A DNA stretch of 64,000 nt from a virus. Both the position numbers and the translations under genes were made by a program. Shown one piece after another: positions 1-64,000 of the stretch (positions are counted from its first letter, which is position 1; every line of letters begins with the position of its first letter). The notes below the pieces were generated by a model. It did not search any database. It saw only the letters and a list, made by a program, of their open reading frames with translations, and was not told the origin of the DNA. The DNA lies in the IMG/VR virus record IMGVR_UViG_3300022699_000278, positions 7,070 to 71,069 of that record; one strand, given 5' to 3'.

Positions 1-58
1 GGGCCGTTTCCGTTTGTACTTGCCGTGTTAGGCTATGTACTACGGCCTCTCCTCATTC

Positions 59-193
59 TTAGCGCGCTCGTTCTTCGGTTTTAATCATGCTTAATTGCCC
101 ACATGCTGCACCAGCTTTGATTTCTGCCTGTGTAGCAATGGCAACTGCATAGTCGTAACCTGCATTGTCAAGCGCCTGTTTAATAGTTTCCAT
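59..193 (-). CDS. 44-aa peptide carrying the RlmN/Cfr C-terminal AACGQL motif (not in the ORF track)
   Basis: Manual translation METIKQALDNAGYDYAVAIATQAEIKAGAACGQLSMIKTEERAR*; SD AAGGAG overlaps the upstream stop; different frame from the radical SAM gene. Confidence 0.8.
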   Translation of the reverse strand: METIKQALDNAGYDYAVAIATQAEIKAGAACGQLSMIKTEERAR

Positions 194-203
194 TACCGAC
201 TCC

Positions 204-989
204 TTAGATTAAATTTATTCCCTGTATTGCACCTTCACCCAACCCGTGCAATTCAGAGCATTCGTTTTTATTGATTGGGCTCAATTTGATAAAGAAACAT
301 TCTGGATCAAAGTATTCTTTTAGCTTCTCTATATCAAAATCGGATTCGTCAACTAAAGTCATATTGACGGTTGTTTTAAGCTTACTATCCGTTTTGATTA
401 GACCAAGTTCTTTGTAGGTTAATTTATTCTTGAATGGAATAAGCCAATTTCTTTTTTCTTCATTCAAACTATGGACACTTACCTGTAGAGTGATGTTGTC
501 TTTGACCCAAGAAAAATCAGAACCTTTAATTCCGATAGTGGACAGATAGTGGTGTGTGTCTGGAAACATAGTATCAAATAACCATATTGCCTGTTTCACT
601 TCTTCGACATTTAGGAACGGTTCACCCATTCGGGTATAATTAATTTTGTGTTCCTTTGCGTTTTGAAAACTATAGCATGGATTTTTGGATAACACAAACT
701 CAATCTGTTCCAGTATTTCAAACCTTGATAAATTGCGACACCTTTTCAATTTTCCTGTTGCACAAAATTTGCACCCGACAGGACAACCACTCATACACGA
801 TACACCAATCATCCAACGCTCTGACCTATCACCTGTAGAGGTGTAATCAAGAGCATTCTGCTTTCTTCCGATTGCGTCTTTTGTATAGTACGGAAGAAAG
901 GTATCTGTTACCTCGACCGGATAGCCATCTTCAGTTTCGAGAAGATAGACCGTTCCGTTTGTAAATGACTTGCTGTTTATTTCTTTCAT
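204..989 (-). CDS. RlmN/Cfr-like radical SAM protein lacking the C-terminal ACGQL segment
   Basis: VSCMSGCPVGCKFCATG (CxxxCxxC), RNLSxxEIxxQ, MGEP, STIG, VSVHS motifs; start placed at MKEINSK. Confidence 0.85.
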   Translation of the reverse strand: MKEINSKSFTNGTVYLLETEDGYPVEVTDTFLPYYTKDAIGRKQNALDYTSTGDRSERWMIGVSCMSGCPVGCKFCATGKLKRCRNLSRFEILEQIEFVLSKNPCYSFQNAKEHKINYTRMGEPFLNVEEVKQAIWLFDTMFPDTHHYLSTIGIKGSDFSWVKDNITLQVSVHSLNEEKRNWLIPFKNKLTYKELGLIKTDSKLKTTVNMTLVDESDFDIEKLKEYFDPECFFIKLSPINKNECSELHGLGEGAIQGINLI

Positions 990-1014
990 GGTTTTTGCCT
1001 TTCGAGCGCGCCTC

Positions 1015-1188
1015 TTATGTCTTGGGCCTGTTGTAAGATGTGCCTGCACTCAGTTTGGAAAACCAAGTAATCCCATCTTCTGATACGTATTCGCCTCCAC
1101 AATTATCAGTAAGAAGCCATTTTTTACCGTCAAATGATAATAAAGAAGCCATATATTCTGATCTACTCAATTCACCATAATTTGGCAT
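1015..1188 (-). CDS. 57-aa hypothetical protein (cassette A2)
   Basis: Manual translation MPNYGELSRSEY...SYNRPKT*; purine-rich leader; reads through an R''-like site at 1030-1041. Confidence 0.5.
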   Translation of the reverse strand: MPNYGELSRSEYMASLLSFDGKKWLLTDNCGGEYVSEDGITWFSKLSAGTSYNRPKT

Positions 1189-1247
1189 TTTAATTTTCCT
1201 TTTCCTTTTGTCTTCCGGCGGCGTTCCTCTGTATTCGGGGCAGGTTT

Positions 1248-1407
1248 ATTGCGCCCAACTCCCTCAGGCACCCGCCCGAAGTGGCTTTGTGAAACCCTCG
1301 CATTCATGCATTGTCCACTTGCCCTTATAAGGGATCTCGACACCACGACACCCTTCATTTTGGCACGTTTCACAAAGACATTTTGGGCTGCCTGTGTTGG
1401 TGGGCGT
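1248..1407 (-). repeat. attC-like hairpin A1 with a coding loop
   Basis: CACCAAC-A-CAGGCAGCCC ... GGGCGGGTGCCTG-AGGGA-GTTGGGCGCAAT; arms nearly identical to those at 15184-15355. Confidence 0.75.
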
Positions 1408-1548
1408 GTTTTCGCCATCCGCATTTTTCTGCCGGGCGGCGACCTTGCGAGTAACAACCTCTGTCAACATCGCGTGAGCCATCGTTACGAGTGCATCGTC
1501 TGGCGCTCCACTTACCGCGCTTATCAAGTTTTCTGCCACCTTATCCAC
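1264..1548 (-). CDS. Hypothetical protein (cassette A1), Cys-rich C-terminus encoded in the attC loop
   Basis: ORF with GAAGGTGG leader; shares NTGSPK and LRAGA* with ORF 15200-15517. Confidence 0.6.
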   Translation of the reverse strand: MDKVAENLISAVSGAPDDALVTMAHAMLTEVVTRKVAARQKNADGENTPTNTGSPKCLCETCQNEGCRGVEIPYKGKWTMHECEGFTKPLRAGA

Positions 1549-1594
1549 GATCTACCACCTTCCCCGCCCGGCCTACAATTCTCCAGGCGAAAAT

Positions 1595-1623
1595 ATGTAC
1601 ACCAACTATACGTTATATGTAAT
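1595..1623 (-). other. attI/dif-like recombination site A
   Basis: ATTACATATAAC-GTATA-GTTGGTGTACAT: inverted arms with a 5-nt spacer, heading cassette array A. Confidence 0.65.
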
Positions 1624-1646
1624 GTACATGAGATACACCATTATTA

Positions 1647-1871
1647 TCAATGTCTTATGTTTGGGTATAGTTTTTTTGTATCTATGCCTTTTCTCTGACT
1701 TGCGCGTAACGCCACAATCTGTATTCCATGGTTTATGGTAGCCTGATTATTTTTGTTACCGCCAACAGAAGCAGATACATCCTCATAATATCTTTTCATA
1801 AACCTTGTCAGATTTCCATTAAAACCTTCAAGGGTATGACCACATTTAATTACTCTTTTCTTTTTTTCCAT
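1647..1871 (-). CDS. Hypothetical protein
   Basis: 74-aa ORF downstream of a TTGCGC-N17-TATATT promoter-like sequence. Confidence 0.5.
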   Translation of the reverse strand: MEKKKRVIKCGHTLEGFNGNLTRFMKRYYEDVSASVGGNKNNQATINHGIQIVALRASQRKGIDTKKLYPNIRH

Positions 1872-1906
1872 AGTACAAATATATACTTGTACATAAGTAG
1901 GCGCAA

Positions 1907-2500
1907 CTATTTTTTTGCAAGGATTATATAAATGCCATTGTAGTCACGTTTTCCAGTAAGCTGCAGGTCTGACTCGTACCCGTGCTCTTTCAACATATAC
2001 TTTAATTTGCTGGTATTCCAATGTGGTAGCGGATTGGCTCCAATTTCATCATGACCATATTTGAAAGGATCGCCACTTCTGGTGTGTATAACAACCTTGT
2101 TGCAGCGTTCAAAGACCGTATTTAGTTTTTTTATTTCGTCATCATTTAAGTGGTGCAATACATAGCTTGCTAAAAACAGATCAAACTCAATTTTATCCAG
2201 ATCAACAAACTCGAACATTTCATTTATCAGGGTAACATCTTTTCCTTCAAGGGTTACCTTCGATTGCTTGTAGTACTTTCTGTTCACCTCAATTCCGGTA
2301 TACCCGGCAATTATTCTGTATAAACATAGCGCATACATCCCTGCATTAGAACCAAGCTCAAGAACTTTAGCGCCCTTAAAGAAATCAATATTGTTTTCTA
2401 TCATCGGCAGTCTTTTCTTCAGTTTGTTGTATTTCTGGTATACCTTATCGCCCTTCTTCCAGTTCTTTGATATTTGCCGGTATTCTTTTTCGGTGATCAT
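1907..2500 (-). CDS. Class I SAM-dependent methyltransferase
   Basis: VLELGSNAG motif I, GIE motif II, FDLFLASYVLHHL; paralog of 7358-8518; ATGA coupling to the upstream ORF. Confidence 0.85.
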   Translation of the reverse strand: MITEKEYRQISKNWKKGDKVYQKYNKLKKRLPMIENNIDFFKGAKVLELGSNAGMYALCLYRIIAGYTGIEVNRKYYKQSKVTLEGKDVTLINEMFEFVDLDKIEFDLFLASYVLHHLNDDEIKKLNTVFERCNKVVIHTRSGDPFKYGHDEIGANPLPHWNTSKLKYMLKEHGYESDLQLTGKRDYNGIYIILAKK

Positions 2501-2691
2501 TTTACAGTTCCTATAATACAAACCATATCGTCCGGAAAGTTACAATCAGCACTTTCAAAGCTTATTTTCTCCATACCAAAACATTTGTCATCAGCAGCTA
2601 TTAAGTACTTCCATCCTCCACGTTCTTCATAATGCATCGGCTCTTTTGGCCCATCTACGTATCCATACCTATACTGATACTCATCTTTCAT
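2497..2691 (-). CDS. Hypothetical protein
   Basis: 64-aa ORF with ATGA overlap to the methyltransferase. Confidence 0.5.
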   Translation of the reverse strand: MKDEYQYRYGYVDGPKEPMHYEERGGWKYLIAADDKCFGMEKISFESADCNFPDDMVCIIGTVK

Positions 2692-2788
2692 GGGTGAAAC
2701 CCTACCGATCTATCGTTTGGCCTTGTAGACGTACACCTGCTTAGTATTTCATCTTTTGTGTATTTTATATATATATTTGATTGACTCA

Positions 2789-3052
2789 TTACCCTATTAA
2801 ATACGACTTAGAAAATCTTTTTTTTAAAAGCTTTTCCCTTTTCTTACCCTCAGTAGTTTCCCACCAGTCCTTATCGTATTCTTTATTATACTCCAAAAGT
2901 TTATATGACATTTTCTTCGCCATACGCTCAGCTTCTACAAGCTTTTTACGCACCCTTCTGTCATGTTTTTTGTCACCTTGGTGAAGATCATTTATTTCTC
3001 TGAGGACTTCGCAAAGAGTTCTTACCTTAGTTGCTCTTCGTAACGACATCAC
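2789..3052 (-). CDS. Hypothetical basic protein
   Basis: Overlaps the GT4 stop, operon-like. Confidence 0.6.
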   Translation of the reverse strand: MMSLRRATKVRTLCEVLREINDLHQGDKKHDRRVRKKLVEAERMAKKMSYKLLEYNKEYDKDWWETTEGKKREKLLKKRFSKSYLIG

Positions 3053-4011
3053 AGCGCCACAGCACTTTCTTTTTTAACGTCAATCAACACACTTTCAAAT
3101 GCTTTCTTATACTGCCTGGCAATAGTATCTATATGGATGTGTGCTGGCACAATCATCGTCTTCCTATATGACAAAAGCCCATCAAGTGCTTTTTCAACCA
3201 ATTCAGTATCTATTGGGGGTGGGCTGTTTTTCTGCAACGTTGGCTTTATTGGCTTACTGTCCAGTGGAAGTATTGCACCATACTCTTTTACTATTTCGGC
3301 GTTGCCGCCGATATTGCCTGATATAACAGGTGTCCCGGCAGCAAGAGCTTCAACAACAGCATTGTCACACCATGAAAACCAGCAGATGCTTACCATCACA
3401 TCTGCCATAACCAAGTATCGGCGCAGCAGCTTTTCCGAAACATCTCCTACATATTTAATCTGTTCTTTTGATTTTCTTTCTTCTCTTATTTTGCCACAAA
3501 ACCAGAAACACACATCGGAGTGTTTTTTTATATAATTCTCAGCAATACGAATCATTTCTCTCATCCGCTTATGGGGCCTGACTTTGCTGGATACATATCT
3601 TCCTGAGACTATAACATTCTTTGGGTACTCCGAATCCATTGGCTCAACTTTATAATCTTCAGGATTAGCTCCGTTATATATAATAAACTCCTTTTTGCCC
3701 CTAACTCCAAGTATCTTGGTTACCATGTCGTATGCGAATTTTGTCTGGTAGATAACACCGTCACTAGTTTTTATCGTGTGCTTTATCATTTTCCTGCGCC
3801 AATCGTATTTCTTATCCTTTTCCAGATGAATCCCGTCTATTCGAATCACTTTTCTGCCTTTAGGCTTTTTCTTCCAGTACGACAGCCCAAGTGTCAAATC
3901 TGGCTTGCTGGTGACTATTTCAACACCATTTCTCTCAAGTGCAGGAATAAGCCGTTGTATAAACTTGCTTTTCCCGGTTGAATTCTTCTCGTATTGTATA
4001 GCTATTTTCAT
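3049..4011 (-). CDS. Glycosyltransferase family 4 (GT-B)
   Basis: IIYNG, HKR, NAVVEALAAGTPVISGNIGGNAE (EX7E-type region). Confidence 0.9.
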   Translation of the reverse strand: MKIAIQYEKNSTGKSKFIQRLIPALERNGVEIVTSKPDLTLGLSYWKKKPKGRKVIRIDGIHLEKDKKYDWRRKMIKHTIKTSDGVIYQTKFAYDMVTKILGVRGKKEFIIYNGANPEDYKVEPMDSEYPKNVIVSGRYVSSKVRPHKRMREMIRIAENYIKKHSDVCFWFCGKIREERKSKEQIKYVGDVSEKLLRRYLVMADVMVSICWFSWCDNAVVEALAAGTPVISGNIGGNAEIVKEYGAILPLDSKPIKPTLQKNSPPPIDTELVEKALDGLLSYRKTMIVPAHIHIDTIARQYKKAFESVLIDVKKESAVAL

Positions 4012-4129
4012 ATGTCTATGCTCGTGATAGATACTAAGTCACTAACCTCAAGGTCTTCAAAGGAAGGTGTGAGCATCTCCAAAAACTTACCTTTCCCAAA
4101 TTCATTTAACTTATATTGAATGTGAAGTT

Positions 4130-4846
4130 TCAAAGAATACGTTCCTTGTAATAATTATAAAGTTTATTCCATTTATCATGAACAGTTTTGTTTTTTCTAC
4201 TACAATGCCAAATAATAGAATCATCAGAAAATTGATTATCATTATATTTTTTACCAAGTTCCTGAAAATCTATTTGGTCCTTAAATTTATTGTAACATTT
4301 CCACAAATATTTCTGGTCGTCATACCATTCCAAATGTCGTTCAAGTTTTTCATTCAATCGTTTCAACAAAGCTCGTGTTATATTACTATTCCCTAAAACA
4401 AATACCCCTTTCTGTAATTTTCTTTTGTCCGACTGATCAGGTTTATACATAATCTTCATTGTATTCGCTTTAACATTTTCCCACAACTCGTCAAGATTTC
4501 CTCTTACTATAATATCGACATCCATATGAGCAACTTTTGAATATCCTTCATTTAATGCATCTACCATTGGTGCCGTTCTTTTTGACATTATTGAATTACC
4601 ATAAACATGATTTTTGTATGTAGAAATATTTTTTTCAGATAATATTGAATCTCCATAAACATGGATTCTGCGAACTGTTATATTTTTGTAAACATTTTTT
4701 ATTTTTATACATGATTCTTCAGATAAATCATATGCATATACCAACACTTTTTCATCAAGAGCATTCTCGGAGATTGATTTTAACATAACGCACAATTGTT
4801 CAACATAATTACCATAATTGTTTATTTCCACAGTAATTATATTCAT
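4130..4846 (-). CDS. GT-A fold glycosyltransferase (GT8/GT77-like)
   Basis: MDVDIIVRG DxD motif, DDQKYL, C-terminal KYND...IIWH. Confidence 0.75.
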   Translation of the reverse strand: MNIITVEINNYGNYVEQLCVMLKSISENALDEKVLVYAYDLSEESCIKIKNVYKNITVRRIHVYGDSILSEKNISTYKNHVYGNSIMSKRTAPMVDALNEGYSKVAHMDVDIIVRGNLDELWENVKANTMKIMYKPDQSDKRKLQKGVFVLGNSNITRALLKRLNEKLERHLEWYDDQKYLWKCYNKFKDQIDFQELGKKYNDNQFSDDSIIWHCSRKNKTVHDKWNKLYNYYKERIL

Positions 4847-4874
4847 AGTAATATTTCTACCTTATTTTTTAGGT

Positions 4875-5633
4875 TCATATCGGAAACATCGTGTTTTCTC
4901 TGGTAATGCCCTTTTTTTCCATCTGTCGCAACCGCTTCTTCTGCAATTGTTTCGTTTCTTTATACCATTTATTATCAGCTTTTCTCTTCTTATGTTTCTC
5001 CTCCGAATGCTTCCGATAGAAAGCAACCGGAATATCAATCTTTTTCTTTTTGACGTGATTAAACGGCGAATCTGGATGTATCCCGAGGCGCATGCTCATT
5101 TCCTTGTCTTCTCCTGATCGCAGCCCTTCGTACCAGCCGCCGAATCGCTCAAACACTCTTCTCCTGTACATAACTGTCTGCGGATTTACCTCTGAGGGAT
5201 GTACTCTCAGTTTACGCATCTTCTGGCATGCCTCATAGTACATCAAATCACCACGTACTTCGAGCGCCTTACCCCATACAACATCTATTTTCGGGTGTTT
5301 ATCGAGGTATATTTTCTGCAACCTCAAAGAACCTGGCACACGCATGTCATCGGCATCGAGAAATGTAATGTAGTCTCCTTTAGATATTTTAAGCCCTATA
5401 TTCCTCGCCACCGAAACACCACCGTTCACATTCAAGGGTATATAATGTATGTTTCGTTCGGGAAATTTAAAAGGCCGGAAGATGTCGTTTACCACGTCCT
5501 TTGTTTGGTCGGTACTTGCATCGTCAACTATTATTACCTCTAAGCTGTCTTTGTCGAGTTCCCACACTACCGAATGAAACGCGCTCATAATGTATCTGGC
5601 ATAGTTATATGTCGGTATTATTACGCTAATCAT
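4875..5633 (-). CDS. Glycosyltransferase family 2
   Basis: ISVIIPTYN, IIVDDASTD, NGGVSVARNIGL, FLDADD, GED. Confidence 0.95.
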   Translation of the reverse strand: MISVIIPTYNYARYIMSAFHSVVWELDKDSLEVIIVDDASTDQTKDVVNDIFRPFKFPERNIHYIPLNVNGGVSVARNIGLKISKGDYITFLDADDMRVPGSLRLQKIYLDKHPKIDVVWGKALEVRGDLMYYEACQKMRKLRVHPSEVNPQTVMYRRRVFERFGGWYEGLRSGEDKEMSMRLGIHPDSPFNHVKKKKIDIPVAFYRKHSEEKHKKRKADNKWYKETKQLQKKRLRQMEKKGITRENTMFPI

Positions 5634-6184
5634 AGCATTCCCATAACTTTCTTCTCAAATTTACCGCCCTTGTGCGATCCCGGCTTGTTGTCCTCTGCAA
5701 TCTGAACCGGCACAAACTCCATTCCAACAGCATACATGGCAGCACACCTTCTGCCGCCATGGTATATTTCATATCCTGTAAGCCAGTCGGCAAGGTATTC
5801 AAACCGCGTCTTCCACAATGGTTCTGCAAGCACCAGCACCGGCTGTGCTGCATTACGGCTTTTGCTGAAGCCACGCTTCTTTATACTCTTGAGTATTTTA
5901 TACCTGGACCCAAAGATATGCTCCTTAATAGCGCTTTCAGTCCACTTCTTCATACCAAGCTTATACCTCCACCTGCGGTCCTCTGCAAATCGGCAATGCT
6001 TTAATACCGTCCAGTTCCGCCCGTGTTTAAGAAGCATCTGCGCACACTCCACCTGCGGACTCTTCGGAAGGCTCATGTCGTATCCCCATATATCGTGGTT
6101 TATCAGCTTAGGGATAAACTGATATTTCAGTTCACGCAGTGGAAGGCTTACCGGTTTTCCTTCGAGGAGGGCGTATTCACTCAT
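5630..6184 (-). CDS. ParB/Srx-like domain protein
   Basis: KSIKKRGF...PVLV...YEIYHGGRRCAAMYAVGMEFVPV resembles the ParB N-terminal G-x-x-R motif. Confidence 0.6.
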   Translation of the reverse strand: MSEYALLEGKPVSLPLRELKYQFIPKLINHDIWGYDMSLPKSPQVECAQMLLKHGRNWTVLKHCRFAEDRRWRYKLGMKKWTESAIKEHIFGSRYKILKSIKKRGFSKSRNAAQPVLVLAEPLWKTRFEYLADWLTGYEIYHGGRRCAAMYAVGMEFVPVQIAEDNKPGSHKGGKFEKKVMGML

Positions 6185-7122
6185 ATCAGCGCCCTGAAGA
6201 AGGTTAAATACTGTTTGGCAATATTCTGAATGTATAATTCCTTAGCCAAGCCCTTATCGTAGTTCCATGTCAATGATTCTTTCATGGCCTTTATAAGGAC
6301 TTCCTGATTTATCTTTGGTGGCTTGTTGAGATTTACCGGTCTGTATTTAAACGGTTTATCTTTCAATACCTTCCCGAATACCAGCAACTCATGCGTACCA
6401 CCCTGATCTGTGCATATTACCGGGAGCCCGGCCACTTGTGCCTCAACAACACTGTTCGGACATGCGTCCACATAGGTAAGATGTATCATCGCGTGGCACG
6501 ATCTATAATAAACCGCCAGTTTGTCATCTTTTACATTGTCCTCAAATATTATGTTCCCGTTGTTACCGTACTTCTTATTATACCCCAGAGTGTCGCCGCA
6601 AACATAAAGCGTACTCTTTGGAATTCCAGCTTCAAGAAACGCTCGTATAATTTGATTCAGACGTTTTTGTTTCAACCATACTCTCGTGCTTGCTAAAAAT
6701 ATTACCCGCTCCGGATCGGTTTTTATAAGTGGCTCTACACCATAATTCCGTGGGTCGGCACCGTTGAGTATCACTGTCTCCGGTTTGTTCGGTTTGCATA
6801 CAAGCTTGTGATAAATCTTTTGGGCGTAGAAGGACTGATAAACAACGGCGTCAGCCTTTTTAACTGAAAGCGCCTTTTCGTTGTTTATCTTACGCCAGTT
6901 CATATTGGTGTCAATATTTGCTGGCCCAACGCGGATAACCTGTACCTTGGCTTTTGAACCATAGTTCATCCTACCGATATTAAGAGCAATGTCCGCTTTG
7001 GCCTTCGAATCAGGAGTAACGTTTATACCCATTTCATGCCATGCTTTAACAAGGCGTTGGCAAAATTTACCTTTCCCGGTTTTCCCACGGGCGTAGTATT
7101 TTGGATTTACATGTATCTTCAC
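6181..7122 (-). CDS. Glycosyltransferase family 4 (GT-B)
   Basis: VILNG, QKR, DACPNSVVEAQVAGLPVICTDQGGTHE; paralog of 3049-4011. Confidence 0.9.
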   Translation of the reverse strand: MKIHVNPKYYARGKTGKGKFCQRLVKAWHEMGINVTPDSKAKADIALNIGRMNYGSKAKVQVIRVGPANIDTNMNWRKINNEKALSVKKADAVVYQSFYAQKIYHKLVCKPNKPETVILNGADPRNYGVEPLIKTDPERVIFLASTRVWLKQKRLNQIIRAFLEAGIPKSTLYVCGDTLGYNKKYGNNGNIIFEDNVKDDKLAVYYRSCHAMIHLTYVDACPNSVVEAQVAGLPVICTDQGGTHELLVFGKVLKDKPFKYRPVNLNKPPKINQEVLIKAMKESLTWNYDKGLAKELYIQNIAKQYLTFFRALI

Positions 7123-7128
7123 ATTTCC

Positions 7129-7728
7129 TCAATCAATATCACAGAGATACCACCGCTTTTCCTTTGAGTGCCACATCATATCTCCTATTTTGTAACTGCC
7201 GAACGTTTTTACACCGTGTTTTGCCTGTGTTCTTTTCGCCCATTTAACAAACTTCTTGTACCCTTCCGGCGAGTGATCGAGGTGTGAGTCTGCACCCCAA
7301 TCATACGGTATTCCATACATGTAGTCCTGCCACGCCTTTTCCATGGCAGGAATGTGCTCAGTCTTTATCGCATAAGCCTTCGCCTTGTGCAATGTTCTTT
7401 TGAACAGAAGGTTTATGTTCACCTGTACTATTTTCATTGGCTTTGGTGCTACGCCGAGTTCGTGGAGCTTTTGCCACTTTTTGAATATCTTTTTCACGTA
7501 CCGGAGCTTTTGTGCTTTTTTCCATGACAGGCTGTAATACACCTTCATCCCCACTATCCTGCTTTTTTGTACGTAGATTCCGACCCGTCCCTTTGGCAAC
7601 ATCTTTCCTTTGAGTAGTACCGCGTGGCTTCCCTTCAGAAACCCGTCCTTGCCATTGACGTGTACTCCGTCCTCGGGAGCTTTCATCTTTTTCCTCTCGA
7701 TGAACTTCAGCACTCCCTTTATCTCCAT
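7129..7728 (-). CDS. Putative kinase-like protein (RIO/Bud32/Kdo-kinase type fold)
   Basis: VGMKVY (Lys), LHELGVAPKP, terminal WYLCDID; SD GGAGG before ATG. Confidence 0.5.
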   Translation of the reverse strand: MEIKGVLKFIERKKMKAPEDGVHVNGKDGFLKGSHAVLLKGKMLPKGRVGIYVQKSRIVGMKVYYSLSWKKAQKLRYVKKIFKKWQKLHELGVAPKPMKIVQVNINLLFKRTLHKAKAYAIKTEHIPAMEKAWQDYMYGIPYDWGADSHLDHSPEGYKKFVKWAKRTQAKHGVKTFGSYKIGDMMWHSKEKRWYLCDID

Positions 7729-8518
7729 CCAGAGCCTCCTTGGTTTCTGCGTCTATGCTTTCCTGCATTGCCTTTTCCTCAATGCTCCTCATCTCTTCTT
7801 TGGTTGTCCCATTTTCTGCAGCAGTTTTTTTTACCGCCTTGGCACCCTCGGCCAATTCCTCCGTGATTTCTTTTGTGTATGTCGTCTTTTCAGGCTCAAC
7901 AAACCCCGGCTTCGTTCCGATCACAATATGGAATTTTTTGTCAGGCCCGAACTCCCACTTTGTCTCGAAGCCGTTTTTCTGCAGGTAGTTTATCACGCTG
8001 TTGTAATGCCAGAATGCATGGTTGTTGTGCTTTCGGCGACCTTTTTTGTTTCTTTTGGCATATCGACTCATTACAATGATCACATCAACTTTCGGCAGCA
8101 CGTTCTTCTGAAACATGTCCACCTCTTTGTCACTGAAGTGATAGAGAACATACGAAAGGAAAACCGCATCAACCGGTCGCGAAATAGTCCCTCGTGCAGT
8201 TCTCCGCATAAACGTTTTAACGCTCATGTTCATGAACTCAACGTCCTTGTTTTTAATTTGCTTTTTGATTTCCAGGGCCTGGTTATAATACCCATTCTCG
8301 CCCTCAACACCGGTATACGATTTTGCAATCTGAGCAATATGATACCCGGCGAGCCCGGCATTTGAGCCAACTTCAAGCACATTTTTCCCGGTAAACAGGG
8401 TGATATGCTTCAGCAGCGTAGGAAATCGAACAGTATACCTGTCGTATTTTTGGTATACCGTTCCGTGCTTTTTCCAGTCCTTTGAAAGTTCGTTGTATTG
8501 CTTTTTAGTCAGCAACAT
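7358..8518 (-). CDS. SAM-dependent methyltransferase with a long charged C-terminal tail
   Basis: VLEVGSNAG, GVE, LSYVLYHF; SD GAGGAG; tail overlaps the kinase-like gene by 371 nt. Confidence 0.8.
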   Translation of the reverse strand: MLLTKKQYNELSKDWKKHGTVYQKYDRYTVRFPTLLKHITLFTGKNVLEVGSNAGLAGYHIAQIAKSYTGVEGENGYYNQALEIKKQIKNKDVEFMNMSVKTFMRRTARGTISRPVDAVFLSYVLYHFSDKEVDMFQKNVLPKVDVIIVMSRYAKRNKKGRRKHNNHAFWHYNSVINYLQKNGFETKWEFGPDKKFHIVIGTKPGFVEPEKTTYTKEITEELAEGAKAVKKTAAENGTTKEEMRSIEEKAMQESIDAETKEALDGDKGSAEVHREEKDESSRGRSTRQWQGRVSEGKPRGTTQRKDVAKGTGRNLRTKKQDSGDEGVLQPVMEKSTKAPVREKDIQKVAKAPRTRRSTKANENSTGEHKPSVQKNIAQGEGLCDKD

Positions 8519-8529
8519 TGTATTCTCCT

Positions 8530-9477
8530 CTATTTTAATATGTTTACCAACCACATCATAGCCTGTTCTCGATTGCCTATTTTGCTTTTTATAACTTTAA
8601 TGTGTTCCTCGTTATCTAAATATACTGCATTTTTTATGGTTTTAATCGCCGATTTAACATTCAATGCCTTGTATTTCAAAGCAGTTTTCCCTGGTATACA
8701 GTGGTCGCTGCAGCCAGCCAGTGGTGCATCCGGGTATATTACCTTACACCCGCACAGTGCAGCCTCTATCGGTGGGTTATGTAGCCCTTCCTTTGTGCTT
8801 GTGGATACCCATGTCCCTATAGTATTATACATTTTTATCAGCTGCGAGTGTGAAGGGTTTTTTATAAACAGAACGAACCTGTCGTCAACAAAACGCCATA
8901 TTTTTTTATTCAAGTCATACCCATACCCAAAGTAGTTGTATTTATCACCAAGATTTTTAATCAGCTTCATTGCAAAATCAAAGTTTTTGCGTGGCTTGGT
9001 TGAAACCAGAAAACCAAGGCTCTTCGGGTTCCTTGCACCATTGTTGCTCCACTTGTCTATATCAACACCCTGATGTGCGATAGCCGTTTTTATACCGTGA
9101 GCAAGAAACCAGTCGTACAGGTTTTCACTGTTTACTATGACGTGAACCCTTCTGGCCTTTCTCAGAATATTAGCTTTTGACATTTGATGACTTTCAAGAA
9201 GCCTACACCAATAGTAGGCCCTTGCATTTTTTGGCTTTGTTTTTAACATGGGGCCAATGTCGCTTATTGAACATGCTATGCAAACATCTGTATCCGGGGG
9301 AATTCTTTTTAATGGTGGCTTATGCTTAATCCAAGTGTGCCTATCAGAATGAGTAACAATATGCGTTCTGTGTCCAAGCTTATTCAGAGTCTGTGTACAT
9401 AATATTATAGTTCGGCTGCCGCCACACTGGTTTAATCCACCATAATATGGATGCTGTGCACAGAAAGCTATTTTCAT
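8530..9477 (-). CDS. Glycosyltransferase family 4 (GT-B)
   Basis: GGSR N-terminal motif, RKN, EGLHNPPIEAALCG. Confidence 0.85.
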   Translation of the reverse strand: MKIAFCAQHPYYGGLNQCGGSRTIILCTQTLNKLGHRTHIVTHSDRHTWIKHKPPLKRIPPDTDVCIACSISDIGPMLKTKPKNARAYYWCRLLESHQMSKANILRKARRVHVIVNSENLYDWFLAHGIKTAIAHQGVDIDKWSNNGARNPKSLGFLVSTKPRKNFDFAMKLIKNLGDKYNYFGYGYDLNKKIWRFVDDRFVLFIKNPSHSQLIKMYNTIGTWVSTSTKEGLHNPPIEAALCGCKVIYPDAPLAGCSDHCIPGKTALKYKALNVKSAIKTIKNAVYLDNEEHIKVIKSKIGNREQAMMWLVNILK

Positions 9478-10271
9478 TCAATGATCCTTCTAATTGCCTT
9501 GACAACCTTCTCAACCGGAGGATTCCATTTATGTTTATCAAGCACCTTGCATGGTGTATTAAATGGATTCCAAAGTCGTTTATACCTGTTGCGGTTAGTT
9601 CCTTTAATAATTTTCAAATACTCGTTTCCGGTAATTACTACATGGGGACATCCGCAAAGAGATGCGAGGTGCATGGGGCCGGAAGAAGTTCCAACACAAA
9701 CTTTGGCAATAATTAGGGTATTACACAATTCCTGCAATGACCTGTCCCGCAGATCAACAGTTCCTTTAACGTGATATGCCCCACTTTTAGTTCCAATAGA
9801 AGCACAATGTTTTGGATCAACACCGAGTAGCTTCATCACTTTTTCGTATCGTGCTGGTGGGAAATTCAATTTTGACTGTCTATACTTTTTCATATGTCGG
9901 GCATGAAAAACAACCTTATAGCCATACCTGTTTGTTGGCGAAGGTGCCGTCCCGTACATAACATATTCCCTCGGCCACATCATACAAACGTTACGGCGTG
10001 GTTCAATAACTTTGGCGTCCGGATACTTCCGCTTTATTTTGTCGGGCATGTGCGTCACCTTGCCATTCAGCAGCCACCGATCGGAGTCACCTTTTTTATC
10101 ATAGTGGTGTATTTTGTCAGCAAAGTCTTCGTATAAGTAGTCATTACCTGTTCTACAAACAATAACCGTTTTGCCATAGTTTCTGGAACGCTTACGTATT
10201 GCCGGTATCCATGTAGTAAGATTCCAACCAAATTCAAGCGCAGTGTCTGGTCCTGCAAGCAATTTTTTCAT
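9474..10271 (-). CDS. Glycosyltransferase family 9 (heptosyltransferase-like)
   Basis: VDLR..SLQEL, VCVGTSSGPMHLASLCGCPHVVI. Confidence 0.8.
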   Translation of the reverse strand: MKKLLAGPDTALEFGWNLTTWIPAIRKRSRNYGKTVIVCRTGNDYLYEDFADKIHHYDKKGDSDRWLLNGKVTHMPDKIKRKYPDAKVIEPRRNVCMMWPREYVMYGTAPSPTNRYGYKVVFHARHMKKYRQSKLNFPPARYEKVMKLLGVDPKHCASIGTKSGAYHVKGTVDLRDRSLQELCNTLIIAKVCVGTSSGPMHLASLCGCPHVVITGNEYLKIIKGTNRNRYKRLWNPFNTPCKVLDKHKWNPPVEKVVKAIRRIIE

Positions 10272-10301
10272 TCGTGCCTTCTATTTCCTCACAACGGATT
10301 G

Positions 10302-10700
10302 CTAATCGTCATTAAATCTTCTTTTGTACGATCCTCGCATTTTATACGGAAACATTTGAAATGTTACCGGGTGGTCCACCCAGCAAACACCGACGTATGC
10401 TGAGCCTTCCGGAAGGCTGTTCATCCAGTCCCTTTGATGTTTATCTAATCTTGAACATGGCATTGTATTTCCTTTTGCCTCTTTAACTTCACATGCGATA
10501 AATTTGCTGTTTCTACTAATATATCCGGTATAATCTGAAATACCATCTGACCGTTCGTAAACTACGGTTAGTTTGTTATTTATTTTTATGACCTTTGACC
10601 GTGGTTGATGTCGGAACATTGCTAAGCCGTTAGATTTGAAATACCACTCTGCAGCCTGTTCACCGGTTGTTCCATTGGATTGTTTTTTTATGGTTGTCAT
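10302..10700 (-). CDS. RecU-like Holliday junction resolvase (PD-(D/E)XK)
   Basis: SDYTG...FIACEVKE...SRLDKHQ. Confidence 0.75.
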   Translation of the reverse strand: MTTIKKQSNGTTGEQAAEWYFKSNGLAMFRHQPRSKVIKINNKLTVVYERSDGISDYTGYISRNSKFIACEVKEAKGNTMPCSRLDKHQRDWMNSLPEGSAYVGVCWVDHPVTFQMFPYKMRGSYKRRFNDD

Positions 10701-10809
10701 ATTAACAACATTTCCAATCTACAGAATTTTTATCGTTGTAGGCAATAAAATTTCGCCATTTTACTAAAACAAAAGACTGACAGACATTAAGAACAAAAGG
10801 AATTATAGT

Positions 10810-11076
10810 ATGACTGATGAACAATATTATAAAATTAAGTCCTTTGTTCTTTCTCTGTTTGAGAAAGAAGAACAGTTTTGGATTGAATCTCATAATTTTT
10901 CTGATTTATTTGACCTTTCTCACGGTTATTATCAAGAATTGATTGAACGTGTGACAAAAGAAGATCACCCCTTTTTGAATGACGCTCGTTGTAAAGACGA
11001 ATACGGCGACCCATCCGGCCAGATTCAGTTCTACCGGAAATTAGAAGAGGGTGGGAACCCTGTCCATTTACAATAG
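10810..11076 (+). CDS. Hypothetical protein, counter-oriented
   Basis: SD AAGGA; preceded by core-like GTTGTAGGCAAT at 10735; antisense to the distal part of ORF 10835-11182. Confidence 0.5.
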   Translation: MTDEQYYKIKSFVLSLFEKEEQFWIESHNFSDLFDLSHGYYQELIERVTKEDHPFLNDARCKDEYGDPSGQIQFYRKLEEGGNPVHLQ

Positions 11077-11362
11077 AATCTAAATCAAATTCAATACCAT
11101 TTAATTCAACATATACAGGAGCATCATCGTTCATAAATGTATCGAATTTATTTAATATCGATCTCAAAGTTCCATAGTTCATATAACAACTCCTAATGGC
11201 GGTACTTTCTATATGCGATCTCTGTTGACAAAAGTATTATGAACCCATTTTATCTAAAATCCAATTACCTATAATAGGTATAGCATATCCAATTGGGATA
11301 CAAATAATCATAGAAACAATAAATGGAACAAAAAACGCTATTAAATAAAGGATGATAACATT

Positions 11363-11857
11363 ATGAGTAGTAATACCCCAGAATGTGTAAATTTTCTCCC
11401 CATCATCAGCACATTTTTTGGTTCTTTCTTTGGTGTTATAATTGGTGCGATTTTGAACAATCGTTTTGTTATCAAGAGTACAGATTTGCATTTTTTTAAT
11501 ATCGCCGCTATTAAGTTTAGAAAAGAAATCCACCCTTTTTATAGTGAAGTTCGAGAAATGCTCTTGAAAGATAACAAAGGAATGATCGGCAACAATGAAA
11601 CATGGTCTTATAGAAGAATGCAACAAATCCTTCCCGAGCATAGAAAAATTATTGAAGAATTTATTTTCTCTATTCCTATTAACCATAGGCATAGCTTCGA
11701 CATAATTGCCGACACATACTGTCCCCAAAAAGAAACATATACAGAAGATGATATTAATGCGATGTATTGGTCTGGAGTTGATATGAAAGTTGAAATGTCT
11801 ATAAGAAATAAAATTAAAGAAAAAATTGAACAGATGATGAATTTTAAAATCACGTGA
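11363..11857 (+). CDS. Hypothetical protein with an N-terminal TM helix (inverted cassette)
   Basis: FLPIISTFFGSFFGVIIGAIL; AT-rich; followed by an attC-like site at 11921-12005. Confidence 0.7.
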   Translation: MSSNTPECVNFLPIISTFFGSFFGVIIGAILNNRFVIKSTDLHFFNIAAIKFRKEIHPFYSEVREMLLKDNKGMIGNNETWSYRRMQQILPEHRKIIEEFIFSIPINHRHSFDIIADTYCPQKETYTEDDINAMYWSGVDMKVEMSIRNKIKEKIEQMMNFKIT

Positions 11858-11920
11858 TCTTTTTATTTTGTTAATTCCAATGCTAATAAAGCATGACAAG
11901 AAGTAAAATGGCGAAAAATT

Positions 11921-12005
11921 ACAGCCTACAACACGCAAAGGCAGGCTCGAAGACTCGCCCAAACGCTGACGCGCTTCTGCATTTGCGGAACCGTTGTTAA
12001 GTAAT
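11921..12005 (+). repeat. attC-like hairpin, short and non-coding
   Basis: ACAGCCTACAAC-A-CGCAAAGGCAG ... CTGCATTTGCG-GAACC-GTTGTTAAGTAAT. Confidence 0.75.
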
Positions 12006-12089
12006 CTCCACATAGTATAATTCCATCCAATATTAAATTCAAAAACTTGTCGCTAACGCTAACTGTTCGCGGTTATGCGAATGTGACAG

Positions 12090-12335
12090 CTATATCAAAT
12101 CCCAAAAATTATCGTTAACCGCTTGCGTAAATTCAGACGGCACATTTTTCTGACTTGCAATAAACTCTGTTAACTTTTCCTTGATATCCGCTAGCATTAC
12201 GGACGAACCGCTGTCGGTGGATGTAACCTTTGCTGCCACTAGATCGGCGACTTCCGCTGCTGCCACTGATGCCGCTTCGTCCGTAATGCACTTGCCACGT
12301 ATAGCATAAAATATTTCGTTGAACAGTGTCGCCAT
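12090..12335 (-). CDS. Hypothetical protein (cassette B1)
   Basis: SD GGGGAG; reads through R''-like ACATCCACCGAC; arm GCGGTT pairs with AACCGC-GAACA-GTTAGCG at about 12057-12074. Confidence 0.6.
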   Translation of the reverse strand: MATLFNEIFYAIRGKCITDEAASVAAAEVADLVAAKVTSTDSGSSVMLADIKEKLTEFIASQKNVPSEFTQAVNDNFWDLI

Positions 12336-12357
12336 ATAACTCCCCAAAGCAAAGTTT

Positions 12358-12386
12358 ATTTACACCAACTTATTGTTATCAGAACC
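12358..12386 (-). other. attI/dif-like recombination site B
   Basis: GGTTCTGATAAC-AATAA-GTTGGTGTAAAT. Confidence 0.6.
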
Positions 12387-12389
12387 ATC

Positions 12390-12701
12390 TTTTTTTATAG
12401 TTTTTCTGTATGTGCCTACCAGACAACGGCTTATTTATTTTTACACCTCTTGGGTCTGGCAAAGAATCGTACAAAACTTTTCGCTTTCTCATCACAACAG
12501 CATCAACAATTCTGTCAAAAAAATTCAATACTATTCAATCCTGTTATCCTTTTCCACTTCCGGTAAACCGCGTGTTCATTATATGATATTGCAATTGTGG
12601 TGCTCATTTGTGTACCAGTTTTTTATAGGGTCCTACTTTTGTATATATTTCGAGAATATGCGATCAATCTTTATCTTCAGTTTATTGTAGTTCTAGTTCA
12701 T
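12390..12701 (-). pseudogene. Possible decayed NinG-like gene
   Basis: Frame from 12701 reads MN*NYNKLKIKIDRIFSKYIQK*DP, resembling NinG N-terminal KLDxxFSxYIRxRD; in-frame stops; directly downstream of ninB-like gene. Confidence 0.35.
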
Positions 12702-12736
12702 TTTCCCTGAAATTTATTAAGTAATATACAGTTGCC

Positions 12737-13153
12737 TTATCTGTTATAGTGTGCATAAAAATCATCCCAACTATCGTCTCCGGGTTCTGGAAGCTGCACA
12801 CCGTTTTCATTCATGAAAAGTTTAATGCTGTCCAGAAACATTGTAAACTGTTTTGAATCCAGTTTGGAGGTGCCGCTTGTTACCGTAACCCTATCACCAA
12901 ACAAATCTTCTTTAATCTCTGGAAGAAACTTTTGGCAAAAGTATTTGTACAGTGTATCCTTGTCATTCCCTGTTTCATCCTGTATGCATTGTAACCACAT
13001 CCACATAAGCCTATTTGATGCGATACTACGAACCTTGCGCTTTGCCTTTACCTCACCGATAAACGGACAGTTGAGCTTTATTGCCCTAACCTGTTGTACA
13101 AACCTCTCCCGATCGGACTCTGTGATAATGATTGTTCTCATCAGAACGGACAA
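12737..13153 (-). CDS. NinB/Orf-family recombination protein
   Basis: RSIASNRLMWMWL...TSKLDSKQFTMFLDSI. Confidence 0.75.
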   Translation of the reverse strand: MSVLMRTIIITESDRERFVQQVRAIKLNCPFIGEVKAKRKVRSIASNRLMWMWLQCIQDETGNDKDTLYKYFCQKFLPEIKEDLFGDRVTVTSGTSKLDSKQFTMFLDSIKLFMNENGVQLPEPGDDSWDDFYAHYNR

Positions 13154-13398
13154 CTATCTTCTGCTTGCGGCTGTTCTCTTTGAAGTGTTTGTGTTGGGGC
13201 ACCTCCATATTCAGGCGCATCTTCACCGATGTGGCCAGACCACCACTTCTTTCCCTCACCAGTGGTTTTTGTCCAGAGCACCACCGGTATTGATATGCCA
13301 AAAATACGAATTTTTCCCTTTAATGAAGGCAACCTCTTTCCCTCCTGTGGTGGCACGCTATTGAGTACAATTTGTCCATTGTTGAGTTTAAAAGCCAT
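13141..13398 (-). CDS. Hypothetical protein (small SSB-like, acidic C-terminus ending PF)
   Basis: Ends EDSCPF; sits in the recombination module. Confidence 0.5.
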   Translation of the reverse strand: MAFKLNNGQIVLNSVPPQEGKRLPSLKGKIRIFGISIPVVLWTKTTGEGKKWWSGHIGEDAPEYGGAPTQTLQREQPQAEDSCPF

Positions 13399-13407
13399 AG
13401 AACGCTC

Positions 13408-14001
13408 CTAAATATTTAGATTGTATCGATTAAGAATATTGTTTAACTTTGTCATAAACCCATTAAGTTTTTCTTCAATTTCGTTGAAGTTTATATCTTT
13501 TGCAAAAAACCTTTTTTCGTAATATGCAAGATCACCGGAAAGATCGGAACAATAACCGAAATAGTCCCAATATTCGCGACCGGTACAAAACAAATTCCAT
13601 TTAATTTGCCATGCATATTTTTTATCTATTTTATCTGTTAAGATAACTCGGATATGGTTATCGGGAAGTAAACATTTTATTTCGACCCCCCCGTTCTCTC
13701 CGATCAACCCGTCGGGAGAACAGCCACACATACTATATACTGGATGTTCAATGTATGCGATTTCTTTTACTGCTGTATTATGTACAATTTTATAATATTC
13801 GAGGGCCTCATTCTCCATTTCAATACCACGTTTCATTGCTTGTGTTAACGGAGTCGCCTTTCTCTGAGCCATAGCAATCTCTGATATTAATAATGCCATA
13901 AGGTTTTTTTGCGCCAACTCGGACCCCATTAAATCATCCGCACGGGTTCCGGTTATCTTCCCGAGCTTTTCCGCAAACCATTCTTCTGACCGCTGTTTCA
14001 T
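13408..14001 (-). CDS. YqaJ/lambda-type exonuclease
   Basis: QRSEEWF..KLGKITG, MKRGIEME, GCSPDGL, VEIKC. Confidence 0.92.
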   Translation of the reverse strand: MKQRSEEWFAEKLGKITGTRADDLMGSELAQKNLMALLISEIAMAQRKATPLTQAMKRGIEMENEALEYYKIVHNTAVKEIAYIEHPVYSMCGCSPDGLIGENGGVEIKCLLPDNHIRVILTDKIDKKYAWQIKWNLFCTGREYWDYFGYCSDLSGDLAYYEKRFFAKDINFNEIEEKLNGFMTKLNNILNRYNLNI

Positions 14002-14002
14002 A

Positions 14003-14563
14003 TTATGCCTCTTTCTTCTTGAGCATTCCGATCACAACAGCGGCAGCACGAAAACCAAGGTCTTCAACAGTTTCCCCCCATCCACGATTTTTGATAAAAT
14101 CGTTAATCTTTTCGGGATCAACTTTTTTTTCTGCTGAAAGGGTGTGTATTTTATTTTTTTGTTCTTCTGTTGCTGGCCTGGTTTCTGTATGCCCGTTCAA
14201 GCTACCGTCATCGTCGTAAGTGAGTACGTTGAGTATACAGCATAACGAATACCTTCGTGCATACGTCAGGGCACTTCCAAATCGTATGGCCTCTGGTTTT
14301 GGCATTAGTAGGGTTATATTTACAACAGATTCTAATTGGCTTTCGTCATCATACAGTATTGTCTTTAGAAGCTGTTGTCCATCTCCTACCGTAGGAATAT
14401 AACAAACAGAAAGCCCTAATTCTATTAGAATTGGCATTACCGCATTTGTTACATCTTCGAGGTTCGCATATTTTGATTTTGTAAATTCGTTATTGCGGGT
14501 TTTATTTACACCAGAAAAAAGCCTCTGAAATTCAGCTATTTTTGTTAACATTTTTTGATTCAT
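14003..14563 (-). CDS. ERF-family ssDNA annealing protein
   Basis: SKYANLEDV, GSALTYARRYSL, DDDG; SD GGGAGG. Confidence 0.92.
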   Translation of the reverse strand: MNQKMLTKIAEFQRLFSGVNKTRNNEFTKSKYANLEDVTNAVMPILIELGLSVCYIPTVGDGQQLLKTILYDDESQLESVVNITLLMPKPEAIRFGSALTYARRYSLCCILNVLTYDDDGSLNGHTETRPATEEQKNKIHTLSAEKKVDPEKINDFIKNRGWGETVEDLGFRAAAVVIGMLKKKEA

Positions 14564-14616
14564 TCTTACCTCCCATTCACTTTGGCATGCTTTGATTACT
14601 CTTAATGGAATCATTA

Positions 14617-14859
14617 TTATGTGCTGTTGCCAGCCGACTCCATATTATTACTTTGGCCAGCGGACATGTTCAGGCGCTCATCATCGCGCCGATAATACTT
14701 TTCGAAACTATCCCAACTGTGATATGCACCATAAAACTCCATTGATGCATTGTAAACCATAGTGCCGTCGTGAGTATCGAAGTAAATAAACTGGACAGGT
14801 ACACCAAGTTTGCTATGCAGCTTGTGAGCGCCAATTCGCGTTACACCACTGAGGTTCAT
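14617..14859 (-). CDS. Hypothetical protein enclosed in an inverted-repeat loop
   Basis: SD AGGAG; flanked by an imperfect IR of about 38 nt (14621-14658 vs 14874-14912; TTGCCAGCCGA/TCGGCTGGCAA). Confidence 0.55.
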   Translation of the reverse strand: MNLSGVTRIGAHKLHSKLGVPVQFIYFDTHDGTMVYNASMEFYGAYHSWDSFEKYYRRDDERLNMSAGQSNNMESAGNST

Positions 14860-14924
14860 TTTGTCTCCTATCCGGCCAACTATAATTATAGACTCGGCTG
14901 GCAATTTTGCACTGCTGCTATTGA

Positions 14925-15140
14925 TTACCATATTATTCTTTTGGCGAACGGGTTAATCGCTATAGCCTTGTGCTCAAAAGGATCAATAAAGCGCAACTCA
15001 CCACGATCTTTAATAAACTCCATAACTGGGTAACGGCACTCTCTACCATTCACCTTTGTAAATCCTACATTCCAACGCAAAAATCGAAATCCATTTTCAT
15101 GTGCGATACGTTTAGCATCTTTAATCAACGTTTTTACCAT
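14925..15140 (-). CDS. Hypothetical protein (cassette C2)
   Basis: SD GGGGGA; follows core GTTGATTGCAAT at 15195. Confidence 0.6.
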   Translation of the reverse strand: MVKTLIKDAKRIAHENGFRFLRWNVGFTKVNGRECRYPVMEFIKDRGELRFIDPFEHKAIAINPFAKRIIW

Positions 15141-15183
15141 TGTATCCCCCAGTGAGCCAACCTATAAAATAAAAATCAATTTA

Positions 15184-15355
15184 ATTGCAATCAACGTTCT
15201 CAGGCGCCCGCCCGAAGTTGCTGATATACAAATTTACAAAACTGTGATAATACGCGCATGTCTCGACCATCAGCACACGTTGACTTATCTTCCACATACT
15301 TGTGAACCATTTCCTTAACGTCAGGCAATTTTGGACTGCCTGTGTTGTTAGACGT
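15184..15355 (-). repeat. attC-like hairpin C1 with a coding loop
   Basis: ACGTCTAACAAC-A-CAGGCAGTCCAAAATTGC ... GCAACTTCGGGCGGGCGCCTG-AGAAC-GTTGATTGCAAT. Confidence 0.75.
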
Positions 15356-15517
15356 AACTGGACCCACCGCAACACCATGTGAGGCCAAAATGTTATTTAA
15401 TTCCACCATAAGACCGCCGAAACGATTACGAACAACCTGCGGACGTTCTAATATTTCGAATAATGATTCACCGATGATAGAGTATGTATCAAGTAATACT
15501 TTTACTTCTTTTTTCAT
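15200..15517 (-). CDS. Hypothetical protein (cassette C1)
   Basis: SD GGAGG; contains NNTGSPK and ends LRAGA*, both encoded by attC arms. Confidence 0.65.
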   Translation of the reverse strand: MKKEVKVLLDTYSIIGESLFEILERPQVVRNRFGGLMVELNNILASHGVAVGPVTSNNTGSPKLPDVKEMVHKYVEDKSTCADGRDMRVLSQFCKFVYQQLRAGA

Positions 15518-15547
15518 GGTCGAACCTCCAATATAAAAGGGCCAGTT

Positions 15548-15576
15548 ATGTTTTACAACTACTTGCTATGCGTAAT
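15548..15576 (-). other. attI/dif-like recombination site C
   Basis: ATTACGCATAGC-AAGTA-GTTGTAAAACAT; first 21 nt differ by 1 nt from site D at 30570. Confidence 0.7.
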
Positions 15577-15598
15577 GTACAATAGTAAGTCGTTGTAT

Positions 15599-15901
15599 TT
15601 ACAAATTTTCCTCTAATCGTGGTATCATCACTTTCCCATTAATCATTACACTGTGTACCATAAAACGAGGTTCTTTCTCAACGTACGATTTTACCACAAC
15701 AGAAGCCTTGCCGGGATCAATTTCGTACAACTGCTTTTTAATGGCTTTAAGTAGTGATGCCACCGTGAGCTTATTCGTTTCATCCATGGTTACTAATTCA
15801 CTTCTGTTTAACATGAAATGCATTGAATTGCAATGCATAGCCACAGCATCGACTATTTCGTGCTTATCTACAACAGTTGATGTCATCAGCGATTTAATCA
15901 T
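15599..15901 (-). CDS. Hypothetical protein
   Basis: 100-aa ORF overlapping the upstream RHH-like gene stop. Confidence 0.6.
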   Translation of the reverse strand: MIKSLMTSTVVDKHEIVDAVAMHCNSMHFMLNRSELVTMDETNKLTVASLLKAIKKQLYEIDPGKASVVVKSYVEKEPRFMVHSVMINGKVMIPRLEENL

Positions 15902-16061
15902 CAGCGTTTTCCTTTTTTCCCAGAATTAGATCACACTGTTCATCTATCCCGTTGCGTATTATTCTCGTTATTGGTATTCCGGATTTTTTTGCAGCCTTAA
16001 TGAGCCGTATTTTCATAGGTCTGAGAACTTTGAGATTTATTGATTTCCACTTATTTTTCAT
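15894..16061 (-). CDS. Small ribbon-helix-helix-like regulator (55 aa, not in the ORF track)
   Basis: MKNKWKSINLKVLRPMKIRLIKAAKKSGIPITRIIRNGIDEQ; first gene of the recombination operon. Confidence 0.6.
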   Translation of the reverse strand: MKNKWKSINLKVLRPMKIRLIKAAKKSGIPITRIIRNGIDEQCDLILGKKENADD

Positions 16062-16158
16062 AGAATATCTTTATGGTTGATTTTATACAACCAGTGATTT
16101 TATGTAACGGACAAGAGTTTTTATGTAACACTAATATACTACATGTGTAATATGAATG

Positions 16159-16950
16159 TTATTCTTTTTTCATATTTCTTAATATTTTTTCACATTTTTT
16201 TTCCAGTGCCTTTTTTTTGGCAGACGGGTTGTTATTCCAGTAATAAATTATGTCTTTCACATACCCTACATTTTTAAGTCCGGCTATTTCGATACACGGA
16301 AACATCAAGGCCATATCGCTTGCAGCTTCGAGCCATTTGCCCTTGTGCCTAAACCACTCAGGTTTTGCCATTTTTATTATCTTCCACTGAATGGTTTTCA
16401 GGTGGGAAAACCTCCATGGCATCTTTCTTATGTTCCCGGACGTGTGATGCATGCGGCTTATTTTTGTTCTGCGCCCCTTTGATCTTTTCTTATAGCTTCC
16501 ATGGGTAATCTTCCTGCCTTTTTTATAGTGGGGCACCACTTTTTTCAATGCGAGGCTGCTTATCCAGTCATCGGCATCTACTATTACTGCCACGTCCTTA
16601 TACCTTGGCCTCAATAGTTTTTCGGCCTGTTTAATGATGTTATACATATTGTGGCACAGTCCAAGCCACTTATAATTACATACTACTGTTATCCTATGAT
16701 CTTTCATTGCAGCCATTTCGGCCACCCATAGTGAGTTATCGGTAGGTTTGTCGAGGCATACAAGTGCCTTCCAGTGCGGGTATGTTTGTCGAGTAATCGA
16801 TCGCAAACACTTTTCGATTGAATTCGAGCAGTTTCTGCCACGTATCAAGAATATAAACGTTAACAGCTTTTTACGTGTCGTCTCACCCTTCTGAGCATGC
16901 TGCGTATTTTCGCGTTTTTCGTAGTCATCAAGGTGGATATCTTCTGCCAT
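16159..16950 (-). CDS. Glycosyltransferase family 2 (true start uncertain)
   Basis: IEKCLRSITRQTYPHW, LDKPTD, VIVDADDW, ASD. Confidence 0.85.
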   Translation of the reverse strand: MAEDIHLDDYEKRENTQHAQKGETTRKKLLTFIFLIRGRNCSNSIEKCLRSITRQTYPHWKALVCLDKPTDNSLWVAEMAAMKDHRITVVCNYKWLGLCHNMYNIIKQAEKLLRPRYKDVAVIVDADDWISSLALKKVVPHYKKGRKITHGSYKKRSKGRRTKISRMHHTSGNIRKMPWRFSHLKTIQWKIIKMAKPEWFRHKGKWLEAASDMALMFPCIEIAGLKNVGYVKDIIYYWNNNPSAKKKALEKKCEKILRNMKKE

Positions 16951-17762
16951 ACCGGCTCCTGTTCAAGGTGTATGAAATTTCGTACATTTTCATCAGACAT
17001 TCTTCTTGTCAGTCGGCGAAAACCGTGTTTCTTCTTACCGAAATCACCAAGGTGTATATCACGGTACATTTTTGGAACATGGTATCCGTGATATGTTTTC
17101 CCTTTTTTTCTTGGTGTTGGAAGTCCTGATTTTTTTATTATTCGATAGAGCATTACTTCATCGTATTCACGATACGAAGCCGGTTTATTGTTGTCGAATT
17201 TATCGACAAGCCCACGTTTTAGATTATGCCGGTATTCGTTCAGGGCTTTTTCTGTTTTTTTATACCATGCTTTAACGTTGAATGAAAAACTTCCTCCGGC
17301 AATTCTGGTGAAGTTACCTTTCCATCCGATGCGATTTACAGCATATCGTCTGGGGTGTCTGTAAGGACCTCTCACGCCGAAATACGGCAGGCCCTTCATT
17401 TTTTTTATAAAATATTCAGCATGGGTAGGTTTGTGGCTGAATATGAGGAAGTCAATGTCTTTAACAAGAACATAGTCATACCCTTTGTAGCTCTGCTTAG
17501 ACACAAGGAATCTCAGGCTGTTTGTCATTGATGTTTTATCAGGATAGGCAGAGAAGGTGTTTTCTTTTACCTCCCATCCGTCGTATGGTATGAGCGCGAG
17601 AGCGTTTTTCACATCCTGTTTCAGTGTACCGGTAACGAACACTTTTACCCCAACGTCCGGGTATGCCCGTTTAACGGTGTACACGAAAAGTGGTATATAA
17701 TAGGAATAGCTGTCAGCAGTACAGACTGACGTAAAACATACTTTGTGTTTGTATTTTATCAT
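16860..17762 (-). CDS. Putative GT-A-like protein
   Basis: YDYVLVKDIDFLI DxD motif, DEVMLY; coupled to the GT2 gene. Confidence 0.5.
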   Translation of the reverse strand: MIKYKHKVCFTSVCTADSYSYYIPLFVYTVKRAYPDVGVKVFVTGTLKQDVKNALALIPYDGWEVKENTFSAYPDKTSMTNSLRFLVSKQSYKGYDYVLVKDIDFLIFSHKPTHAEYFIKKMKGLPYFGVRGPYRHPRRYAVNRIGWKGNFTRIAGGSFSFNVKAWYKKTEKALNEYRHNLKRGLVDKFDNNKPASYREYDEVMLYRIIKKSGLPTPRKKGKTYHGYHVPKMYRDIHLGDFGKKKHGFRRLTRRMSDENVRNFIHLEQEPVWQKISTLMTTKNAKIRSMLRRVRRHVKSC

Positions 17763-18283
17763 ATCTTTGTACTCAGCTTGTACATTGGCACGGCTGTGAC
17801 AAGTCGACCATTCTGGTATAGCTCCACTATTTTATTGTATACTCGTCCGGTAGTATACTTATCTCCCTTAAATATTATTTCAACGCCCTGTTCAATATCG
17901 TCCTTTGTGTAGTGCTTCTTTTTCGTACATTTCGGCCCGATTCTTCTGATAAGATACAGCCCCGGCACTTTCCCATCATTCTTTTTTCTGATGTTGGCTA
18001 TTTTTTCTCTTTCCCTGTAATCTGGCTGGCCGATTGATATGAGATATTCGCTGCGTGTCGGGTCATCCATTCTTCTCTTTGTCGTCTTCACCCGCCATGT
18101 TCCCCTGTGGTTCAGCAGTACGGATGCTGCGTTTATATCCGGTTCTGACATGCAGAGTTCGATAGCCCGTTTTGTCATGCCAAGGGTTTTATGGTGTGTC
18201 TCCCACGGTTTTCCCGTTATCATCGCCATTGCTCCTCCAAACCAAGAATTTTTCTTTTCCGACCGTTTCCTGTTTAAATCCAT
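17759..18283 (-). CDS. Hypothetical protein
   Basis: Operonic ORF with ATGA overlap. Confidence 0.6.
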   Translation of the reverse strand: MDLNRKRSEKKNSWFGGAMAMITGKPWETHHKTLGMTKRAIELCMSEPDINAASVLLNHRGTWRVKTTKRRMDDPTRSEYLISIGQPDYREREKIANIRKKNDGKVPGLYLIRRIGPKCTKKKHYTKDDIEQGVEIIFKGDKYTTGRVYNKIVELYQNGRLVTAVPMYKLSTKI

Positions 18284-18617
18284 GCTTCAAACACAGCGAC
18301 CTGCCTGGCTCTGTTGAGATGCCGGTTACTACCGTATCAAACATGTCACTCGCCGTAATAAATCCCATAAGTTCGTTGCCAACGCCCTTTCCCCTGTCGT
18401 TCGGGTCATAAACAATAATATCGGTGAGCACCGTAACTACTTTCAGTTTTGTACTCCCATTATTTCCTAAGTGTTCATACTGGGTGGTAAGTATTGCCCT
18501 ACCGAGCACCTTTTTATTTTTGTCGATCACAGGAATATTTATCAACTGATCGACAAACACTGTTTCGACTTCAAGAAAATGGTCATTAACCTTGTACACT
18601 GATATGTTATTCATCAT
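18189..18617 (-). CDS. GNAT-family acetyltransferase-like protein
   Basis: DRGKGVGNELM acetyl-CoA motif A; LKHGFK motif B. Confidence 0.7.
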   Translation of the reverse strand: MMNNISVYKVNDHFLEVETVFVDQLINIPVIDKNKKVLGRAILTTQYEHLGNNGSTKLKVVTVLTDIIVYDPNDRGKGVGNELMGFITASDMFDTVVTGISTEPGRSLCLKHGFKQETVGKEKFLVWRSNGDDNGKTVGDTP

Positions 18618-20684
18618 TCACCTCCTCATCCACGCGGAATAATCCGGGCCTTCGGTAATAACTTTTCTTACGGGTCTGTAATCTCTTGGCCTCTGGATTA
18701 CCGGTTGTTGTTTTTTTCTTCTCCGTACTTCACTTAATATAAGCAGCAGGGCTTTTCCGAATCCATTTTTATCCGCTTCCGGTTTTCCGGCTTTCACTAC
18801 CCATAGTGCCACCGCTTTTCGTGCGTCTTCGAGGTTGGTGTGCATGATTATGTGTCCCTCGTTAAACATTTTCACGCCAATGGCGATAGCGCCGTATTCG
18901 TCGTATTTTTCGGGCTGTATAAGATACAATCCCTCTCTTGCTATCACATCCGCCAGAGGAGCGCGGTTTTCTTTCGAGGAGAATATTCTTTCGTTACCGT
19001 AAAACCGTATGTCTCTATCATCGTCGTACATTCCCTTGCGGGTTTGTGATTTTGCCACGATGGCCATAACATCAGGCTCCGGGTGTTCCCAATGGAATTG
19101 AGCATATACCCACAACTTATCCACATAATGTTGATAAACTGCGGCAAGCCCATCCACCGACAGATCGTCGTTCAAAACCAATGCTCCGAGGTGAAGTACG
19201 TCTATCATGAATACGCCGTTAAAGGTTGGGTCCATGAGTCTGTCATAGTTCCAATCTATTACGAATCTGGTGTTTATTTCCGTAGTCTGTTCCGACTGAT
19301 CCAGACTTTCGAATATTTTCTTAGGCCCGGCATAATACAACATGATGCAGCAGTCGGCTTCATCACATCCATTTCCAGTTCGTTCTTTATACTCTTTTTT
19401 CGGCTCAACTTTAAGCTTTCTTCCATTTCCAGGCCGCCATTCCCGTGTGGACAGTTGTTCTATGAGTTCTTCGTCATCCGGGAGTTCTATGGTTTCAATA
19501 ATGTCAGCCATATTAAACCACATTATTGTAGCTGAATCCTGGTATTGTTCATTTCCTGCACCGCCAAACAGACACGGAATAACCTCAATATTATCTTCCT
19601 CATTCAGCGCCAGCTCATCTCCAATGGGGCCACCGATTCCGTGATCATCGATCTTTATTTTCACCTTACTTTTTATTCCAGTTTTTCTCCGGTATTCTCT
19701 AAGCATTTTTAATGTGTGTCCAATAAGAACCGGTCCTTTTGTTTTCGGGAATTTCCTTATTTCGAGCGTTTTTAGCCCCTGTCTTATTCCAATGGTGGCT
19801 AAGTCGGTACCTTCTCGTGCCGGGTCTATTGCCATTTCGAGGTATTCTCCCGTAGGGACGTTTCTATCTTTCGCCGCGTGACAGTCAGCGAGAGTAATTA
19901 TAGCCTGCGGGTTACCGAGAGGTGGGAGCCCAAGAACATTAACCCGGAATATGTCCGATTCTCTCGGATGTCGGCACATTCTTTCGTACCACACCTTGTT
20001 TTTCCGGGCGCTGTCTTCCGTGGAAAGCCTTATACGGTGCCAGTATTTTTTATCCTTATAGTGTGTATCATAAAACGGGCCTGATGCGCGTGTGGGGTTC
20101 CCGGTCATTACAATTTTGTTCTCCGGGTCGTTCATTCCACCCAAAATGGCGTCAATAATTTCTTTTTCCATGTTTGAAGCTTCGTCCACAAGCCACAAAA
20201 CGTGTGTAGCATGCACTCCGCTGATATTTTCTTTGTCTTTCGTTGTCATCATCTGGCCGAAAGCATGCATTTCTTTGTCGGAGTTGTATATTCTTTCCCC
20301 GGTGAGGATCACTTTGTCTTTTACGTTGGAAAAATCGAGCCATTTTGCTATTTCGGCCCAGAGTGTCGCCTTCAAATTGTCGTATTTAGGTCCCGTGGCC
20401 ATTACTCTTGAATCGTTTCTGCTCCAGCACCACCAGATTGCGAGAAATGCGAGTGCCGTGGTCTTTGTTACACCCCTTCCAGAGTGAATGCTGATGTAAT
20501 CAAATCTGTTTACCGCATCGAGAATCAGCTTTGTCTGAGGCTCAAGTCGTTTATTTACCTTATCGGCCTTGATTTCTTCCGGAGTAAGCTTGAGAATCTG
20601 TTCCTGAACAAATTCTATGGGATGAAACATGTAATATGCGTATGCTTCGGGGGGGATTGTATCTGATACTCGTTTTTTAGGCAT
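18618..20684 (-). CDS. terL: Terminase large subunit with a C-terminal extension
   Basis: SGRGVTKT Walker A, LWLVDEA Walker B, MTGNP, AIDPAREGTD and DEAD nuclease motifs. Confidence 0.92.
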   Translation of the reverse strand: MPKKRVSDTIPPEAYAYYMFHPIEFVQEQILKLTPEEIKADKVNKRLEPQTKLILDAVNRFDYISIHSGRGVTKTTALAFLAIWWCWSRNDSRVMATGPKYDNLKATLWAEIAKWLDFSNVKDKVILTGERIYNSDKEMHAFGQMMTTKDKENISGVHATHVLWLVDEASNMEKEIIDAILGGMNDPENKIVMTGNPTRASGPFYDTHYKDKKYWHRIRLSTEDSARKNKVWYERMCRHPRESDIFRVNVLGLPPLGNPQAIITLADCHAAKDRNVPTGEYLEMAIDPAREGTDLATIGIRQGLKTLEIRKFPKTKGPVLIGHTLKMLREYRRKTGIKSKVKIKIDDHGIGGPIGDELALNEEDNIEVIPCLFGGAGNEQYQDSATIMWFNMADIIETIELPDDEELIEQLSTREWRPGNGRKLKVEPKKEYKERTGNGCDEADCCIMLYYAGPKKIFESLDQSEQTTEINTRFVIDWNYDRLMDPTFNGVFMIDVLHLGALVLNDDLSVDGLAAVYQHYVDKLWVYAQFHWEHPEPDVMAIVAKSQTRKGMYDDDRDIRFYGNERIFSSKENRAPLADVIAREGLYLIQPEKYDEYGAIAIGVKMFNEGHIIMHTNLEDARKAVALWVVKAGKPEADKNGFGKALLLILSEVRRRKKQQPVIQRPRDYRPVRKVITEGPDYSAWMRR

Positions 20685-21144
20685 TCAGTAGTCCTACATC
20701 GATGGTATTTATTTCGTCGATATTCCCCCCGTATACTTCAGCAACTTTGTCATTATACGCCTTGGCAGCGCTCATTTCTGCCACAAAATATCCTACAACC
20801 ATCCCCTTGAACTCTGTTTTCCACAGCCCATAGTACGCATCCCATTTTACGCCATTAAAATCACTTCTACCGTTACACCCATACCATTTAACCTGTTCTC
20901 CCCGCCAGTTCATCATTTTCATGTTGGCACGCTGCATATTGAGAGGATTGCCGTCCCTGAATGCCATTTTATAGTCTTCTGATATACCGGCAATCACATT
21001 GTGAAGATAGACAAACTCCTGAATCCCGGTTTGTGGACTGGACAGATGACGCCTGGCATACTTTAATCCACTGGTATTTGAAGTCAAAGTCCACTTATAT
21101 GGTGACAACCATGTATAAGAATCGTCATCCAAGAGAGCAAACAC
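20677..21144 (-). CDS. Degenerate HNH plus AP2-domain protein
   Basis: YLHNVI..FRDGNPLNMQRANM; SDFNGVKW...VGYF..EMSAAKAYN. Confidence 0.7.
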   Translation of the reverse strand: MFALLDDDSYTWLSPYKWTLTSNTSGLKYARRHLSSPQTGIQEFVYLHNVIAGISEDYKMAFRDGNPLNMQRANMKMMNWRGEQVKWYGCNGRSDFNGVKWDAYYGLWKTEFKGMVVGYFVAEMSAAKAYNDKVAEVYGGNIDEINTIDVGLLNA

Positions 21145-21248
21145 GTTCTGTGATAATAGTAGCGGCTTAATACTCGATTAACTCCTTACGACATTCTTTT
21201 GTTCAACGGCTACACCTTATGTGTAATGTACAAAAGGCTGAGCTATCC

Positions 21249-21524
21249 TTATTTATTTTTCCTTAAATTGTTCCGCCTGCAGTCCAGTGTATCTCCGTTC
21301 TTAAAATACACCCGTTCGCCACGCCCGGCTTTCGCTATAATCCTGTGAAGATACAGTTTCCTAACGGTACCACCCTTACGAATACCACACATAACATAAT
21401 AACCATAATTAAATTTTCCCCTATTAAGACACCACGTATGAGATTCAACAACCCTGCTATCCTCATCATCAATCTTAATCAGCTTCCCGCTTATGGTAAA
21501 AACTTTAATAATCACCACCCCCAC
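21249..21524 (-). CDS. Degenerate HNH endonuclease-like protein
   Basis: KIDDED, LYLHRII, YFKNGDTLDCRRNNLR. Confidence 0.7.
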   Translation of the reverse strand: MGVVIIKVFTISGKLIKIDDEDSRVVESHTWCLNRGKFNYGYYVMCGIRKGGTVRKLYLHRIIAKAGRGERVYFKNGDTLDCRRNNLRKNK

Positions 21525-21907
21525 ACACCAATCCTTCTACCAAACAATAACATACTATATGTTTCCATAAATATACAATAAAATGGGGCTGGCGTATTAT
21601 TTCTACCGGTCATTACCCATTGTAAAGTAATATTCTGTGGAAATTTAGACGCGGAGTTCGGAGAGGGTATATATATAAGTAAAAAGTTCCAGCGGTACAC
21701 CGGTAACCACCCCCCCCCGTACCCTCTAAGATAGGCAAATATTGCCTAGTAATAAACACCATAATAGTTGTAAGTTGTTGATATAATTGAGCTTTAGCGC
21801 TTAAGTTTACATAATGGTTTTTATGTGACATCTACATAAATATGCTGTTTTTGATACCATTTAGGCCACTTTTTAGAAGTTACAGATTATCCACATAGTT
21901 ATTAACA

Positions 21908-22633
21908 TTAATCTGTGTCTGGGGGGGTACTATTGGTACTAGTGTCAGCAGCGGGGGAAGCTCGATTGAGATTGTTATCTAATATCGTAACATCTGCTTG
22001 TACCTGGTTGCTCTGATGATGCTGCCAAGCTTTCGCAAATTCCGCTGCCGGGGATACCGTTATGTTGTTGTCAACTTCTACTTTATCACCATAAGCCTCA
22101 CGATTAATCTTACTCATTAACCACTCACGATGTCTCCACTTAATGTCAAACGCTCTGATCTTGTTACCTTGTTGTCTTGGATCACTGTCCTCGTCTGCTA
22201 CCGTGGTCTCTAAGTCCTTGATATCACTGCCCAATTTGTCAGCTATAGCGTGAGCCCGATGTGACATTGCTGCTTGCCACGACGTCAGCAACTCCGGAGA
22301 CAGCGACCTCCAATATCTCAAAGTTGCTGGTTTTACGCCATTTTTACTAATAATATCATCGACTGGCTCAGATGTAGTTGCTACTTGTAATATTATATTT
22401 TGCACTACATTTTGATCGTACGCTACGTGCGAGTTGTAATAATTAGAGACTGCTTGAGGTACGGAGAGATTTTTTATGTGCTGAGGTATATTGTCGTTGG
22501 TGTCGTTGGTGTCGTCGTTTTGACTATTGTTAGCGCTGATTTTTTTTTTATTTTTTTTAATTGTCATATAATTAATATACATATTATTACATAGTACGAT
22601 GTAATTTTTTGCAGTATCCCCCCAAACCCCCAC
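21908..22633 (-). CDS. terS: Terminase small subunit (Sf6-like); true start probably downstream of 22633
   Basis: HTH-like PATLRYW, DIKWRHREWLMSKINREAYGDKVEVD; upstream of terL. Confidence 0.75.
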   Translation of the reverse strand: MGVWGDTAKNYIVLCNNMYINYMTIKKNKKKISANNSQNDDTNDTNDNIPQHIKNLSVPQAVSNYYNSHVAYDQNVVQNIILQVATTSEPVDDIISKNGVKPATLRYWRSLSPELLTSWQAAMSHRAHAIADKLGSDIKDLETTVADEDSDPRQQGNKIRAFDIKWRHREWLMSKINREAYGDKVEVDNNITVSPAAEFAKAWQHHQSNQVQADVTILDNNLNRASPAADTSTNSTPPDTD

Positions 22634-22955
22634 AGTTTAAGCGTTAAAACTATGGTTATTTGGGCGGTATCCCCTGAGATTTTTCGCCACCCGCAGAAAG
22701 GCGGGACTGTGCCGTCGTGGCAACTCGACCCATCTGGTCTGTGGCGTGACGATCAACATCCCTGTTTTACGTCACTCAATGCTGCAGCCGTCGTGATTAT
22801 TGCCTGTTACTCAGCAATCCGGCTCGATGTACTATGATAACACCTGACAGCACCCGGTTATAATGTACTATAATTATCTGTGCTTGTCTATAGTTATTTA
22901 TAGACCTGTATTCTGACCTAGAATACACATTATCACACCTTGCAACATTTTGTTG

Positions 22956-22984
22956 TTGACAATGCAAGCGCTTGCGTGTATGTT
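22956..22984 (+). promoter_or_regulatory. Sigma70-type early promoter with a palindromic operator in the spacer
   Basis: TTGACA-N17-TATGTT; perfect palindrome GCAAGCGCTTGC at 22964-22975. Confidence 0.6.
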
Positions 22985-23045
22985 TAAGGTATAGCAAAAT
23001 CGGAAAAGCCGATAAATCACAATCACCACTAATCAGGAGGACAGT

Positions 23046-23633
23046 ATGAACAAATCAGCAACAAGGACAGTGACAATCAATGGTACAACTGACGTAACGA
23101 TATCCATATCCCGCAGTATTACAGATATTAAGGGCGATGGTTGGGAGACAGTTGACGACACTCTGTATATAGAGACGATCGCTGTCGATGCGACAAATCC
23201 TCAATCCGGCAAAATAGAGCACGGTACTGGTATAGATATCTTGCGCGAGGATAATAAGTTTGATGCAGAGTGGATAAAAAAAGGCGCATACGGGAGGATA
23301 AGCAATACTGGTATATATCTCGGCAAGACCTCTTATGATACAATTGCAGCTGCTTACAACAAGGTAAGCGTCGATGCAATGTATCCCGAGTGGCAAGATC
23401 ATATTGATAATGTCGCAACAGCGGCGCAAGCGATACAGATCAAACAAGCGGAGAAAGTCGTCAAAGCAGCGGAGAGGGAGATGCAGCATGGATCGCTCAT
23501 GAGCGATGCCGAGGTCATTTTGTGGCGTCGCAATTACAATAATGTACATAACGAGGGCGGTACGGGATATATACCTCATCACACATCAAGAGAGTCATAC
23601 GATATCGCTAAATCAGTGCTTGCATCTAGATAG
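23046..23633 (+). CDS. Hypothetical early protein
   Basis: Strong SD AGGAGG; C-terminal YNNVHNEGGTGY. Confidence 0.8.
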   Translation: MNKSATRTVTINGTTDVTISISRSITDIKGDGWETVDDTLYIETIAVDATNPQSGKIEHGTGIDILREDNKFDAEWIKKGAYGRISNTGIYLGKTSYDTIAAAYNKVSVDAMYPEWQDHIDNVATAAQAIQIKQAEKVVKAAEREMQHGSLMSDAEVILWRRNYNNVHNEGGTGYIPHHTSRESYDIAKSVLASR

Positions 23634-23681
23634 TATGTTGGAGTTACACGGCTAATCACAATCAACAAGGAGGACAGTATG
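23631..23681 (+). repeat. Early-region intergenic repeat, copy 1
   Basis: TAGTATGTTGGAGTTACACGGCTAATCACAATC...GGAGGACAGTATG; other copies at 24322-24379 and 25581-25605, 3' half at 23015-23048. Confidence 0.9.
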
Positions 23682-23999
23682 GACAACAACCTTAGATTAA
23701 GCACGATTGCTCTAAAAAATATAAATAATTTTATCGTCAAGAAAGTTTGTTCTGACGTAAAAAAAATCGGAGGAACAATATGGATGAAAGGAGGACACAA
23801 AAGAGCATACTTTCCAGATCTTTTTCCTACCGATTTAAATGTTGATCATATGCAACAAGCTTATAATCCGTACATTGATTTAATTTCCGGAAACTTTGTC
23901 TGTGATGTATCTAAAAGCGGTAATACTATGTCAGCAAGAGATTATTGGATTGCATATCGTGATTACATGACATCAACTCTAAATATTATGAGGCAATAA
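23679..23999 (+). CDS. Hypothetical early protein
   Basis: SD AAGGAGG; WMKGGHKRAYF motif. Confidence 0.75.
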   Translation: MDNNLRLSTIALKNINNFIVKKVCSDVKKIGGTIWMKGGHKRAYFPDLFPTDLNVDHMQQAYNPYIDLISGNFVCDVSKSGNTMSARDYWIAYRDYMTSTLNIMRQ

Positions 24000-24024
24000 C
24001 ACACAATTAACAAAGGAGGAGCTA

Positions 24025-24324
24025 ATGACAATCAGGATCAAAACTATAGAATCAGTCGAAAAAATAGGTGGCAGAATTATTGCTGATACAACTGTGTGGG
24101 ATTATCACAATAGCGGTCTAGGAGGCAAGGGATCAAATCTACGCAAAACAGTTAATGACATTTTTGCAAAAAATCCTGACATTACAACGATTTTGGCTAT
24201 ATGCGGTAAAAAAGGCAGGAGTCAACATAGCGCAACTAATGTACATGTTTTTGACGTTACCGATGTAGATACTGATAAGATATGGTTATACGACAAAAGT
24301 GCAAGACTTTTTCAACGGCAATAG
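24025..24324 (+). CDS. Hypothetical early protein
   Basis: SD AAGGAGG. Confidence 0.75.
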   Translation: MTIRIKTIESVEKIGGRIIADTTVWDYHNSGLGGKGSNLRKTVNDIFAKNPDITTILAICGKKGRSQHSATNVHVFDVTDVDTDKIWLYDKSARLFQRQ

Positions 24325-24379
24325 TATGTTGGAGTTACACAGCTAATCACAATCACAACAAAATCAGGAGGACAGTATG
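24322..24379 (+). repeat. Early-region intergenic repeat, copy 2
   Basis: TAGTATGTTGGAGTTACACAGCTAATCACAATC...CAGGAGGACAGTATG. Confidence 0.9.
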
Positions 24380-24853
24380 CGATCAGACAAACTAGGTAGA
24401 GCAATTGCACAGTATGATGGATTTAAGGGTCACGATACAGTAAGACACGTCATGAGCACCATCCCCGCTGATCTACAAGGGTCGGTCACAGGTAAGCAGC
24501 TCGGTATCATCATGTCGATCAGAAACGCAGCATACCAAGAGGGCAAATCTGCTGCAAATGACAATGACGGATGTGTATGGATTGATGAGGCTAATGACGG
24601 GGCTGGTGCATTGATCCCCAAATCGATACTGCCAATGATCAAAACGACGGAAACTGTTAAATATACAACCAAAAAAACTGACACACCCTCAAGCAGTTAT
24701 AATTTTAACGCACTGTATCGCGACGATGCGTGTACCGATCGAATAGTTGATTGTTTGGATGCACATTATATGCAAGAAAGAGGGGAGTGTGCATATTATC
24801 GTAACCAAGAGTCAATAATATCATATACTCTCAGCGCGGAAGAAAAGTTGTAG
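24377..24853 (+). CDS. Hypothetical early protein
   Basis: SD AGGAGG. Confidence 0.75.
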   Translation: MRSDKLGRAIAQYDGFKGHDTVRHVMSTIPADLQGSVTGKQLGIIMSIRNAAYQEGKSAANDNDGCVWIDEANDGAGALIPKSILPMIKTTETVKYTTKKTDTPSSSYNFNALYRDDACTDRIVDCLDAHYMQERGECAYYRNQESIISYTLSAEEKL

Positions 24854-24979
24854 AACAACAACCGGCTCCAGCCGGTTTGCTCTGCAGTGATCACCTCCAC
24901 GCGGTGCAGGGCGGGTAACGCTAACGATCACAGGTAACAATCCACAATAATTAATAATCTTACTCAAGGGAGGTGAAGG

Positions 24980-25207
24980 ATGTTTGATTTGATCCGAGAC
25001 GAAATACAGCAGGAAAATATACTCCTGCGTATCTACAAAACTGATAACGGCACTACTCCGTATCTGTTCCAGGCGCTGGATAACGATTGCGGTGAACGTA
25101 TCGAGTCATTACGTTGCCGCACTCTAGAACAGGCTGAACACCAGTATAATAAATACACGAGACTGTACAGCAGTCCCAGTCCCGTACTGCAGGGGGTACA
25201 ACAATGA
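24980..25207 (+). CDS. Hypothetical early protein
   Basis: SD GGAGGTG. Confidence 0.7.
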   Translation: MFDLIRDEIQQENILLRIYKTDNGTTPYLFQALDNDCGERIESLRCRTLEQAEHQYNKYTRLYSSPSPVLQGVQQ

Positions 25208-25422
25208 TACGCACGCTCAAAACAATAACACACAATGGTCACCTGGCTGTAGAGTATTGCAGAGACGGGGATCAGGTGGCAATAATCGTGACTAACCGAC
25301 CGCTGATTACCATGGCTGAATTGATCAAAATACTGGAAAACAATATACAGGATATTACCTGCATCAAAACAGCAATTGTATATAATAACGATAACCCGGT
25401 AGAGGTACAAAATGGTAGATAA
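25204..25422 (+). CDS. Hypothetical early protein
   Basis: ATGA coupling. Confidence 0.6.
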   Translation: MIRTLKTITHNGHLAVEYCRDGDQVAIIVTNRPLITMAELIKILENNIQDITCIKTAIVYNNDNPVEVQNGR

Positions 25423-25579
25423 CACCAACCCAAAAGACCCGGCAGCTATATCACTTGGACGGAAAGGCGGCAAAGCGGGCCGTGGGGACGACAAACGACG
25501 TTCCCCCGAACATTACCGCATGATGGTGGAGAGACGGGCTTTAAACCGCCTTAAAAAGCGTTTTTTGGATAACCAGTAA
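25412..25579 (+). CDS. Small basic protein with an AAxxLGRKGG motif (55 aa)
   Basis: MVDNTNPKDPAAISLGRKGGKAGRG...; SD GAGG. Confidence 0.6.
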   Translation: MVDNTNPKDPAAISLGRKGGKAGRGDDKRRSPEHYRMMVERRALNRLKKRFLDNQ

Positions 25580-25683
25580 ATAGTATGTTGGAGTTGCACG
25601 GCTAAATAGTATGAAAATGTATTTTTCTACGGGCTGGAACTAAATTGTTCCGGCCCTTTTGTTTTTATTATATATTACTTCGT

Positions 25684-26406
25684 ATGGAATCAAACATCAC
25701 CGCTGTAATACTCGCCGCTGGAATGGGAAAACGATTCGGGAGCGGGAATGATAAACCAAAAAGTATGTTGAAGGTGCACGGCAAAACGATCTTGGGTAAT
25801 ACTATCAATTTGCTTCACCGCCATTCAATTACAAACATCGTCGTTGTCGTCGGAGATAAACGGGATTACATTATCGACGAGTATGGCGATAATGTGCTGT
25901 TCGTTACAAATCCCAAGTACCGGACAACCAATACCGCTAAAAGTCTACTTAAAGCCCTTGAAAAACTTAACCTGAATTCTGATGTCATATGGATTAACGG
26001 TGATGTCATGATGGAATCCGCCGTTGTTGATCGTATAGTATCCTGCGGGGAAAATGCCGTCTGCGTGAACACATCCAAGTGCGGGCCTGAAGAAGTTAAG
26101 TACACCACCACCATCGATGGCGAGGGCAACTATATAAAACACCTGTCAAAGCATGTGAAAAAACCCGAAGGGGAAGCTGTCGGTGTCAATAGAATAAATG
26201 CACGCCACATCAGCAAGCTTATCTCTTTTCTGGAAAAATGTAAAAAACAGGACTATTTCGAAGCTGCTATAGAAAAGATAAGTCTTTCCGCTCTTACGGA
26301 CTCTCGATTTATTGCTCTGGATGTATCTGATTGTAATATTATCGAGATAGACTTCCACGAGGACCTGGTTGCCGCTGAAAAAATGTTTCGAGATTGCGAA
26401 AACTGA
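25684..26406 (+). CDS. LicC-like (phosphocholine/phospho-X) cytidylyltransferase
   Basis: AVILAAGMGKRF, KPKSML, NPKYRTTNTAKSL, INGDV, YFE, EIDFHEDL. Confidence 0.85.
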   Translation: MESNITAVILAAGMGKRFGSGNDKPKSMLKVHGKTILGNTINLLHRHSITNIVVVVGDKRDYIIDEYGDNVLFVTNPKYRTTNTAKSLLKALEKLNLNSDVIWINGDVMMESAVVDRIVSCGENAVCVNTSKCGPEEVKYTTTIDGEGNYIKHLSKHVKKPEGEAVGVNRINARHISKLISFLEKCKKQDYFEAAIEKISLSALTDSRFIALDVSDCNIIEIDFHEDLVAAEKMFRDCEN

Positions 26407-26536
26407 TTATCATCACCGGTATTTTATCTTGATACAGCAAAAGGAACGGAAGTTTCTCGTCCCTGTGATTAATAAAATCCTGAGGGGTTTGGATTCTATC
26501 CGCGCCAGTCGTCCACGACTGTCATTTTTCCGTTTC

Positions 26537-26797
26537 TCACAGTGTGGCTCCGTGTCGTTTGTTCAACCGCTGGATACGCTTTACAATTGCATCCAATTCA
26601 AAACCATATACCTTTATTTCCTGTTTTTTTAAATACTCACGCAGTTTTTTACGGAGTTCTGCAGTGTATGATCCAGGCGGTCCTTTTCTTTTCGGACTAA
26701 AATGCGTACAATCTTCTGCCCTAATACCTTTACCGTAACCAGCATAACCCGGACAATTATATTCTCTATAATGTATGCAATCGCGGTGAAGTTTCAT
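26537..26797 (-). CDS. Hypothetical protein
   Basis: ATGA-coupled to the XRE gene. Confidence 0.55.
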   Translation of the reverse strand: MKLHRDCIHYREYNCPGYAGYGKGIRAEDCTHFSPKRKGPPGSYTAELRKKLREYLKKQEIKVYGFELDAIVKRIQRLNKRHGATL

Positions 26798-27084
26798 TTT
26801 TTACACCCCGCAGCTTCCTTGATTTTGCGTTTTACATCCTCAAATTTATTCCCCGAAATAATCAGTGACCCGGAACAATTAATCCAGTCCGGATTTATGC
26901 CAAAGCCCTCCAGCATGTAACGATGAGGGGTAGTATATTTAGGCCCCTCTTTTTCCCAGTTGATAATGGTTGCCGGGCACACCCCGAAAGCGGTTGCAGC
27001 CTGAGTAATATTTAGATCGAATAGTTGCCGCATTATCCGGAACATCTCGGCTGGCGTTCCTGTTATTTGTTCTGTTGTTTCCAT
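26794..27084 (-). CDS. XRE/Cro-like HTH regulator
   Basis: LNITQAATAFGVCPATIINWEKE; FGINPDWI. Confidence 0.8.
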   Translation of the reverse strand: METTEQITGTPAEMFRIMRQLFDLNITQAATAFGVCPATIINWEKEGPKYTTPHRYMLEGFGINPDWINCSGSLIISGNKFEDVKRKIKEAAGCKK

Positions 27085-27455
27085 TGCTTTTTTCCTTTCC
27101 TACTAAATATATTCATTTTATTTTCATAATTCAAATTTTATTTTATTATTTTTATATGTTGAGTTTTTTGTTCAATTTGCGTATATTTAAGGGTAATGAA
27201 AAACGAACATTCCGACATGCTACTCGAAATAATAATCGGTATCATTTACGGCACTGTTATTTGCGGGGTGCTGTGGGTGATTTGTGAAAACAGATAAACA
27301 ATTCGTGCATTATCCATTATTTTATATTAAATTATTAGTATGCGTGCAACTAAACCTACATTTTTGATTATATAGTAGCCGGAAAAGATGCTCCCTAAAG
27401 CATCCCCTCGCGGTCGCCGGAGCACGCCCGGTGACCGGGGCCGGTTTTATTTATT

Positions 27456-28058
27456 ATGCATCGTGGATATATAAAACTTTGGCGACGGTTAATTGACTGG
27501 GAATGGTTCACCAGTTCAAACACTGTTCACCTGTTCTTATTTATGCTTTTAAGTGCAAATCATAAAGATGGAACATGGAGGGGGATATCGATAAAACGAG
27601 GTCAATTAATAACCGGAAGAAAATCGTTGTCTGAAAAAACCGGCCTTTCTGAGCGCTCAATACGTACATCTTTAAAAAGGCTAAAATCGACCAGCGAAGT
27701 GACCATCAGAACGACCAACAAGTTTAGTATCGTAACATTATGTAATTACGATATATACAACCCAGAATCAATAGAAGGTGACCAGCAAAACGCCAGCACA
27801 GCGCCAACAAACGACCAGCAAGCGACCACAAACAAGAATGATAAGAATGAAAAGAATATAATACCACCAATTTTTGAGCACGTTTCAAAATACTGTGAAC
27901 AGAGGAAGAATGATGTTGATGCTCGAAGATGGTATGATTTTTATGAATCTAAAAATTGGATGATTGGAAAAAATAAAATGAAAGATTGGCATGCAGCTGT
28001 AAGAACATGGGAAAAGAAAAAAAGGCCAACAAACAAACCCAAAAGAATAATACAATGA
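27456..28058 (+). CDS. Phage replication initiator (replisome organiser)
   Basis: GYIKLWRRLIDWEWF, IKRGQLITGRKSLS, C-terminal FYESKNWMIGKNKMKDWHAAVRTWE. Confidence 0.85.
   Translation: MHRGYIKLWRRLIDWEWFTSSNTVHLFLFMLLSANHKDGTWRGISIKRGQLITGRKSLSEKTGLSERSIRTSLKRLKSTSEVTIRTTNKFSIVTLCNYDIYNPESIEGDQQNASTAPTNDQQATTNKNDKNEKNIIPPIFEHVSKYCEQRKNDVDARRWYDFYESKNWMIGKNKMKDWHAAVRTWEKKKRPTNKPKRIIQ
27688..27833 (+). repeat. Iteron-like repeats (putative ori) inside the initiator gene
   Basis: Multiple (C/T)GACCA(G/A/T)C units followed by A-rich tract, as in lambdoid O-type origins. Confidence 0.55.
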
Positions 28059-29782
28059 ATATTTTTGATCAATATCTATCCTATGGGTTATCTGTAATTC
28101 CCTGTAATGACAAGAAACCGGCCATAAGCGGATGGAAACAGTTTCAGGCTACTCCACCTACCCCTGAACAAGCAAAAGCCTTTAATGGCCATCAAATCGC
28201 GTGTATTTGCGGATATGTATCGGGCGGCTTAATCTGTCTCGATTTCGATATAAAAAATGGGAACAAATATGATGACTGGATTTTGCTGGTAAATAATACG
28301 AAACCTGAAATACTCAGTGATATAGTATGTGAGAAGTCTCCGAGCGGTGGGTACCATATAATTTTCAGATCCAATAAAAAAATTCCGAACTTAAAGCTCG
28401 CTATAAATAAAACAGGGCAATGCACAATAGAAACCAGGGGAGAGGGTGGATATTTTATTTCATACCCTTCACCAAATTATCATCTGGAATTTGGTGATTT
28501 TGGGAAAATAAAAAAACTATCCGACGAAGATACAGAGCTACTCATAAACTGTGCAAAGGCGCAAACGGAAAAAAGTGAAGACGTCATTGTCACTCAAACA
28601 CAAACGATTTCAACAGGTTTATCACCCTTTGATGATTACGATTCAAGGGAAACACCAACATCGATTCTCGAAAACCACGGGTGGAGTACTGTAGCAAAAC
28701 GTGGAGAAACCATTTATCTATGTCGGCCAGGAAAAGATAAAAAGAATATTAGTGCATCATGGAATAATGTACCGGGCAGATTTTATTGTTTCTCGACATC
28801 AACGATATTCAAAAACAATACATCGTACAAGCCAAGCGCCGTATACTCCATTCTTGAACACAATGGAGATTTTTCTGCAGCTGCAAAAGAACTAATATCC
28901 AGGGGATACGGAAGCAAAACAGAAAAAAAGGTAACTGCTAAAATAATAAATCCATCAAATATCAGAAATAAAATATTTGACATAAAACAGTATGGGTATA
29001 AAAGAGGTAGAACAACAGGATGGCCAACACTCGACAAACTGTACTCAGTAACAAAAAGGCAGTTTACAGTTATTACCGGCGTTCCGTCTTCCGGTAAAAG
29101 TGAGTTCATGGATGCACTTGCAATAAATTTAATGATTAAGGAAGGGTGGAAGTTTGCTGTATTTTCCCCGGAAAACTACCCGGAAGAAATGCATTATCAC
29201 AAACTAATTGAAAAAATATGCGGGGATGAACTGCGGAATATACCAGATGAAAATATTGAAGTTGCCATAAAAACAATTGGAGAACACTTCTTTTTTATTG
29301 ACGCACTCGAAAGAGACATTGACTTAGATAGTATTCTGCAGCAAACAGAAGCGTTGATTGAAAAGAAAAAGGTTGACGCCCTTATAATAGACCCATGGAA
29401 CGAAATAGAATTATCTCGACCAACCAATGTAAATGATTCAGATTTTATCGGAAACTGTCTAAGAACATGCAGAAAGTTTGCCAGAAAATTTAACATTCAT
29501 TTATTTATCATTGCACATCCGACAAAATTGCAAAAAGGCAAAGACGGCAAATATCCAATACCTGAACTATGGGATATCGCCGGAACTGCTCACTGGAGAA
29601 ATAAAGCCGATAACGGAATTTGCATTCACCGAGACTTTGAAGAAGATAGAACGTACATCTATGTTCAAAAAATAAAATTTAAATATTGCGGACGGCAAGG
29701 GGAAACATGGTTTACATATGAAGAAAAAAGTGGTAGGTATATTGATGGTGGCGGAACTGTTTCTGATCACTGGTCTGGTTGA
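28055..29782 (+). CDS. Bifunctional Prim-Pol fused to a DnaB/Twinkle-like SF4 helicase
   Basis: GLSVIPC..KKPA, CLDFD, SPSGGYH, IETRGEGGY; TGVPSSGKS, IIDPWN, AHPTK. Confidence 0.92.
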   Translation: MNIFDQYLSYGLSVIPCNDKKPAISGWKQFQATPPTPEQAKAFNGHQIACICGYVSGGLICLDFDIKNGNKYDDWILLVNNTKPEILSDIVCEKSPSGGYHIIFRSNKKIPNLKLAINKTGQCTIETRGEGGYFISYPSPNYHLEFGDFGKIKKLSDEDTELLINCAKAQTEKSEDVIVTQTQTISTGLSPFDDYDSRETPTSILENHGWSTVAKRGETIYLCRPGKDKKNISASWNNVPGRFYCFSTSTIFKNNTSYKPSAVYSILEHNGDFSAAAKELISRGYGSKTEKKVTAKIINPSNIRNKIFDIKQYGYKRGRTTGWPTLDKLYSVTKRQFTVITGVPSSGKSEFMDALAINLMIKEGWKFAVFSPENYPEEMHYHKLIEKICGDELRNIPDENIEVAIKTIGEHFFFIDALERDIDLDSILQQTEALIEKKKVDALIIDPWNEIELSRPTNVNDSDFIGNCLRTCRKFARKFNIHLFIIAHPTKLQKGKDGKYPIPELWDIAGTAHWRNKADNGICIHRDFEEDRTYIYVQKIKFKYCGRQGETWFTYEEKSGRYIDGGGTVSDHWSG

Positions 29783-29994
29783 TAAAATTATTATAATTCT
29801 GAAGGTAATAACAAGAATGGTAACCAAAAAAGAAGCACAATGGTAGAGTTAGCTGATATTTTAAGCAAGGCTGAACACCTTAAAAAGAGAGATTACTCTG
29901 TGTATAATTCGTTAAAGCAGGAAATAAGCAAAATGAATTTACCGGCAGATAGTTACGAATATGCAATAATGAAACTTTCTGAAATATTGGAGGT

Positions 29995-30198
29995 GTGATG
30001 AATAAAACAAACATCTTAGATTTCCCGGAAAAAACCGACTGGCTTCCGATTGTATCCGATTACGTCGTTACCTACAGGGATGGCGACAATTTCAAGGCTG
30101 TCAAACTCACCGCAGAGTCAATTGCGGAAATACCGGAAATGTTTTATTCGTTAGAAAAGACCTGTAAAAATATTATTTCGATTGTTTTGGTGAAATAG
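29995..30198 (+). CDS. Hypothetical protein
   Basis: SD GGAGG. Confidence 0.55.
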   Translation: MMNKTNILDFPEKTDWLPIVSDYVVTYRDGDNFKAVKLTAESIAEIPEMFYSLEKTCKNIISIVLVK

Positions 30199-30248
30199 GC
30201 TGCATTGTCGGGAATTATGTGTTATATTACTTATCATGATAGGGATAA

Positions 30249-30512
30249 TTGAAATTTATAAATGTGAATGCGATAAATGCGGTCACGAGTGGACATCCAG
30301 ATCGGGAAAAATCCCGGTCGCGTGTCCGGTGTGTAAATCGAGAAAATGGAACGAATTATCAAAAGGTTCTACTCGCAAGAAACAGAATAAAGTTGCAGCA
30401 TAAAACGTATCTGTATGAAGGTATGAAAAATATTATTCTAGCAAATGATTTTACCGTATCGCAATTCATGTTCGGGTGCACTGCGATGGCAATTGAAGCA
30501 ATGAATAAATGA
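30249..30512 (+). CDS. Hypothetical protein
   Basis: ORF co-oriented with the replication operon. Confidence 0.45.
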   Translation: MKFINVNAINAVTSGHPDREKSRSRVRCVNRENGTNYQKVLLARNRIKLQHKTYLYEGMKNIILANDFTVSQFMFGCTAMAIEAMNK

Positions 30513-30569
30513 CATCTCGAATACATTACCAACAAGGACAGGTTGATTTTATTTAACTTACGCAGGGCC

Positions 30570-30598
30570 ATTGCGCATAGCAAGTAGTTGGCCAAAAT
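30570..30598 (+). other. attI/dif-like recombination site D
   Basis: ATTGCGCATAGC-AAGTA-GTTGGCCAAAAT; heads the largest array. Confidence 0.7.
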
Positions 30599-30644
30599 AA
30601 ACCGCGCTGAGATTGTAGTTCGGCGCATACAGAACGGAGCGTTT

Positions 30645-30830
30645 ATGTCTGAATTACAGTTTCACAAGTGCGGCGAAGATATGGTACGTATCGGAAATTA
30701 TACATATTTCAACAAGCATCTCGAAAGTAAGCAGCCATCAAACGTTGTAGGGTTACAGCGGTACAATCGTCGAACAGAACAGTACGAAACATACAACCCA
30801 CATACGGAAGGGCCGTGCGCCGAAAGATAA
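30645..30830 (+). CDS. Hypothetical protein (cassette D1)
   Basis: SD GGAG; bounded by complementary cassette ends. Confidence 0.55.
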   Translation: MSELQFHKCGEDMVRIGNYTYFNKHLESKQPSNVVGLQRYNRRTEQYETYNPHTEGPCAER

Positions 30831-30940
30831 TTATGATGCGCGGTTTACATCGGCTAACAGGCCAAGGCGTACATGCCCAAAGCTGCACGCCCGCCGTTGG
30901 CCAACCCGTTGTACGCAATTAAGCCGGAGAGCAATATTAT

Positions 30941-31564
30941 ATGTGCGCCCGTAAATACAACATCATCTATGCAGACCCGCCGTGGAACGGATTGGGTTGG
31001 AATAATGGTTCAGGCAAAAAGTGTCCAGCTAACCATTACGCAGTGCAAGATATCGCGTGGATAAAATCTCTGCCGGTTTCAGAATTGGCCCAAGACACCA
31101 GCGCACTTTTCTTGTGGGTAACTTTTCCGAATCTAACAGGCGGGCTTGCTGTTATGGAGTCTTGGGGTTTTAAGTACGCAACGTGCGCTTTTACGTGGGT
31201 CAAGCGTAATCGATGTTCAGATGGTCGGTTTATGGGTTGTGGTAACTATACAAGGGCCAATTCTGAACTGTGCTTGCTTGGCACTCGTGGGAGTTGTCAG
31301 TCTTTGCGGAAGTCTCGTTCGGTTCGTCAGATTTGTGATGCTCCGGTTGGTAAACACAGCGAAAAACCGGCAGAGATACGCGACCGCATTGTGCAGCTTT
31401 TTGGCGATTTGCCGAGGGTAGAACTTTTTGCCAGAACAATCACGGCGGGTTGGGATGTGTGGGGTAACGAAGTTTCATCATCAATAGAGCTGGGCGCACA
31501 GAACACTATGGAATCCGGCTCAACAGCGTATAACACAGGTTGGGTGCAATGCCGCCCTTTTTGA
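30941..31564 (+). CDS. MT-A70 family adenine methyltransferase (cassette D2)
   Basis: YNIIYADPPW, LFLWVT, FTWVK, GNYTRANSELCL, HSEKP, VELFAR, GWDVWGNE. Confidence 0.93.
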   Translation: MCARKYNIIYADPPWNGLGWNNGSGKKCPANHYAVQDIAWIKSLPVSELAQDTSALFLWVTFPNLTGGLAVMESWGFKYATCAFTWVKRNRCSDGRFMGCGNYTRANSELCLLGTRGSCQSLRKSRSVRQICDAPVGKHSEKPAEIRDRIVQLFGDLPRVELFARTITAGWDVWGNEVSSSIELGAQNTMESGSTAYNTGWVQCRPF

Positions 31565-31581
31565 GATTATAGGAGCGCCGA

Positions 31582-31899
31582 ATGAAAGTAACTCTTGAGT
31601 ATTTACGTAAGGTCTGTAATCAAATGGCAGAAGCGAAGGTGGCACCTTTGCCGGTGTACATTGCCATTATTGGTGACAAAAAGTACATGTGTCCAGTGTC
31701 GTCGTTGCCGGAAGGTCTTGCCCCGTTACCGTGCGAGATCGTCGGCGCTCAGTTTTCTGAGGAAGCGGGCGGCACAGACACACAACACTGCCATGTTGCA
31801 AGCTCCGAGGGAGACATTTGCCCTAATTGCGGTGCCGGAAATACATGGAACAAACGTTACGGCAGACACTTGTGTGGTACGTGTGAATACGAATGGTGA
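31582..31899 (+). CDS. Hypothetical protein with a C-terminal Zn ribbon (cassette D3)
   Basis: SD AGGAG; CPNC...CGTC lies in the attC loop. Confidence 0.65.
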   Translation: MKVTLEYLRKVCNQMAEAKVAPLPVYIAIIGDKKYMCPVSSLPEGLAPLPCEIVGAQFSEEAGGTDTQHCHVASSEGDICPNCGAGNTWNKRYGRHLCGTCEYEW

Positions 31900-31960
31900 T
31901 CGGGCAAACGTCAACATGCCTGAGAGTGTTGGTAAAATATAATTTTCTATTGGAGATTAT

Positions 31961-32212
31961 ATGAGCAACAAATGTAATATATATCTTGCTAAAAGTGTTT
32001 CTATAACTCAAATAGACTCTCCTTCGTGTAAAGAGTTTTTACTGGTGGTAGAAAAATTACAGCCTGTAACACAGGTTAAATGCTCCACTGGCGCTACGGT
32101 GGTACAAATTTGCCCTTCATGTGAAGGTACTGGTAATCTATATCCGATAAAGTTAGAAAAACCAATCGTTTGTTCACGCTGTAAGGGTACGGGCAAACTT
32201 CTTTTAACCTAA
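31961..32212 (+). CDS. Hypothetical protein with a DnaJ-type CxxCxGxG finger (cassette D4)
   Basis: CPSCEGTG...CSRCKGTG encoded in the attC loop. Confidence 0.65.
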   Translation: MSNKCNIYLAKSVSITQIDSPSCKEFLLVVEKLQPVTQVKCSTGATVVQICPSCEGTGNLYPIKLEKPIVCSRCKGTGKLLLT

Positions 32213-32257
32213 ACCGTTATAGACAATAGTCTTCTTAAATTTATTATAGGCAGTGCT

Positions 32258-32671
32258 ATGAAACAAGCTTTTGAAAAGTACCAAAATGAATGCATGTTTT
32301 ACAAATTGGTTGCAAATATGTTTCAAATAGTTGCAAATAACCGTCTTTCATGTCAAGATATTTTGAGTGCTGCAATGCTGGCTGTGCTATTTTACGAACG
32401 TGATGTTCGCACCGCGGAATTTGTAGGGACTCAGCCTGCCGCCAATAACGGAGGTTATGTGCGCGGCTATAAAGCGATTAGTTTTGATGATTTTGTGAAG
32501 ATTCGTGATTGTCAAGGTACGAAAATGTATGATGGTTCTAATGCGATTATTTGCAAGCCACGCCTTGGCGGTAGGTGGTTTTGTGATTTTACAAGCTGTT
32601 CTATTTGGCGAAAGTTGGGGCGGCGCGCTGATATTAAGGTGGTAAAAATTTCATCGCACAACAAGTGCTAA
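32258..32671 (+). CDS. Hypothetical protein spanning two cassette units (D5)
   Basis: Reads through the AAC-GGAG-GTT junction at 32447-32456. Confidence 0.55.
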   Translation: MKQAFEKYQNECMFYKLVANMFQIVANNRLSCQDILSAAMLAVLFYERDVRTAEFVGTQPAANNGGYVRGYKAISFDDFVKIRDCQGTKMYDGSNAIICKPRLGGRWFCDFTSCSIWRKLGRRADIKVVKISSHNKC

Positions 32672-32733
32672 AAGTAAGGGCTAAAGCCACATTGCGGAGC
32701 AACGTCTTTTAGCACTGCTCCGTTGGTGTAAAT
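32651..32733 (+). repeat. attC-like hairpin, short
   Basis: CATCGCACAAC-A-AGTGCTAAAAG ... CTTTTAGCACT-GCTCC-GTTGGTGTAAAT; 11-bp perfect arms. Confidence 0.8.
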
Positions 32734-32780
32734 AGCGTTTGCCTTTATATTATAGGCGGCGCACAAAGAAAGGATTTATC

Positions 32781-32936
32781 ATGATAGAGAAAATTGGCAA
32801 TGTCAAATGTTCGCGTTGTGGTCGGGAGTGGACTGCTGCGTGCGAGTCTATTGAAACCAAGTCTGTTGAATGTCCTGACTGTGGGTTTATGCAGCCAATA
32901 TCCTCAAATGACATAACTGGCCGGGACGTTGTGTGA
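32781..32936 (+). CDS. Small Zn-ribbon protein
   Basis: CSRC...CPDC; SD AAGGA. Confidence 0.6.
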   Translation: MIEKIGNVKCSRCGREWTAACESIETKSVECPDCGFMQPISSNDITGRDVV

Positions 32937-32971
32937 AATATCATTGACTCTTTATGATCCCGATGAGAGAA

Positions 32972-33002
32972 AACCCCGACCCTTGTGGTCGGGGTAGTTG
33001 AC
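32972..33002 (-). mobile_element. Solitary IS200/IS605-family terminal hairpin
   Basis: Minus strand GTCAACTACCCCGACCACAAGGGTCGGGGTT, typical GTCAACTACCCC...GGGG end; no tnpA, tnpB or iscB nearby. Confidence 0.6.
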
Positions 33003-33080
33003 AGACGTTTCTAGTAGTATGAGTTGGGACAAGGAACGCTAAGGTGATTTCCAGAGTTGTAATTCGAACGGCTGATAAAA

Positions 33081-33542
33081 ATGGTAACATTCGTACGTGA
33101 TAATCTGATTAATATGAACGTTGATGCCGTAGCAATAATGGGAACCTGCTGCGGACAGGCCGAAAAAGGCATGCAGCAGCGGTTCTATGAGATGTATCCG
33201 TACTACAAAGATTATTACCAGATGACTTGTAACCAGAAACTCGTTCAGCACAAAAAATGCTTGGCGTTTTGGGCCAAGGACATTTACGGCATAGATATTA
33301 TCACAATGCCGATAAAGCGGAAGCGGTGTACAATGTTTTACTGGAAGAACGTGGTGAAAACATTGGAAAATCTACGAGAAACCATGGTGTTTAACAGATA
33401 TCAAAGCATATCTGTCCAAGCCGTAGCCTACAACACCACTCATTGGAATAAAATCAGAAAAACTTATCTTGATCTGGATATCGATAGAATGAATATTAAA
33501 GTAGTTTTTCCAAAATCGGCGAACAAGAAATTTCTAAGGTAG
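33081..33542 (+). CDS. Divergent macrodomain-like protein
   Basis: VTFVRDNLI..DAV...CCGQAEKGMQQRFYEMYP, IITMPIK...W, SISVQA; Poa1p/DarG-like layout. Confidence 0.55.
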   Translation: MVTFVRDNLINMNVDAVAIMGTCCGQAEKGMQQRFYEMYPYYKDYYQMTCNQKLVQHKKCLAFWAKDIYGIDIITMPIKRKRCTMFYWKNVVKTLENLRETMVFNRYQSISVQAVAYNTTHWNKIRKTYLDLDIDRMNIKVVFPKSANKKFLR

Positions 33543-36500
33543 TGCTTTTCTCTGCTTCATCTCTTTTACATACCGTTCCCGTCCGGTTTTCGGAACTTGT
33601 TTCATGTACTGAGCCTGCGTTCCGGACAATAACTCTTTCTTCCTGGTTCTAAGTTCTCTTCTTTTGGCCTGATCTGTTGTCTTCCTCAGTTCGGCGTCTA
33701 TAATTTTCCTCTGTGCTGTCAGGTTGGATATCCAGCTACCATAAGCAAGCCCGGTAAACCCGTTGTCTTTAGCACTCTGCGTCAGGCTCTCAATCTTTGC
33801 GACAGCTTTCTGCTGGTTGTCGGTTAAAGCAGTACCAGATTGTGTTGCCTTCAAACCATTCAGTATGTCATCACCATACTCATCGAGTATGTCGTAAAAT
33901 TTTACCCTGTAATAATCGGATGCAGCATCTATCGGCCCGGCAACTTTAAAGTGTTCAGACAAGTCCTGTGTAATAGGGTCAATATCATAAAAGCCAAAAG
34001 CCTTTGGCACATTTACAGGCCCGTTTTTCAAATAATCAAGTATCGGGTGTTCCAGCGGTTCGTCTCCTCGCTTTGTTCTCGTATACTGAGCAACGGGTGT
34101 AATAATCTTCTCCATCATATACTCGAGAGCATACTTTTTGCCGTATTTACTAAAAACTCCCTGCTTGTGTATAGACTTTGGCATTATTTGGCGGTGTGTA
34201 AATGGATCCTCATTTGTTGATAATCCCTGCCACATCTGAATAAACGGGTTCATAAGCGTCTGTATATTCTCTACCGCACCAGTACCAGCCGCCCCTACAA
34301 ATTCTTCCGCAGCCTGCTTTGGGGTAATTCTCTTGTCTTTTAAATCAGAAGAAATGCGGTTAAGCTTATCAAGGCCAAGCCATGACATGGCCATATCCAC
34401 TGGCTGCTGCGGTGCCCATATTTTAATGTTTCCATCTGAAGTTTTACCGAGATTTATGTGAAATCGCTCCCTCATGTAGTCCGGAAGCTGCATTTCCATT
34501 TCTTTCCGATCCTCATCAAGGTTGTTATACGCCCACTGTGCAGCATAAGCTGACACAATCGGGGTCAACGTATTTAAAGCCCTGTGTGTTCCCTTGTTTT
34601 TGCTTACAGCACGCCCATAGTTTCTAAAGTTGCCCTCATGAAACCGCACAAACGGCATTAGCCCACGGCTTAAAAACAACTGATACGAACGAGGAATTGC
34701 CAAATAGTCTATCAAAACCTCTCTTGAAACCTTACCGGCAGCCGATTCCGGGTCCAACCCGTTCAGGTCAATTGCAGCAAGATTCTGCACATCTTTTCCC
34801 TGGGAAATCCTGTCAAGTTGATGGGCGAGAACAGACAGCCGCATCAGCGATTCCCTGTATTCAGACGCTGTATTATACTTTTCAAGTATCCCTTTTACCG
34901 GCCCCATTCTCAATTCAGCCGTCATTCCACTGCTGGCAACGTCTTTTTCCGTTGCTACGTCATACAACTTCTGCTCTGTCTCAGATAAATTAACCTTTTT
35001 GCCAATACTGTTCGGGTAAAACATTTTTGCCGCTACCCGTGTCGCTTTAGGCAGATACGTCATGGCAAACGGATCAAATATAGCAACATTTATTGCGTCA
35101 CCTATCGCATTTCCCACCTGATATGGAAGAAACGCCGTACCAAGAGTGAACCCTTTCCATTTTTGAGTAATATGCCCGGCCCTGTATATCAAATCAAACA
35201 CAGCCGGACTTTTCTCAATCATATTATCAAGGTCCTGTGCAATTTCTTTCGGAAGCAGGTACATTTGAGGTTTTCCGGTAGCAATCGCTTCTCTTACCGG
35301 CTCTCCTCCTTTTGGTCCTTTAGTATCAAGCCAGTCCTTTACCAGCATATCCTTTGCCAAAGCTTTTTCAAGCATATTTTCATTCAAAGCCTTTACCCTG
35401 TAACGCACTTTCTTCCACTCAAGAGCCTTATATTTTTTGCCGTCAATATCTACTTCTGCGCCTTTATACAGTTTCTTTCTCTGTTCCGGGGTTATTTTAT
35501 TCGTTGCATCGTATTTAATTGCCTGCCTGGTAAACCAGTCTTCCTGTGCGTTATCCGCAAGCACCTTGGCAATGTGTGTCCATATCACACTGTCGTCAGA
35601 AGCTATAATACGCTTCGATCCAAGCGCCTTTTTTGTGTACGGTCTGTATGGTTCACCAAACTTCCGGTTCATCGGAGTAGCCATCTTCTGCATGAAATCC
35701 GGTAAATACTCAAGTACTTTATGCGGAAAATAGTCTTCTTCAAGAGATTCTGCGGTAAGTTTTCCCCGCGCAACCAATTCTTCTCCGATCCCACGCATTA
35801 TTGTTCGCATGTCGTTTGCCGCTTCAATAACCTCCGAAGAAGCAGTTTTTTCAAGCCAGTCAAGGTGCTTTGTCACTTCATCAACAGTCAGATTGTTCTC
35901 AAGTGTCTGCCCTTTCTGTCCGCGCAGCTTCAAATTTCTCAACAAAAGAATATCAGTCGCAGCTCGAATGCCTTTTTTCCCATCTTTGGCAACAACCTTG
36001 CCGAGAGAACCTTTGCGATATTTGGCAACGGCATTGAACAAAGCCCTTCTCATAGGAACAAATTGAGTTCGCTTGTTATCTTTATACTGAGGAAATTCAT
36101 CTAATTTACTTTCATATCTGGTGAAATTGTCTTTAATGGACTGTACTGTTCCTCCTATATACTGAGCTATTTTAGCAGGAGCACTCAGCGGGGCAAACCG
36201 CCCAGCCTCAAGCGTTTCACCTACTTTTTTGACCCCGCCCTCAGGGGCCACTTCTTCACCCGGAAGTTTTAGAAATCCAGCCTCTCCAGCTTTTTTCTGT
36301 TCCATCTGCGCTTCCGGCACCTTGGCAGATATCTGTTCATCGGCATCTTTCATGCCCTCTGACTTGAAGGTAAGGATATTCTCATTAGCAGGAGCCGGTT
36401 GCGAAACAACCGGCTCTTTTACTGTTTGTTCACCTGGAACATCAGCTACTTGTTTTTTCGCTTGAAATACTCCACCTGCCGGAGCCTCTTCTTCGCCTGT

Positions 36501-37961
36501 GATTTCGACAGGTTTGGTTTCGACAGGTTCTTTCCCGACTCGCTCTTCACCCGGTAACCTCTGGATGTTTTCCGTATCACCTTTTGTTCCTTCTATTGCG
36601 GCTTTGGCACGGCTTTCAACCTGCTCGATCTGTTCTTTTGATACAGCCACTCCAAGTGGCCTTACACTCTCCGGTTCCGGATCAGCAGTTTTTACCGCTT
36701 TCTGCATGGTATTTATAACATTTTTGCTCTTTACATCAACACCTTTTATGTCAGCAAGCCCGAACGTCGCCCCCATTATTGTAGATGCGATTGTGTTTAC
36801 CAGATTTTCCCTGCTGAATGCATTGTCTCCGGCAAAAGCTTGCCCTACCGTCTCGACAAGCAAATCCGTTGCCCCCTGAGCAACCGGCTGAATCAATCCT
36901 CTTGGCAGAAACTGCTCCGGTGCCGGGGATGCACCGGCAGCAGCCATGTTTATCACCATGTTTTTTATGGCTTCGCCCCTTACCTCATTATCTTCTGAAA
37001 ATAACTGGTCGTTGTTTCTGGCAAGATAGTCCATGGTTGCTGTGGTCATTCTTGCTATTCCATCAAATGCAGCCTTCCCCGCTTTTCCTGCTTTGGCCAA
37101 TTGAGCAAACTTTGGAACTGCTGACATAGTTTTTATTATACCGGTTCCTCCGGCAATCATCGGAGCCAGAGTTCCTGCAATCTGCCCGGTAATCGCCGCT
37201 GCAGGGTGCTCAGTTTTTCTGTAAGGAGAAACAGGGCTTTTGCTATAGGTGAGTGCAAGTCCAGCCTCTTTCAAACCAGCTTCGAGTGGTGTTTCCGACT
37301 CCGCAACAGCCATAAGCTTCTTTTCAGTAACCTCTTCAGGCTCTGTTGGAATAGCAGTGGTACTGGGTACGGCAAAATCCTCTTCCTTTTTTTGCTCAAC
37401 CTTACCAATCGCTGGCCCTATGGTAGCTTCAGGCAGTTTTTCTTCAGGAACAGACAATCGTGTACGTGTGTCAATAGCAGTTGTGCTCGCAGGCGCTGGT
37501 TGTGCTTTTAGGGTGCCTTCAATCGATTCTACGCTCCTGTCCTGTTCTGGCACGTCTGGCACGTCTTGGGGTGGGTTAAAGGATTTTACAAGCCCCTGGG
37601 CCGCTCCTACGCTTTTTTTTGCTATGTTGCCGATTGCAGAAGCCGCTCCGCCAACCAATTCTTTACCTTTTTCAAGGAGAGATGGTCCCTTCCACTGATC
37701 TTTCAGCTCCGGTCGCAGCTTAATCGCATTATCTACCAGAGTTTCGTCATCCATGTCCTCATACTCAGGGTACTGCGCTTTTATCTCGGCAGCCAATTCG
37801 GAAGTGGAGTACTTTTCAACTTCAGGGGCTTCCATACTTACAGATGCACGAAGCTCTGGCCGGAGTTTGATTGCGTTGTTCACGAGGGTCTGGTTATCCA
37901 TGTCCCCGTATTCCGGGTATTGAGATTTTAACTCTGCTGCAAGCTCGTCAACAGTATACAT
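33534..37961 (-). CDS. Large internal virion/ejection protein (large polyvalent protein-like)
   Basis: 1475 aa, last gene of the virion operon; duplicated N-terminal YPEYxDMDxxTL unit; LPD38-like C-terminal region. Confidence 0.65.
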   Translation of the reverse strand: MYTVDELAAELKSQYPEYGDMDNQTLVNNAIKLRPELRASVSMEAPEVEKYSTSELAAEIKAQYPEYEDMDDETLVDNAIKLRPELKDQWKGPSLLEKGKELVGGAASAIGNIAKKSVGAAQGLVKSFNPPQDVPDVPEQDRSVESIEGTLKAQPAPASTTAIDTRTRLSVPEEKLPEATIGPAIGKVEQKKEEDFAVPSTTAIPTEPEEVTEKKLMAVAESETPLEAGLKEAGLALTYSKSPVSPYRKTEHPAAAITGQIAGTLAPMIAGGTGIIKTMSAVPKFAQLAKAGKAGKAAFDGIARMTTATMDYLARNNDQLFSEDNEVRGEAIKNMVINMAAAGASPAPEQFLPRGLIQPVAQGATDLLVETVGQAFAGDNAFSRENLVNTIASTIMGATFGLADIKGVDVKSKNVINTMQKAVKTADPEPESVRPLGVAVSKEQIEQVESRAKAAIEGTKGDTENIQRLPGEERVGKEPVETKPVEITGEEEAPAGGVFQAKKQVADVPGEQTVKEPVVSQPAPANENILTFKSEGMKDADEQISAKVPEAQMEQKKAGEAGFLKLPGEEVAPEGGVKKVGETLEAGRFAPLSAPAKIAQYIGGTVQSIKDNFTRYESKLDEFPQYKDNKRTQFVPMRRALFNAVAKYRKGSLGKVVAKDGKKGIRAATDILLLRNLKLRGQKGQTLENNLTVDEVTKHLDWLEKTASSEVIEAANDMRTIMRGIGEELVARGKLTAESLEEDYFPHKVLEYLPDFMQKMATPMNRKFGEPYRPYTKKALGSKRIIASDDSVIWTHIAKVLADNAQEDWFTRQAIKYDATNKITPEQRKKLYKGAEVDIDGKKYKALEWKKVRYRVKALNENMLEKALAKDMLVKDWLDTKGPKGGEPVREAIATGKPQMYLLPKEIAQDLDNMIEKSPAVFDLIYRAGHITQKWKGFTLGTAFLPYQVGNAIGDAINVAIFDPFAMTYLPKATRVAAKMFYPNSIGKKVNLSETEQKLYDVATEKDVASSGMTAELRMGPVKGILEKYNTASEYRESLMRLSVLAHQLDRISQGKDVQNLAAIDLNGLDPESAAGKVSREVLIDYLAIPRSYQLFLSRGLMPFVRFHEGNFRNYGRAVSKNKGTHRALNTLTPIVSAYAAQWAYNNLDEDRKEMEMQLPDYMRERFHINLGKTSDGNIKIWAPQQPVDMAMSWLGLDKLNRISSDLKDKRITPKQAAEEFVGAAGTGAVENIQTLMNPFIQMWQGLSTNEDPFTHRQIMPKSIHKQGVFSKYGKKYALEYMMEKIITPVAQYTRTKRGDEPLEHPILDYLKNGPVNVPKAFGFYDIDPITQDLSEHFKVAGPIDAASDYYRVKFYDILDEYGDDILNGLKATQSGTALTDNQQKAVAKIESLTQSAKDNGFTGLAYGSWISNLTAQRKIIDAELRKTTDQAKRRELRTRKKELLSGTQAQYMKQVPKTGRERYVKEMKQRKALP

Positions 37962-39472
37962 TACCTTAGCGCTCCCCCGCCGAGTCCGGAGAAATCAAGG
38001 GACTCTTGCTGTGCTTTGCCACCAATTTTTGCTCCGGGCTGATTAATAATTCCGTACATTCGGTCCTGAAGGGCTTTTAATTCCTGTTGCACCGCGTCAA
38101 TTTCCTGTTGCGAAGGACGTGGAATTCCAGCCAACTGTGCGGTATTACCTAAGTTATATGCATACGCAAGGGCAGCCCTCTTGTTGGGATTCTCTGCAAT
38201 CTGTCTTCCTGCCTCAACAATCCCATTTACCTTTTTCATTGTCTGAACGTTGTATTCTCCTGGAATAACATTATACAAATCCGGAAAACTCTGCTTCAGC
38301 TTCTGGTCAACGGCATCCTGCAGCTTGATTTCAGCATTGCTTATAGCCGCAGATGTAGGTGGTTTTGGAGCAGTTTTCCTTCGGGATTCTTCTTTTAATC
38401 TTTCCTGTGTTAATTTATAACTTTCATCCAGATTCTTTTGGTATTCTTTCTCTCCCTGAACAAGTGTGTTAATTTTGTCACTCATTCTACCAAGAAAGTC
38501 AGTATTTGTTGCCAGGTTAGAAGGTATGCCAAGTTCTTGTGATAGAGCCTCAACCTCAATCCCAAGCTTTGATTCCGTTCCATCAACTATTTGCCGTGGT
38601 GATGCTTCAGGATTTTCGGCGGCCATTTTGGCAACGGTATCAATTAGCTTATTTAATGTTTTTTGCTTCGCTTGTAGCGTTTTTTCGATTATCTTACTGT
38701 CACCAATACCAGCCTGAATTGCAGCCCCCTTGTCAGCAGATGCCAATGTCTTTATTCTGGATTGTTGCTCTTTTCTCTTTTTATCTATCTGTTCCTCATA
38801 TATTTTCATCGGATTCTGGAATATCTCTTCAGTCTGCTTCACTTGGGAACCAAGACCTTCCGGAACCATTTCTCTGGCCTCCGGCGTGAGTCCCGCCATA
38901 CCCTCTTCATACTCAGACGCTCTCGGTGGCCTGCTGAATCTTTGCTCCTCCATCGGAACCTCACCGGTTCTGGCACCAGCCTGCATCGGAACTTCCCCAA
39001 ACCTTTCTCCGGTTTGAATCGGCGGTCCCTCTGCTCGTTCTCCCTGAATCGGCGGTCCCTCTGCCTGTATCTGCCTCGTACCGGTAATCGGCTGCCGCAT
39101 TTCTGATGTGAACTGTGATGCTGAGGATTCGGCTTTGAGGTTATCAACATATTTCTGTGCTATGGGCGCACTGTTCAGAAGATTTTTTAGATTTGCTTCA
39201 GGACCAAGCTCTTCCATCGGTTGTGGAATATACTTTCGTTTCAGTATTTCCATTTTTACCTTATCAATAGATGGGTCGGCGGCTTTTACCTCTGTCTCAA
39301 AATCAGAAAGTATTTGCTTATAAGTAGTGTCGATTTTATCATTGATATTTTTTTGCCTTATAAATTCAGGTATCCTGGAAGCCACATCGGTAAGCGCTTT
39401 GCTTATATCGGCTGTCATCCCACCAATTACATTGGCTCTCGCCATAGCATACTGTCTCGGATAATCATTCAT
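37961..39472 (-). CDS. Putative internal virion (ejection) protein
   Basis: Helical, Q/A/E-rich; short AEGPPIQ and GEVPM repeats; operon position. Confidence 0.55.
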   Translation of the reverse strand: MNDYPRQYAMARANVIGGMTADISKALTDVASRIPEFIRQKNINDKIDTTYKQILSDFETEVKAADPSIDKVKMEILKRKYIPQPMEELGPEANLKNLLNSAPIAQKYVDNLKAESSASQFTSEMRQPITGTRQIQAEGPPIQGERAEGPPIQTGERFGEVPMQAGARTGEVPMEEQRFSRPPRASEYEEGMAGLTPEAREMVPEGLGSQVKQTEEIFQNPMKIYEEQIDKKRKEQQSRIKTLASADKGAAIQAGIGDSKIIEKTLQAKQKTLNKLIDTVAKMAAENPEASPRQIVDGTESKLGIEVEALSQELGIPSNLATNTDFLGRMSDKINTLVQGEKEYQKNLDESYKLTQERLKEESRRKTAPKPPTSAAISNAEIKLQDAVDQKLKQSFPDLYNVIPGEYNVQTMKKVNGIVEAGRQIAENPNKRAALAYAYNLGNTAQLAGIPRPSQQEIDAVQQELKALQDRMYGIINQPGAKIGGKAQQESLDFSGLGGGALR

Positions 39473-39843
39473 ACTCTACCCCGCAATCCATTTACCCTAC
39501 CCACATACAGATTTTTCAGGTTTTCGTTTTTATTGAGTATCTGCGTTAGCCTGCTTACCTGATTGTGAAATGCATCAGACGCCATTCCCTGCAACTCCAG
39601 TCCTAACGCTTGTTTCTGTATTCCTGCTGAAACATTAAATTGCCGCTTCTGCTCAGCAAGCTGTGCCCGTGACAGTTTTTCACTAGAAATTCGTTCTGCC
39701 CTCGATTCGGCAAGCTCAGTCTGGTAAATCTGCCTTGACGCTTTTTCGCCCCTGTCGAGGGCTTTTTTTTGAGCAAATCCGGTAGCTATTGATCCGCCGA
39801 TTGCTCCGATTGCAGATATAATCGCCGCCGCTAATAATTGCAT
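39469..39843 (-). CDS. Putative DNA pilot/ejection protein
   Basis: Gly/Ala hydrophobic N-terminus followed by coiled coil (EQKRQF). Confidence 0.55.
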   Translation of the reverse strand: MQLLAAAIISAIGAIGGSIATGFAQKKALDRGEKASRQIYQTELAESRAERISSEKLSRAQLAEQKRQFNVSAGIQKQALGLELQGMASDAFHNQVSRLTQILNKNENLKNLYVGRVNGLRGRV

Positions 39844-39850
39844 GTTTTAC

Positions 39851-42800
39851 CTACCTCTTTTTAATGTTTTCAGTGCTCAGGCCCTTCTTAATAATATCGT
39901 CAACACTTATTTGTTTATAGTCCTTGTTTGTAACATCGTATAGCTGAACAGAGTTCCCGTCGTAGCCCTGTATTACATACGGTAACTCGCTGATGGAAAT
40001 GAGTTTACCAACACTATCATTGAAGGCATCGTCAACATTGTCATATTGATTTGCATACGCGATATTTTTTTGCTTTTGTTCAACCTTGGGTCTATCGATT
40101 GCCGACTCATAATTTTTATTCGCGCTACTAATGTTATTTGTGTCAGTATCTGTTACAAAGTAATTTGTTGCTCTTGCATCACCACCAGATTTGGCCTCAA
40201 CAAGGCTGTTTACGTCGGCTAACGATATATTTGGTTTTTCCCCACCAATTGTTATATATCCTTCTGGATAGTTGGTATCCATCCTGTCCCAAAACGATAT
40301 ATCGTGCCGCCCCTCATCCCACTTATCCATATCTTCTATCGTGGTTGGCAGCTTGCCTTTTTCATCTTGATACGCCTGTACATCATCAACAGTTCCCTCG
40401 TATCCCTTACTTTGTAACAACCCAAATGTGGTTTCTACCGTTTCTTTTCCGTCTCCAGTTCCAGGGTTTATCACATCTCCGGCATTATTCACCGTTACAC
40501 TATTTCCGGTAAGAACGTTTTTATAAACGTAGTTCTCATCAGCCTCAATATTGAATCCTGCTTCTTTCCCCCCCATCTCTGAATACTTTTTACCAGCATC
40601 AACCATATTATCAAAAGAGGCGATAAAATTACCATACTGGTCAACAACGTTATAAACAGGTGTTATATCAAACTCAAGCTCTCCGGTGAGCCCTGCTGTT
40701 AAGGTATCTTTAATAAGTTGTGCAGAGTCCGGGTCAGTTTCAAGCAGTCCCTTATAAAAGTCAGACTCACTAATTGCATTCCATTCTTCGTCGAGGGCGT
40801 TAACCTGCAGCCCTTCAAACATGCTCTTGGCATTGCCAATGGATGTCTTAAGATCAAGATATTCTTGTTTAGTCAAGTCTATTCCAAGTGTCTTATTCAG
40901 CTCGTCCACATTGGTTATGTCTTCCCTGGCTATATTCTTCATTATCCGCGCAAGAGTATTGTCTCCATAGCGATCAAGCAGCTCCTGGTTTTTCAACATG
41001 CCAAGATCGGTTATCATGTTAAGTCCAGCCACAGACCTTGCCGCCTCTTCCCACGAAGAGTATGTCTGTGCCAGCGTATTAATATCTGCCATGCTTGCAG
41101 CGAATCTATCGGCACCTATATCTGTTATCATCTGGCCAAAATCAAAGGATACACTCGGAAAAAGGTCATTGAGAACACCCTGCGCCTGTGTAATATTGTT
41201 TGCATCGCCGGTTTCAATCAGCATGCTTGCAGCAGACATTTGCTTATCAAATTCATACTTTCCGGTTTCAGTTGTAGCCTTCATGGCAACAAACTCATCT
41301 GGTGTTAACGTGCCTGCCATCTCCGGATACCGTTCAAGTAACTGGTCCAGAGACGCACCTGAATTTATCATATCCATAGTGGAATTAAATTTTTCATCAC
41401 CAAAGGTATTCCTTGCAGACTCCAGAACCACTTTGTCGTATGCCGTCTTGGTCAGATATGATTCTGCCATCTTTGCAAACTCAATTCCACTTATGTCTGT
41501 TCCCAAAACATCCTTGATCGTGGTATATGTTGCACCGCTGTTAATAGCATTGATTGTGTCAAACAGCTGGTCGGCATTAACATTGTTCTGTGCAGCAAGA
41601 TTAGAAATCTCCCCTGCTGTTACCTGCTGCGTTTCTATTGTCCTGCTGTATTCAAGGTCTTTTTCATACTGTTCAGGAGTTATATCAAGGCCCGCTGCAT
41701 TCTTCATATAATTAGCATATCCATTATAATCCTTTGCAGCGAGAAATTGGTTGCCGATATTGATTATATTTTGATCGGTAATACCCTGAAGCGTGGCTTC
41801 CCCTATTTCCCGTTCAACATCCATTCCCTGCATCTGTCGAACTTTGTATTCTCTGGCTATTGACCAGTCCGATCTTGTTGCATCTGGATACTTTTGCTGC
41901 CATGTATCAAAAGAGGTTGTCTGAGCATCATCTGCCATTCTGGCAAATTTCTGGTCTCCGTATTTCTGTTTCGCGAAGTCCATATTTTCACGGAATTTTT
42001 CTTCTTCAAAATCCAGGGACTGCTCAAACTGTCGCCCGATCCTCTCTTCAGAAGCAGCTGCGGTAGCCGCACTCGGTAGCTGTATCGCTGCACCATACGC
42101 CTGTTCACTCTCCTGTTTCCTCAGATTGCTCATAAGCTGGCTTTCCTGTGCGCCTATCTGTCTGCCAAGCCTAGTCTGTTCCGTAGCGGCCTCTCTGCCG
42201 GTAATGTCAGCCTGCGCAAGCTCCTGAGACAACGCACCCTTTGCACTCGCAGCCTCACCAGCAAACCTTTCACGTTCTCCCTCACGTATGGCCTGGTTCA
42301 TTGGGCTGTCATAATCGGCATACCTCTCAAGTCTCTGCAGTCCGCGTGTCTGGTATGGCTTGAATGTATTTTCCGGCATCGTTGTATCGGGAATAGTATC
42401 GTCCTGCTTGTCTGGCGTACCAATCTCGTATCCCTCAATACCATACATTTTTTCCATGGACGCAAGGTTCTCTTGTCCGCCCATCTGGGACGCGGGGGTA
42501 ACGGAAAAGTTACCTCCGGACTGAATGTCAACCCTTTCGCCCTCATGTACAGTTTTCGGGCCTTTGTTGGTGTTCAGGATGCCGGTTGGCCTCTCTTCCT
42601 GCAGTTTGTTGTCATTACCATATCCTGTAAAAAACGACCTTCCCTGCCCTACACCAATAGCTCCAAGCTGGCTCCATAGAGAATCAATATTTTCCCGCTG
42701 ACGATCTTCCTCTGTTTTCTGGTTTCGCTCCAGAAACGGATAATTACTTGCAGACATTTGTGTATCCTTTTTAATATCCCATAAACCAGAATTTTTCCAC

Positions 42801-42856
42801 TTCTGTACCATCCCTGTATATCCTGCGGTATATTTCTTCGTGAATACGACCACCAA
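39851..42856 (-). CDS. Putative internal virion protein
   Basis: 1001-aa acidic helical protein in the ejection-gene position. Confidence 0.55.
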   Translation of the reverse strand: MVVVFTKKYTAGYTGMVQKWKNSGLWDIKKDTQMSASNYPFLERNQKTEEDRQRENIDSLWSQLGAIGVGQGRSFFTGYGNDNKLQEERPTGILNTNKGPKTVHEGERVDIQSGGNFSVTPASQMGGQENLASMEKMYGIEGYEIGTPDKQDDTIPDTTMPENTFKPYQTRGLQRLERYADYDSPMNQAIREGERERFAGEAASAKGALSQELAQADITGREAATEQTRLGRQIGAQESQLMSNLRKQESEQAYGAAIQLPSAATAAASEERIGRQFEQSLDFEEEKFRENMDFAKQKYGDQKFARMADDAQTTSFDTWQQKYPDATRSDWSIAREYKVRQMQGMDVEREIGEATLQGITDQNIINIGNQFLAAKDYNGYANYMKNAAGLDITPEQYEKDLEYSRTIETQQVTAGEISNLAAQNNVNADQLFDTINAINSGATYTTIKDVLGTDISGIEFAKMAESYLTKTAYDKVVLESARNTFGDEKFNSTMDMINSGASLDQLLERYPEMAGTLTPDEFVAMKATTETGKYEFDKQMSAASMLIETGDANNITQAQGVLNDLFPSVSFDFGQMITDIGADRFAASMADINTLAQTYSSWEEAARSVAGLNMITDLGMLKNQELLDRYGDNTLARIMKNIAREDITNVDELNKTLGIDLTKQEYLDLKTSIGNAKSMFEGLQVNALDEEWNAISESDFYKGLLETDPDSAQLIKDTLTAGLTGELEFDITPVYNVVDQYGNFIASFDNMVDAGKKYSEMGGKEAGFNIEADENYVYKNVLTGNSVTVNNAGDVINPGTGDGKETVETTFGLLQSKGYEGTVDDVQAYQDEKGKLPTTIEDMDKWDEGRHDISFWDRMDTNYPEGYITIGGEKPNISLADVNSLVEAKSGGDARATNYFVTDTDTNNISSANKNYESAIDRPKVEQKQKNIAYANQYDNVDDAFNDSVGKLISISELPYVIQGYDGNSVQLYDVTNKDYKQISVDDIIKKGLSTENIKKR

Positions 42857-43205
42857 GATATTCTCCTACGGTAATTACCGTAGCGTCTTTTAAAACGCCC
42901 TCAATATTATTTCCATTATCAGTATCACCAACGCGAATGCATCTGTCATTAAATCGTGCGGCAATAACATGGTCCATTCGCGTTGGAGTGCTTCCATCCA
43001 GCCTGGTAAATACATCCGGATCATTTGCAAGAACCCATGTAAGGTATGCGCTCTGCGGATATTTCGTTGGCTGATTAAGAAACCCATCAGGTTGCAGCTG
43101 GTTCCCGGTAGGCTCGTTTCGTATTTCTTCTATGTCACAGTATTCCGGTGCAGATGCATCTTGTGTCTTGAGCCATTTATCACTTATCGGATAACACTTA
43201 TACAT
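42771..43205 (-). CDS. Hypothetical protein
   Basis: SD GGAGG. Confidence 0.6.
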   Translation of the reverse strand: MYKCYPISDKWLKTQDASAPEYCDIEEIRNEPTGNQLQPDGFLNQPTKYPQSAYLTWVLANDPDVFTRLDGSTPTRMDHVIAARFNDRCIRVGDTDNGNNIEGVLKDATVITVGEYLGGRIHEEIYRRIYRDGTEVEKFWFMGY

Positions 43206-43236
43206 AATTCCTCCTTTTTTTCAAATATAACATTGG

Positions 43237-44013
43237 CTATATTTTGGCATTATATCTATTTTGTATATAACTTACCTCATTCCACTTTCCGCGATTAACA
43301 TAATACATCATTAACGCCTCGTATACCGATGAGTACGCATGGCCGCCTGCAAACCATCCTATTATCGGTATAGTGTTAAGCCATGTTCTGGCAAAAGGCA
43401 GGTTCCTTTTTTGGCCTACATGGACAAGCAAGAAAAAGCCAAGATTATCAACGATATCCCTTTTATTAAATATATTCAAATTATAGAGACCCTTTTCTTT
43501 CCATCTCTTCTTTCCTCTGCGTGTATATGCGGGCGGACCATTAAACGAATAGCATGGTATTCTCACCCCTGTTTTATCATAGAACTTTTCAGCCGCTATT
43601 ATTCCTCTCGCACATCCCCTTGAATGCGAAACAAACTCAACCGGTTTTTTGTTATTAAACAAATACTCCATAAGCGAAAAACATAACTCGTGTCCTGCAT
43701 CATTAAACCCATCGTGCCGTCCGTCATTAAATAATGGCCAAAATCGTATGTTTTCACCCCATGCTTTTAGTCTTCCGCTGGTTCCCAGATTAACAATAAT
43801 TATGCGACTCGGCAAATCAAGAAGATAAGTGAAATCGCATGATGTATAAATACGTTTTACTCGTACCATATCGGGATGCCATATACGCAGTGTGTCCTCG
43901 ATCTTATCACATAATTCAACATCGCCGTCTCCGGAATCTTCTCGGTGAAACGCTGCAAGAGAAACGTAAGGAAATAATCGGGCTGGCGGGTCAAGCAAAT
44001 CATATCGAATCAT
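43237..44013 (-). CDS. Lipase class 3-like alpha/beta hydrolase
   Basis: LGT lid region, HDGF, VSHSRG nucleophile elbow, YSFNGP, DIV, GGHA. Confidence 0.75.
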   Translation of the reverse strand: MIRYDLLDPPARLFPYVSLAAFHREDSGDGDVELCDKIEDTLRIWHPDMVRVKRIYTSCDFTYLLDLPSRIIIVNLGTSGRLKAWGENIRFWPLFNDGRHDGFNDAGHELCFSLMEYLFNNKKPVEFVSHSRGCARGIIAAEKFYDKTGVRIPCYSFNGPPAYTRRGKKRWKEKGLYNLNIFNKRDIVDNLGFFLLVHVGQKRNLPFARTWLNTIPIIGWFAGGHAYSSVYEALMMYYVNRGKWNEVSYIQNRYNAKI

Positions 44014-44469
44014 TTAATATCTCCAACGTTTATTTTTTGTAGTACCCATATTGCCGTTATCATCCAGATGTAAAATGTTTTTGTAGTCAAACACAGGACA
44101 TTCCTTGTCAGGGCCAACTTCACAGTGACCTCGAAATCTGATGCTGCAATTATACTGTGAATTAATTTCATGACATAAATTATAGAGACTTCTCATCTGT
44201 ATAACAGGAAACATTTTCAACCCGCCACAGCAAATTGCAATTGTTCCAGAATTATGTCCATACTGTGCTGCTGGCTTTAGTTCGATATCCCTGCCTGTTT
44301 CAATTAGTCCGGACTTCCTGATATAATAATGATATCCGATACAGTTATACCCGCGATCTCTGTGCCATTCATCAACAACACGCCTTTTGTCATGTGACTT
44401 ATAATCAGATGCGCTGCAATGGATAAAAACAGTATGTACCCTGCGATTTGGCTTTAAAAAAATAATCAT
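44014..44469 (-). CDS. N-acetylmuramoyl-L-alanine amidase endolysin (T7 lysozyme-like)
   Basis: FIHCSAS, WHRDRG, IGYHYYI, GHN..IAIC, GHCE..KECP. Confidence 0.92.
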   Translation of the reverse strand: MIIFLKPNRRVHTVFIHCSASDYKSHDKRRVVDEWHRDRGYNCIGYHYYIRKSGLIETGRDIELKPAAQYGHNSGTIAICCGGLKMFPVIQMRSLYNLCHEINSQYNCSIRFRGHCEVGPDKECPVFDYKNILHLDDNGNMGTTKNKRWRY

Positions 44470-44600
44470 GTTACTATTTCATCAGTTGCTTTATTATTTC
44501 AATGGTTATTTTCCCATAAAACACAATTAGGGCGCTTCCATAACAGCAATAAACCACCATGCGCCAGCTAAACCTATCGATGTATTTAATTAACATACAC

Positions 44601-44834
44601 TTATCCTTTTAATAACATATAAAGAAGGTTCATTGCAAGCCCAGCCAGAGTTATTATAAGTAAACTCATGCTTGCCCGCTGGTTTTTCTTTATTTCATCA
44701 ATACCTTTTCCCCAAACCTCTTTCACCGCATCCCTTCTATCTGCCTCCTCTTTGTCAACTTTTTTTTCAATCCGATTGAATTCTTCCTTTATCCCTTCAC
44801 GGTATTCTCTGCATCTGCTTTCATATTCAATCAT
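44601..44834 (-). CDS. Putative holin-like membrane protein
   Basis: Coiled coil plus C-terminal TM helix, upstream of the amidase. Confidence 0.5.
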   Translation of the reverse strand: MIEYESRCREYREGIKEEFNRIEKKVDKEEADRRDAVKEVWGKGIDEIKKNQRASMSLLIITLAGLAMNLLYMLLKG

Positions 44835-45029
44835 TTTTGATCTCTATTCCTTGCCAGGGAACTATCCCGATCTGATTATCTGGGATATACCCAGGCGTTC
44901 AATTTATCTATTTGGCGTTGCAGCTCTTTCTGTCTGGCTGAAGTCTGTTTCGCCCATTCAATAAGCTGTATCCATGACTTCGGATCATCCGGACTAAGTA
45001 TATCAAGCTGTATGTCCTGTATCTGCAGC

Positions 45030-45296
45030 TCACCCTTCTGGTTCATTCTGCTTTTTCTCCCCGCTATTCGTGGAAGATGCTTTCATCTGAAGTTTCGCCA
45101 GTTCATTTTCAATGCTTCGTATCATGGCTTGCAATTTACTCAATTGGAAAACCGCTTTTCCATATTGCGCATATAACTGTTGGATATATAACTGTTCATG
45201 GGTTGCATGCTTCTGCCTATCCACACCTTGGGTGTTTTCATTTAATTCAACAGGTATTTTTTTACTTCGCTGTTCAGATGGTTTCTTTGCAGTCAT
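45030..45296 (-). CDS. Hypothetical coiled-coil protein
   Basis: SD AAGGAG. Confidence 0.6.
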   Translation of the reverse strand: MTAKKPSEQRSKKIPVELNENTQGVDRQKHATHEQLYIQQLYAQYGKAVFQLSKLQAMIRSIENELAKLQMKASSTNSGEKKQNEPEG

Positions 45297-45307
45297 CGTT
45301 CACTCCT

Positions 45308-45571
45308 TTAGTTGGAAATGTCTATGTTTACAACCGAAAGATATGCTTCTTTCAGCTTGTTTACTATAACCGTATGCATGCTGGTTAAGCTAATCAGCTT
45401 GTCATGTATTTCTTTTGGCGTCCACGGTGTTTCTTTCCCCTGACCAACGTAAACCGGTGTTGTGCTAAAATTAACCACTGCATTTTCTCCAGTTGCCTTC
45501 ATCATAATTCTGAAATCAGCAGCATGATAATAACCCGTAATACGATCCTGAGCGCCTATGCCAATACGCAC
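45308..45571 (-). CDS. Hypothetical protein
   Basis: Operonic ORF. Confidence 0.5.
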   Translation of the reverse strand: MRIGIGAQDRITGYYHAADFRIMMKATGENAVVNFSTTPVYVGQGKETPWTPKEIHDKLISLTSMHTVIVNKLKEAYLSVVNIDISN

Positions 45572-45642
45572 ACTTGGTAAATTAACATTTGATATTGTTT
45601 AATCTTTTGCCAATTTAAACCCCTGTCATGAAAACGTTTTTT

Positions 45643-46107
45643 TTACCGTTTTTGTTTCAGCCCACTCCATCTGGCATGATAATAATTCCCTTTGATTTGC
45701 TTTATTTTGTCTTCATGGGAAAGCAGCATTTTACGTATCCATCCATACATCTGGTCAGATATTCCCCTACGATCTCGTTCTTTGATCAACTCCTGCCAAA
45801 ATACCGCTTCAGGAGAATATATAATCGAATAATCTGGTGTGCCTTTTAAGAAATTAGTCATAACCATTGTTTTATCGAGAAACAAACGGCCACTAAGAAA
45901 CACATCCCAGTCAATATACAGAATATTATCATACTTACACAGTATATCGGCACGAAAGTTGTCACTATCAATAACGGCATTGTCATTCTTTGGATATCTA
46001 TATACTTTTGTTTGAGGATAATAATACTTTACACTATTTACACATGGCACAAGTTCTTCCGGTATGTGTCCGTAAACAACCATGAATACTTTCATTTGAT
46101 CTACCAT
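45643..46107 (-). CDS. Small DxD glycosyltransferase-like protein (GT32-like)
   Basis: CVNSVK, SDNFRADIL, LYIDWDV, YYH. Confidence 0.6.
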   Translation of the reverse strand: MVDQMKVFMVVYGHIPEELVPCVNSVKYYYPQTKVYRYPKNDNAVIDSDNFRADILCKYDNILYIDWDVFLSGRLFLDKTMVMTNFLKGTPDYSIIYSPEAVFWQELIKERDRRGISDQMYGWIRKMLLSHEDKIKQIKGNYYHARWSGLKQKR

Positions 46108-46123
46108 GATATCACCTTCTATC

Positions 46124-49100
46124 CTATTGTCCTAGCATTACTACTCCGTCGGGTAATGTTGCGTGTCCGGATGTCACCCAGAACTCACTTTCACTTGCAC
46201 CAGCATTTGCTTGTGTTGTCCCTTCTTTAAGATTATACCCATATAGCCCCCCGTCTGATGCAATCGAAAAGGCATTGCTTCCCGTTGTGGTAGTGTTGGT
46301 GGCACCAACATAAAAATTATGTCTGGTAACGGTGTTTTTACTAAATAGTCCACCTCCATAGTTGGCTGTATTGGAAGTATCGGTGCTGTTCAGCACAAGT
46401 ACGGAAATATCTTCTTCGTCAGTGTCGTAATGAGGGAAGTCTATTTTCGCTGCTTTAATAGTATTATCGGTCCTGGTGTCGCCACCATTGTCTGCCCCAA
46501 GGATAATTGCATCACTATTTAGTATATCAAGATAATTACATTTTATTGTATCGTCAAACGTACCGCTTCCTGCAACGTGTAGCTTTGTATCAGGACTATC
46601 AGTCCCGATACCTACATCTCCTCCATCGTTATACAACGGACTGTCATCCCACGAAGTTGCTCCGTCAGCATACGGTATATACCCTGTTGTAACACCATGA
46701 GCAGCAGACGCACCACCTATGTCACTCAGCACCTCTGCTCCTGTACGGAAATCCACGTTATCCGATGCATCGAGCACCAGAAACTTATCCGTATCGGTTC
46801 CTGCGTTAGCACAGGTAGTTATATTAAGCGTACCGTCTGATGCTATCTCTAACTTGGCCGTACCGTTTGTGCGAAATTGCATGGCATTATCTGAGTGATC
46901 GTATCGTATATACCCGACATCCGCTGACTCTGGATCACCGAAGAATATATATTGACGTTGGGTATTCGGTGTTAAGAACTGTAGTCCCGTATGAGTGTTA
47001 TCCTCAATAACCGATAATGCATCACTATGCGATGTAGCTCCACTGTTACCAGCATAAACGTGTAGCTTTGTATCAGGACTATCAGTCCCGATACCTACAT
47101 TGCCATCTTGACCTATTCTAAGTCTTTCGACTAAGCTCTCTTCATTTTCATCATACGTTTTAAATGCCAGAACCCCAAGTGGAGGGTCTCCTGTACCTTC
47201 TGGATAAAAGACTAACGATTCAATCGTTGAAAGTACATATATGTTTCCATATTTAGCCTGTTGCTCAAATTCTATTCCAACACCTGACTCTGATCCTGCC
47301 TCTTCTGTCGTCTCATGTGTTATCCTAAGTGGATATGTTACATCGTTTACGACATTGTCCTCTACGCTTACATGTAATTTATTATCCGGACTAGCTGTCC
47401 CGATACCTACATCTCCTCCATCGTTATACAGCGGACTGTCATCCCACGAAGTTGCTCCGTCAGCATACGGTATATACCCTGTTGTAACGCCGTGAGCAGC
47501 AGACGCACCACCAATGTCACTCAGTACCTCTGCCCCTGTACGGAAATCCACGTTATCCGATGCATCAAGTACCAGAAACTTATCCGTATCGGTTCCGGCG
47601 TTAGCACAGGTGGCAATATTAAGCGTACCGTCTGATGCTATCTCTAGCTTGGCCGTACCGTTTGTGCGAAATTGCATGGCATTATCTGAGTGATCATATC
47701 GTATATACCCGATTTCCGCCGACTCTGGATCACCGAAGAATATATATTGACGGTTGGTATTCGGTGTTAAAAACTGTAGTCCCGTATGAGTGTTATTTTC
47801 GATAGTTACTAATGCGTCGCTATGTGATGCTGCCCCACTGTTAGCTTCGTAAATATGCAATAGATCGTCAGGACTAGCTGTCCCGATGCCAACATTGCCA
47901 GAGCTATCTATACGCATTGCTTCAACACCATCATCTGAATGTATTACAAATTCTCCGCCTGAAATCGATGTTCCTAAAACAAATTCTAAATCAGTATAAT
48001 CCCATCTTAAAAAAGATGCATAAGCATCTGAAGGTGTTCCAAAAACAAATCTTCCTTCGGATGCATCGGGACATATTATACTCATACCTGTATTGGCACC
48101 ATTTTCAATTATCAATTCGTCAGCATTGCCATTAGCAACAACCGCACCTGCAGAACCATTATAAACATGTAATTTACCGTCAGGACTATCTGTCCCTATG
48201 CCAACATCTCCTCCATCGTTATACAACGGACTGTCATCCCACGAAGTTGCTCCATCTGCATACGGTATATACCCTGTTGTAACACCATGAGCAGCAGACG
48301 CACCACCTATGTCACTCAGCACCTCTGCCCCTGTACGGTGATCCACGTTATCCGATGCATCTAGCACCAGAAACTTATCCGTATCGGTTCCGGCGTTAGC
48401 ACAGGTGGCAATATTAAGGTTGCCACCTGTAAAACAATGATTACCAGCGCCTACCTCCTGAGAATTATATATAAGGTCAGAACCATCGGCATATATTTTC
48501 GCCATCTGATCGTCACCGAAAACCACACCATAAGAATCGGTATCAAAATACAGGTCGTGTATTAATAATGAAGGGGCGGCATGTTCCGAATAAATACACC
48601 AGTCACTTGTAACACTTCCGCCGGTAGAAATATCTTCGATCTTCAAGTCAGCATACCAGTCTTCTGTTGCTGCCTGTCTGTAATGTCGGATAGTAATACC
48701 GGTTAACTCGTTCCATGTCCCGGCTTCGTCTAAATCTCCTGTGTAAGCACAGATTCCCATTCCGTTAGAAACCGTCCCGACATCATCAAGAAGCGCCGCT
48801 CCGTTAATACCTTGACATGTGCCGGTATTGGTAACCCCGGCATCAGGCTTTGCTCGTGCATACCCGTAAAACCCGATACAAGAATGGTCTCCGTTGACAG
48901 AAGATGAACTAATAGGCAACCCATATAAACCGTAATTTTGCTCATTTGTCGTTGAATTATATACACTTAATTTTCCGGGAGAGGTAGGCGTATATGGTCC
49001 TATGCCAACATTGTTGTCAGAATCAATAATTATACCGTTGTTTCCAAGCGATGTGCCGGATCGTATATTAAATTTATCGCTGTTGCTGTTATCTATACCA

Positions 49101-50122
49101 ATAGCATAAGACTGTCCGCCGGTAAGAGTAAAAGTCTGAGATGCGTCTCCGGTACCATCCTGTTGTATTTGAGCCATAGATGTAGTCGAAGCGTCATCAC
49201 GATAAAGTTTTAATATTGTAGTTGCATCGGGTGCAATTCCCAAACCAAGGCTTGTCGCCTGCATAGTGCCTATATTGGTAAGATTTTGTGCATTCCAACT
49301 AAATGCACCGGCAGCATCACCGGAAACATCTGCAAGCAGATCAGCTCCGGTGCGGTAATCAATAATGCCCCCGGCATCCCGAACAAGAAACGCATTAACA
49401 TCCGCACCGGCATCGGCACAAACATCAAGATAAACGCTGCTGTTCAAGTCTATCTGGGTGTCCGCTTCAAGATCAAGGTGCCCGTCATTTAAAGATGCCA
49501 TGTATATAGCATTGTCCCTGAACTGCAGCTGCATGTCATCGTTCAATAACAGGCCGGTGTCTGGAATGTGGGTAAGTGTAACATCCTGATCATCACCGAG
49601 ATACATAACCCCGCCATCAGCAAGATACAAATCAGAAAATTCCAGCGCCGCCGTCCCGAGTGAAGCACCATCTGCAGCTGTTGGGGTAAAATCTGTAACC
49701 GCCTGAAAATGATCTGTGGTAAGTGTATTGGTAGTATCATTGTACGTGAAATCAGCTTCAGCACCCATTATTCCACCATCATTGTACTGTACCTGTGTGT
49801 CGGCTCCTGCTGCAGCTGCAGCCCCTGGAGCAACCCATCCAAGATTCCCGTCTCCATCTGTATAAAGAATTTCGTTTGCGGCTCCATCTGCAGCCGGAAG
49901 CTGCCATTGAGAGTCAATAAGCATACTTAAACTTTCATCCCATACAAGCAGCTGGTTGTCAGTCGGCTGAGTAATAGAAGCCTTTGCGGTTCCCAGACGT
50001 CTCAAAGACACGGCAACCTCATCCATTAGCTTTTCAAGGCCACGAACAACGTTCGTTAAATCCCGTGAGTTGTTTATTATGCTTTTAGCCATATTAATAC
50101 ATAGCACACGTTGAATTACCAT
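46124..50122 (-). CDS. Tail fibre/receptor-binding protein with internal duplications
   Basis: GNVGIGT(D/A)SP repeats, LYTDGDGNLGW, GADTQVQYNDGG; three near-identical DNA repeats. Confidence 0.85.
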   Translation of the reverse strand: MVIQRVLCINMAKSIINNSRDLTNVVRGLEKLMDEVAVSLRRLGTAKASITQPTDNQLLVWDESLSMLIDSQWQLPAADGAANEILYTDGDGNLGWVAPGAAAAAGADTQVQYNDGGIMGAEADFTYNDTTNTLTTDHFQAVTDFTPTAADGASLGTAALEFSDLYLADGGVMYLGDDQDVTLTHIPDTGLLLNDDMQLQFRDNAIYMASLNDGHLDLEADTQIDLNSSVYLDVCADAGADVNAFLVRDAGGIIDYRTGADLLADVSGDAAGAFSWNAQNLTNIGTMQATSLGLGIAPDATTILKLYRDDASTTSMAQIQQDGTGDASQTFTLTGGQSYAIGIDNSNSDKFNIRSGTSLGNNGIIIDSDNNVGIGPYTPTSPGKLSVYNSTTNEQNYGLYGLPISSSSVNGDHSCIGFYGYARAKPDAGVTNTGTCQGINGAALLDDVGTVSNGMGICAYTGDLDEAGTWNELTGITIRHYRQAATEDWYADLKIEDISTGGSVTSDWCIYSEHAAPSLLIHDLYFDTDSYGVVFGDDQMAKIYADGSDLIYNSQEVGAGNHCFTGGNLNIATCANAGTDTDKFLVLDASDNVDHRTGAEVLSDIGGASAAHGVTTGYIPYADGATSWDDSPLYNDGGDVGIGTDSPDGKLHVYNGSAGAVVANGNADELIIENGANTGMSIICPDASEGRFVFGTPSDAYASFLRWDYTDLEFVLGTSISGGEFVIHSDDGVEAMRIDSSGNVGIGTASPDDLLHIYEANSGAASHSDALVTIENNTHTGLQFLTPNTNRQYIFFGDPESAEIGYIRYDHSDNAMQFRTNGTAKLEIASDGTLNIATCANAGTDTDKFLVLDASDNVDFRTGAEVLSDIGGASAAHGVTTGYIPYADGATSWDDSPLYNDGGDVGIGTASPDNKLHVSVEDNVVNDVTYPLRITHETTEEAGSESGVGIEFEQQAKYGNIYVLSTIESLVFYPEGTGDPPLGVLAFKTYDENEESLVERLRIGQDGNVGIGTDSPDTKLHVYAGNSGATSHSDALSVIEDNTHTGLQFLTPNTQRQYIFFGDPESADVGYIRYDHSDNAMQFRTNGTAKLEIASDGTLNITTCANAGTDTDKFLVLDASDNVDFRTGAEVLSDIGGASAAHGVTTGYIPYADGATSWDDSPLYNDGGDVGIGTDSPDTKLHVAGSGTFDDTIKCNYLDILNSDAIILGADNGGDTRTDNTIKAAKIDFPHYDTDEEDISVLVLNSTDTSNTANYGGGLFSKNTVTRHNFYVGATNTTTTGSNAFSIASDGGLYGYNLKEGTTQANAGASESEFWVTSGHATLPDGVVMLGQ

Positions 50123-51551
50123 TGTTTTCGGTAACGTCTTTATACATCCACTTCACACTATTACTGCTAATCTGGGTAGCAACTATCCTCGGTTCGAACC
50201 CGGTAATCGCCCCACCGTATAAAGTAATCGGGCCTGAGTATGTAAGATTACGGTCAAGGTGCCGTGAATTAGCAAATGCATCATTTTCATATACTTCAAT
50301 AGTATTTCCAGACCGTGTTATAGTAAGCATCGTCCACTGTGTCAGCGCCGCACTCAAAGGTACCGCCCATGAATTTTCCGAGTCATCCCAGTTCAGGTTC
50401 CATCCGTCACCATCTTCAATAAGCCTGATTCTCAAGCTCCCAACACTGAGTATGGTACAGTCAGCTGACGGCGATCTTACCCACATAACTATGCTCAAAT
50501 CTCCCGCAGGCATGTCAGTATCCACAACCATGTTGTCGGACGCCTCAAATACAATTGCTGACCGCACCTTCCCATCCGGACCGGTCGTTACCCCGGCAAA
50601 ACTTCCGGTTGTGCGCTGGTTGCTTCCTTTGTCCCATGGCATTGTATGCGATCCATCGGCAAGACTTACCAACTCAATACTTCTTCCCACCCATATAATG
50701 GTATCAGATATCATCTCAGCCCATGTTTTTTCGCTCATTTGTTTCTGTGCCGGTGCTGCTGCAGTGTCAATTTCCTCATTGTACTGCTGTATATCGGTAA
50801 GTCTCCACGGTGCGCCAGTAATTCGCACACCTGTTTGGAGGGCCTCGCTTTCTATGTGTCTATCAGACACTATCTGTGCCCTTTGAGAAAAATATTTTAC
50901 TTCAGCCTTGTCGTTGGGGCTTGACTCTTCCCTAAAATACATGCTGGATTTATAAGGTTCCCGAAATCCATACTGATTATAGTCGCTTGTATTCCGCCGC
51001 GATTTCAACCATGGCTTCAGATTGACTTCGCTTTCAGAATGACGTAATTTTTTTGTTGCTTCTGCGGTAAGCTCTCTAAACAGTATATCGGATTCTATTT
51101 CAGACCCGCCGTATTCATCGTTTCCGCCGTCAACCCAGTGGTCTTCTTTTCCAAGCCAGTAGTGCTTAAAAGAGTTGCAGTCAGTAACAATTATTCTTTC
51201 TTCATCAAAATCATTAAAGATTCTGCATGTTCCTACTAGTCCTATTGCATTCGGATAATCAGCGCCTTGGTATTCGCTCCAACTTATCCCCTGTTTTTTT
51301 TCCTGTGGAACGCCTAAGCGATAAATCCTATCTGATTTTGTAATATTCCTACCGTTGGGAACACCATAACTGTTTTCATAGACATATATATAATCATATT
51401 TGGTTTCAGAAAAAAGAAGGCCGACGTCATCCCATACTTCAAGTTTTACCGTATATGTTCCAGGCATCCGATATACATGTACCGGTTCTTTTTCTTCGGA
51501 CGTTTCACCATCTCCGAAAGTCCATAGATATCTTACAATTGTTCCACTCAT
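50094..51551 (-). CDS. Tail protein: partial PKD N-terminus and LamG/ConA-like C-terminus
   Basis: YLWTFGDGETS...PVHVY..PGTYTVKL; LSIVMWVR, QWTMLTITRSGNTIEVYEN. Confidence 0.7.
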   Translation of the reverse strand: MSGTIVRYLWTFGDGETSEEKEPVHVYRMPGTYTVKLEVWDDVGLLFSETKYDYIYVYENSYGVPNGRNITKSDRIYRLGVPQEKKQGISWSEYQGADYPNAIGLVGTCRIFNDFDEERIIVTDCNSFKHYWLGKEDHWVDGGNDEYGGSEIESDILFRELTAEATKKLRHSESEVNLKPWLKSRRNTSDYNQYGFREPYKSSMYFREESSPNDKAEVKYFSQRAQIVSDRHIESEALQTGVRITGAPWRLTDIQQYNEEIDTAAAPAQKQMSEKTWAEMISDTIIWVGRSIELVSLADGSHTMPWDKGSNQRTTGSFAGVTTGPDGKVRSAIVFEASDNMVVDTDMPAGDLSIVMWVRSPSADCTILSVGSLRIRLIEDGDGWNLNWDDSENSWAVPLSAALTQWTMLTITRSGNTIEVYENDAFANSRHLDRNLTYSGPITLYGGAITGFEPRIVATQISSNSVKWMYKDVTENNGNSTCAMY

Positions 51552-52774
51552 AATTTAAACGACACCTCAAGAGGACAACAACCACTTCTAGGTATCCCGG
51601 TAAAATTAAGTGTTACGATAACATAATTCTCTTTTGTCTCTGTATATGATCCATTGACATTTGTTACCGTTAAAGAAACCGTATATGTTCCCGGAGCATT
51701 ATATTGATGTGTCGGGTTTTCTTTAGTAGATGTTTCACCGTCACCGAAATTCCATAAATAAGATGTCGGGGAACCAGCCTCTTCCGATGTAAATTCAACG
51801 GAGAGCGGATATACGCCGCTTAACAGATTCCCGGTAAAGTCACAATATAAATCATAATCAGAGCACCACACATCTCCAAGATATGTTACATAATCCGATG
51901 CTATACCACCAATAATAAATGTCTTGCCATTCATGTTCACCAGACCGAAGTCACTCCTGGCCGTATATTCGTTTAGCTGTGTTATTTCAGTCCAATTAAT
52001 ACCATCAGTTGTGCTCCATACATCATTAATAACGTCATCGGCATTGTCGTATCCACCAACTATGGCTATCTCATCTTTGGCAATGCTCATAACAGACTGA
52101 TGCTCCCTTCTTTCAGACCAGTCTGCATTTCCCCTATTTGTCCAGTCCACTCCATTTGGAGAACTATATATTCTATTCATCCTTCCTGTTATTGGTGGCC
52201 ATGGTGTTGCCATATCGCCACCATATAACCACAAAGTACCTAAAAATTCAGCAGAACAGTGCTCCCTTGGGCCTCCCCATCCTGTTCCGTCAATGGCCAC
52301 AGCGTCATTTGTCCAGTTTTCGCCGTCTTCAGAACTCCAAACATCATTAACCATACGCCCATCAAATCCACCTGTTATAACCATTTTTCCGTTAAATTCA
52401 CAAAGGCCAAATTCATGTCTTGCATCCCAGGGAGCATTGGCAACAACCTGTTCCCATGTTATACAATCATCACTTACCCATACATCATTCAAAAAGCCTC
52501 CGCCACTATATCCGCCCATTATCCAGAATCTATTGTTGTAATAAATAAACCCGTGACCACTTCTTCTCCCATACCCACCATCAGCAGTTAACTGTTCCCA
52601 CGTTATTCCGTCAGCCGAACGCCATGCGTCAGAAAAACGAGATGGCGTTAAATCACCATTATACCCACCAGTTAAATACATATACGTTCCATCAGTAACA
52701 ACACGTAGCAAGTTCCTTGCAGCCCAGGGAGCATTTGCAAGTATCTGCGTCCAATCGTTTAAAATAAGTGGCAT
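51548..52774 (-). CDS. Kelch-like beta-propeller plus PKD domain virion protein
   Basis: About 6 repeats of W..R..H..(W/M)xxGG...NDVW.S.DG..W; YLWNFGDG...PGTYTVSL. Confidence 0.8.
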   Translation of the reverse strand: MPLILNDWTQILANAPWAARNLLRVVTDGTYMYLTGGYNGDLTPSRFSDAWRSADGITWEQLTADGGYGRRSGHGFIYYNNRFWIMGGYSGGGFLNDVWVSDDCITWEQVVANAPWDARHEFGLCEFNGKMVITGGFDGRMVNDVWSSEDGENWTNDAVAIDGTGWGGPREHCSAEFLGTLWLYGGDMATPWPPITGRMNRIYSSPNGVDWTNRGNADWSERREHQSVMSIAKDEIAIVGGYDNADDVINDVWSTTDGINWTEITQLNEYTARSDFGLVNMNGKTFIIGGIASDYVTYLGDVWCSDYDLYCDFTGNLLSGVYPLSVEFTSEEAGSPTSYLWNFGDGETSTKENPTHQYNAPGTYTVSLTVTNVNGSYTETKENYVIVTLNFTGIPRSGCCPLEVSFKL

Positions 52775-52777
52775 AAA

Positions 52778-55309
52778 TTATTTCCTCGTTCTCCAAAAAA
52801 CATGCCCGAGTGTTCTCCCATAAGCACTCGTTCCGATATTCCAGCATTCTTTGAAATCAGTTGCTATTATATCCTGTTCAAGCGAATTAAACATCAGGTC
52901 ATCACTATATGTCCTGTTGGCAACCTGACGCACGCTCATATCATGGCAGAGAAGTTCGTATGTTCCCTTGTTGATTTCTTGTATGCTTCCCCAATCAACA
53001 GTTCCCAAATATTCATCAACCACGTCAGCATGCAGAATACCATAATATTCACCAAATTCAGGCAGTTCTTCAATATCAGGATTATTGGTTGGAATGCTCC
53101 ACAAACTGTCGATACACCAGACAAGTATATAGTTGGGAGCCTTGCGAATAAGCTGTATTGAACCTTCGATTTTGTCAATAATCTGTCTCGTCGCCAAATA
53201 ATAACCGGCATTATATTTCATGTTGTTGGCAAGATCGCAATAATGAATCAACGAATCGTCACGACGCGCTGTCACCATAAAACCGGGAACTATTCGTAAA
53301 ATGTTGCAGTTCGGCATTGCTTCTTTATATCGCATATTCAATAAGCCGATGTGCTTTTCATCCATGCGGTTCCGTAATGTTTCGTCTGTTGTAATATCTG
53401 TAATAACCCTGCATTCAGGATCAACAGTAATTCCCTGGATATCTTTTGAAAGGTTTTCATGGACTCTTACCTGATTGCTTGAAAGCACTTCAACAATTAT
53501 CGATTCATATCCAGTTGACCAGAAAATTGTTTTCCGTTCATCGCATTCGGTTTTCGAAAAAAAATCATTTGTGTATACATTGTGCAAGGTAACTATGTAA
53601 CCATTTTGTGAAGCACGCATAACCCTGCCTCCACCTATAGCACAGGCCTGCAATGGTTTTGGTCCACCATAATAACTGATTCCTACTCGCACCTTTTTGG
53701 GAGTTAAATATTCTATTATTGTTTCAGTGTCGCCATCCTCCCATTTAAGCGGAGTTCCCTCATCGGCCTTTTCAAATATGCCATATTCTGCGGTAACAAT
53801 ACCATGATTTTTACTTGCATAAAAAGCACCTGCAACACGAAAGTCACCGCACCATGTGAATTTAAGCGGTGGAAGCTCTTCTCCATCATCAGTAGTACGA
53901 GGATCAGGACCGCTTTCACTTATATTGGTAGTACGCCATTTCGTATAGTGCGTCCAATGCCATTCATAGTGATCCTGATCAAGCGGAATATAAAACACTC
54001 CTACCTGATTGGGTTTCGTATATTCCCATGAATCATTTATTTTCGCACCATTCGCTTCAGTCCCTTTTATTATTTCAGAAATGTCGGTTCCAGTAGTACC
54101 CGCTCCCAGATAACCTATCGATGCATTTTTTTCACGTCCTGTGTCAAATGTAAAGTAACCGTCGTCTTTATATTTGACGACAATCCACGGAAACAACGTA
54201 TTAATACTTTTCTGCAACGAATCGGCAACCTCGTGCATGCTCTGCACATTGGTTCCAGTCGTGCTCATATCAACGATGAATTCAGCTTCGTATTCGTTAT
54301 GGGTTAATTTAAAAGAGGCTCCCGGAGCCGCTATTGTCCGGTAATAAGCAGGGTCTTTGTTGGTGTCAGACATTTTAGCACATTTAAGACGACAACCATA
54401 TTTAACACTACTATCATTGTTCCCTATCGGTTTTTCTCTCCAATATGTCGAATAATCCCTGTTGGGGACTATACTGGTATTTAATTGCGTCGTTCCGCTT
54501 TGCTGCAATAATTTTGAATTTGTCCTATCTCTTATCCCAGTCCCGGAGATTCTTGCCATGGAATAAAGATAATCGTAACGATAACTATGTTCTTTTCTTC
54601 TTTGCCTTCCACTAAGCAGTATGTGCGGAACCGGTCCGTTCGCACGCCAGAAAATGCCAACACTTTCATAAAAGCTCAATTTGAATATTCCATTCGAATT
54701 TCCTAAAACTCCATCATTATCGGAATTATCCCAATCTGATATGACATTCGACGGCATTCTTCTTGAAACGCAAAGACACTCATTGTATTCGCTGTATTTA
54801 TAACTGCTGGTATATACCCTTTTACCGTACTGCCATATTTTTATTCTTTGTATTTTATGCCAACCATTAATATTCAATCGACCATGGATATAACACCCGT
54901 CAGATAACCGGTCTTCTCCCGGCAAAGCCATTCTTACTTGAGTGGAAGATATGTATTCTGAAATTTCATCATGATAATATTCACCATTATATGTTGGCCA
55001 TGCTATATAACAACTTACACTGTCATAATTGAAAACCTCTTCATCGCATGTAACGATATTGTTTATCTTGCTCATATGAAGATTATTCAATTCGTTTCCG
55101 CAATCACTTCTCCATGCCGGTGGCTGAAGGTCGGACCACAACCATGAAGCTAATCGCGGCTGTATCTCAGTGTCGTACGCATGAGCATTAATTAAACCAG
55201 CTACAGCTCTAGAGGGTATATCGTCGTGCGGCGCGTTCTTTACCAGCCCGTCACCGAACTCGCTTTGTTTCCAGCTGTTTAAATTGTCGTCTGTCTGTCT
55301 GCTCATCAA
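52778..55309 (-). CDS. Putative tail nozzle/tubular protein B-like
   Basis: 843-aa beta-rich protein after the adaptor gene, podovirus synteny. Confidence 0.55.
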   Translation of the reverse strand: MMSRQTDDNLNSWKQSEFGDGLVKNAPHDDIPSRAVAGLINAHAYDTEIQPRLASWLWSDLQPPAWRSDCGNELNNLHMSKINNIVTCDEEVFNYDSVSCYIAWPTYNGEYYHDEISEYISSTQVRMALPGEDRLSDGCYIHGRLNINGWHKIQRIKIWQYGKRVYTSSYKYSEYNECLCVSRRMPSNVISDWDNSDNDGVLGNSNGIFKLSFYESVGIFWRANGPVPHILLSGRQRRKEHSYRYDYLYSMARISGTGIRDRTNSKLLQQSGTTQLNTSIVPNRDYSTYWREKPIGNNDSSVKYGCRLKCAKMSDTNKDPAYYRTIAAPGASFKLTHNEYEAEFIVDMSTTGTNVQSMHEVADSLQKSINTLFPWIVVKYKDDGYFTFDTGREKNASIGYLGAGTTGTDISEIIKGTEANGAKINDSWEYTKPNQVGVFYIPLDQDHYEWHWTHYTKWRTTNISESGPDPRTTDDGEELPPLKFTWCGDFRVAGAFYASKNHGIVTAEYGIFEKADEGTPLKWEDGDTETIIEYLTPKKVRVGISYYGGPKPLQACAIGGGRVMRASQNGYIVTLHNVYTNDFFSKTECDERKTIFWSTGYESIIVEVLSSNQVRVHENLSKDIQGITVDPECRVITDITTDETLRNRMDEKHIGLLNMRYKEAMPNCNILRIVPGFMVTARRDDSLIHYCDLANNMKYNAGYYLATRQIIDKIEGSIQLIRKAPNYILVWCIDSLWSIPTNNPDIEELPEFGEYYGILHADVVDEYLGTVDWGSIQEINKGTYELLCHDMSVRQVANRTYSDDLMFNSLEQDIIATDFKECWNIGTSAYGRTLGHVFWRTRK

Positions 55310-55989
55310 TACTGCCTTTTAACACAAAAATCAGGCACACCCTGTTCACCATTATCAAGCTCCGCCCAATATTTGGGCTTTAAAACGTTTTCTATATAGT
55401 TCGTAACGGCAAGCTGTTTTTTGTGATCGTTCACAGCGTCAATAAGGCTCATTGTGGCCTGCATGAGTATCTGTTCCGCTTCCGGGCTCGGGCACTCATG
55501 CTGCACTCTCTGCGAAGCTATTTCCGTAGGTAATTTATATGATATTCTTTTAAATACCGAAGTCGTTGCTCCGGGATTAATTCCCCTGAAAAAAATAGTG
55601 GCCGGGGTGATGTTGCCACTCCCGGCCATCCTTGCTGTTGTTGTTTTTATGTTAAGAATCCGAAGAAGCTCTATTCCTTCGAACTGCAGGCGTTCCGTTT
55701 TCCATACCTGTGACGTTGAATCAGGCAAATCGGCATCAAGATCGGTAACTACATACTTAACAAGCCAAACCGTGTCCGGGCAATCATATTTATATGTCGA
55801 GTCAGCAGTGGTTATTAATGGAAAATTACCGGTAGCCTCATCATAAATAAGATTCTGTTCCCGCTCACAGGTGTTGAGTATTCGGTGGGCCTGATTATAA
55901 AGAGGAAGTATCCCCTTCTCTGAACCTTCAGGTTGCCACCCGTGACACTCAAGCGCTATCCACGTCAGATGTTGGCTTGTTGACGCCAT
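55306..55989 (-). CDS. Putative head-tail adaptor (tail tubular A-like)
   Basis: Size and position two genes after the capsid; LYNQAHR helix, YKYDCP. Confidence 0.5.
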   Translation of the reverse strand: MASTSQHLTWIALECHGWQPEGSEKGILPLYNQAHRILNTCEREQNLIYDEATGNFPLITTADSTYKYDCPDTVWLVKYVVTDLDADLPDSTSQVWKTERLQFEGIELLRILNIKTTTARMAGSGNITPATIFFRGINPGATTSVFKRISYKLPTEIASQRVQHECPSPEAEQILMQATMSLIDAVNDHKKQLAVTNYIENVLKPKYWAELDNGEQGVPDFCVKRQY

Positions 55990-56509
55990 TTTTATTCCTT
56001 CCGCTCTTTTTCTCCGCCTTTTCCTGCTCTACAATTTCATCAAGCTCTTTTACTCTCGCCGCGATTTCACGCTCAAGCTCTTCTTTGTGGGAAAGCTCAG
56101 CCTTGAATGGCCGTTTTCTTTCCTCGCTGATTTCCTCTCTCATGTTTTCGTCAACAACAACCAATTCCGGGTGCGTTGAAAGGAAGTGTCTGTTTTTGCG
56201 GCCGGGATCATCCCACACATCAGCCTCGATATCACCGGTAGATGACTGGTGAAACAGAAGAGCACGGGCTCCTTTTCGTGTTCCCCACCCATGCTTTCCG
56301 GTGTTCTGGTCAATATATTCATACGCCTCAATGTCTTCCAACCCGTGTATCCGAATGTTAAAAACAAGCCCTTCGCTGTCAATCTGCGGAATTTGTGTTC
56401 CTTCATAACGTATCCGGATAAACCGTTCACCCTTTCTTCTTAACTGCTCAACACGTTTGAGCTTTTCGCGCTCTTCCGGTGCCTTAAGATAATCAACAAT
56501 CGGGTTCAT
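55949..56509 (-). CDS. Hypothetical protein
   Basis: SD AAGGA; downstream of the capsid gene. Confidence 0.65.
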   Translation of the reverse strand: MNPIVDYLKAPEEREKLKRVEQLRRKGERFIRIRYEGTQIPQIDSEGLVFNIRIHGLEDIEAYEYIDQNTGKHGWGTRKGARALLFHQSSTGDIEADVWDDPGRKNRHFLSTHPELVVVDENMREEISEERKRPFKAELSHKEELEREIAARVKELDEIVEQEKAEKKSGRNKNGVNKPTSDVDSA

Positions 56510-56535
56510 ACCAATCCTTTCTTATAATGGATACA

Positions 56536-56560
56536 AGAGAGGGGTATTACCCCCTCCCCC
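56536..56560 (-). terminator. Stem-loop downstream of the capsid gene
   Basis: GGGAGGGGGTAATACCCCTCTC followed by a weak U tract. Confidence 0.4.
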
Positions 56561-56577
56561 AAACTTTATACTTCAGA

Positions 56578-57864
56578 TCAAACGTTCTCAGCACGGCCAA
56601 GAACAACAAGAACTGATCCAAAATATTCGCGTGCAGCACCGGTTGGATCAACCGGAGTATTGTCAAACTGCATATGCTGGTATCCACGGACACCTGCATA
56701 GCCGACACCGTTACGAACATTATAGTCCCAGTCCTGACTGATCATGTGCATCTTTTCAGGCTCCAGTAGATACAGCGCACCGGCACCATGAAGAACAGAC
56801 GCATCCCGAATAAGTGGATTGTCCAGATTGCGCTGATCATTGTCGGTCGGCCACATATACCCGGCTGAAAGCCCATAAGGCTCTGCCGTTCCACTCGGAA
56901 GCAGCGTTGCAAGCCTGTCGTCACGAACTATGTAAATGGTTGCGCCACCGGCACTTTCCCATTTACCGATCATTCCGAACCAATTCTGTACCGTGTTGTT
57001 TTTGATGTCGTCAACCCTGGTATAACGACTTCCAAGGGTGTCAACAAACCTCGGGTTCGAGAACCGTGTTGCCTGAAGCTGGGAAACAGTCAAAACAAAC
57101 GCCTGCTGTCCTCCAATCATCAGGGGCCATATTCTTCGCTGGAACGCAAACCGGACGAGGTCATCCATAACCCTGCCTGTAAGCATCTGCGCAGCTGTCT
57201 GCGGAAACGTCCCGGTTCCACCGGATGCAGTGTCAATTGCGTTGACGATCCGGTTGGTGTACGTGGCCCAGTTTGGACAGAACGCGGGCTGCTGCCAAAT
57301 CGTTCCTGCGTTGGCCACATAGCAATGACGATTCCACTGCGCAGGACAAACGTTCTGGGTTGTACCCGCCTGCAGGTTCCAGCCGTTCGTTTCAACAAGG
57401 CCCATATGTATCTCAAGGTCTTCCTCGGCTGCTGCATGGGGAGCCAGGTCTTTTGCGTGCTGTTCATACAGATTGAAGAACTCCGCATCAAGCTTGTGTT
57501 CTCCATAGCCCGGTTTGTCCTGAAACACAATCCGATAATTATTACGATACAACGTACCGCTTTTCACAATCGGTGCAATTTCAGTACCCATCGCAACACC
57601 ATTACCACGAATGATATTGGCATTGGCAGGCATTTTCAGCCCGACACGGACATTGTTCGCTCCACCAACTTCATCCGGTGAAAGACGTTCAATAACCGCT
57701 GACGGCATCGGAAGCTCCTGCCGCTTATAAATAATACGCTCTCCGGTAATATTAGCGTAAATGGACTTAGGAATAGCTTTCCGCCGAAGAGTATTGCTGA
57801 ACTTACGAACAACAAGACTTCCACCGGAAAGAGTATTCAGGCTGTTGTAATTCCTTACACCCAT
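56578..57864 (-). CDS. Major capsid protein (N4-gp56/DUF4043-like)
   Basis: 428 aa after portal and scaffold; GNGVAMGTE, FVLTVS..Q, LHGAGAL, WDY; SD AAGGAG. Confidence 0.75.
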   Translation of the reverse strand: MGVRNYNSLNTLSGGSLVVRKFSNTLRRKAIPKSIYANITGERIIYKRQELPMPSAVIERLSPDEVGGANNVRVGLKMPANANIIRGNGVAMGTEIAPIVKSGTLYRNNYRIVFQDKPGYGEHKLDAEFFNLYEQHAKDLAPHAAAEEDLEIHMGLVETNGWNLQAGTTQNVCPAQWNRHCYVANAGTIWQQPAFCPNWATYTNRIVNAIDTASGGTGTFPQTAAQMLTGRVMDDLVRFAFQRRIWPLMIGGQQAFVLTVSQLQATRFSNPRFVDTLGSRYTRVDDIKNNTVQNWFGMIGKWESAGGATIYIVRDDRLATLLPSGTAEPYGLSAGYMWPTDNDQRNLDNPLIRDASVLHGAGALYLLEPEKMHMISQDWDYNVRNGVGYAGVRGYQHMQFDNTPVDPTGAAREYFGSVLVVLGRAENV

Positions 57865-57924
57865 AGTATTACTCCTTTGGTTTCATGTTTTGTTGCGTTC
57901 TTATTCCGCGTTTCACCTGATAAA

Positions 57925-59508
57925 TCAGGCAGGTGTTCTCCAGTGAGGCTCAGGCTTAGGCTCGGGCATTTCAAGTGCTTCATGCGCACGTTTGAGTGCA
58001 TCAAACATATCCCAACCCCGCTTATCACCTGCCCGGCATAGTACTTCCATTTTTTCCTCATCAACGGTGTACCGTCCCGGATTCTCACCTATCACTTCAA
58101 GTGCGGCTTCCTCACTCAGTCCCGTCCCTTCGGGCGGTGACCCGGTAGGCTCAAGTATTGGAGTCGAAGTATCTCTCTTCCTCAAAGAAGAATCCAGCGT
58201 CTGCTGCCCCCTCTTCTCGGCCTCAATAAGCTTCATCTCCTGTTCGGCCTGAGTAATTCCACCTTTTTGTTTCATGTTGTTAAAGGCTGCTTCAAAGTCC
58301 GGAAAGATTACTTTCTTTCCTCGCCAGTCCTTTACATCAACCCGCTTGCCTGATTGTTGGTCTATTCTTTCACCCCGCTGATTCCAGTAAATATTCATCA
58401 GAATACCGTAATTGCGTATATCTGATTCTGTTATCCCGAAGTCAGCAGGCGAAATACCTTCAACCTCACACAGTCGTACAAGCTCAGGGTCTTTCGTATT
58501 AAAGGCACCAACAAGGCGGTTAACCTCATCAAAGCTGTACGGCCTTCTTCCATATACCCTTCTGGCCATATCAACAATCGATGTTTCCAGATCGTTGCGG
58601 TCGTCAGAATACAGTGGCTTCGTTGTCTTCAGCTCCGGGTGGTCTTCCTGTAGCCTCGCCAAACCCATCTCAGCGTCCTTGTGTTCCTTTTCAATTCTGC
58701 GTCTGCGTTCAGCCTGTTCGGTAGATTCGGAAACGTTGTTAATTCGCTCTTCAAGGGTTTTATACCGCTTTTCCTGCTCAGTGCGGTATATGGTGAACTC
58801 GTTCTGAACACTGTCGAGTTCCGCCAGTGTGTCCTTGAAGGTGTCAACTGTTCCCGTCATTGCAGATTGTAATGCGGCAGCATCATCCCCGCCGTATTCA
58901 TTCAACTTGGAAATCTGAGCGTTTATCGCGTCGAGCTTGGCATTGAACTCAGTTCTCTGCTTTCTGCTTATCTGCGGACCAGAATCAACGCTTTTTCGTG
59001 CAGAATCAGACGCTTTTTTGATTTCGTCCAATTGTTTCTGAAGTTCGGGTACCGTCTTGGCAGTAGACTCAAGCTTTACAATCTTCTCTTCGTATTCTTT
59101 TAACCTGGCATCCGCCTTGTTAGCGAACCGTCGAGCATGCTCCGCCTGTTTAAGTATCTCCTGTCCGTTTTTGTACCCTCTCAGCGCTTCCGGCAGTTCG
59201 CTCCTTTTAACTTTTCCAAGCTGAGAAAAATCTACAAAATCATCTTCCCCGACTTCCGCTGTCGGCTGCGACGGCCCTTCCTCTTTCTTTGTTGCGGGTG
59301 GCTCTTCCGGTTTCGTCTTGGGAACTTCCCCGGAATCCGCTTCCTCAGAAATCGGTGCGTCCATTATCTGCTGGACTTTTTCTTCCTGCTCTCTCTGCCA
59401 CTCTTCGATGTCTACCCCTTGGGGGGGTTCATCCGGAATAGCGAGTAAAGCATTCTCCTTTTCTTCTTCGCTCTTGAAAGCGAGTGCGGCTTCATCTGCC
59501 ATGTTCAA
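57925..59508 (-). CDS. Putative scaffolding protein
   Basis: Acidic N-terminus and long coiled coil between portal and capsid. Confidence 0.65.
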   Translation of the reverse strand: MNMADEAALAFKSEEEKENALLAIPDEPPQGVDIEEWQREQEEKVQQIMDAPISEEADSGEVPKTKPEEPPATKKEEGPSQPTAEVGEDDFVDFSQLGKVKRSELPEALRGYKNGQEILKQAEHARRFANKADARLKEYEEKIVKLESTAKTVPELQKQLDEIKKASDSARKSVDSGPQISRKQRTEFNAKLDAINAQISKLNEYGGDDAAALQSAMTGTVDTFKDTLAELDSVQNEFTIYRTEQEKRYKTLEERINNVSESTEQAERRRRIEKEHKDAEMGLARLQEDHPELKTTKPLYSDDRNDLETSIVDMARRVYGRRPYSFDEVNRLVGAFNTKDPELVRLCEVEGISPADFGITESDIRNYGILMNIYWNQRGERIDQQSGKRVDVKDWRGKKVIFPDFEAAFNNMKQKGGITQAEQEMKLIEAEKRGQQTLDSSLRKRDTSTPILEPTGSPPEGTGLSEEAALEVIGENPGRYTVDEEKMEVLCRAGDKRGWDMFDALKRAHEALEMPEPKPEPHWRTPA

Positions 59509-59739
59509 TCGTCCTTTCCGGTTGCAGGTGGGTCCTTCATAGTAATTTGGTTACTACTCAGGCTGCTTTCCTTCAAACAACCATGTATATGAATAAAAAC
59601 TACCCATTTATTGTTATTGAAATATTGACCGTCATTACAGTTTTCCTTATTTTTCTTATCGTATCACTAATATCATATTATCATGAAACCAATGCCGTAC
59701 TCTTCGTATGGTTCCGGCTCACTATTATATGTGTTTTTC

Positions 59740-61890
59740 TCACATCCCTGCAGGGTTTTGTCCCGTCTGTCTAGGTTGTCCTGTATTTTGGTTGGCTGCT
59801 GCTTGATTTCCTTCATTCGGTACTCCTTCCGGTATCTGTCTGTTTGCCGGGGTAAACTGCTCAGTAGGTTGCCCCTGCTGTGGCGCTTGCGCCTTATTCG
59901 CCATATTCTGCACCATGCCCTGAAGCTGCTGCTGCATTGCCTGTGCTTCCATTCCCTGCGCTTTCAGCTGCTCAATCTGAGTAAATACTTCAAGCACATC
60001 CCTCATTTCCTGCAACGATTGCATGCGTTCAAGCTTAATCTGCTCTTCCGGATCACGCTCTATGGTAGAAATAAGATCATTCGTGAGAATCCTGATTTCA
60101 TTTTTGAACAACTCCGGATGTGCGCTGAGCATTTTTGTCGTATCAAACAGTTCAAGCCTGCGTGCCATACGCTTTGTAGGAGAAGCTTTGGAAAGCTTCA
60201 CAACTACTCTGGCCCGTGGAAGATCACTAATCGAGTTTATGTAAACTTTCTGCCTTGAACCATCCGACATTGTTCTGAATGCAGGGGAGTTGAATTCTAT
60301 AAATCCATTGCCGCCACTCGTGGGTATCTTCCTGTAAACACCTTTATACAGAACCTGGGCCATGTTATACCAGGCTTCGGCCTTGTCCATCTGAAACCGT
60401 TGCCAGTTATTTATAAGACGTAGAGTTCCAAGCTTGGTTATCTCGTGCCGCATTTCAAGCAAAATCCCGGATTCGTCCTTCGGCCCTGTTCCCTCAAGAG
60501 CCGGTGTCACCGGAGTAACTCTGTCAAACAAATCTAAAAGCGAGTTATTAACATCAGTGAACATTCGTTCCGGGATTGTGCTCACCGGGAATAGTTCCGC
60601 AACACCTTTTGGCGACCCCTCAACACCATGCACATAATCAGGTCGCGTCTTATTCTGCATAAGCTTACGCACTCCGGCATCTCCACCTACCTTTGTTTTA
60701 TCCACAAGGGCCATTCCAGCTGCAGTCGATGCCATAATGTCATCAATTTTCGAGTGACGGTAGTTGAACATCCGGTTTATGTCGAGCATGTACTCAAACA
60801 CACCCTTATCAATACCGAATATTCTATTTGTAGAGTATTTGAACAGTCCGATACCACCACACTGTACCGGATGTTTCCCGCGAACAAATATCAAATCAGG
60901 CGAAATACCTGTCAGGTCAGGAGATATAATCCCATAATAAAGAATGTTGTCCTCATACGGAAACTCACGCACATCCGCCCACGATATTTCCATCTTTTCG
61001 ATAAAATTCCGCACCTGAGACTCGGTTACCTTTAGCGGAAATGCGAACCAGTCACCGTCCTGAAGCTGCGCGTGAAGCCTCGTGGTTTTTAGCGTTTCCA
61101 TCCATCTGTATTCTGTCACCAAAAAACGGGACCCCTGTCTTCTTGGCAAGTCCTCCCACGCACGAACGTTTTCTTCGTCTTCATAGGTGTCACCTATATA
61201 AAAATCGGCATCAGCAAGCTTTTTTATTGCAGGGTCACCAGTGTCAAACTTCTCAATCATTTGAGACGGAGTAAGATACCCGTCAATCATTGCTTCGCGC
61301 CACGTTCCATTATCACAATCCTGGTGAAATGGATCTTCCAATACCGTTCCGTCGGTATAATGCTTGAATCCAATTCCACCTGTCTTACGAACAGAATAAT
61401 CTATCGTCATGCCCTGTATACCGGCATGAATTATTCCGGACATGTTTGTTTGGGAATCGTGAAGATCGTACTTATATAAATCCTTGTCTGAGTAATACCA
61501 GTGTTTTGTACTCTCAACACCTTGATTCTCCTCAATATCCAGCGGCTTAAAATCAAAATCAAGTTTTTCGTTCATTATAGAGCCATGTAATGACTCAGCC
61601 TTCTGCTTGGCAATGTTAACGCTTACGGCATGCCTACCCTGAGAAATAATGTTGTCTCGTTGTGTTTTCGGCCACATTCCACCGTCTATATCAAGAACAG
61701 CTTCAAGGGCATCGTACATTCGTTTGCGCGATTTGGCATGATAGCTTACCCAATGTCGGTGCCTATCCTCAACATAACGAACGAATTCACCATCAGACGA
61801 TCTCATTCTGCGGGATGTCTTGGTACTAATGTTAGCCATTTCGGTAGGAAACTTCTCTTTTGAAACCATACTAATCGGGTATTGCATCAC
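59740..61890 (-). CDS. Portal protein (P22-like)
   Basis: GGMWP, GRHAVSVN, ESGILL, Q-rich C-terminal tail; 716 aa; synteny. Confidence 0.8.
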   Translation of the reverse strand: MMQYPISMVSKEKFPTEMANISTKTSRRMRSSDGEFVRYVEDRHRHWVSYHAKSRKRMYDALEAVLDIDGGMWPKTQRDNIISQGRHAVSVNIAKQKAESLHGSIMNEKLDFDFKPLDIEENQGVESTKHWYYSDKDLYKYDLHDSQTNMSGIIHAGIQGMTIDYSVRKTGGIGFKHYTDGTVLEDPFHQDCDNGTWREAMIDGYLTPSQMIEKFDTGDPAIKKLADADFYIGDTYEDEENVRAWEDLPRRQGSRFLVTEYRWMETLKTTRLHAQLQDGDWFAFPLKVTESQVRNFIEKMEISWADVREFPYEDNILYYGIISPDLTGISPDLIFVRGKHPVQCGGIGLFKYSTNRIFGIDKGVFEYMLDINRMFNYRHSKIDDIMASTAAGMALVDKTKVGGDAGVRKLMQNKTRPDYVHGVEGSPKGVAELFPVSTIPERMFTDVNNSLLDLFDRVTPVTPALEGTGPKDESGILLEMRHEITKLGTLRLINNWQRFQMDKAEAWYNMAQVLYKGVYRKIPTSGGNGFIEFNSPAFRTMSDGSRQKVYINSISDLPRARVVVKLSKASPTKRMARRLELFDTTKMLSAHPELFKNEIRILTNDLISTIERDPEEQIKLERMQSLQEMRDVLEVFTQIEQLKAQGMEAQAMQQQLQGMVQNMANKAQAPQQGQPTEQFTPANRQIPEGVPNEGNQAAANQNTGQPRQTGQNPAGM

Positions 61891-62105
61891 GTTTCCTTCA
61901 CCAGTATCGGCTGTTTTTCAAAATCAAAGTGATAATTTTTTGGCATAAGCGTTGTGGTTATACCACCATTATCATTAATATCAACCTGAACCCACCGCTT
62001 GCACCTGTGATCATCACAATACACCCAGTATCGCTTACGGTCAGTTTCAAAGGCCATTAAAATCTTGCCATAGCCATGATTAGGACATAAAACCTTGACC
62101 TTCAT
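61887..62105 (-). CDS. Small Cys-containing protein
   Basis: CPNH...CDDHRC; coupled to the portal gene. Confidence 0.6.
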   Translation of the reverse strand: MKVKVLCPNHGYGKILMAFETDRKRYWVYCDDHRCKRWVQVDINDNGGITTTLMPKNYHFDFEKQPILVKET

Positions 62106-62143
62106 ACCATATATATAGAATGTGGAGAGAATATTTTATATGC

Positions 62144-62211
62144 GTGCTACTGTTGGCGTAGCACTATTTGAGGAGGGAGGGTACAACTGTGACTACGTGA
62201 TCACGTAGTCA
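62144..62211. promoter_or_regulatory. Palindromes upstream of the late operon
   Basis: Perfect 22-bp TGACTACGTGATCACGTAGTCA at 62190-62211; hairpin GTGCTAC-N7-GTAGCAC. Confidence 0.5.
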
Positions 62212-62235
62212 TTTATCACATTTCATACATTATCC

Positions 62236-62910
62236 TCACATTAAAGGGTTTGCTAGTTTTATCTTCCAGGTACGCTTATCATCCCATCGTTCAATTATCA
62301 TTCCTACCTGCTTTCTGCTGCTGCCGCTCTGTGGTATTAGCCAACCAGGGTATTCCCAATCCAGCACAGAGCCTTTGCGCTCTGGTATCTGTACATTTAT
62401 TCCCCTGAACTTTACCCATATTAGCCTCTGTACATTCTCTGCAAGAATCCCTAGAGCTATGGCCTGAGTTTCTGGGCCATACTCCCAAAAATGTCGACCA
62501 AACTTGCTTTGGTGTACCCATCGTCCGCCCTTTGACCACCACCAATAGTTTTTATGCTCGAACCCCCACCAGTGGCAGAACTTAGCTCGCTCTTTTCTGC
62601 GTCTCAAGGTAAACCACGTTGCCATTCCAGTGTCACTTCTTCTGGAAACCCTTTCTCTGGCAAAAAACATGCCTTTCTTACGAAGCTCTTCTATATAACA
62701 GTCCTGCTGGTCCTTGGTTATCCCGTCAGTATGAACCGACATATCCACATCATCGTCACCACGGATAAAGTCACCGTCACGTACAATACCAAGCAGCACA
62801 CCGAAATTGATAAACAACCTGTCTTTTATCCCAGCCTTTTCGGCGCACTCATAGCAGATAGCTATATCCTCAGTGGCCCAGCGTTTTCTGTCGTAGTTAA
62901 AATATGCCAT
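62236..62910 (-). CDS. LicD-family nucleotidyltransferase-fold phosphotransferase
   Basis: FGVLLGIVRDGDFIRGDDDVDMSV; FRGINVQIP...LDWEYPGWLIP. Confidence 0.85.
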   Translation of the reverse strand: MAYFNYDRKRWATEDIAICYECAEKAGIKDRLFINFGVLLGIVRDGDFIRGDDDVDMSVHTDGITKDQQDCYIEELRKKGMFFARERVSRRSDTGMATWFTLRRRKERAKFCHWWGFEHKNYWWWSKGGRWVHQSKFGRHFWEYGPETQAIALGILAENVQRLIWVKFRGINVQIPERKGSVLDWEYPGWLIPQSGSSRKQVGMIIERWDDKRTWKIKLANPLM

Positions 62911-62978
62911 GGTTACTCGGTTCTATTGCGTTCAACCACATTACCTGTTTAACCAGCAGAATATTTAATGCATTTAAA

Positions 62979-63320
62979 CTAATCTTTTTTCAATACAGTG
63001 TTCAAGTAGTCTGGCTCTCTTTCGATCAAGATTACCCTTATTAATATATATACAACATCATTCAAAATCGAATTGATATATTCATCCCGTTCTAACAATT
63101 CAGCTAGAATAGTATGATTATAATTTAATTTATATTCACCTGTTTTTATTTTGTTTAAAAACAATGTATCAGAAACCGTAACCTTAATAATGTTATTTCC
63201 TGAGTCACATTTTTTAAAAAACCATATATTTGTGTTGTTATCTATTTGCTCTGGTTGCAAATAGCAAACCCATTTAATATCAACAGTATATTTATTATTC
63301 GTCATCGACAACTTTTCCAC
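62979..63320 (-). CDS. Hypothetical AT-rich gene
   Basis: 113-aa ORF with SD GGGAG. Confidence 0.5.
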   Translation of the reverse strand: MEKLSMTNNKYTVDIKWVCYLQPEQIDNNTNIWFFKKCDSGNNIIKVTVSDTLFLNKIKTGEYKLNYNHTILAELLERDEYINSILNDVVYILIRVILIEREPDYLNTVLKKD

Positions 63321-63721
63321 CGAGAGATATAACCACTCCCCCTGACTGATGAGAGGAATACGACTATTTAATAAAAAGATATATTGTTACGATATAATAT
63401 CCTTTTCAGGAACAATTTTTTCGAAAATCACATCTTCGTGATCTCCGCGACCTTCTTCTCTTGTGCAGCATTTGTCCGTACATTCCACTGAACTGAAACC
63501 GCAATCTTTACATTTTCCTTCTATTGCCCGGTATCCTTTTGGAGCTTCGTTTGGATTTATCATTTTTCACCTTTCGCTTCATTGTTTCACCGCAACCTGG
63601 ACAAATCTTCCCCACCGAGCCGTACTTTTTTGTATAGTCGGTATTTATTGGATATTCAAATCCGCAGCTACGGCATTGGTATATTAATTTCATTTTCATT
63701 TCATCCAGTACGTTATTGTTT

Positions 63722-64000
63722 TCATATTGTGTGTTGTACCACTGTGCCACCGCAAGGTATAACATCTCCTCCTGACCGCTTAGTGGAATTGACGGTGGAA
63801 GTGTCGTATACCCACACCCATCCCCCCGACTGTCGGGAGGAATTGACGGTGGATTTGCCGTTTGCCCGCACCCATCCCCCCGACTGTCGGGAGGAATTGA
63901 CGGTGGATGTGCCGTATACCCACACCCCTCCCCCCGACTGTCGGGAAGAATTGACGGTGGAAGTGTCGTATACCCACACCCATCCCCCCGACTGTCGGGA
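63722..64000 (-). CDS. C-terminal part of a repeat protein (truncated by the window edge)
   Basis: 18-aa repeats VWVYDTSTVNSSRQSGGW. Confidence 0.6.
   Translation of the reverse strand, partial: SRQSGGWVWVYDTSTVNSSRQSGGGVWVYGTSTVNSSRQSGGWVRANGKSTVNSSRQSGGWVWVYDTSTVNSTKRSGGDVIPCGGTVVQHTI
63786..64000. repeat. 54-nt tandem repeat, at least 4 copies
   Basis: GAATTGACGGTGG starts at 63786, 63840, 63894 and 63948. Confidence 0.95.

What the first reader, a model, noticed from the sequence alone, without database searches (positions are those of the whole stretch)
1595..30598. Four attI-like array heads that resemble dif sites with a 7-bp core
Seen: ATTACATATAAC-GTATA-GTTGGTGTACAT (1595-1623), GGTTCTGATAAC-AATAA-GTTGGTGTAAAT (12358-12386), ATTACGCATAGC-AAGTA-GTTGTAAAACAT (15548-15576) and ATTGCGCATAGC-AAGTA-GTTGGCCAAAAT (30570-30598). 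Each is intergenic and sits immediately 5' of an array, in the direction of transcription. Established: attI1 has L and R boxes 5 nt apart, and E. coli dif is GGTGCGCATAA-N6-TTATGTTAAAT. These sites read as 11-7-11 with similar arms. Inference: landing pads for a Xer/IntI-like recombinase, placed inside transcribed operons so cassettes need no promoter of their own.
Basis: partly seen in the sequence, partly recalled or inferred. Interest (0 to 1): 0.72.

Follow-up and report, generated by a model that had tools for sequence, protein, structure and literature searches.

The report
Entry junctions of phage gene-cassette arrays
The four sites are real and mark where rows of small swappable gene cassettes begin in a phage genome, much as in bacterial integrons, but they are not dif-like sites.

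Summary
All four 29-bp sequences are present as quoted. Sites 1-3 lie on the minus strand, and each site is intergenic, 23-48 nt upstream of a gene. They share 14 invariant columns, and sites 3 and 4 match at 20 of 21 bases.

The likeness to dif is at chance level and arm symmetry is weak.

The right arm (G|TTRnnnnnAAT) is the general boundary motif of integron-type cassettes. Downstream genes end in folded attC-like sites of the form xxxxAAC, 1-2 nt, covarying stem, loop, stem, 4-5 nt, GTT. In 32 of 102 cassettes across nine phage-like contigs, the 7-mer before the stem is the exact reverse complement of that cassette's own first 7 nt. Controls gave 5 and 2. This is the signature of a crossover at G|TT.

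The four sites are the first junctions of such arrays and lack the full hairpin. This phage (93% complete) has no tyrosine recombinase. In one relative, a Xer/IntI-like recombinase gene stops 3 nt before the first junction.

So "attI-like entry site" is plausible but unproven, and "dif-like" is not supported. Phage attC clusters are already published. This site variant was not in the papers I opened. Earlier scan notes describe similar arrays beside short Xer-like recombinases on other DNA, none on this DNA.

The parts
1595..1623 (-). Site 1 (head): ...ATATAAC-GTATA-G|TTGGTGTACAT. First junction of a minus-strand cassette row.
   Evidence: No significant fold (z 0.24). The cassette model scores it 9.7 bits, E 4.1, and on the opposite strand. 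Similar heads occur in L255 (ACGTATA|GTTGGTGT) and L253 (ACATAACGTCTA|GTTG).
1253..1402 (-). attC-like site ending the first cassette after site 1: R'' CACCAAC (1402-1396), stem CAGGCA/TGCCTG, spacer aggga, junction G at 1259.
   Evidence: R'' is the exact reverse complement of the cassette start GTTGGTG at site 1.
12358..12386 (-). Site 2 (head): ...TGATAAC-AATAA-G|TTGGTGTAAAT, 23 nt before the ATG at 12335.
   Evidence: No fold (z 0.31). Model score 11.7 bits, E 1.4. Its cassette ends in a degenerate complement ATTTACGCAAGC-g-GTTAACGATAAT at 12119.
10735..12004 (+). Cassette in inverted orientation inside the minus-strand block. It starts GTTGTAGGCAAT at 10735, holds plus-strand ORFs 10810-11076 and 11363-11857, and has an attC-like site at 11926-12004 (R'' CTACAAC, the complement of its own start).
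   Evidence: (inverted repeat I2). Model score 51.1 bits (seed sequence). Strand composition shifts at 10-12 kb.
15548..15576 (-). Site 3 (head): ATTACGCATAGC-AAGTA-G|TTGTAAAACAT. It lies inside a compact hairpin (15554-15597) closed by CAAC/GTTG.
   Evidence: (z -2.28 on the top strand, -2.64 on the bottom strand). Similarity to site 4 is confined to 22 nt, and the flanking genes are unrelated.
15184..15223 (-). 3' arm and junction (G at 15195, GTTGATTGCAAT) ending the cassette that follows site 3.
   Evidence: 9.6 bits, weak. It is paralogous to the 1259 site.
30570..30598 (+). Site 4 (head): ATTGCGCATAGC-AAGTA-G|TTGGCCAAAAT. First junction of the plus-strand array.
   Evidence: z -2.08; 8.7 bits, E 6.8.
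30587..32939 (+). Array of six single-ORF cassettes with junction G at 30587, 30908, 31539, 31928, 32216, 32722 and 32928. Cassette B encodes a DNA methyltransferase (30941-31564).
30852..30919 (+). attC-like site of cassette A (GGCTAAC...aaccc-GTTGTAC).
   Evidence: 31.9 bits, E 2.3e-5, not a seed sequence.
31780..31939 (+). Long-loop attC-like site of cassette C (R'' ACACAAC, stem CATGTTG/CAACATG, junction 31928).
32064..32227 (+). Long-loop attC-like site of cassette D (CTGTAAC-ac-AGGTTAAA...TTTAACCT-aaacc-GTTATAG).
32656..32733 (+). attC-like site of cassette E (GCACAAC-a-AGTGCTAAAAG...CTTTTAGCACT-gctcc-GTTGGTG).
   Evidence: 60.9 bits, seed sequence.
16078..16117 (-).
   Evidence: It is also listed as a sigma-70-like GTTACA-17-TAAAAT site.
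21197..21236 (-). Head-like copy (TTGTACATTACACATAAGGTGTAGCC|GTTGAAC) upstream of ORF 20677-21144 and the large terminase gene. No cassette follows it.
1..33 (-). 5' part (R'' GCCTAAC at 33-27) of an attC-like site whose junction GTTGGTGTAAAT lies 23 nt before the window start.
   Evidence: L002:7035-7102, 27.8 bits, E 2e-4, not a seed sequence.

Best explanation
The four sites are the promoter-proximal end junctions ('heads') of integron-type gene-cassette arrays in a 71-kb phage.

Shown:
- The right arm G|TTRnnnnnAAT is the generic cassette boundary.
- Each downstream cassette is one ORF. It starts about 45 nt before its ATG and ends in a folded attC-like site: R'' xxxxAAC, 1-2 nt, a 6-12 bp covarying stem, a loop of 12-136 nt, the second stem arm, 4-5 nt, then G.
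- R'' complements the cassette's own first 7 nt, as expected if cassettes circularise and recombine at G|TT.
- The heads lack the 5' arm of such a site. Their left part is array-external DNA of two recurrent kinds: xATAAC-N5-GTT in sites 1 and 2, and CATTRCGCATAGCAAGTA-GTT in sites 3 and 4.

Inferred: the heads are, or once were, the double-stranded target where a tyrosine recombinase of the Xer/IntI clade placed the first cassette. That would make them attI- or attG-like. In this phage the enzyme would come in trans from a host or co-infecting element. Cassettes are then read from the surrounding operon.
For: Cassette structure:
- 32 of 102 consecutive junction pairs in nine contigs hold the exact 7-mer reverse complement of their own start in their last 15-220 nt. 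Only 5 hold the complement of the adjacent end junction, and 2 hold it at a control position.
- In a second count, 22 of 50 cassettes matched their own start perfectly against 3 of 50 for the end junction. None of 2000 permutations reached the observed mean.
- Spacer geometry is (1-2, 4-6) in 24 of the 33 listed hits.
- On 16 sites the stem is 87.9% paired, against 60.2% in shuffles (0 of 500 reach it) and 30-40% when slid. All 11 stem pairs show changes on both sides. These seeds were chosen for having stems.
- A covariance model finds 26 further non-seed sites at E<=0.01 in relatives. All 40 hits are on the array strand. In this genome it finds 3 non-seed sites.
- Mismatches in stems are A.C 7 against G.T 2, so the bottom DNA strand folds better. 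The same bias is reported for attC sites in PMC5027507 (passages read).

Heads:
- The model scores them only 8.7-11.7 bits (E>1), site 1 only on the opposite strand, and site 3 is not listed.
- No upstream partner exists for their left boxes, apart from two unconvincing single matches.
- The block shared by sites 3 and 4 is 22 nt, in otherwise unrelated contexts.
- Site-1-type heads recur in two unrelated contigs.

Recombinase: in G002 a 268-aa Xer/IntI-like gene ends 3 nt before the first junction GTTGTGTGGAAAT. That cassette's R'' is ACACAAC.

Precedent: phages carry attC clusters without an integrase, and IntI1 recombines them (PMC9892861, section 3.4 read). IntI also inserts cassettes at double-stranded genomic sites with a minimal GWT consensus (bioRxiv 10.1101/2022.09.11.507474, passages read).
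Against: - No tyrosine recombinase in this phage (0 candidates for PF00589; record 93% complete). None in G004 (96% complete) or G006 (98%).
- The recombinase link rests on one relative. Its homologues could not be placed in context.
- No close relative was found, so no empty or filled head could be compared.
- The simple junction pattern is not enriched across this genome as a whole: 9 sense and 5 antisense hits, against 7.6 per strand in shuffles.
- The sites differ from canonical attC. The 5' arm spacer is 1-2 nt, not 5-6. Only 23 of 35 sites lie within 57-141 bp. By eye, only about 4 of the 33 listed R'' boxes fit RYYYAAC fully.
- Site 3 folds into a hairpin, so it may be a small attC-like site rather than a double-stranded pad.
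- The left-arm motif also precedes the terminase genes, where no cassette follows.
- A conserved AT-rich leader after each junction is not a feature of classical cassettes.
Confidence: 0.55

Rival explanations
1. The heads are only decayed or truncated attC-like sites: the 3' half of the site of a former upstream cassette. They have no dedicated role as landing pads. Their mutual likeness reflects common descent of the site family.
For: - Site 3 is a compact CAAC...GTTG hairpin, and site 4 looks like a decayed copy of it.
- GTACATTRC in sites 1 and 3 matches the true 3' stem arm GTACATTGCC of the full site at the window start.
- Collapsed sites exist inside the array, for example GTATAAC-ACAG-GTTGGGT at 31539.
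- The attG preprint notes that folded attC sites are easily deleted by replication slippage.
Against: - The left boxes have no complementary cassette start upstream, except one chance-level 7-mer 1721 nt away for site 1 and a non-GTT match for site 3.
- The 22-nt block of sites 3 and 4 and the ACGTATA|GTTGG head were found in no full attC-like site of this genome or the relatives.
Confidence: 0.22
2. The sites are expression signals rather than recombination sites: promoters, operators or RNA-processing sites at the start of sub-operons. The repeated cassette structure is then a by-product of shuffling between repeated regulatory modules.
For: - The 29 bp equal 6+17+6. One extra copy is listed as GTTACA-17-TAAAAT, TTGATA-18-TACATT overlaps site 1, and TTGTAA-17-TATATT starts in the right arm of site 3.
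- All copies are co-oriented with the genes, 23-48 nt before a start codon.
- A copy of the left-arm motif precedes the terminase operon.
- A conserved AT-rich box and Shine-Dalgarno sequence follow each junction at a fixed distance.
- Recalled, not read: T4-type phages shuffle ORFs between promoter/stem-loop cassettes (PeSL), and T7 and SP82 have RNase III sites between genes.
Against: - Sigma-70-like matches in the region are no more frequent than in shuffles: 53 against 47.5, and 47 against 43.7.
- The -10 positions lack the conserved A at position 2 in sites 1 and 2.
- The alternative -35 reading would start transcripts inside or after the Shine-Dalgarno sequence at sites 2 and 3 (sequence).
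- Regulatory modules do not predict R'' complementing each cassette's own start.
- Stem wobble favours the bottom strand, not the mRNA strand.
- No Rfam family matches in the window.
Confidence: 0.15
3. The sites are dif-like XerC/D sites used for dimer resolution or for integration by host Xer, as in IMEX phages.
For: Sites 3 and 4 contain TRCGCATA, as in the XerC arm quoted in the finding. Matches to the quoted dif arms are 12-15 of 22.
Against: - Such matches are as common in shuffled sequence: 566 windows against 556.
- The arms are not inverted repeats (4-5 of 11).
- There are at least four copies on both strands, each at a cassette boundary.
Confidence: 0.03

Closest known systems
CALINs (clusters of attC sites lacking an integron integrase) in phage genomes (Qi et al. 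2023, PMC9892861; outline and section 3.4 read)
   Same: Same-strand single-ORF cassettes, each ending in a folded site with AAC...GTT ends. There is no integrase in the phage. DNA methyltransferase cassettes are present. Inverted sites occur, and GTTRRRY-like motifs stand at the array borders.
   Different: - The arrays are longer: 6 cassettes here and up to 13 junctions in 5 kb in L314.
- The 5' arm spacer is 1-2 nt instead of 5-6.
- The boundary motif is extended (C|GTTRnnnnnAAT) and is followed by a conserved leader.
- The site arms often lie inside coding sequence.
- The sites were not tested with IntegronFinder or HattCI, nor by recombination assay.
Integron attI site
   Same: It is the first junction of the array. 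The crossover triplet GTT is followed by the first cassette. Sites 1 and 2 are unfolded double-stranded sites. Cassettes are read from upstream transcription. In G002 the junction abuts a recombinase gene.
   Different: There is no intI in this phage. There are several heads per genome, on both strands. In G002 the recombinase is co-oriented with the array and falls below the integron-integrase cut-offs. DR1/DR2-type accessory sites were not identified.
attG sites, genomic secondary insertion sites of integron cassettes (bioRxiv 10.1101/2022.09.11.507474; passages read)
   Same: Double-stranded targets outside an integron platform, with little more than G-W-T conserved. The authors describe them as closer to dif-type core sites. 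Inserted cassettes are expressed from nearby promoters.
   Different: The heads here share 14-22 nt motifs, far more than GWT. No insertion data exist for them.
dif / XerCD sites
   Same: The overall 11-N-11 layout, and a GCGCATA stretch in sites 3 and 4.
   Different: The similarity is at chance level, there is no dyad symmetry, and there are many copies.
PeSL promoter/stem-loop cassettes of T4-type phages (recalled, not read)
   Same: Repeated intergenic modules with stem-loops that flank small accessory ORFs in hyperplastic phage regions.
   Different: PeSL repeats are conserved in sequence and act through homologous recombination. Here the stems covary, and R'' matches each cassette's own start.

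Membership tests
dif / Xer core site | Two about 11-bp arms that are imperfect inverted repeats around a 6-8 bp centre and match the dif consensus. | tested here: not met
   Dyad matches are 4, 4, 4 and 5 of 11 against a genome mean of 2.78. Matches to the dif arms are 12-15 of 22, as frequent in shuffles.
dif / Xer core site | A single site per replicon. | tested here: not met
   Four quoted copies plus further head-like copies.
integron attI | Adjacent to an integron-integrase gene. | tested here: not met
   There is no PF00589 match in the 71-kb genome. In relative G002 a Xer-like gene abuts the first junction, but it scores 125.5 bits against a cut-off of 265 for TIGR02249.
integron attI | R box with the G|TT crossover, followed directly by the first cassette. 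| tested here: met
   The first cassettes after sites 1, 3 and 4 carry R'' complementary to their start at 4/4, 3/4 and 3/4 variable bases.
integron attI | Recombined as double-stranded DNA, with accessory integrase-binding repeats (DR1, DR2). | tested here: inconclusive
   Sites 1 and 2 do not fold, but sites 3 and 4 fold moderately. No repeats were identified. Binding is not testable here.
attC site (downstream elements) | Inverse core sites R''(...AAC) and R'(GTT...), with the crossover at G|TT, so that R'' matches the cassette's own 5' end. | tested here: met
   32 of 102 cassettes, against controls of 5 and 2. 22 of 50 against 3 of 50.
attC site (downstream elements) | L''/L' pairing conserved in structure, not in sequence. 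| tested here: met
   87.9% paired against 60.2% in shuffles. 11 of 11 stem pairs have double changes (seeds were pre-selected for stems). The model recovers 26 non-seed sites.
attC site (downstream elements) | Unpaired central spacer of 5-6 nt on each arm (PMC5027507). | tested here: not met
   Spacers are (1,5) x10, (2,5) x8, (4,8) x6 and (1,4) x3, so the 5' arm is about 4 nt shorter.
attC site (downstream elements) | Length of 57-141 bp. | tested here: inconclusive
   23 of 35 sites lie within the range. The median is 89 and the range 46-174.
attC site (downstream elements) | Bottom strand folds better (more G:T pairs on the bottom strand). | tested here: inconclusive
   A.C 7 against G.T 2 on the top strand. 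The direction is right but the numbers are small.
attC site (downstream elements) | Called by the IntegronFinder or HattCI attC models, and recombined by IntI. | not testable with these tools
   Neither model is available here.
sigma-70-type promoter | TTGACA-like and TATAAT-like hexamers 16-18 nt apart, in register with the site. | tested here: inconclusive
   None of the four 29-mers is listed in register. The nearest listings are 1650->1621 and 15558->15530. Overall counts equal the shuffles.

The most novel reading that the evidence does not exclude
A distinct gene-capture system of phages. Cassettes carry a variant attC site, with a one-sided spacer, an extended GTTRnnnnnAAT core and their own translation leader. 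A short Xer-like recombinase lacking the integron-integrase signature moves them. They enter at several conserved landing pads (the four sites) placed inside phage operons, so that lytic-type phages can swap accessory genes such as methyltransferases without carrying the enzyme themselves.
Probability: 0.35. Interest if true: 0.85.

Novelty: new variant of a known kind. Interest (0 to 1): 0.62.

Why it matters
Integron-style cassette exchange has been reported in only a few phages. Here a whole group of uncultured phages carries dense arrays: nine contigs of 5 to 467 kb, with up to 13 junctions in 5 kb.

The recombination-site variant differs from canonical attC in its spacer geometry. I could not test whether the standard attC models would call it.

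If the heads are true entry sites, phage operons contain defined, programmable slots for accessory genes. That would explain hyperplastic regions, and it gives a testable route for gene flow between phages and hosts.

The finding also provides a clean sequence signature for finding such cassettes: R'' equals the reverse complement of the cassette's own start.

Tried and rejected
- Near-identity and protein searches of the phage collection found no relative, or only distant terminases.
- Protein-seeded locus searches gave one mosaic relative (L001), a 3.5-kb fragment (L123) and otherwise nothing.
- The 17-mer shared by sites 3 and 4 has no exact match in viral contigs.
- The 18-mer scan of bacterial genomes gave 58 loci, of which only L314 holds an array.
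- Unanchored duplex energies did not separate real sites from shuffles.
- A loose stem search (8 bp with one mismatch) gave counts no higher than the controls.
- The recombinase of G002 found only itself in viral contigs. In bacterial genomes it found only relatives of 36% identity or less, with no arrays beside them.
- Contigs with arrays share almost no alignable DNA, so indel breakpoints could not be mapped.
- Sequencing runs: none was listed, and no RNA holder was listed.
- Rfam gave no match.
- Scan notes hold nothing on this genome or on look-alike DNA.
The RYYYAAC count is therefore by eye.
- One protein-family call failed on a wrong coordinate and was not re-sent.
- Considered and set aside: Bacteroidetes-type promoters, SPO1-late-type promoters, boxA-like antitermination sites and IS200/IS605-type guide pairing. 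For none of these was there a matching enzyme or a consistent register.

Full report
**Where the window lies.** The window is bases 7070-71069 of a 71,069-bp virus record, estimated 93% complete. Genes run on the minus strand from 1 to about 23000, on the plus strand to about 33540, and on the minus strand again after that.

Annotation shows a tailed phage. It encodes terminase, portal, a major-head-like protein, tail fibres, an amidase, Erf, an exonuclease, NinB, RecU-like and DnaD-like proteins, a primase-helicase and a DNA methyltransferase. It also carries many glycosyl- and methyltransferases. No recombinase, sigma factor or RNA polymerase was recognised among the ORFs scanned. A six-frame search for PF00589 found no candidate. 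The phage has no near relative in the phage collection.

**The observation.** The four 29-mers are exactly as quoted. The first three are written as the reverse complement, so they lie on the minus strand, which is the sense strand there. All four are intergenic and stand 23-48 nt before a start codon.
- They share 14 invariant columns, and pairwise identity is 16-24 of 29.
- The 21-mer of sites 3 and 4 occurs twice where 0.02 is expected.
- The similarity between sites 3 and 4 is a discrete 22-nt block ending at GTTG, and the genes on either side are unrelated.
The left-arm motif TTGTACATTACRCATAR recurs at 16078-16117 and 21197-21236. The exact right arm GTTGGTGTAAAT recurs at 32722-32733 and 23 nt before the window start.

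**The dif comparison fails.** Against the dif arms printed in the finding, the sites match 12-15 of 22 positions. The genome has 566 windows with 13 or more matches, and shuffles average 556. Arm-to-arm symmetry is 4-5 of 11, against a background mean of 2.78, and 30% of all windows reach 4.

**What the right arm is.** In a mosaic relative (L001, Erf 75% identical), the same motif stands after almost every small gene. Its partner sequence lies 50-150 nt upstream. The layout is (Y)AAC, 1-2 nt, a stem, a loop, the complementary stem, 4-5 nt, then GTT. The stems differ in sequence from copy to copy but stay complementary.

The window has the same structure:
- a six-cassette plus-strand array behind site 4 (junction G at 30587, 30908, 31539, 31928, 32216, 32722 and 32928);
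- the cassette behind site 1, ending at 1259;
- the cassette behind site 3, ending at 15195;
- a cassette in inverted orientation at 10735-12004, with plus-strand ORFs inside the minus-strand block.

A scan for an 18-mer from one site family brought in six distinct further viral contigs with dense one-strand arrays (L256 nearly duplicates L254), and a scan of bacterial genomes added one contig binned to an Omnitrophota genome.

**The decisive signature.** In integrons the crossover falls at G|TT. Each cassette therefore carries its own TTRRRY at its 5' end, and its R'' box complements that sequence, not the next junction.

I tested this without reference to stems. Of 102 consecutive junction pairs in nine contigs, 32 contain the exact 7-mer reverse complement of their own start in their last 15-220 nt. 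About 1.3 would be expected from length alone. Only 5 contain the complement of the adjacent end junction, and 2 contain it at a control position. A second count gave 22 of 50 perfect matches to the own start against 3 of 50 to the end junction, and none of 2000 permutations reached the observed mean.

Directly after these R'' boxes the stem starts, with spacer geometry (1-2, 4-6), in 24 of the 33 listed hits.

Further support:
- On 16 aligned sites the stem is 87.9% paired. Shuffles give 60.2% (0 of 500 reach the observed value) and slid partners give 30-40%. All 11 pairs show compensatory changes on both sides. These seeds were picked for having stems.
- A covariance model built from them recovers 26 non-seed sites at E<=0.01 in the relatives, and all 40 hits lie on the array strand.
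- In this genome the model finds three non-seed sites: 30852-30919, the site at the window start, and L002:6590-6681 on the plus strand.
- Stem mismatches are A.C 7 against G.T 2 on the coding strand. The bottom DNA strand therefore folds better than the mRNA strand, as reported for attC sites (PMC5027507, passages read).

**How these sites differ from canonical attC.**
- The 5' arm spacer is 1-2 nt. PMC5027507 gives 5-6 nt on each arm.
- 23 of 35 sites fall within 57-141 bp.
- The boundary motif extends to C|GTTRnnnnnAAT. An AT-rich box and a Shine-Dalgarno sequence follow at a fixed distance, with the ATG near +45.
- In one small-protein family the site arms are themselves coding. R''-L'' encodes TNTGSPK, and L' encodes LRAGA followed by the stop codon.

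**What the four sites are.** They are the first junctions of such rows.
- The cassette model gives them only 8.7-11.7 bits with E>1, finds site 1 only on the opposite strand, and does not list site 3.
- Sites 1 and 2 do not fold (z 0.24 and 0.31). Site 3 is a compact CAAC...GTTG hairpin (z -2.3 and -2.6). Site 4 folds moderately (z -2.1).
- Their left boxes have no complementary cassette start upstream, apart from one chance-level hit for site 1 and a non-GTT match for site 3. So they do not look like collapsed sites of a preceding cassette.
- Sites 1 and 2 read xATAAC-N5-GTTGG, that is, an inverted AAC/GTT pair around a 5-nt spacer.
- Heads of the same kind open arrays in L255 (ACGTATA|GTTGGTGT) and L253 (ACATAACGTCTA|GTTG), although these contigs share no alignable DNA with the window.

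**A recombinase at a head.** The provirus record G002 (92% complete) encodes a 268-aa tyrosine recombinase. Its best family matches are XerA (130 bits), integron integrase TIGR02249 (125.5 bits, cut-off 265), XerC and XerD, all below their cut-offs. The gene ends 3 nt before the first junction GTTGTGTGGAAAT, and the R'' box of that cassette is ACACAAC. The gene is co-oriented with the array.

Homologues of 43-100% identity lie on contigs of up to about 50 kb, but their context could not be read. Distant relatives in bacterial genomes have no such arrays beside them. G004 (96% complete) and G006 (98%) have arrays but no tyrosine recombinase.

**Reading.** The boundary role of the sites and the integron-type nature of the cassettes are shown. 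The idea that the heads act as entry sites for a Xer/IntI-clade enzyme supplied in trans is inferred. Three rivals remain:
- The heads are decayed attC-like remnants. Site 3 is a hairpin, and GTACATTRC in sites 1 and 3 matches the real stem arm of the site at the window start.
- The heads are regulatory sites. The 29 bp equal 6+17+6, a copy precedes the terminase genes, and a leader is conserved. Against this, promoter-like matches are no more frequent than in shuffles, and regulatory modules do not predict the own-start complementarity.
- The heads are dif-like sites. This is rejected, as above.

The copy at 21197-21236, which no cassette follows, fits either an empty pad or a regulatory site. 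I could not tell which.

**What is known.** Qi et al. 2023 (PMC9892861; outline and section 3.4 read) reported 17 attC clusters without an integrase in phages, methyltransferase cassettes among them, and recombination of phage attC sites by IntI1. A preprint (10.1101/2022.09.11.507474; passages read) shows IntI inserting cassettes at double-stranded genomic attG sites with a GWT consensus, which the authors call closer to dif-type sites.

My two literature searches did not surface this site variant or conserved multiple heads. I did not search specifically for them, so I make no claim that they are unpublished.

Earlier notes of this scan describe integron-like arrays next to short Xer-like recombinases in other genomes, mainly ultra-small bacteria. 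I treated these as leads only. None concerns this DNA.

**Verdict.** The attI-like reading is plausible and the dif-like reading is not. The underlying system is a new variant of a known kind.

Noticed in passing
window 63793-64000 and L002 about 70-790: A 54-bp tandem repeat (units containing CCACCGTCAATTCC) sits at both ends of the contig. The two ends probably join into one array, which suggests a circularly permuted or terminally redundant genome.
   Followed up: no
window 204-9477, 16159-17762, 25645-26406; L002 3811-4755: An unusually rich set of sugar and modification genes: at least six glycosyltransferases, several methyltransferases, a radical-SAM protein and a MobA-like nucleotidyltransferase. 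This suggests glycan synthesis, or modification of the virion or its DNA.
   Followed up: no
window 23630-23664, 24321-24355, 25580-25614: Three near-identical upstream elements (ATAGTATGTTGGAGTTACACGGCTAATCACAATCA, followed by an SD sequence and ATG) precede plus-strand genes. This is a separate repeat family that also contains GTTGGAG but has no attC-like hairpin.
   Followed up: partly
window 1264-1548, 15200-15517; L001 17215-17493; L249 3760-4017: A small protein family (...NTGSPK...LRAGA, then stop) whose conserved motifs coincide with the R''-L'' and L' arms of the recombination-like site. The site is embedded in the coding sequence.
   Followed up: partly
L002 6590-6681 (+), that is 388-479 nt before the window start: The cassette model finds a full attC-like site (26.9 bits, E 3.5e-4) on the plus strand, opposite to the local genes. 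This may be a second inverted cassette.
   Followed up: no
window 18618-20684: The large terminase ORF is 688 aa, but family matches cover only residues 43-462. About 220 C-terminal residues are unexplained.
   Followed up: no
window 31542-31557: The junction between cassettes B and C (GTTGGGTGCAATGCCGCCC followed by TTTTT) is also listed as an intrinsic-terminator-like hairpin.
   Followed up: no
A4 alignment columns 40-67 (loops of the attC-like sites): The loops are not random. Many carry CCCAAAT or GGCACAT, and an (A/C)AC(T/G)TC box sits directly before the 3' stem arm.
   Followed up: no
L255 (G006): One array lies in a 466,729-bp record classed as a provirus (98% complete) that has no tyrosine recombinase. 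It may be a very large phage or a host fragment.
   Followed up: no

Follow-up and report, generated by a model that had tools for sequence, protein, structure and literature searches.

The window analysed here, a 64,000-nt stretch of a 71 kb phage genome that is 93% complete, holds four arrays (A, B, C and D) of genes whose two flanks are complementary to each other. On balance, we read these as integron-like, phage-borne mobile gene cassettes with a split and extended recombination site. There are three full units in array D and a single one in each of the other three arrays. D1, D2, D3, A1 and B1 start with GTTG and end with CAAC (the end of D1 is listed as GGCTAAC). Every string quoted in the initial annotation was found at its position, including the three pairs of A1 (minus strand, 1606 to 1396; GTTGGTG/CACCAAC among them). 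The features, with stems numbered S1 to S3 from the unit ends inwards, are:

1260–1395, minus strand: inter-unit piece with insert after A1, ACAGGCAGCCCAAAA, a variable stretch, then CTTCGGGCGGGTGCCTGA
1396–1606, minus strand: unit A1, three stems; ORF 1264–1548 runs through CAAC into the next piece
10735–11932, plus strand: unit B1, S1 of 9 bp and S2 of 18 bp around an AA/CA bubble
11933–11992, plus strand: hairpin piece after B1; next GTTG at 11993
15343 down to 15200, minus strand: insert-bearing piece after C1, of the same kind as after A1
15344–15559, minus strand: unit C1, two weak stems
30573–30586, plus strand: array D leader, ending in GCGCATAGCAAGTA, preceding the first cassette
30587–30858, plus strand: unit D1; ORF 30645–30830, 61 aa, no Pfam family
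30587–30593 and 30852–30858, plus strand: D1 S1, GTTGGCC with GGCTAAC
30598–30607 and 30838–30847, plus strand: D1 S2, TAAACCGCGC with GCGCGGTTTA
30619–30627 and 30816–30824, plus strand: D1 S3, TTCGGCGCA with TGCGCCGAA
30859–30907, plus strand: inter-unit piece H, which follows D1 and forms a short local hairpin, GGCCAA..TTGGCC plus GGCGT..ACGCC
30908–31534, plus strand: unit D2, MT-A70 DNA methyltransferase cargo, ORF 30941–31564
30908–30916 and 31526–31534, plus strand: D2 S1, GTTGTACGC with GCGTATAAC
30922–30928 and 31514–31520, plus strand: D2 S2, AGCCGGA with TCCGGCT
30942–30950 and 31492–31500, plus strand: D2 S3, TGTGCGCCC with GGGCGCACA
31535–31538, plus strand: D2–D3 junction, the four bases ACAG
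31539–31786, plus strand: unit D3; ORF 31582–31899 continues across the 3′ arm into the following piece
31539–31546 and 31779–31786, plus strand: D3 S1, one mismatch
31550–31557 and 31767–31774, plus strand: D3 S2, TGCCGCCC with GGGCGGCA
31573–31581 and 31742–31750, plus strand: D3 S3, GAGCGCCGA with TCGGCGCTC
31787–31927, plus strand: inter-unit piece after D3, delimited by an inverted repeat of its own and carrying a coding insert
31928–32260, plus strand: two 5′-arm-like starts, by eye; GTTGGTA-AAAT.. at 31928 and GTTATAGAC-AAT.. at 32215

A (C/T)ATAAC-like leader box followed by 3–5 nt and TA stands ahead of the first GTTG in nine of ten array starts examined. The D2 ORF extends 30 nt beyond the end of its unit; in place of the 4-nt junction, a full hairpin piece follows the same D2 3′ arm at another locus (L008). 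The insert after D3 is the Cys-rich, zinc-ribbon-like tail of the D3 ORF, and the next GTTG past this piece is at 31928. The two 5′-arm-like starts precede ORFs 31961–32212 and 32258–32671, and a similar 5′ arm occurs in L013; because no matching 3′ arms were found for the starts at 31928 and 32215, they look like degenerate units.

The initial annotation had proposed that the ends of each cassette are complementary, and this proved correct for five units. When both arms were dinucleotide-shuffled 1,000 times and scored with DNA parameters, no shuffle reached the 50-nt end duplex energy of D1, D2, D3, A1 or B1 (z −5.4 to −12.9), placing them far above background, whereas 29 of 1,000 reached that of C1 (z −2.3). 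The pattern claimed for both B1 and C1 thus holds for B1, in two stems of 9 and 18 bp, but is weak in C1. Only four of the 3,481 GTT...AAC-anchored pairs in the window lay at or below −45 kcal/mol (A1, D1, D2 and D3), and none did so in any of eight block-wise dinucleotide shuffles of the window. Genes outside the cassettes had no comparable end pairing: the flanks of 68 such ORFs gave a mean of −11.7 (s.d. 3.4) and one of the 68 reached −25, despite longer control windows. This ORF-based control was applied to non-cassette genes only; it misplaces the arms of cassette ORFs because these read through. DNA folds of whole units contained S1, S2 and S3 in both the MFE and the centroid structure, with whole-unit z scores of only −1.7 to −2.0. 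Seed-chaining of 7-mers for long-range inverted repeats was dropped in favour of duplex energies, as AT-rich chance chains in shuffles scored equally.

After in silico circularisation at G|TT, the pieces spanning the junction folded into a single rod on both strands, as predicted (z for the two strands: D1 −3.2/−4.4; D2 −4.6/−4.5; D3 −2.3/−3.6). Cargo had been expected in both loops of this rod; that applies after A1, C1 and D3, where the pieces bear inserts, but not after D1 and B1 (a short hairpin) or D2 (4 nt). Local hairpins do form in the inter-unit pieces, but in three of four window cases (the short pieces after D1, B1 and D3) their stability was not above shuffles (piece H, z −0.9). 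The piece after A1 folds with z −2.6, and its head motif is present in 11 viral contigs.

Well beyond the window, at least 12 other contigs contain about 50 more units of this architecture, which is one and the same in 48 curated units from 10 sources: S1, a 2 × 2 internal loop with AA facing CA and a conserved G-C as its closing pair, S2, a loop of roughly 13 × 13 in which each arm has its own, different conserved sequence, and S3. This corrects the initial annotation, whose recurrent unpaired AAT opposite ACA(T/G)C is family-wide the AA/CA loop. Each unit differs in sequence yet keeps its own pairing, as had been claimed. Cognate arms averaged −49.4 kcal/mol (s.d. 7.6, n = 48), a mean inflated because the curated set was ascertained by pairing energy, versus −25.2 (s.d. 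6.6) for 2,256 non-cognate 5′ × 3′ combinations, so the pairing is unit-specific. An independent search anchored on S2 returned 56 pairs, whose first and last 8 nt paired at 8/8 positions in 27, 7/8 in 22, 6/8 in 6 and 5/8 in 1, the search itself having fixed four of the eight. The stems covary: variable positions are those that pair, and conserved positions are unpaired and different in each arm. Position 4 of the 5′ box is G in 36 and A in 12 of the 48 units. The ORF passes through the 3′ arm beyond CAAC in 38 of the 48, in a preferred frame, and the arm is therefore partly coding too.

This architecture is common to many unrelated environmental phages. Array-bearing phages range in G+C from 0.30 to 0.55, and no protein family is common to all six array-bearing phage genomes. 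The phage collection contained no near or distant DNA match to the present phage, and a primase-helicase used to find related loci returned none. The tail motif had 42 matches in bacterial and archaeal genomes, with the full architecture only in L025 and L055; the remainder were G+C-rich chance matches, close in number to the expectation for an 18-mer, and the search with this one motif found no bacterial reservoir of arrays. A 14-mer of the 3′ loop hit 118 loci (117 new), with convincing arrays only in L169 and L265; three others had a single pair near the −38 threshold and were taken for chance. A leader 16-mer used as a probe matched three chance contigs only.

Junctions lie at GTT. Homology between independent contigs begins or ends there, and in four pairs its breakpoint is at GTT or within 1–5 nt of it. 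Identity between L006 and L009 begins at GTTG, and in two further pairs homology ends at GTTGT and GTTGGT. A 314-nt GTT-to-GTT unit is present twice in L055 at 99.7% identity with different flanks, and in one pair only the three variable bases of S1 differ. Because homology between contigs starts and stops at GTT, the units behave as mobile cassettes; the breakpoints and the duplicated unit together bear out the earlier view of cassettes with junctions at GTT, in comparisons that do not separate G|TT from |GTT. D2 from 30907 and D3 from 31539 recur in contigs from other samples, where the D1 5′ arm is also found joined to different S1 boxes and different cargo, and in contigs of runs X1/X2 piece H was seen beside other neighbours. 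Circles, empty sites and joints were absent from the contigs of two DNA runs (contigs only, 5% of sampled words).

We propose that a cassette would run from one GTT(G) to the next, and that its site would be a long imperfect palindrome of S3, the large loop, S2, the AA/CA bubble, S1 (GTTG plus N4–5 pairing with N4–5 plus CAAC) and the terminal hairpin piece. Crossover would fall at or beside GTTG, a position central in the palindrome rather than at its edge. Integration would put one half before the ORF and the other half, with the hairpin piece, behind it; with the halves on both sides of the ORF, the ends of each integrated unit would be complementary. We infer that the substrate is single-stranded DNA, one strand of which, once folded, would be the acting form of the site, and that a circle is excised. 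Stems could drift and covary since they would need only to pair, and the unpaired bubbles, conserved and arm-specific, would confer polarity. The enzyme is likely a small Xer/IntI-like tyrosine recombinase, which some phages appear to encode directly before the array.

In three contigs, G001/L005, L025 and L013, the array is preceded on its own strand by a gene for a tyrosine recombinase, whose end lies 7, 16 and 37 nt, respectively, upstream of the first GTTG. The three proteins (268–298 aa) are 29–44% identical, and a quick tree joins two of them as sisters but does not resolve the third. Among NCBIfam models they match XerA-type and integron integrase best, each below its cut-off; the integron-integrase model TIGR02249 scored 114–149 bits (cut-off 265), matching in two stretches. 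In the present phage, PF00589, PF00239, PF01797 and TIGR02249 gave no match at E ≤ 1; with no recombinase found, its four arrays would either depend on an enzyme supplied in trans or be immobile at present. Elsewhere, a tyrosine recombinase occurred in only one of five other array-bearing phage records and in none of the flanks of 12 further array loci, and profile scans for further array-linked recombinases returned 4 and 5 viral loci, none of which added an array. Among all 80 metagenome relatives of the recombinase there was no more than one family-like unit, so the enzyme could stand beside arrays because temperate phages keep accessory genes there.

As in bacterial integrons, co-oriented and mostly promoterless ORFs are arrayed behind one leader with junctions at GTT, and each cassette starts with bases that can pair with a box before its own 3′ hairpin; the site is conserved by structure and not sequence, unpaired positions would give polarity, and the presumed enzyme is related to IntI/Xer. 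An attC is a local imperfect hairpin of roughly 57–141 nt, with outer and inner boxes and short unpaired spacers. The gap from CAAC to the next GTT here (4 nt; 44–75 nt in 15 of 21; 113–397 nt) is mostly 44–75 nt and, with the two boxes, falls within that size range. Unlike in integrons, the complementary stretch flanking the ORF at either end extends some 45 nt into the cassette (S2, the conserved 13 × 13 loop and S3), and the crossover would therefore be mid-site. RYYYAAC, the inverse-box consensus of integron cassettes, is exact in just 4 of the 48 units here, and GTTRRRY in 5. Whereas an integron integrase gene is usually divergent from its array, the adjacent recombinase gene is co-directional; no IntI, an integrase with a family-specific extra segment, lies beside an array in the present phage, and the adjacent enzymes elsewhere fall below the integron-integrase cut-off. 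Integron integrases recombine the folded bottom strand of the site; the stems here favour neither strand. Phage TJE1, with canonical attC cassettes, resembles the present phage in its annotated ERF, exonuclease, methylase and glycosyltransferase genes, but its three cassettes pair over an 8-bp box only, with arms at −19.7, −10.6 and −23.4 kcal/mol against −47 to −52 kcal/mol here (same parameters). The complementarity beyond a 7–8-bp box to which the initial annotation drew attention is thus real here and absent there. By eye, the piece after CAAC also lacks the GTT-like inner box at 5 nt seen in TJE1 sites.

Other systems share part of this design. In pdif modules, genes are bracketed by inversely oriented XerC/D sites, conserved 28-bp sequences bound as such, and the attP of CTX-type phages is recombined by Xer as a folded single strand that has an unpaired bubble at its centre. 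Inverse sites flanking genes and a folded strand with a bubble would be common ground; the difference is that conservation here is limited to the GTTG/CAAC tips and the bubble sequences. A CALIN is a row of two or more predicted attC sites with no integrase nearby; array D, with three full units in a row and no integrase found in the phage, would be a candidate if its sites are of the attC type. A report on virulent phages (Qi et al. 2023, PMC9892861) describes integrase-less attC clusters recombined by IntI1; those CALINs are likewise phage-borne, integrase-less arrays with DNA methyltransferase cargo and GTT-type boxes at the array boundary.

It is possible, and we suggest it tentatively, that the arrays form a phage-specific cassette-capture system apart from bacterial integrons, circulating anti-restriction genes among unrelated phages. 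A small Xer-like recombinase would then lie head-to-tail with its array, and would act on a bipartite site that exists only while the cassette ends are paired with each other in single-stranded DNA. With its two crossover points thus brought together, a folded cassette would need no second hairpin for its excision, and the AA/CA bubble and large asymmetric loop would serve the protein as polarity marks.

If the stems acted in mRNA instead, the 5′ leader of each gene would pair with the end of its own reading frame, giving end protection, an RNase III-type long-range processing stem, or an SD hidden in S3 up to the moment when the upstream ribosome unfolds the arm, which would couple translation along the array. 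S1 plus S2, about 20 bp, would suit a processing stem; the SD/ATG lies inside or abuts S3 in many units; upstream ORFs stop in the inter-unit piece or the next 5′ arm; and, with a −10-like box 5–7 nt upstream of the first GTTG, transcription would begin at GTTG itself. Every unit also has the orientation of its ORF. We nevertheless consider this reading unlikely. The stems (runs of at least 5) comprise 1,149 Watson-Crick pairs and 20 isolated mismatches, namely 5 G·T on the sense strand (G·U in RNA), equally many on the antisense strand and 10 transversions, and the more stable strand is the sense in 19 units and the antisense in 29 (n = 48). Being nearly pure Watson-Crick and without strand bias, they favour DNA over RNA as the level of selection. 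On the initial suggestion that the stem could hide the SD, S3 and the Shine-Dalgarno do overlap in many units, but selection on RNA is argued against, since the stems are almost without G·U pairs and both strands fold equally well. Cleavage in S1–S2 would moreover sever most ORFs ahead of their stop codon, and the GTT breakpoints and duplicated GTT-to-GTT unit would be left unexplained. No known RNA family was matched: Rfam 15 gave zero matches at gathering score in the whole window and chance-level matches only at E up to 5 in regions 30400–32400 and 1000–1750, a weak test because a covariance model cannot span an ORF-sized insert.

The arms could also be linkers for homologous or single-strand-annealing recombination between co-infecting phages, a role already suggested for the promoter-stem-loop (PeSL) cassettes of T4-type phages, with their inverted symmetry a by-product of a regulatory hairpin with genes inserted in its loop. 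An ERF annealase, a YqaJ exonuclease and a RecU-like resolvase are indeed encoded beside arrays B and C; the same arms recur with different cargo (L005 at 5302 and 7602; the D1 5′ arm in the X1/X2 contigs; D2 and L006 at 966), and inter-unit pieces occur both empty and filled. PeSLs are repeated promoter and terminator hairpins located between genes and are reported to give mini-circles. Their part in shuffling is described in PMC2839356; like the present units, they are small structured intergenic modules in hyperplastic genome regions subject to modular shuffling. Unlike PeSLs, each gene here is enclosed by its own unique complementary pair with long-range pairing around the ORF, there are no T-runs, and self-comparison of the loci revealed no shared intergenic repeat, so that a repeated early promoter with a terminator stem-loop does not describe the units. 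We judge the linker reading quite improbable: several breakpoints fall exactly at GTT, where the shared sequence is just 4–7 nt; even the related phage G003, an array bearer as well, lacks any homologue of ERF, YqaJ or RecU; and linkers would not need the two flanks of a gene to stay complementary while differing from those of other units.

Small transposons or MITE-like elements, with double-stranded terminal inverted repeats bound by a transposase in trans, would account for ends that are inverted over about 45 nt and have invariant GTT...AAC tips, as well as for some nearly empty units (146–163 nt), but are highly improbable: in terminal inverted repeats conserved protein-contacting positions are identical in both arms, whereas here conserved positions and loops are arm-specific and the variable stem positions complementary, the junctions inspected have no target-site duplication, no DDE or HUH transposase was found (PF01797 and Pfam scans of 40 ORFs of this phage), and the units stand head to tail in arrays behind a single leader.

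Integron-type cassettes are the best-known route of single-gene trade among bacteria, and how a gene gets joined to its recombination site is an open question of that field. This family departs from integrons in having a site split around the gene, three stems, and a shape conserved across unrelated environmental phages. If the proposed mechanism is true, phages would own a modular exchange system for counter-defence genes, and a second, independently readable case of a structure-specific single-stranded recombination site would exist; a simple sequence grammar of GTTG, AA/CA bubble, paired arms and CAAC would find mobile accessory genes in viral metagenomes, and the many small cassette ORFs of unknown function would be candidate new anti-defence proteins. 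The main identifiable cargo consists of DNA-modification enzymes, which defeat restriction. All nine large cargos belong to this class, D2 and the eight of eight other large cassettes, which encode DNA methyltransferases or Mom; overall, the cargos are mostly such anti-restriction enzymes together with small proteins of unknown function. The cargo of B1 is 1.2 kb long and AT-rich, with two plus-strand ORFs oriented opposite to the neighbouring genes.

The ends of the cassette units in the window, each a gene enclosed by complementary 5′ and 3′ arms, pair in a real and highly non-random way. Read along the gene, every unit starts with GTTG and ends with CAAC. D1 (30587-30858, +), D2 (30908-31534, +), D3 (31539-31786, +) and A1 (1396-1606, −) each have three stems of 7-10 bp (S1, S2 and S3 from outside to inside), B1 (10735-11932, +) has stems of 9 bp and 18 bp, and C1 (15344-15559, −) has two weak ones. 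The complementary strings quoted in the initial annotation were all present where it placed them. The comparison with a dinucleotide-shuffled background that it called for did not refute the pairing: none of 1,000 arm shuffles reached the duplex energy (DNA parameters) of the 50-nt ends of D1, D2, D3, A1 or B1 (z −5.4 to −12.9), and 29 of 1,000 reached that of C1. Among 3,481 pairs anchored on GTT...AAC in the window, only A1, D1, D2 and D3 attained −45 kcal/mol, and eight block-wise window shuffles yielded no such pair. The other check set in the initial annotation, end pairing in non-cassette genes, did not refute the observation either: the flanks of 68 other open reading frames (ORFs) averaged −11.7 (sd 3.4), with one reaching −25. 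Folded whole as single-stranded DNA, the units showed the three stems in both minimum free energy (MFE) and centroid structures; z-scores for the complete units were only −1.7 to −2.0, since a sequence of 250 nt will fold almost this well in any case.

What the window shows locally is an architecture that is conserved and widespread. The inter-unit pieces after A1 and C1 (each running from CAAC to the next GTTG) have conserved ends, and their 19-base head motif occurred in 11 IMG/VR viral contigs and two genome-collection contigs; scanning these loci for end pairing revealed arrays of like-built units. Forty-eight units were curated (6 from the window, 42 from nine other loci), and each 5′ arm was aligned with the reverse complement of its own 3′ arm. 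S1 consists of GTTG and then 3-5 bases that vary, closed by G (36 of 48) or C (44 of 48). Next comes a bubble, in which AA always stands opposite CA. S2 spans 8-12 bp. Beyond it lies a loop of about 13 nt per side, conserved yet arm-specific in sequence, with a consensus near ..TTGA(A/G)ATTATAGG on the 5′ arm and ..AGAACACTAAGGA(A/G) on the 3′ arm. S3 (7-12 bp, G+C-rich) often includes the Shine-Dalgarno sequence, with the start codon next. Positions that vary between units are the paired ones, and conserved positions are unpaired. Cognate arms averaged −49.4 kcal/mol (sd 7.6), a mean inflated by the choice of units on pairing energy, against −25.2 (sd 6.6) for 2,256 non-cognate 5′×3′ combinations. 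As a bias-free check for S1, a new search was anchored on S2 and the bubble only, which fixes four of the eight terminal positions; in the 56 pairs obtained, the first eight and last eight bases paired at 8/8 (27 pairs), 7/8 (22), 6/8 (6) or 5/8 (1).

RNA-selected structure normally tolerates many G·U pairs, on the transcribed strand only. Stem runs of five or more contained 1,149 Watson-Crick pairs, and the 20 isolated mismatches divided into 5 sense-strand G·T, 5 antisense-strand G·T and 10 transversions; in 19 units the sense strand was the more stable, in the other 29 the antisense strand. Such a distribution agrees with pairing between DNA strands, or with one arm being a copy of the other. 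S3 overlaps the ribosome-binding site and may therefore have a secondary effect on translation, but it is unlikely that the stems act at the mRNA level, the main argument against this being near-pure Watson-Crick stems, G·T mismatches equal on both strands and no strand bias in stability.

To locate homology limits, all loci were compared with one another and the ends of each match inspected. Two contig loci, L006 and L009, have one unit and the following piece in common (98.9%), with identity starting at the G of GTTG. The genome-collection contig L055 has two copies (99.7%) of a 314-nt stretch that opens at one GTT and ends right ahead of the next; the sequences flanking the copies differ on either side. 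Likeness ends after GTTGT and GTTGGT in two further locus pairs, and another pair agrees throughout but for the three variable S1 bases, its second breakpoint falling at the boundary of S1 and bubble. In L008 the D2 3′ arm is found again as far as CAAC-A, after which another piece follows. Contigs of two freshwater-sediment runs contain D2 from position 30907, D3 from 31539 to 31777 and then another tail, the D1 hairpin piece beside other neighbours, and the D1 5′ arm joined to different S1 boxes and different cargo. Reassortment of arms and cargo is seen as well: the units at L005 5302 and 7602 enclose different ORFs in the same three stems; D2 and L009 5603 hold homologous MT-A70 genes within different arms; and D2 and L006 966 have S2 and S3 in common but not S1, with MT-A70 versus Mom cargo. 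The breakpoints and reassortment bear the marks of site-specific exchange at or beside GTTG, as had been proposed, and the comparative breakpoints support reading the units as cassettes. The two classes of breakpoint lie on either side of the variable S1 bases, an arrangement that would suit strand exchange at two staggered points. The Mom-family cassette (L006 886-1563, −) and D2 are almost equally long (626 and 627 nt), and their S2/S3 stems are related, with one S2 position changed on both arms.

D2 carries an MT-A70 methyltransferase, and each of the other eight large cassettes that were scanned has a DNA-modification gene (N6/N4, four C5, MT-A70, Dam and Mom); small cassettes matched no Pfam family. 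The ORF passes through the 3′ arm and beyond CAAC in 38 of 48 units, 23 of which read the final AAC as a codon.

The piece after CAAC is bounded by its own inverted repeat and ends in (G/A)(G/A)AC(C) directly before the next GTTG. It measures 44-75 nt in 15 of 21 gaps and 4 nt from D2 to D3; pieces with an insert span 113-397 nt. Such inserts continue the reading frame of the upstream ORF, and many are rich in Cys. One insert-bearing type is widespread, and its inner stem shows compensatory change between contigs by eye (TTGCCGAC/GTCGGCAA, TTGCTCGC/GCGAGCAA, TGTCCACA/TGTGGACA):

1260-1395, − strand, insert-bearing module
15200-15343, − strand, insert-bearing module

This module, also present in L005-L015, L025 and L055, has nucleotide-conserved ends (head ACAGGCAGCCCAAAA, tail CTTCGGGCGGGTGCCTGA). 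Its translation keeps the frame of the preceding cassette ORF and includes NTGSPK, a variable and often Cys-rich stretch of about 35 residues, and QLRAGA before a stop. The piece after A1 folded better than shuffles (z −2.6); the short window pieces after D1, B1 and D3 folded no better (z −0.9, −0.7 and −0.6). Within the hairpin piece after D1 lies a perfect 10-base palindrome, GTTGGCCAAC (30897-30906), whose first nine bases equal those of D1, making it an alternative partner for the D1 3′ box in the MFE fold. When 3′ arm, piece and 5′ arm were joined in silico at GTT, either strand formed one rod, with z-scores for the two strands of −3.2/−4.4 (D1), −4.6/−4.5 (D2), −2.3/−3.6 (D3) and only −1.6/−2.2 for a fourth cassette, from L055. 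This rod corresponds to the dumbbell geometry of the initial annotation and is an in silico prediction only; the folded-circle mechanism itself, with its acting strand and enzyme, is what we infer.

The window phage had no match at E≤1 to tyrosine or serine recombinase, IS200-type HUH transposase or integron-integrase models, and we regard its arrays as integrase-less. One of five other array-bearing phage records, G001, encodes a tyrosine recombinase whose stop codon lies 7 nt before the array's first GTTG on the same strand. Searching all loci with this protein gave similarly placed homologues, 37 nt (L013, 42% identity) and 16 nt (L025, 29%) ahead of the first GTTG. These proteins (268-298 aa) best matched the archaeal XerA-type and integron-integrase NCBIfam models, neither of them above cut-off. 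Matches to the integron model fell into two stretches, suggesting that its family-specific middle segment is missing from these proteins. A quick tree built with 75 relatives joined two of the three as sisters (support 100) and gave the third no resolved place; the three may have a single origin. Three results speak against a dedicated enzyme: arrays lay behind none of 80 metagenome relatives (29-39% identity), the examined flanks of 12 other array loci lacked such a gene, and no protein family was common to all six phage genomes. On balance, a small tyrosine recombinase is a likely candidate for the cassette enzyme.

In nine of ten array starts examined, a leader with a (C/T)ATAAC-like box, 3-5 bases and TA directly precedes the first GTTG. 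Array B is the exception in the window:

1607-1630, − strand, leader of array A, box before first GTTG
15560-15585, − strand, leader of array C, box before first GTTG
30573-30586, + strand, leader of array D, box before first GTTG

The leader also occurs in L005, L010, L013, L025, L055 and L265, whose host phages are unrelated, and may serve as a −10 promoter element that makes GTTG the start of the transcript, as an attI-like partner site, or in both roles. Ahead of it in L013, a short GTTATAC..GTATAAC hairpin looks like an empty unit.

Qi et al. 2023 (PMC9892861) described integrase-less attC clusters in virulent phages; their cargo included methyltransferases, and IntI1 recombined five of the six sites that were tested. 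In their phage TJE1, inspected by eye, all three cassettes carry short canonical sites that include a GTT-like inner box, and end-to-end pairing is limited to the 8-bp box; arm energies with the same parameters were −19.7, −10.6 and −23.4 kcal/mol, versus −47 to −52 for A1 and D1-D3. The extended, split site is therefore not general to phage-borne cassettes. We class the present system as a variation on the integron-type cassette idea outside the integron family, because no integron integrase was found in this phage and few units match the full consensus boxes (GTTRRRY in 5 of 48, RYYYAAC in 4 of 48). Literature searches within one library of journals gave nothing closer than Qi et al. 2023 and the T4-type PeSL paper, and an earlier description elsewhere is possible.

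The window covers bases 7070-71069 of a 71,069-base record (estimated completeness 93%) and encodes large and small terminase subunits, a primase-helicase, an ERF annealase, a YqaJ exonuclease, a RecU-like resolvase and numerous glycosyl- and methyl-transferases. It held no tRNA genes and no Rfam match at gathering score, and positions 29500-33500 had no DNA match in the deposited phage collection. Among five other phage records compared, G003 is a relative (23-85% protein identity, about 35 genes) and four have almost nothing in common with the window phage. G003 has no homologue of any of three recombination genes:

10302-10700, − strand, RecU-like resolvase, directly adjoining unit B1
13408-14614, − strand, YqaJ exonuclease and ERF annealase pair, downstream of array C

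Genes for glycosyltransferases, methyltransferases, radical-SAM proteins and nucleotidyl-transferases are unusually numerous at positions 204-10271 and 16159-16950; the annotated repertoire of TJE1, with its canonical attC cassettes, is similar and adds ERF and an exonuclease. Three internal repeats at 46575-48418 (about 240-530 nt, 88-94% identical), within a 1332-aa ORF (46124-50122, −), probably represent a domain that is repeated in a tail or fibre protein. A 108-nt tandem direct repeat (63785-64000, 91% identical) lies at the right end of both window and record.
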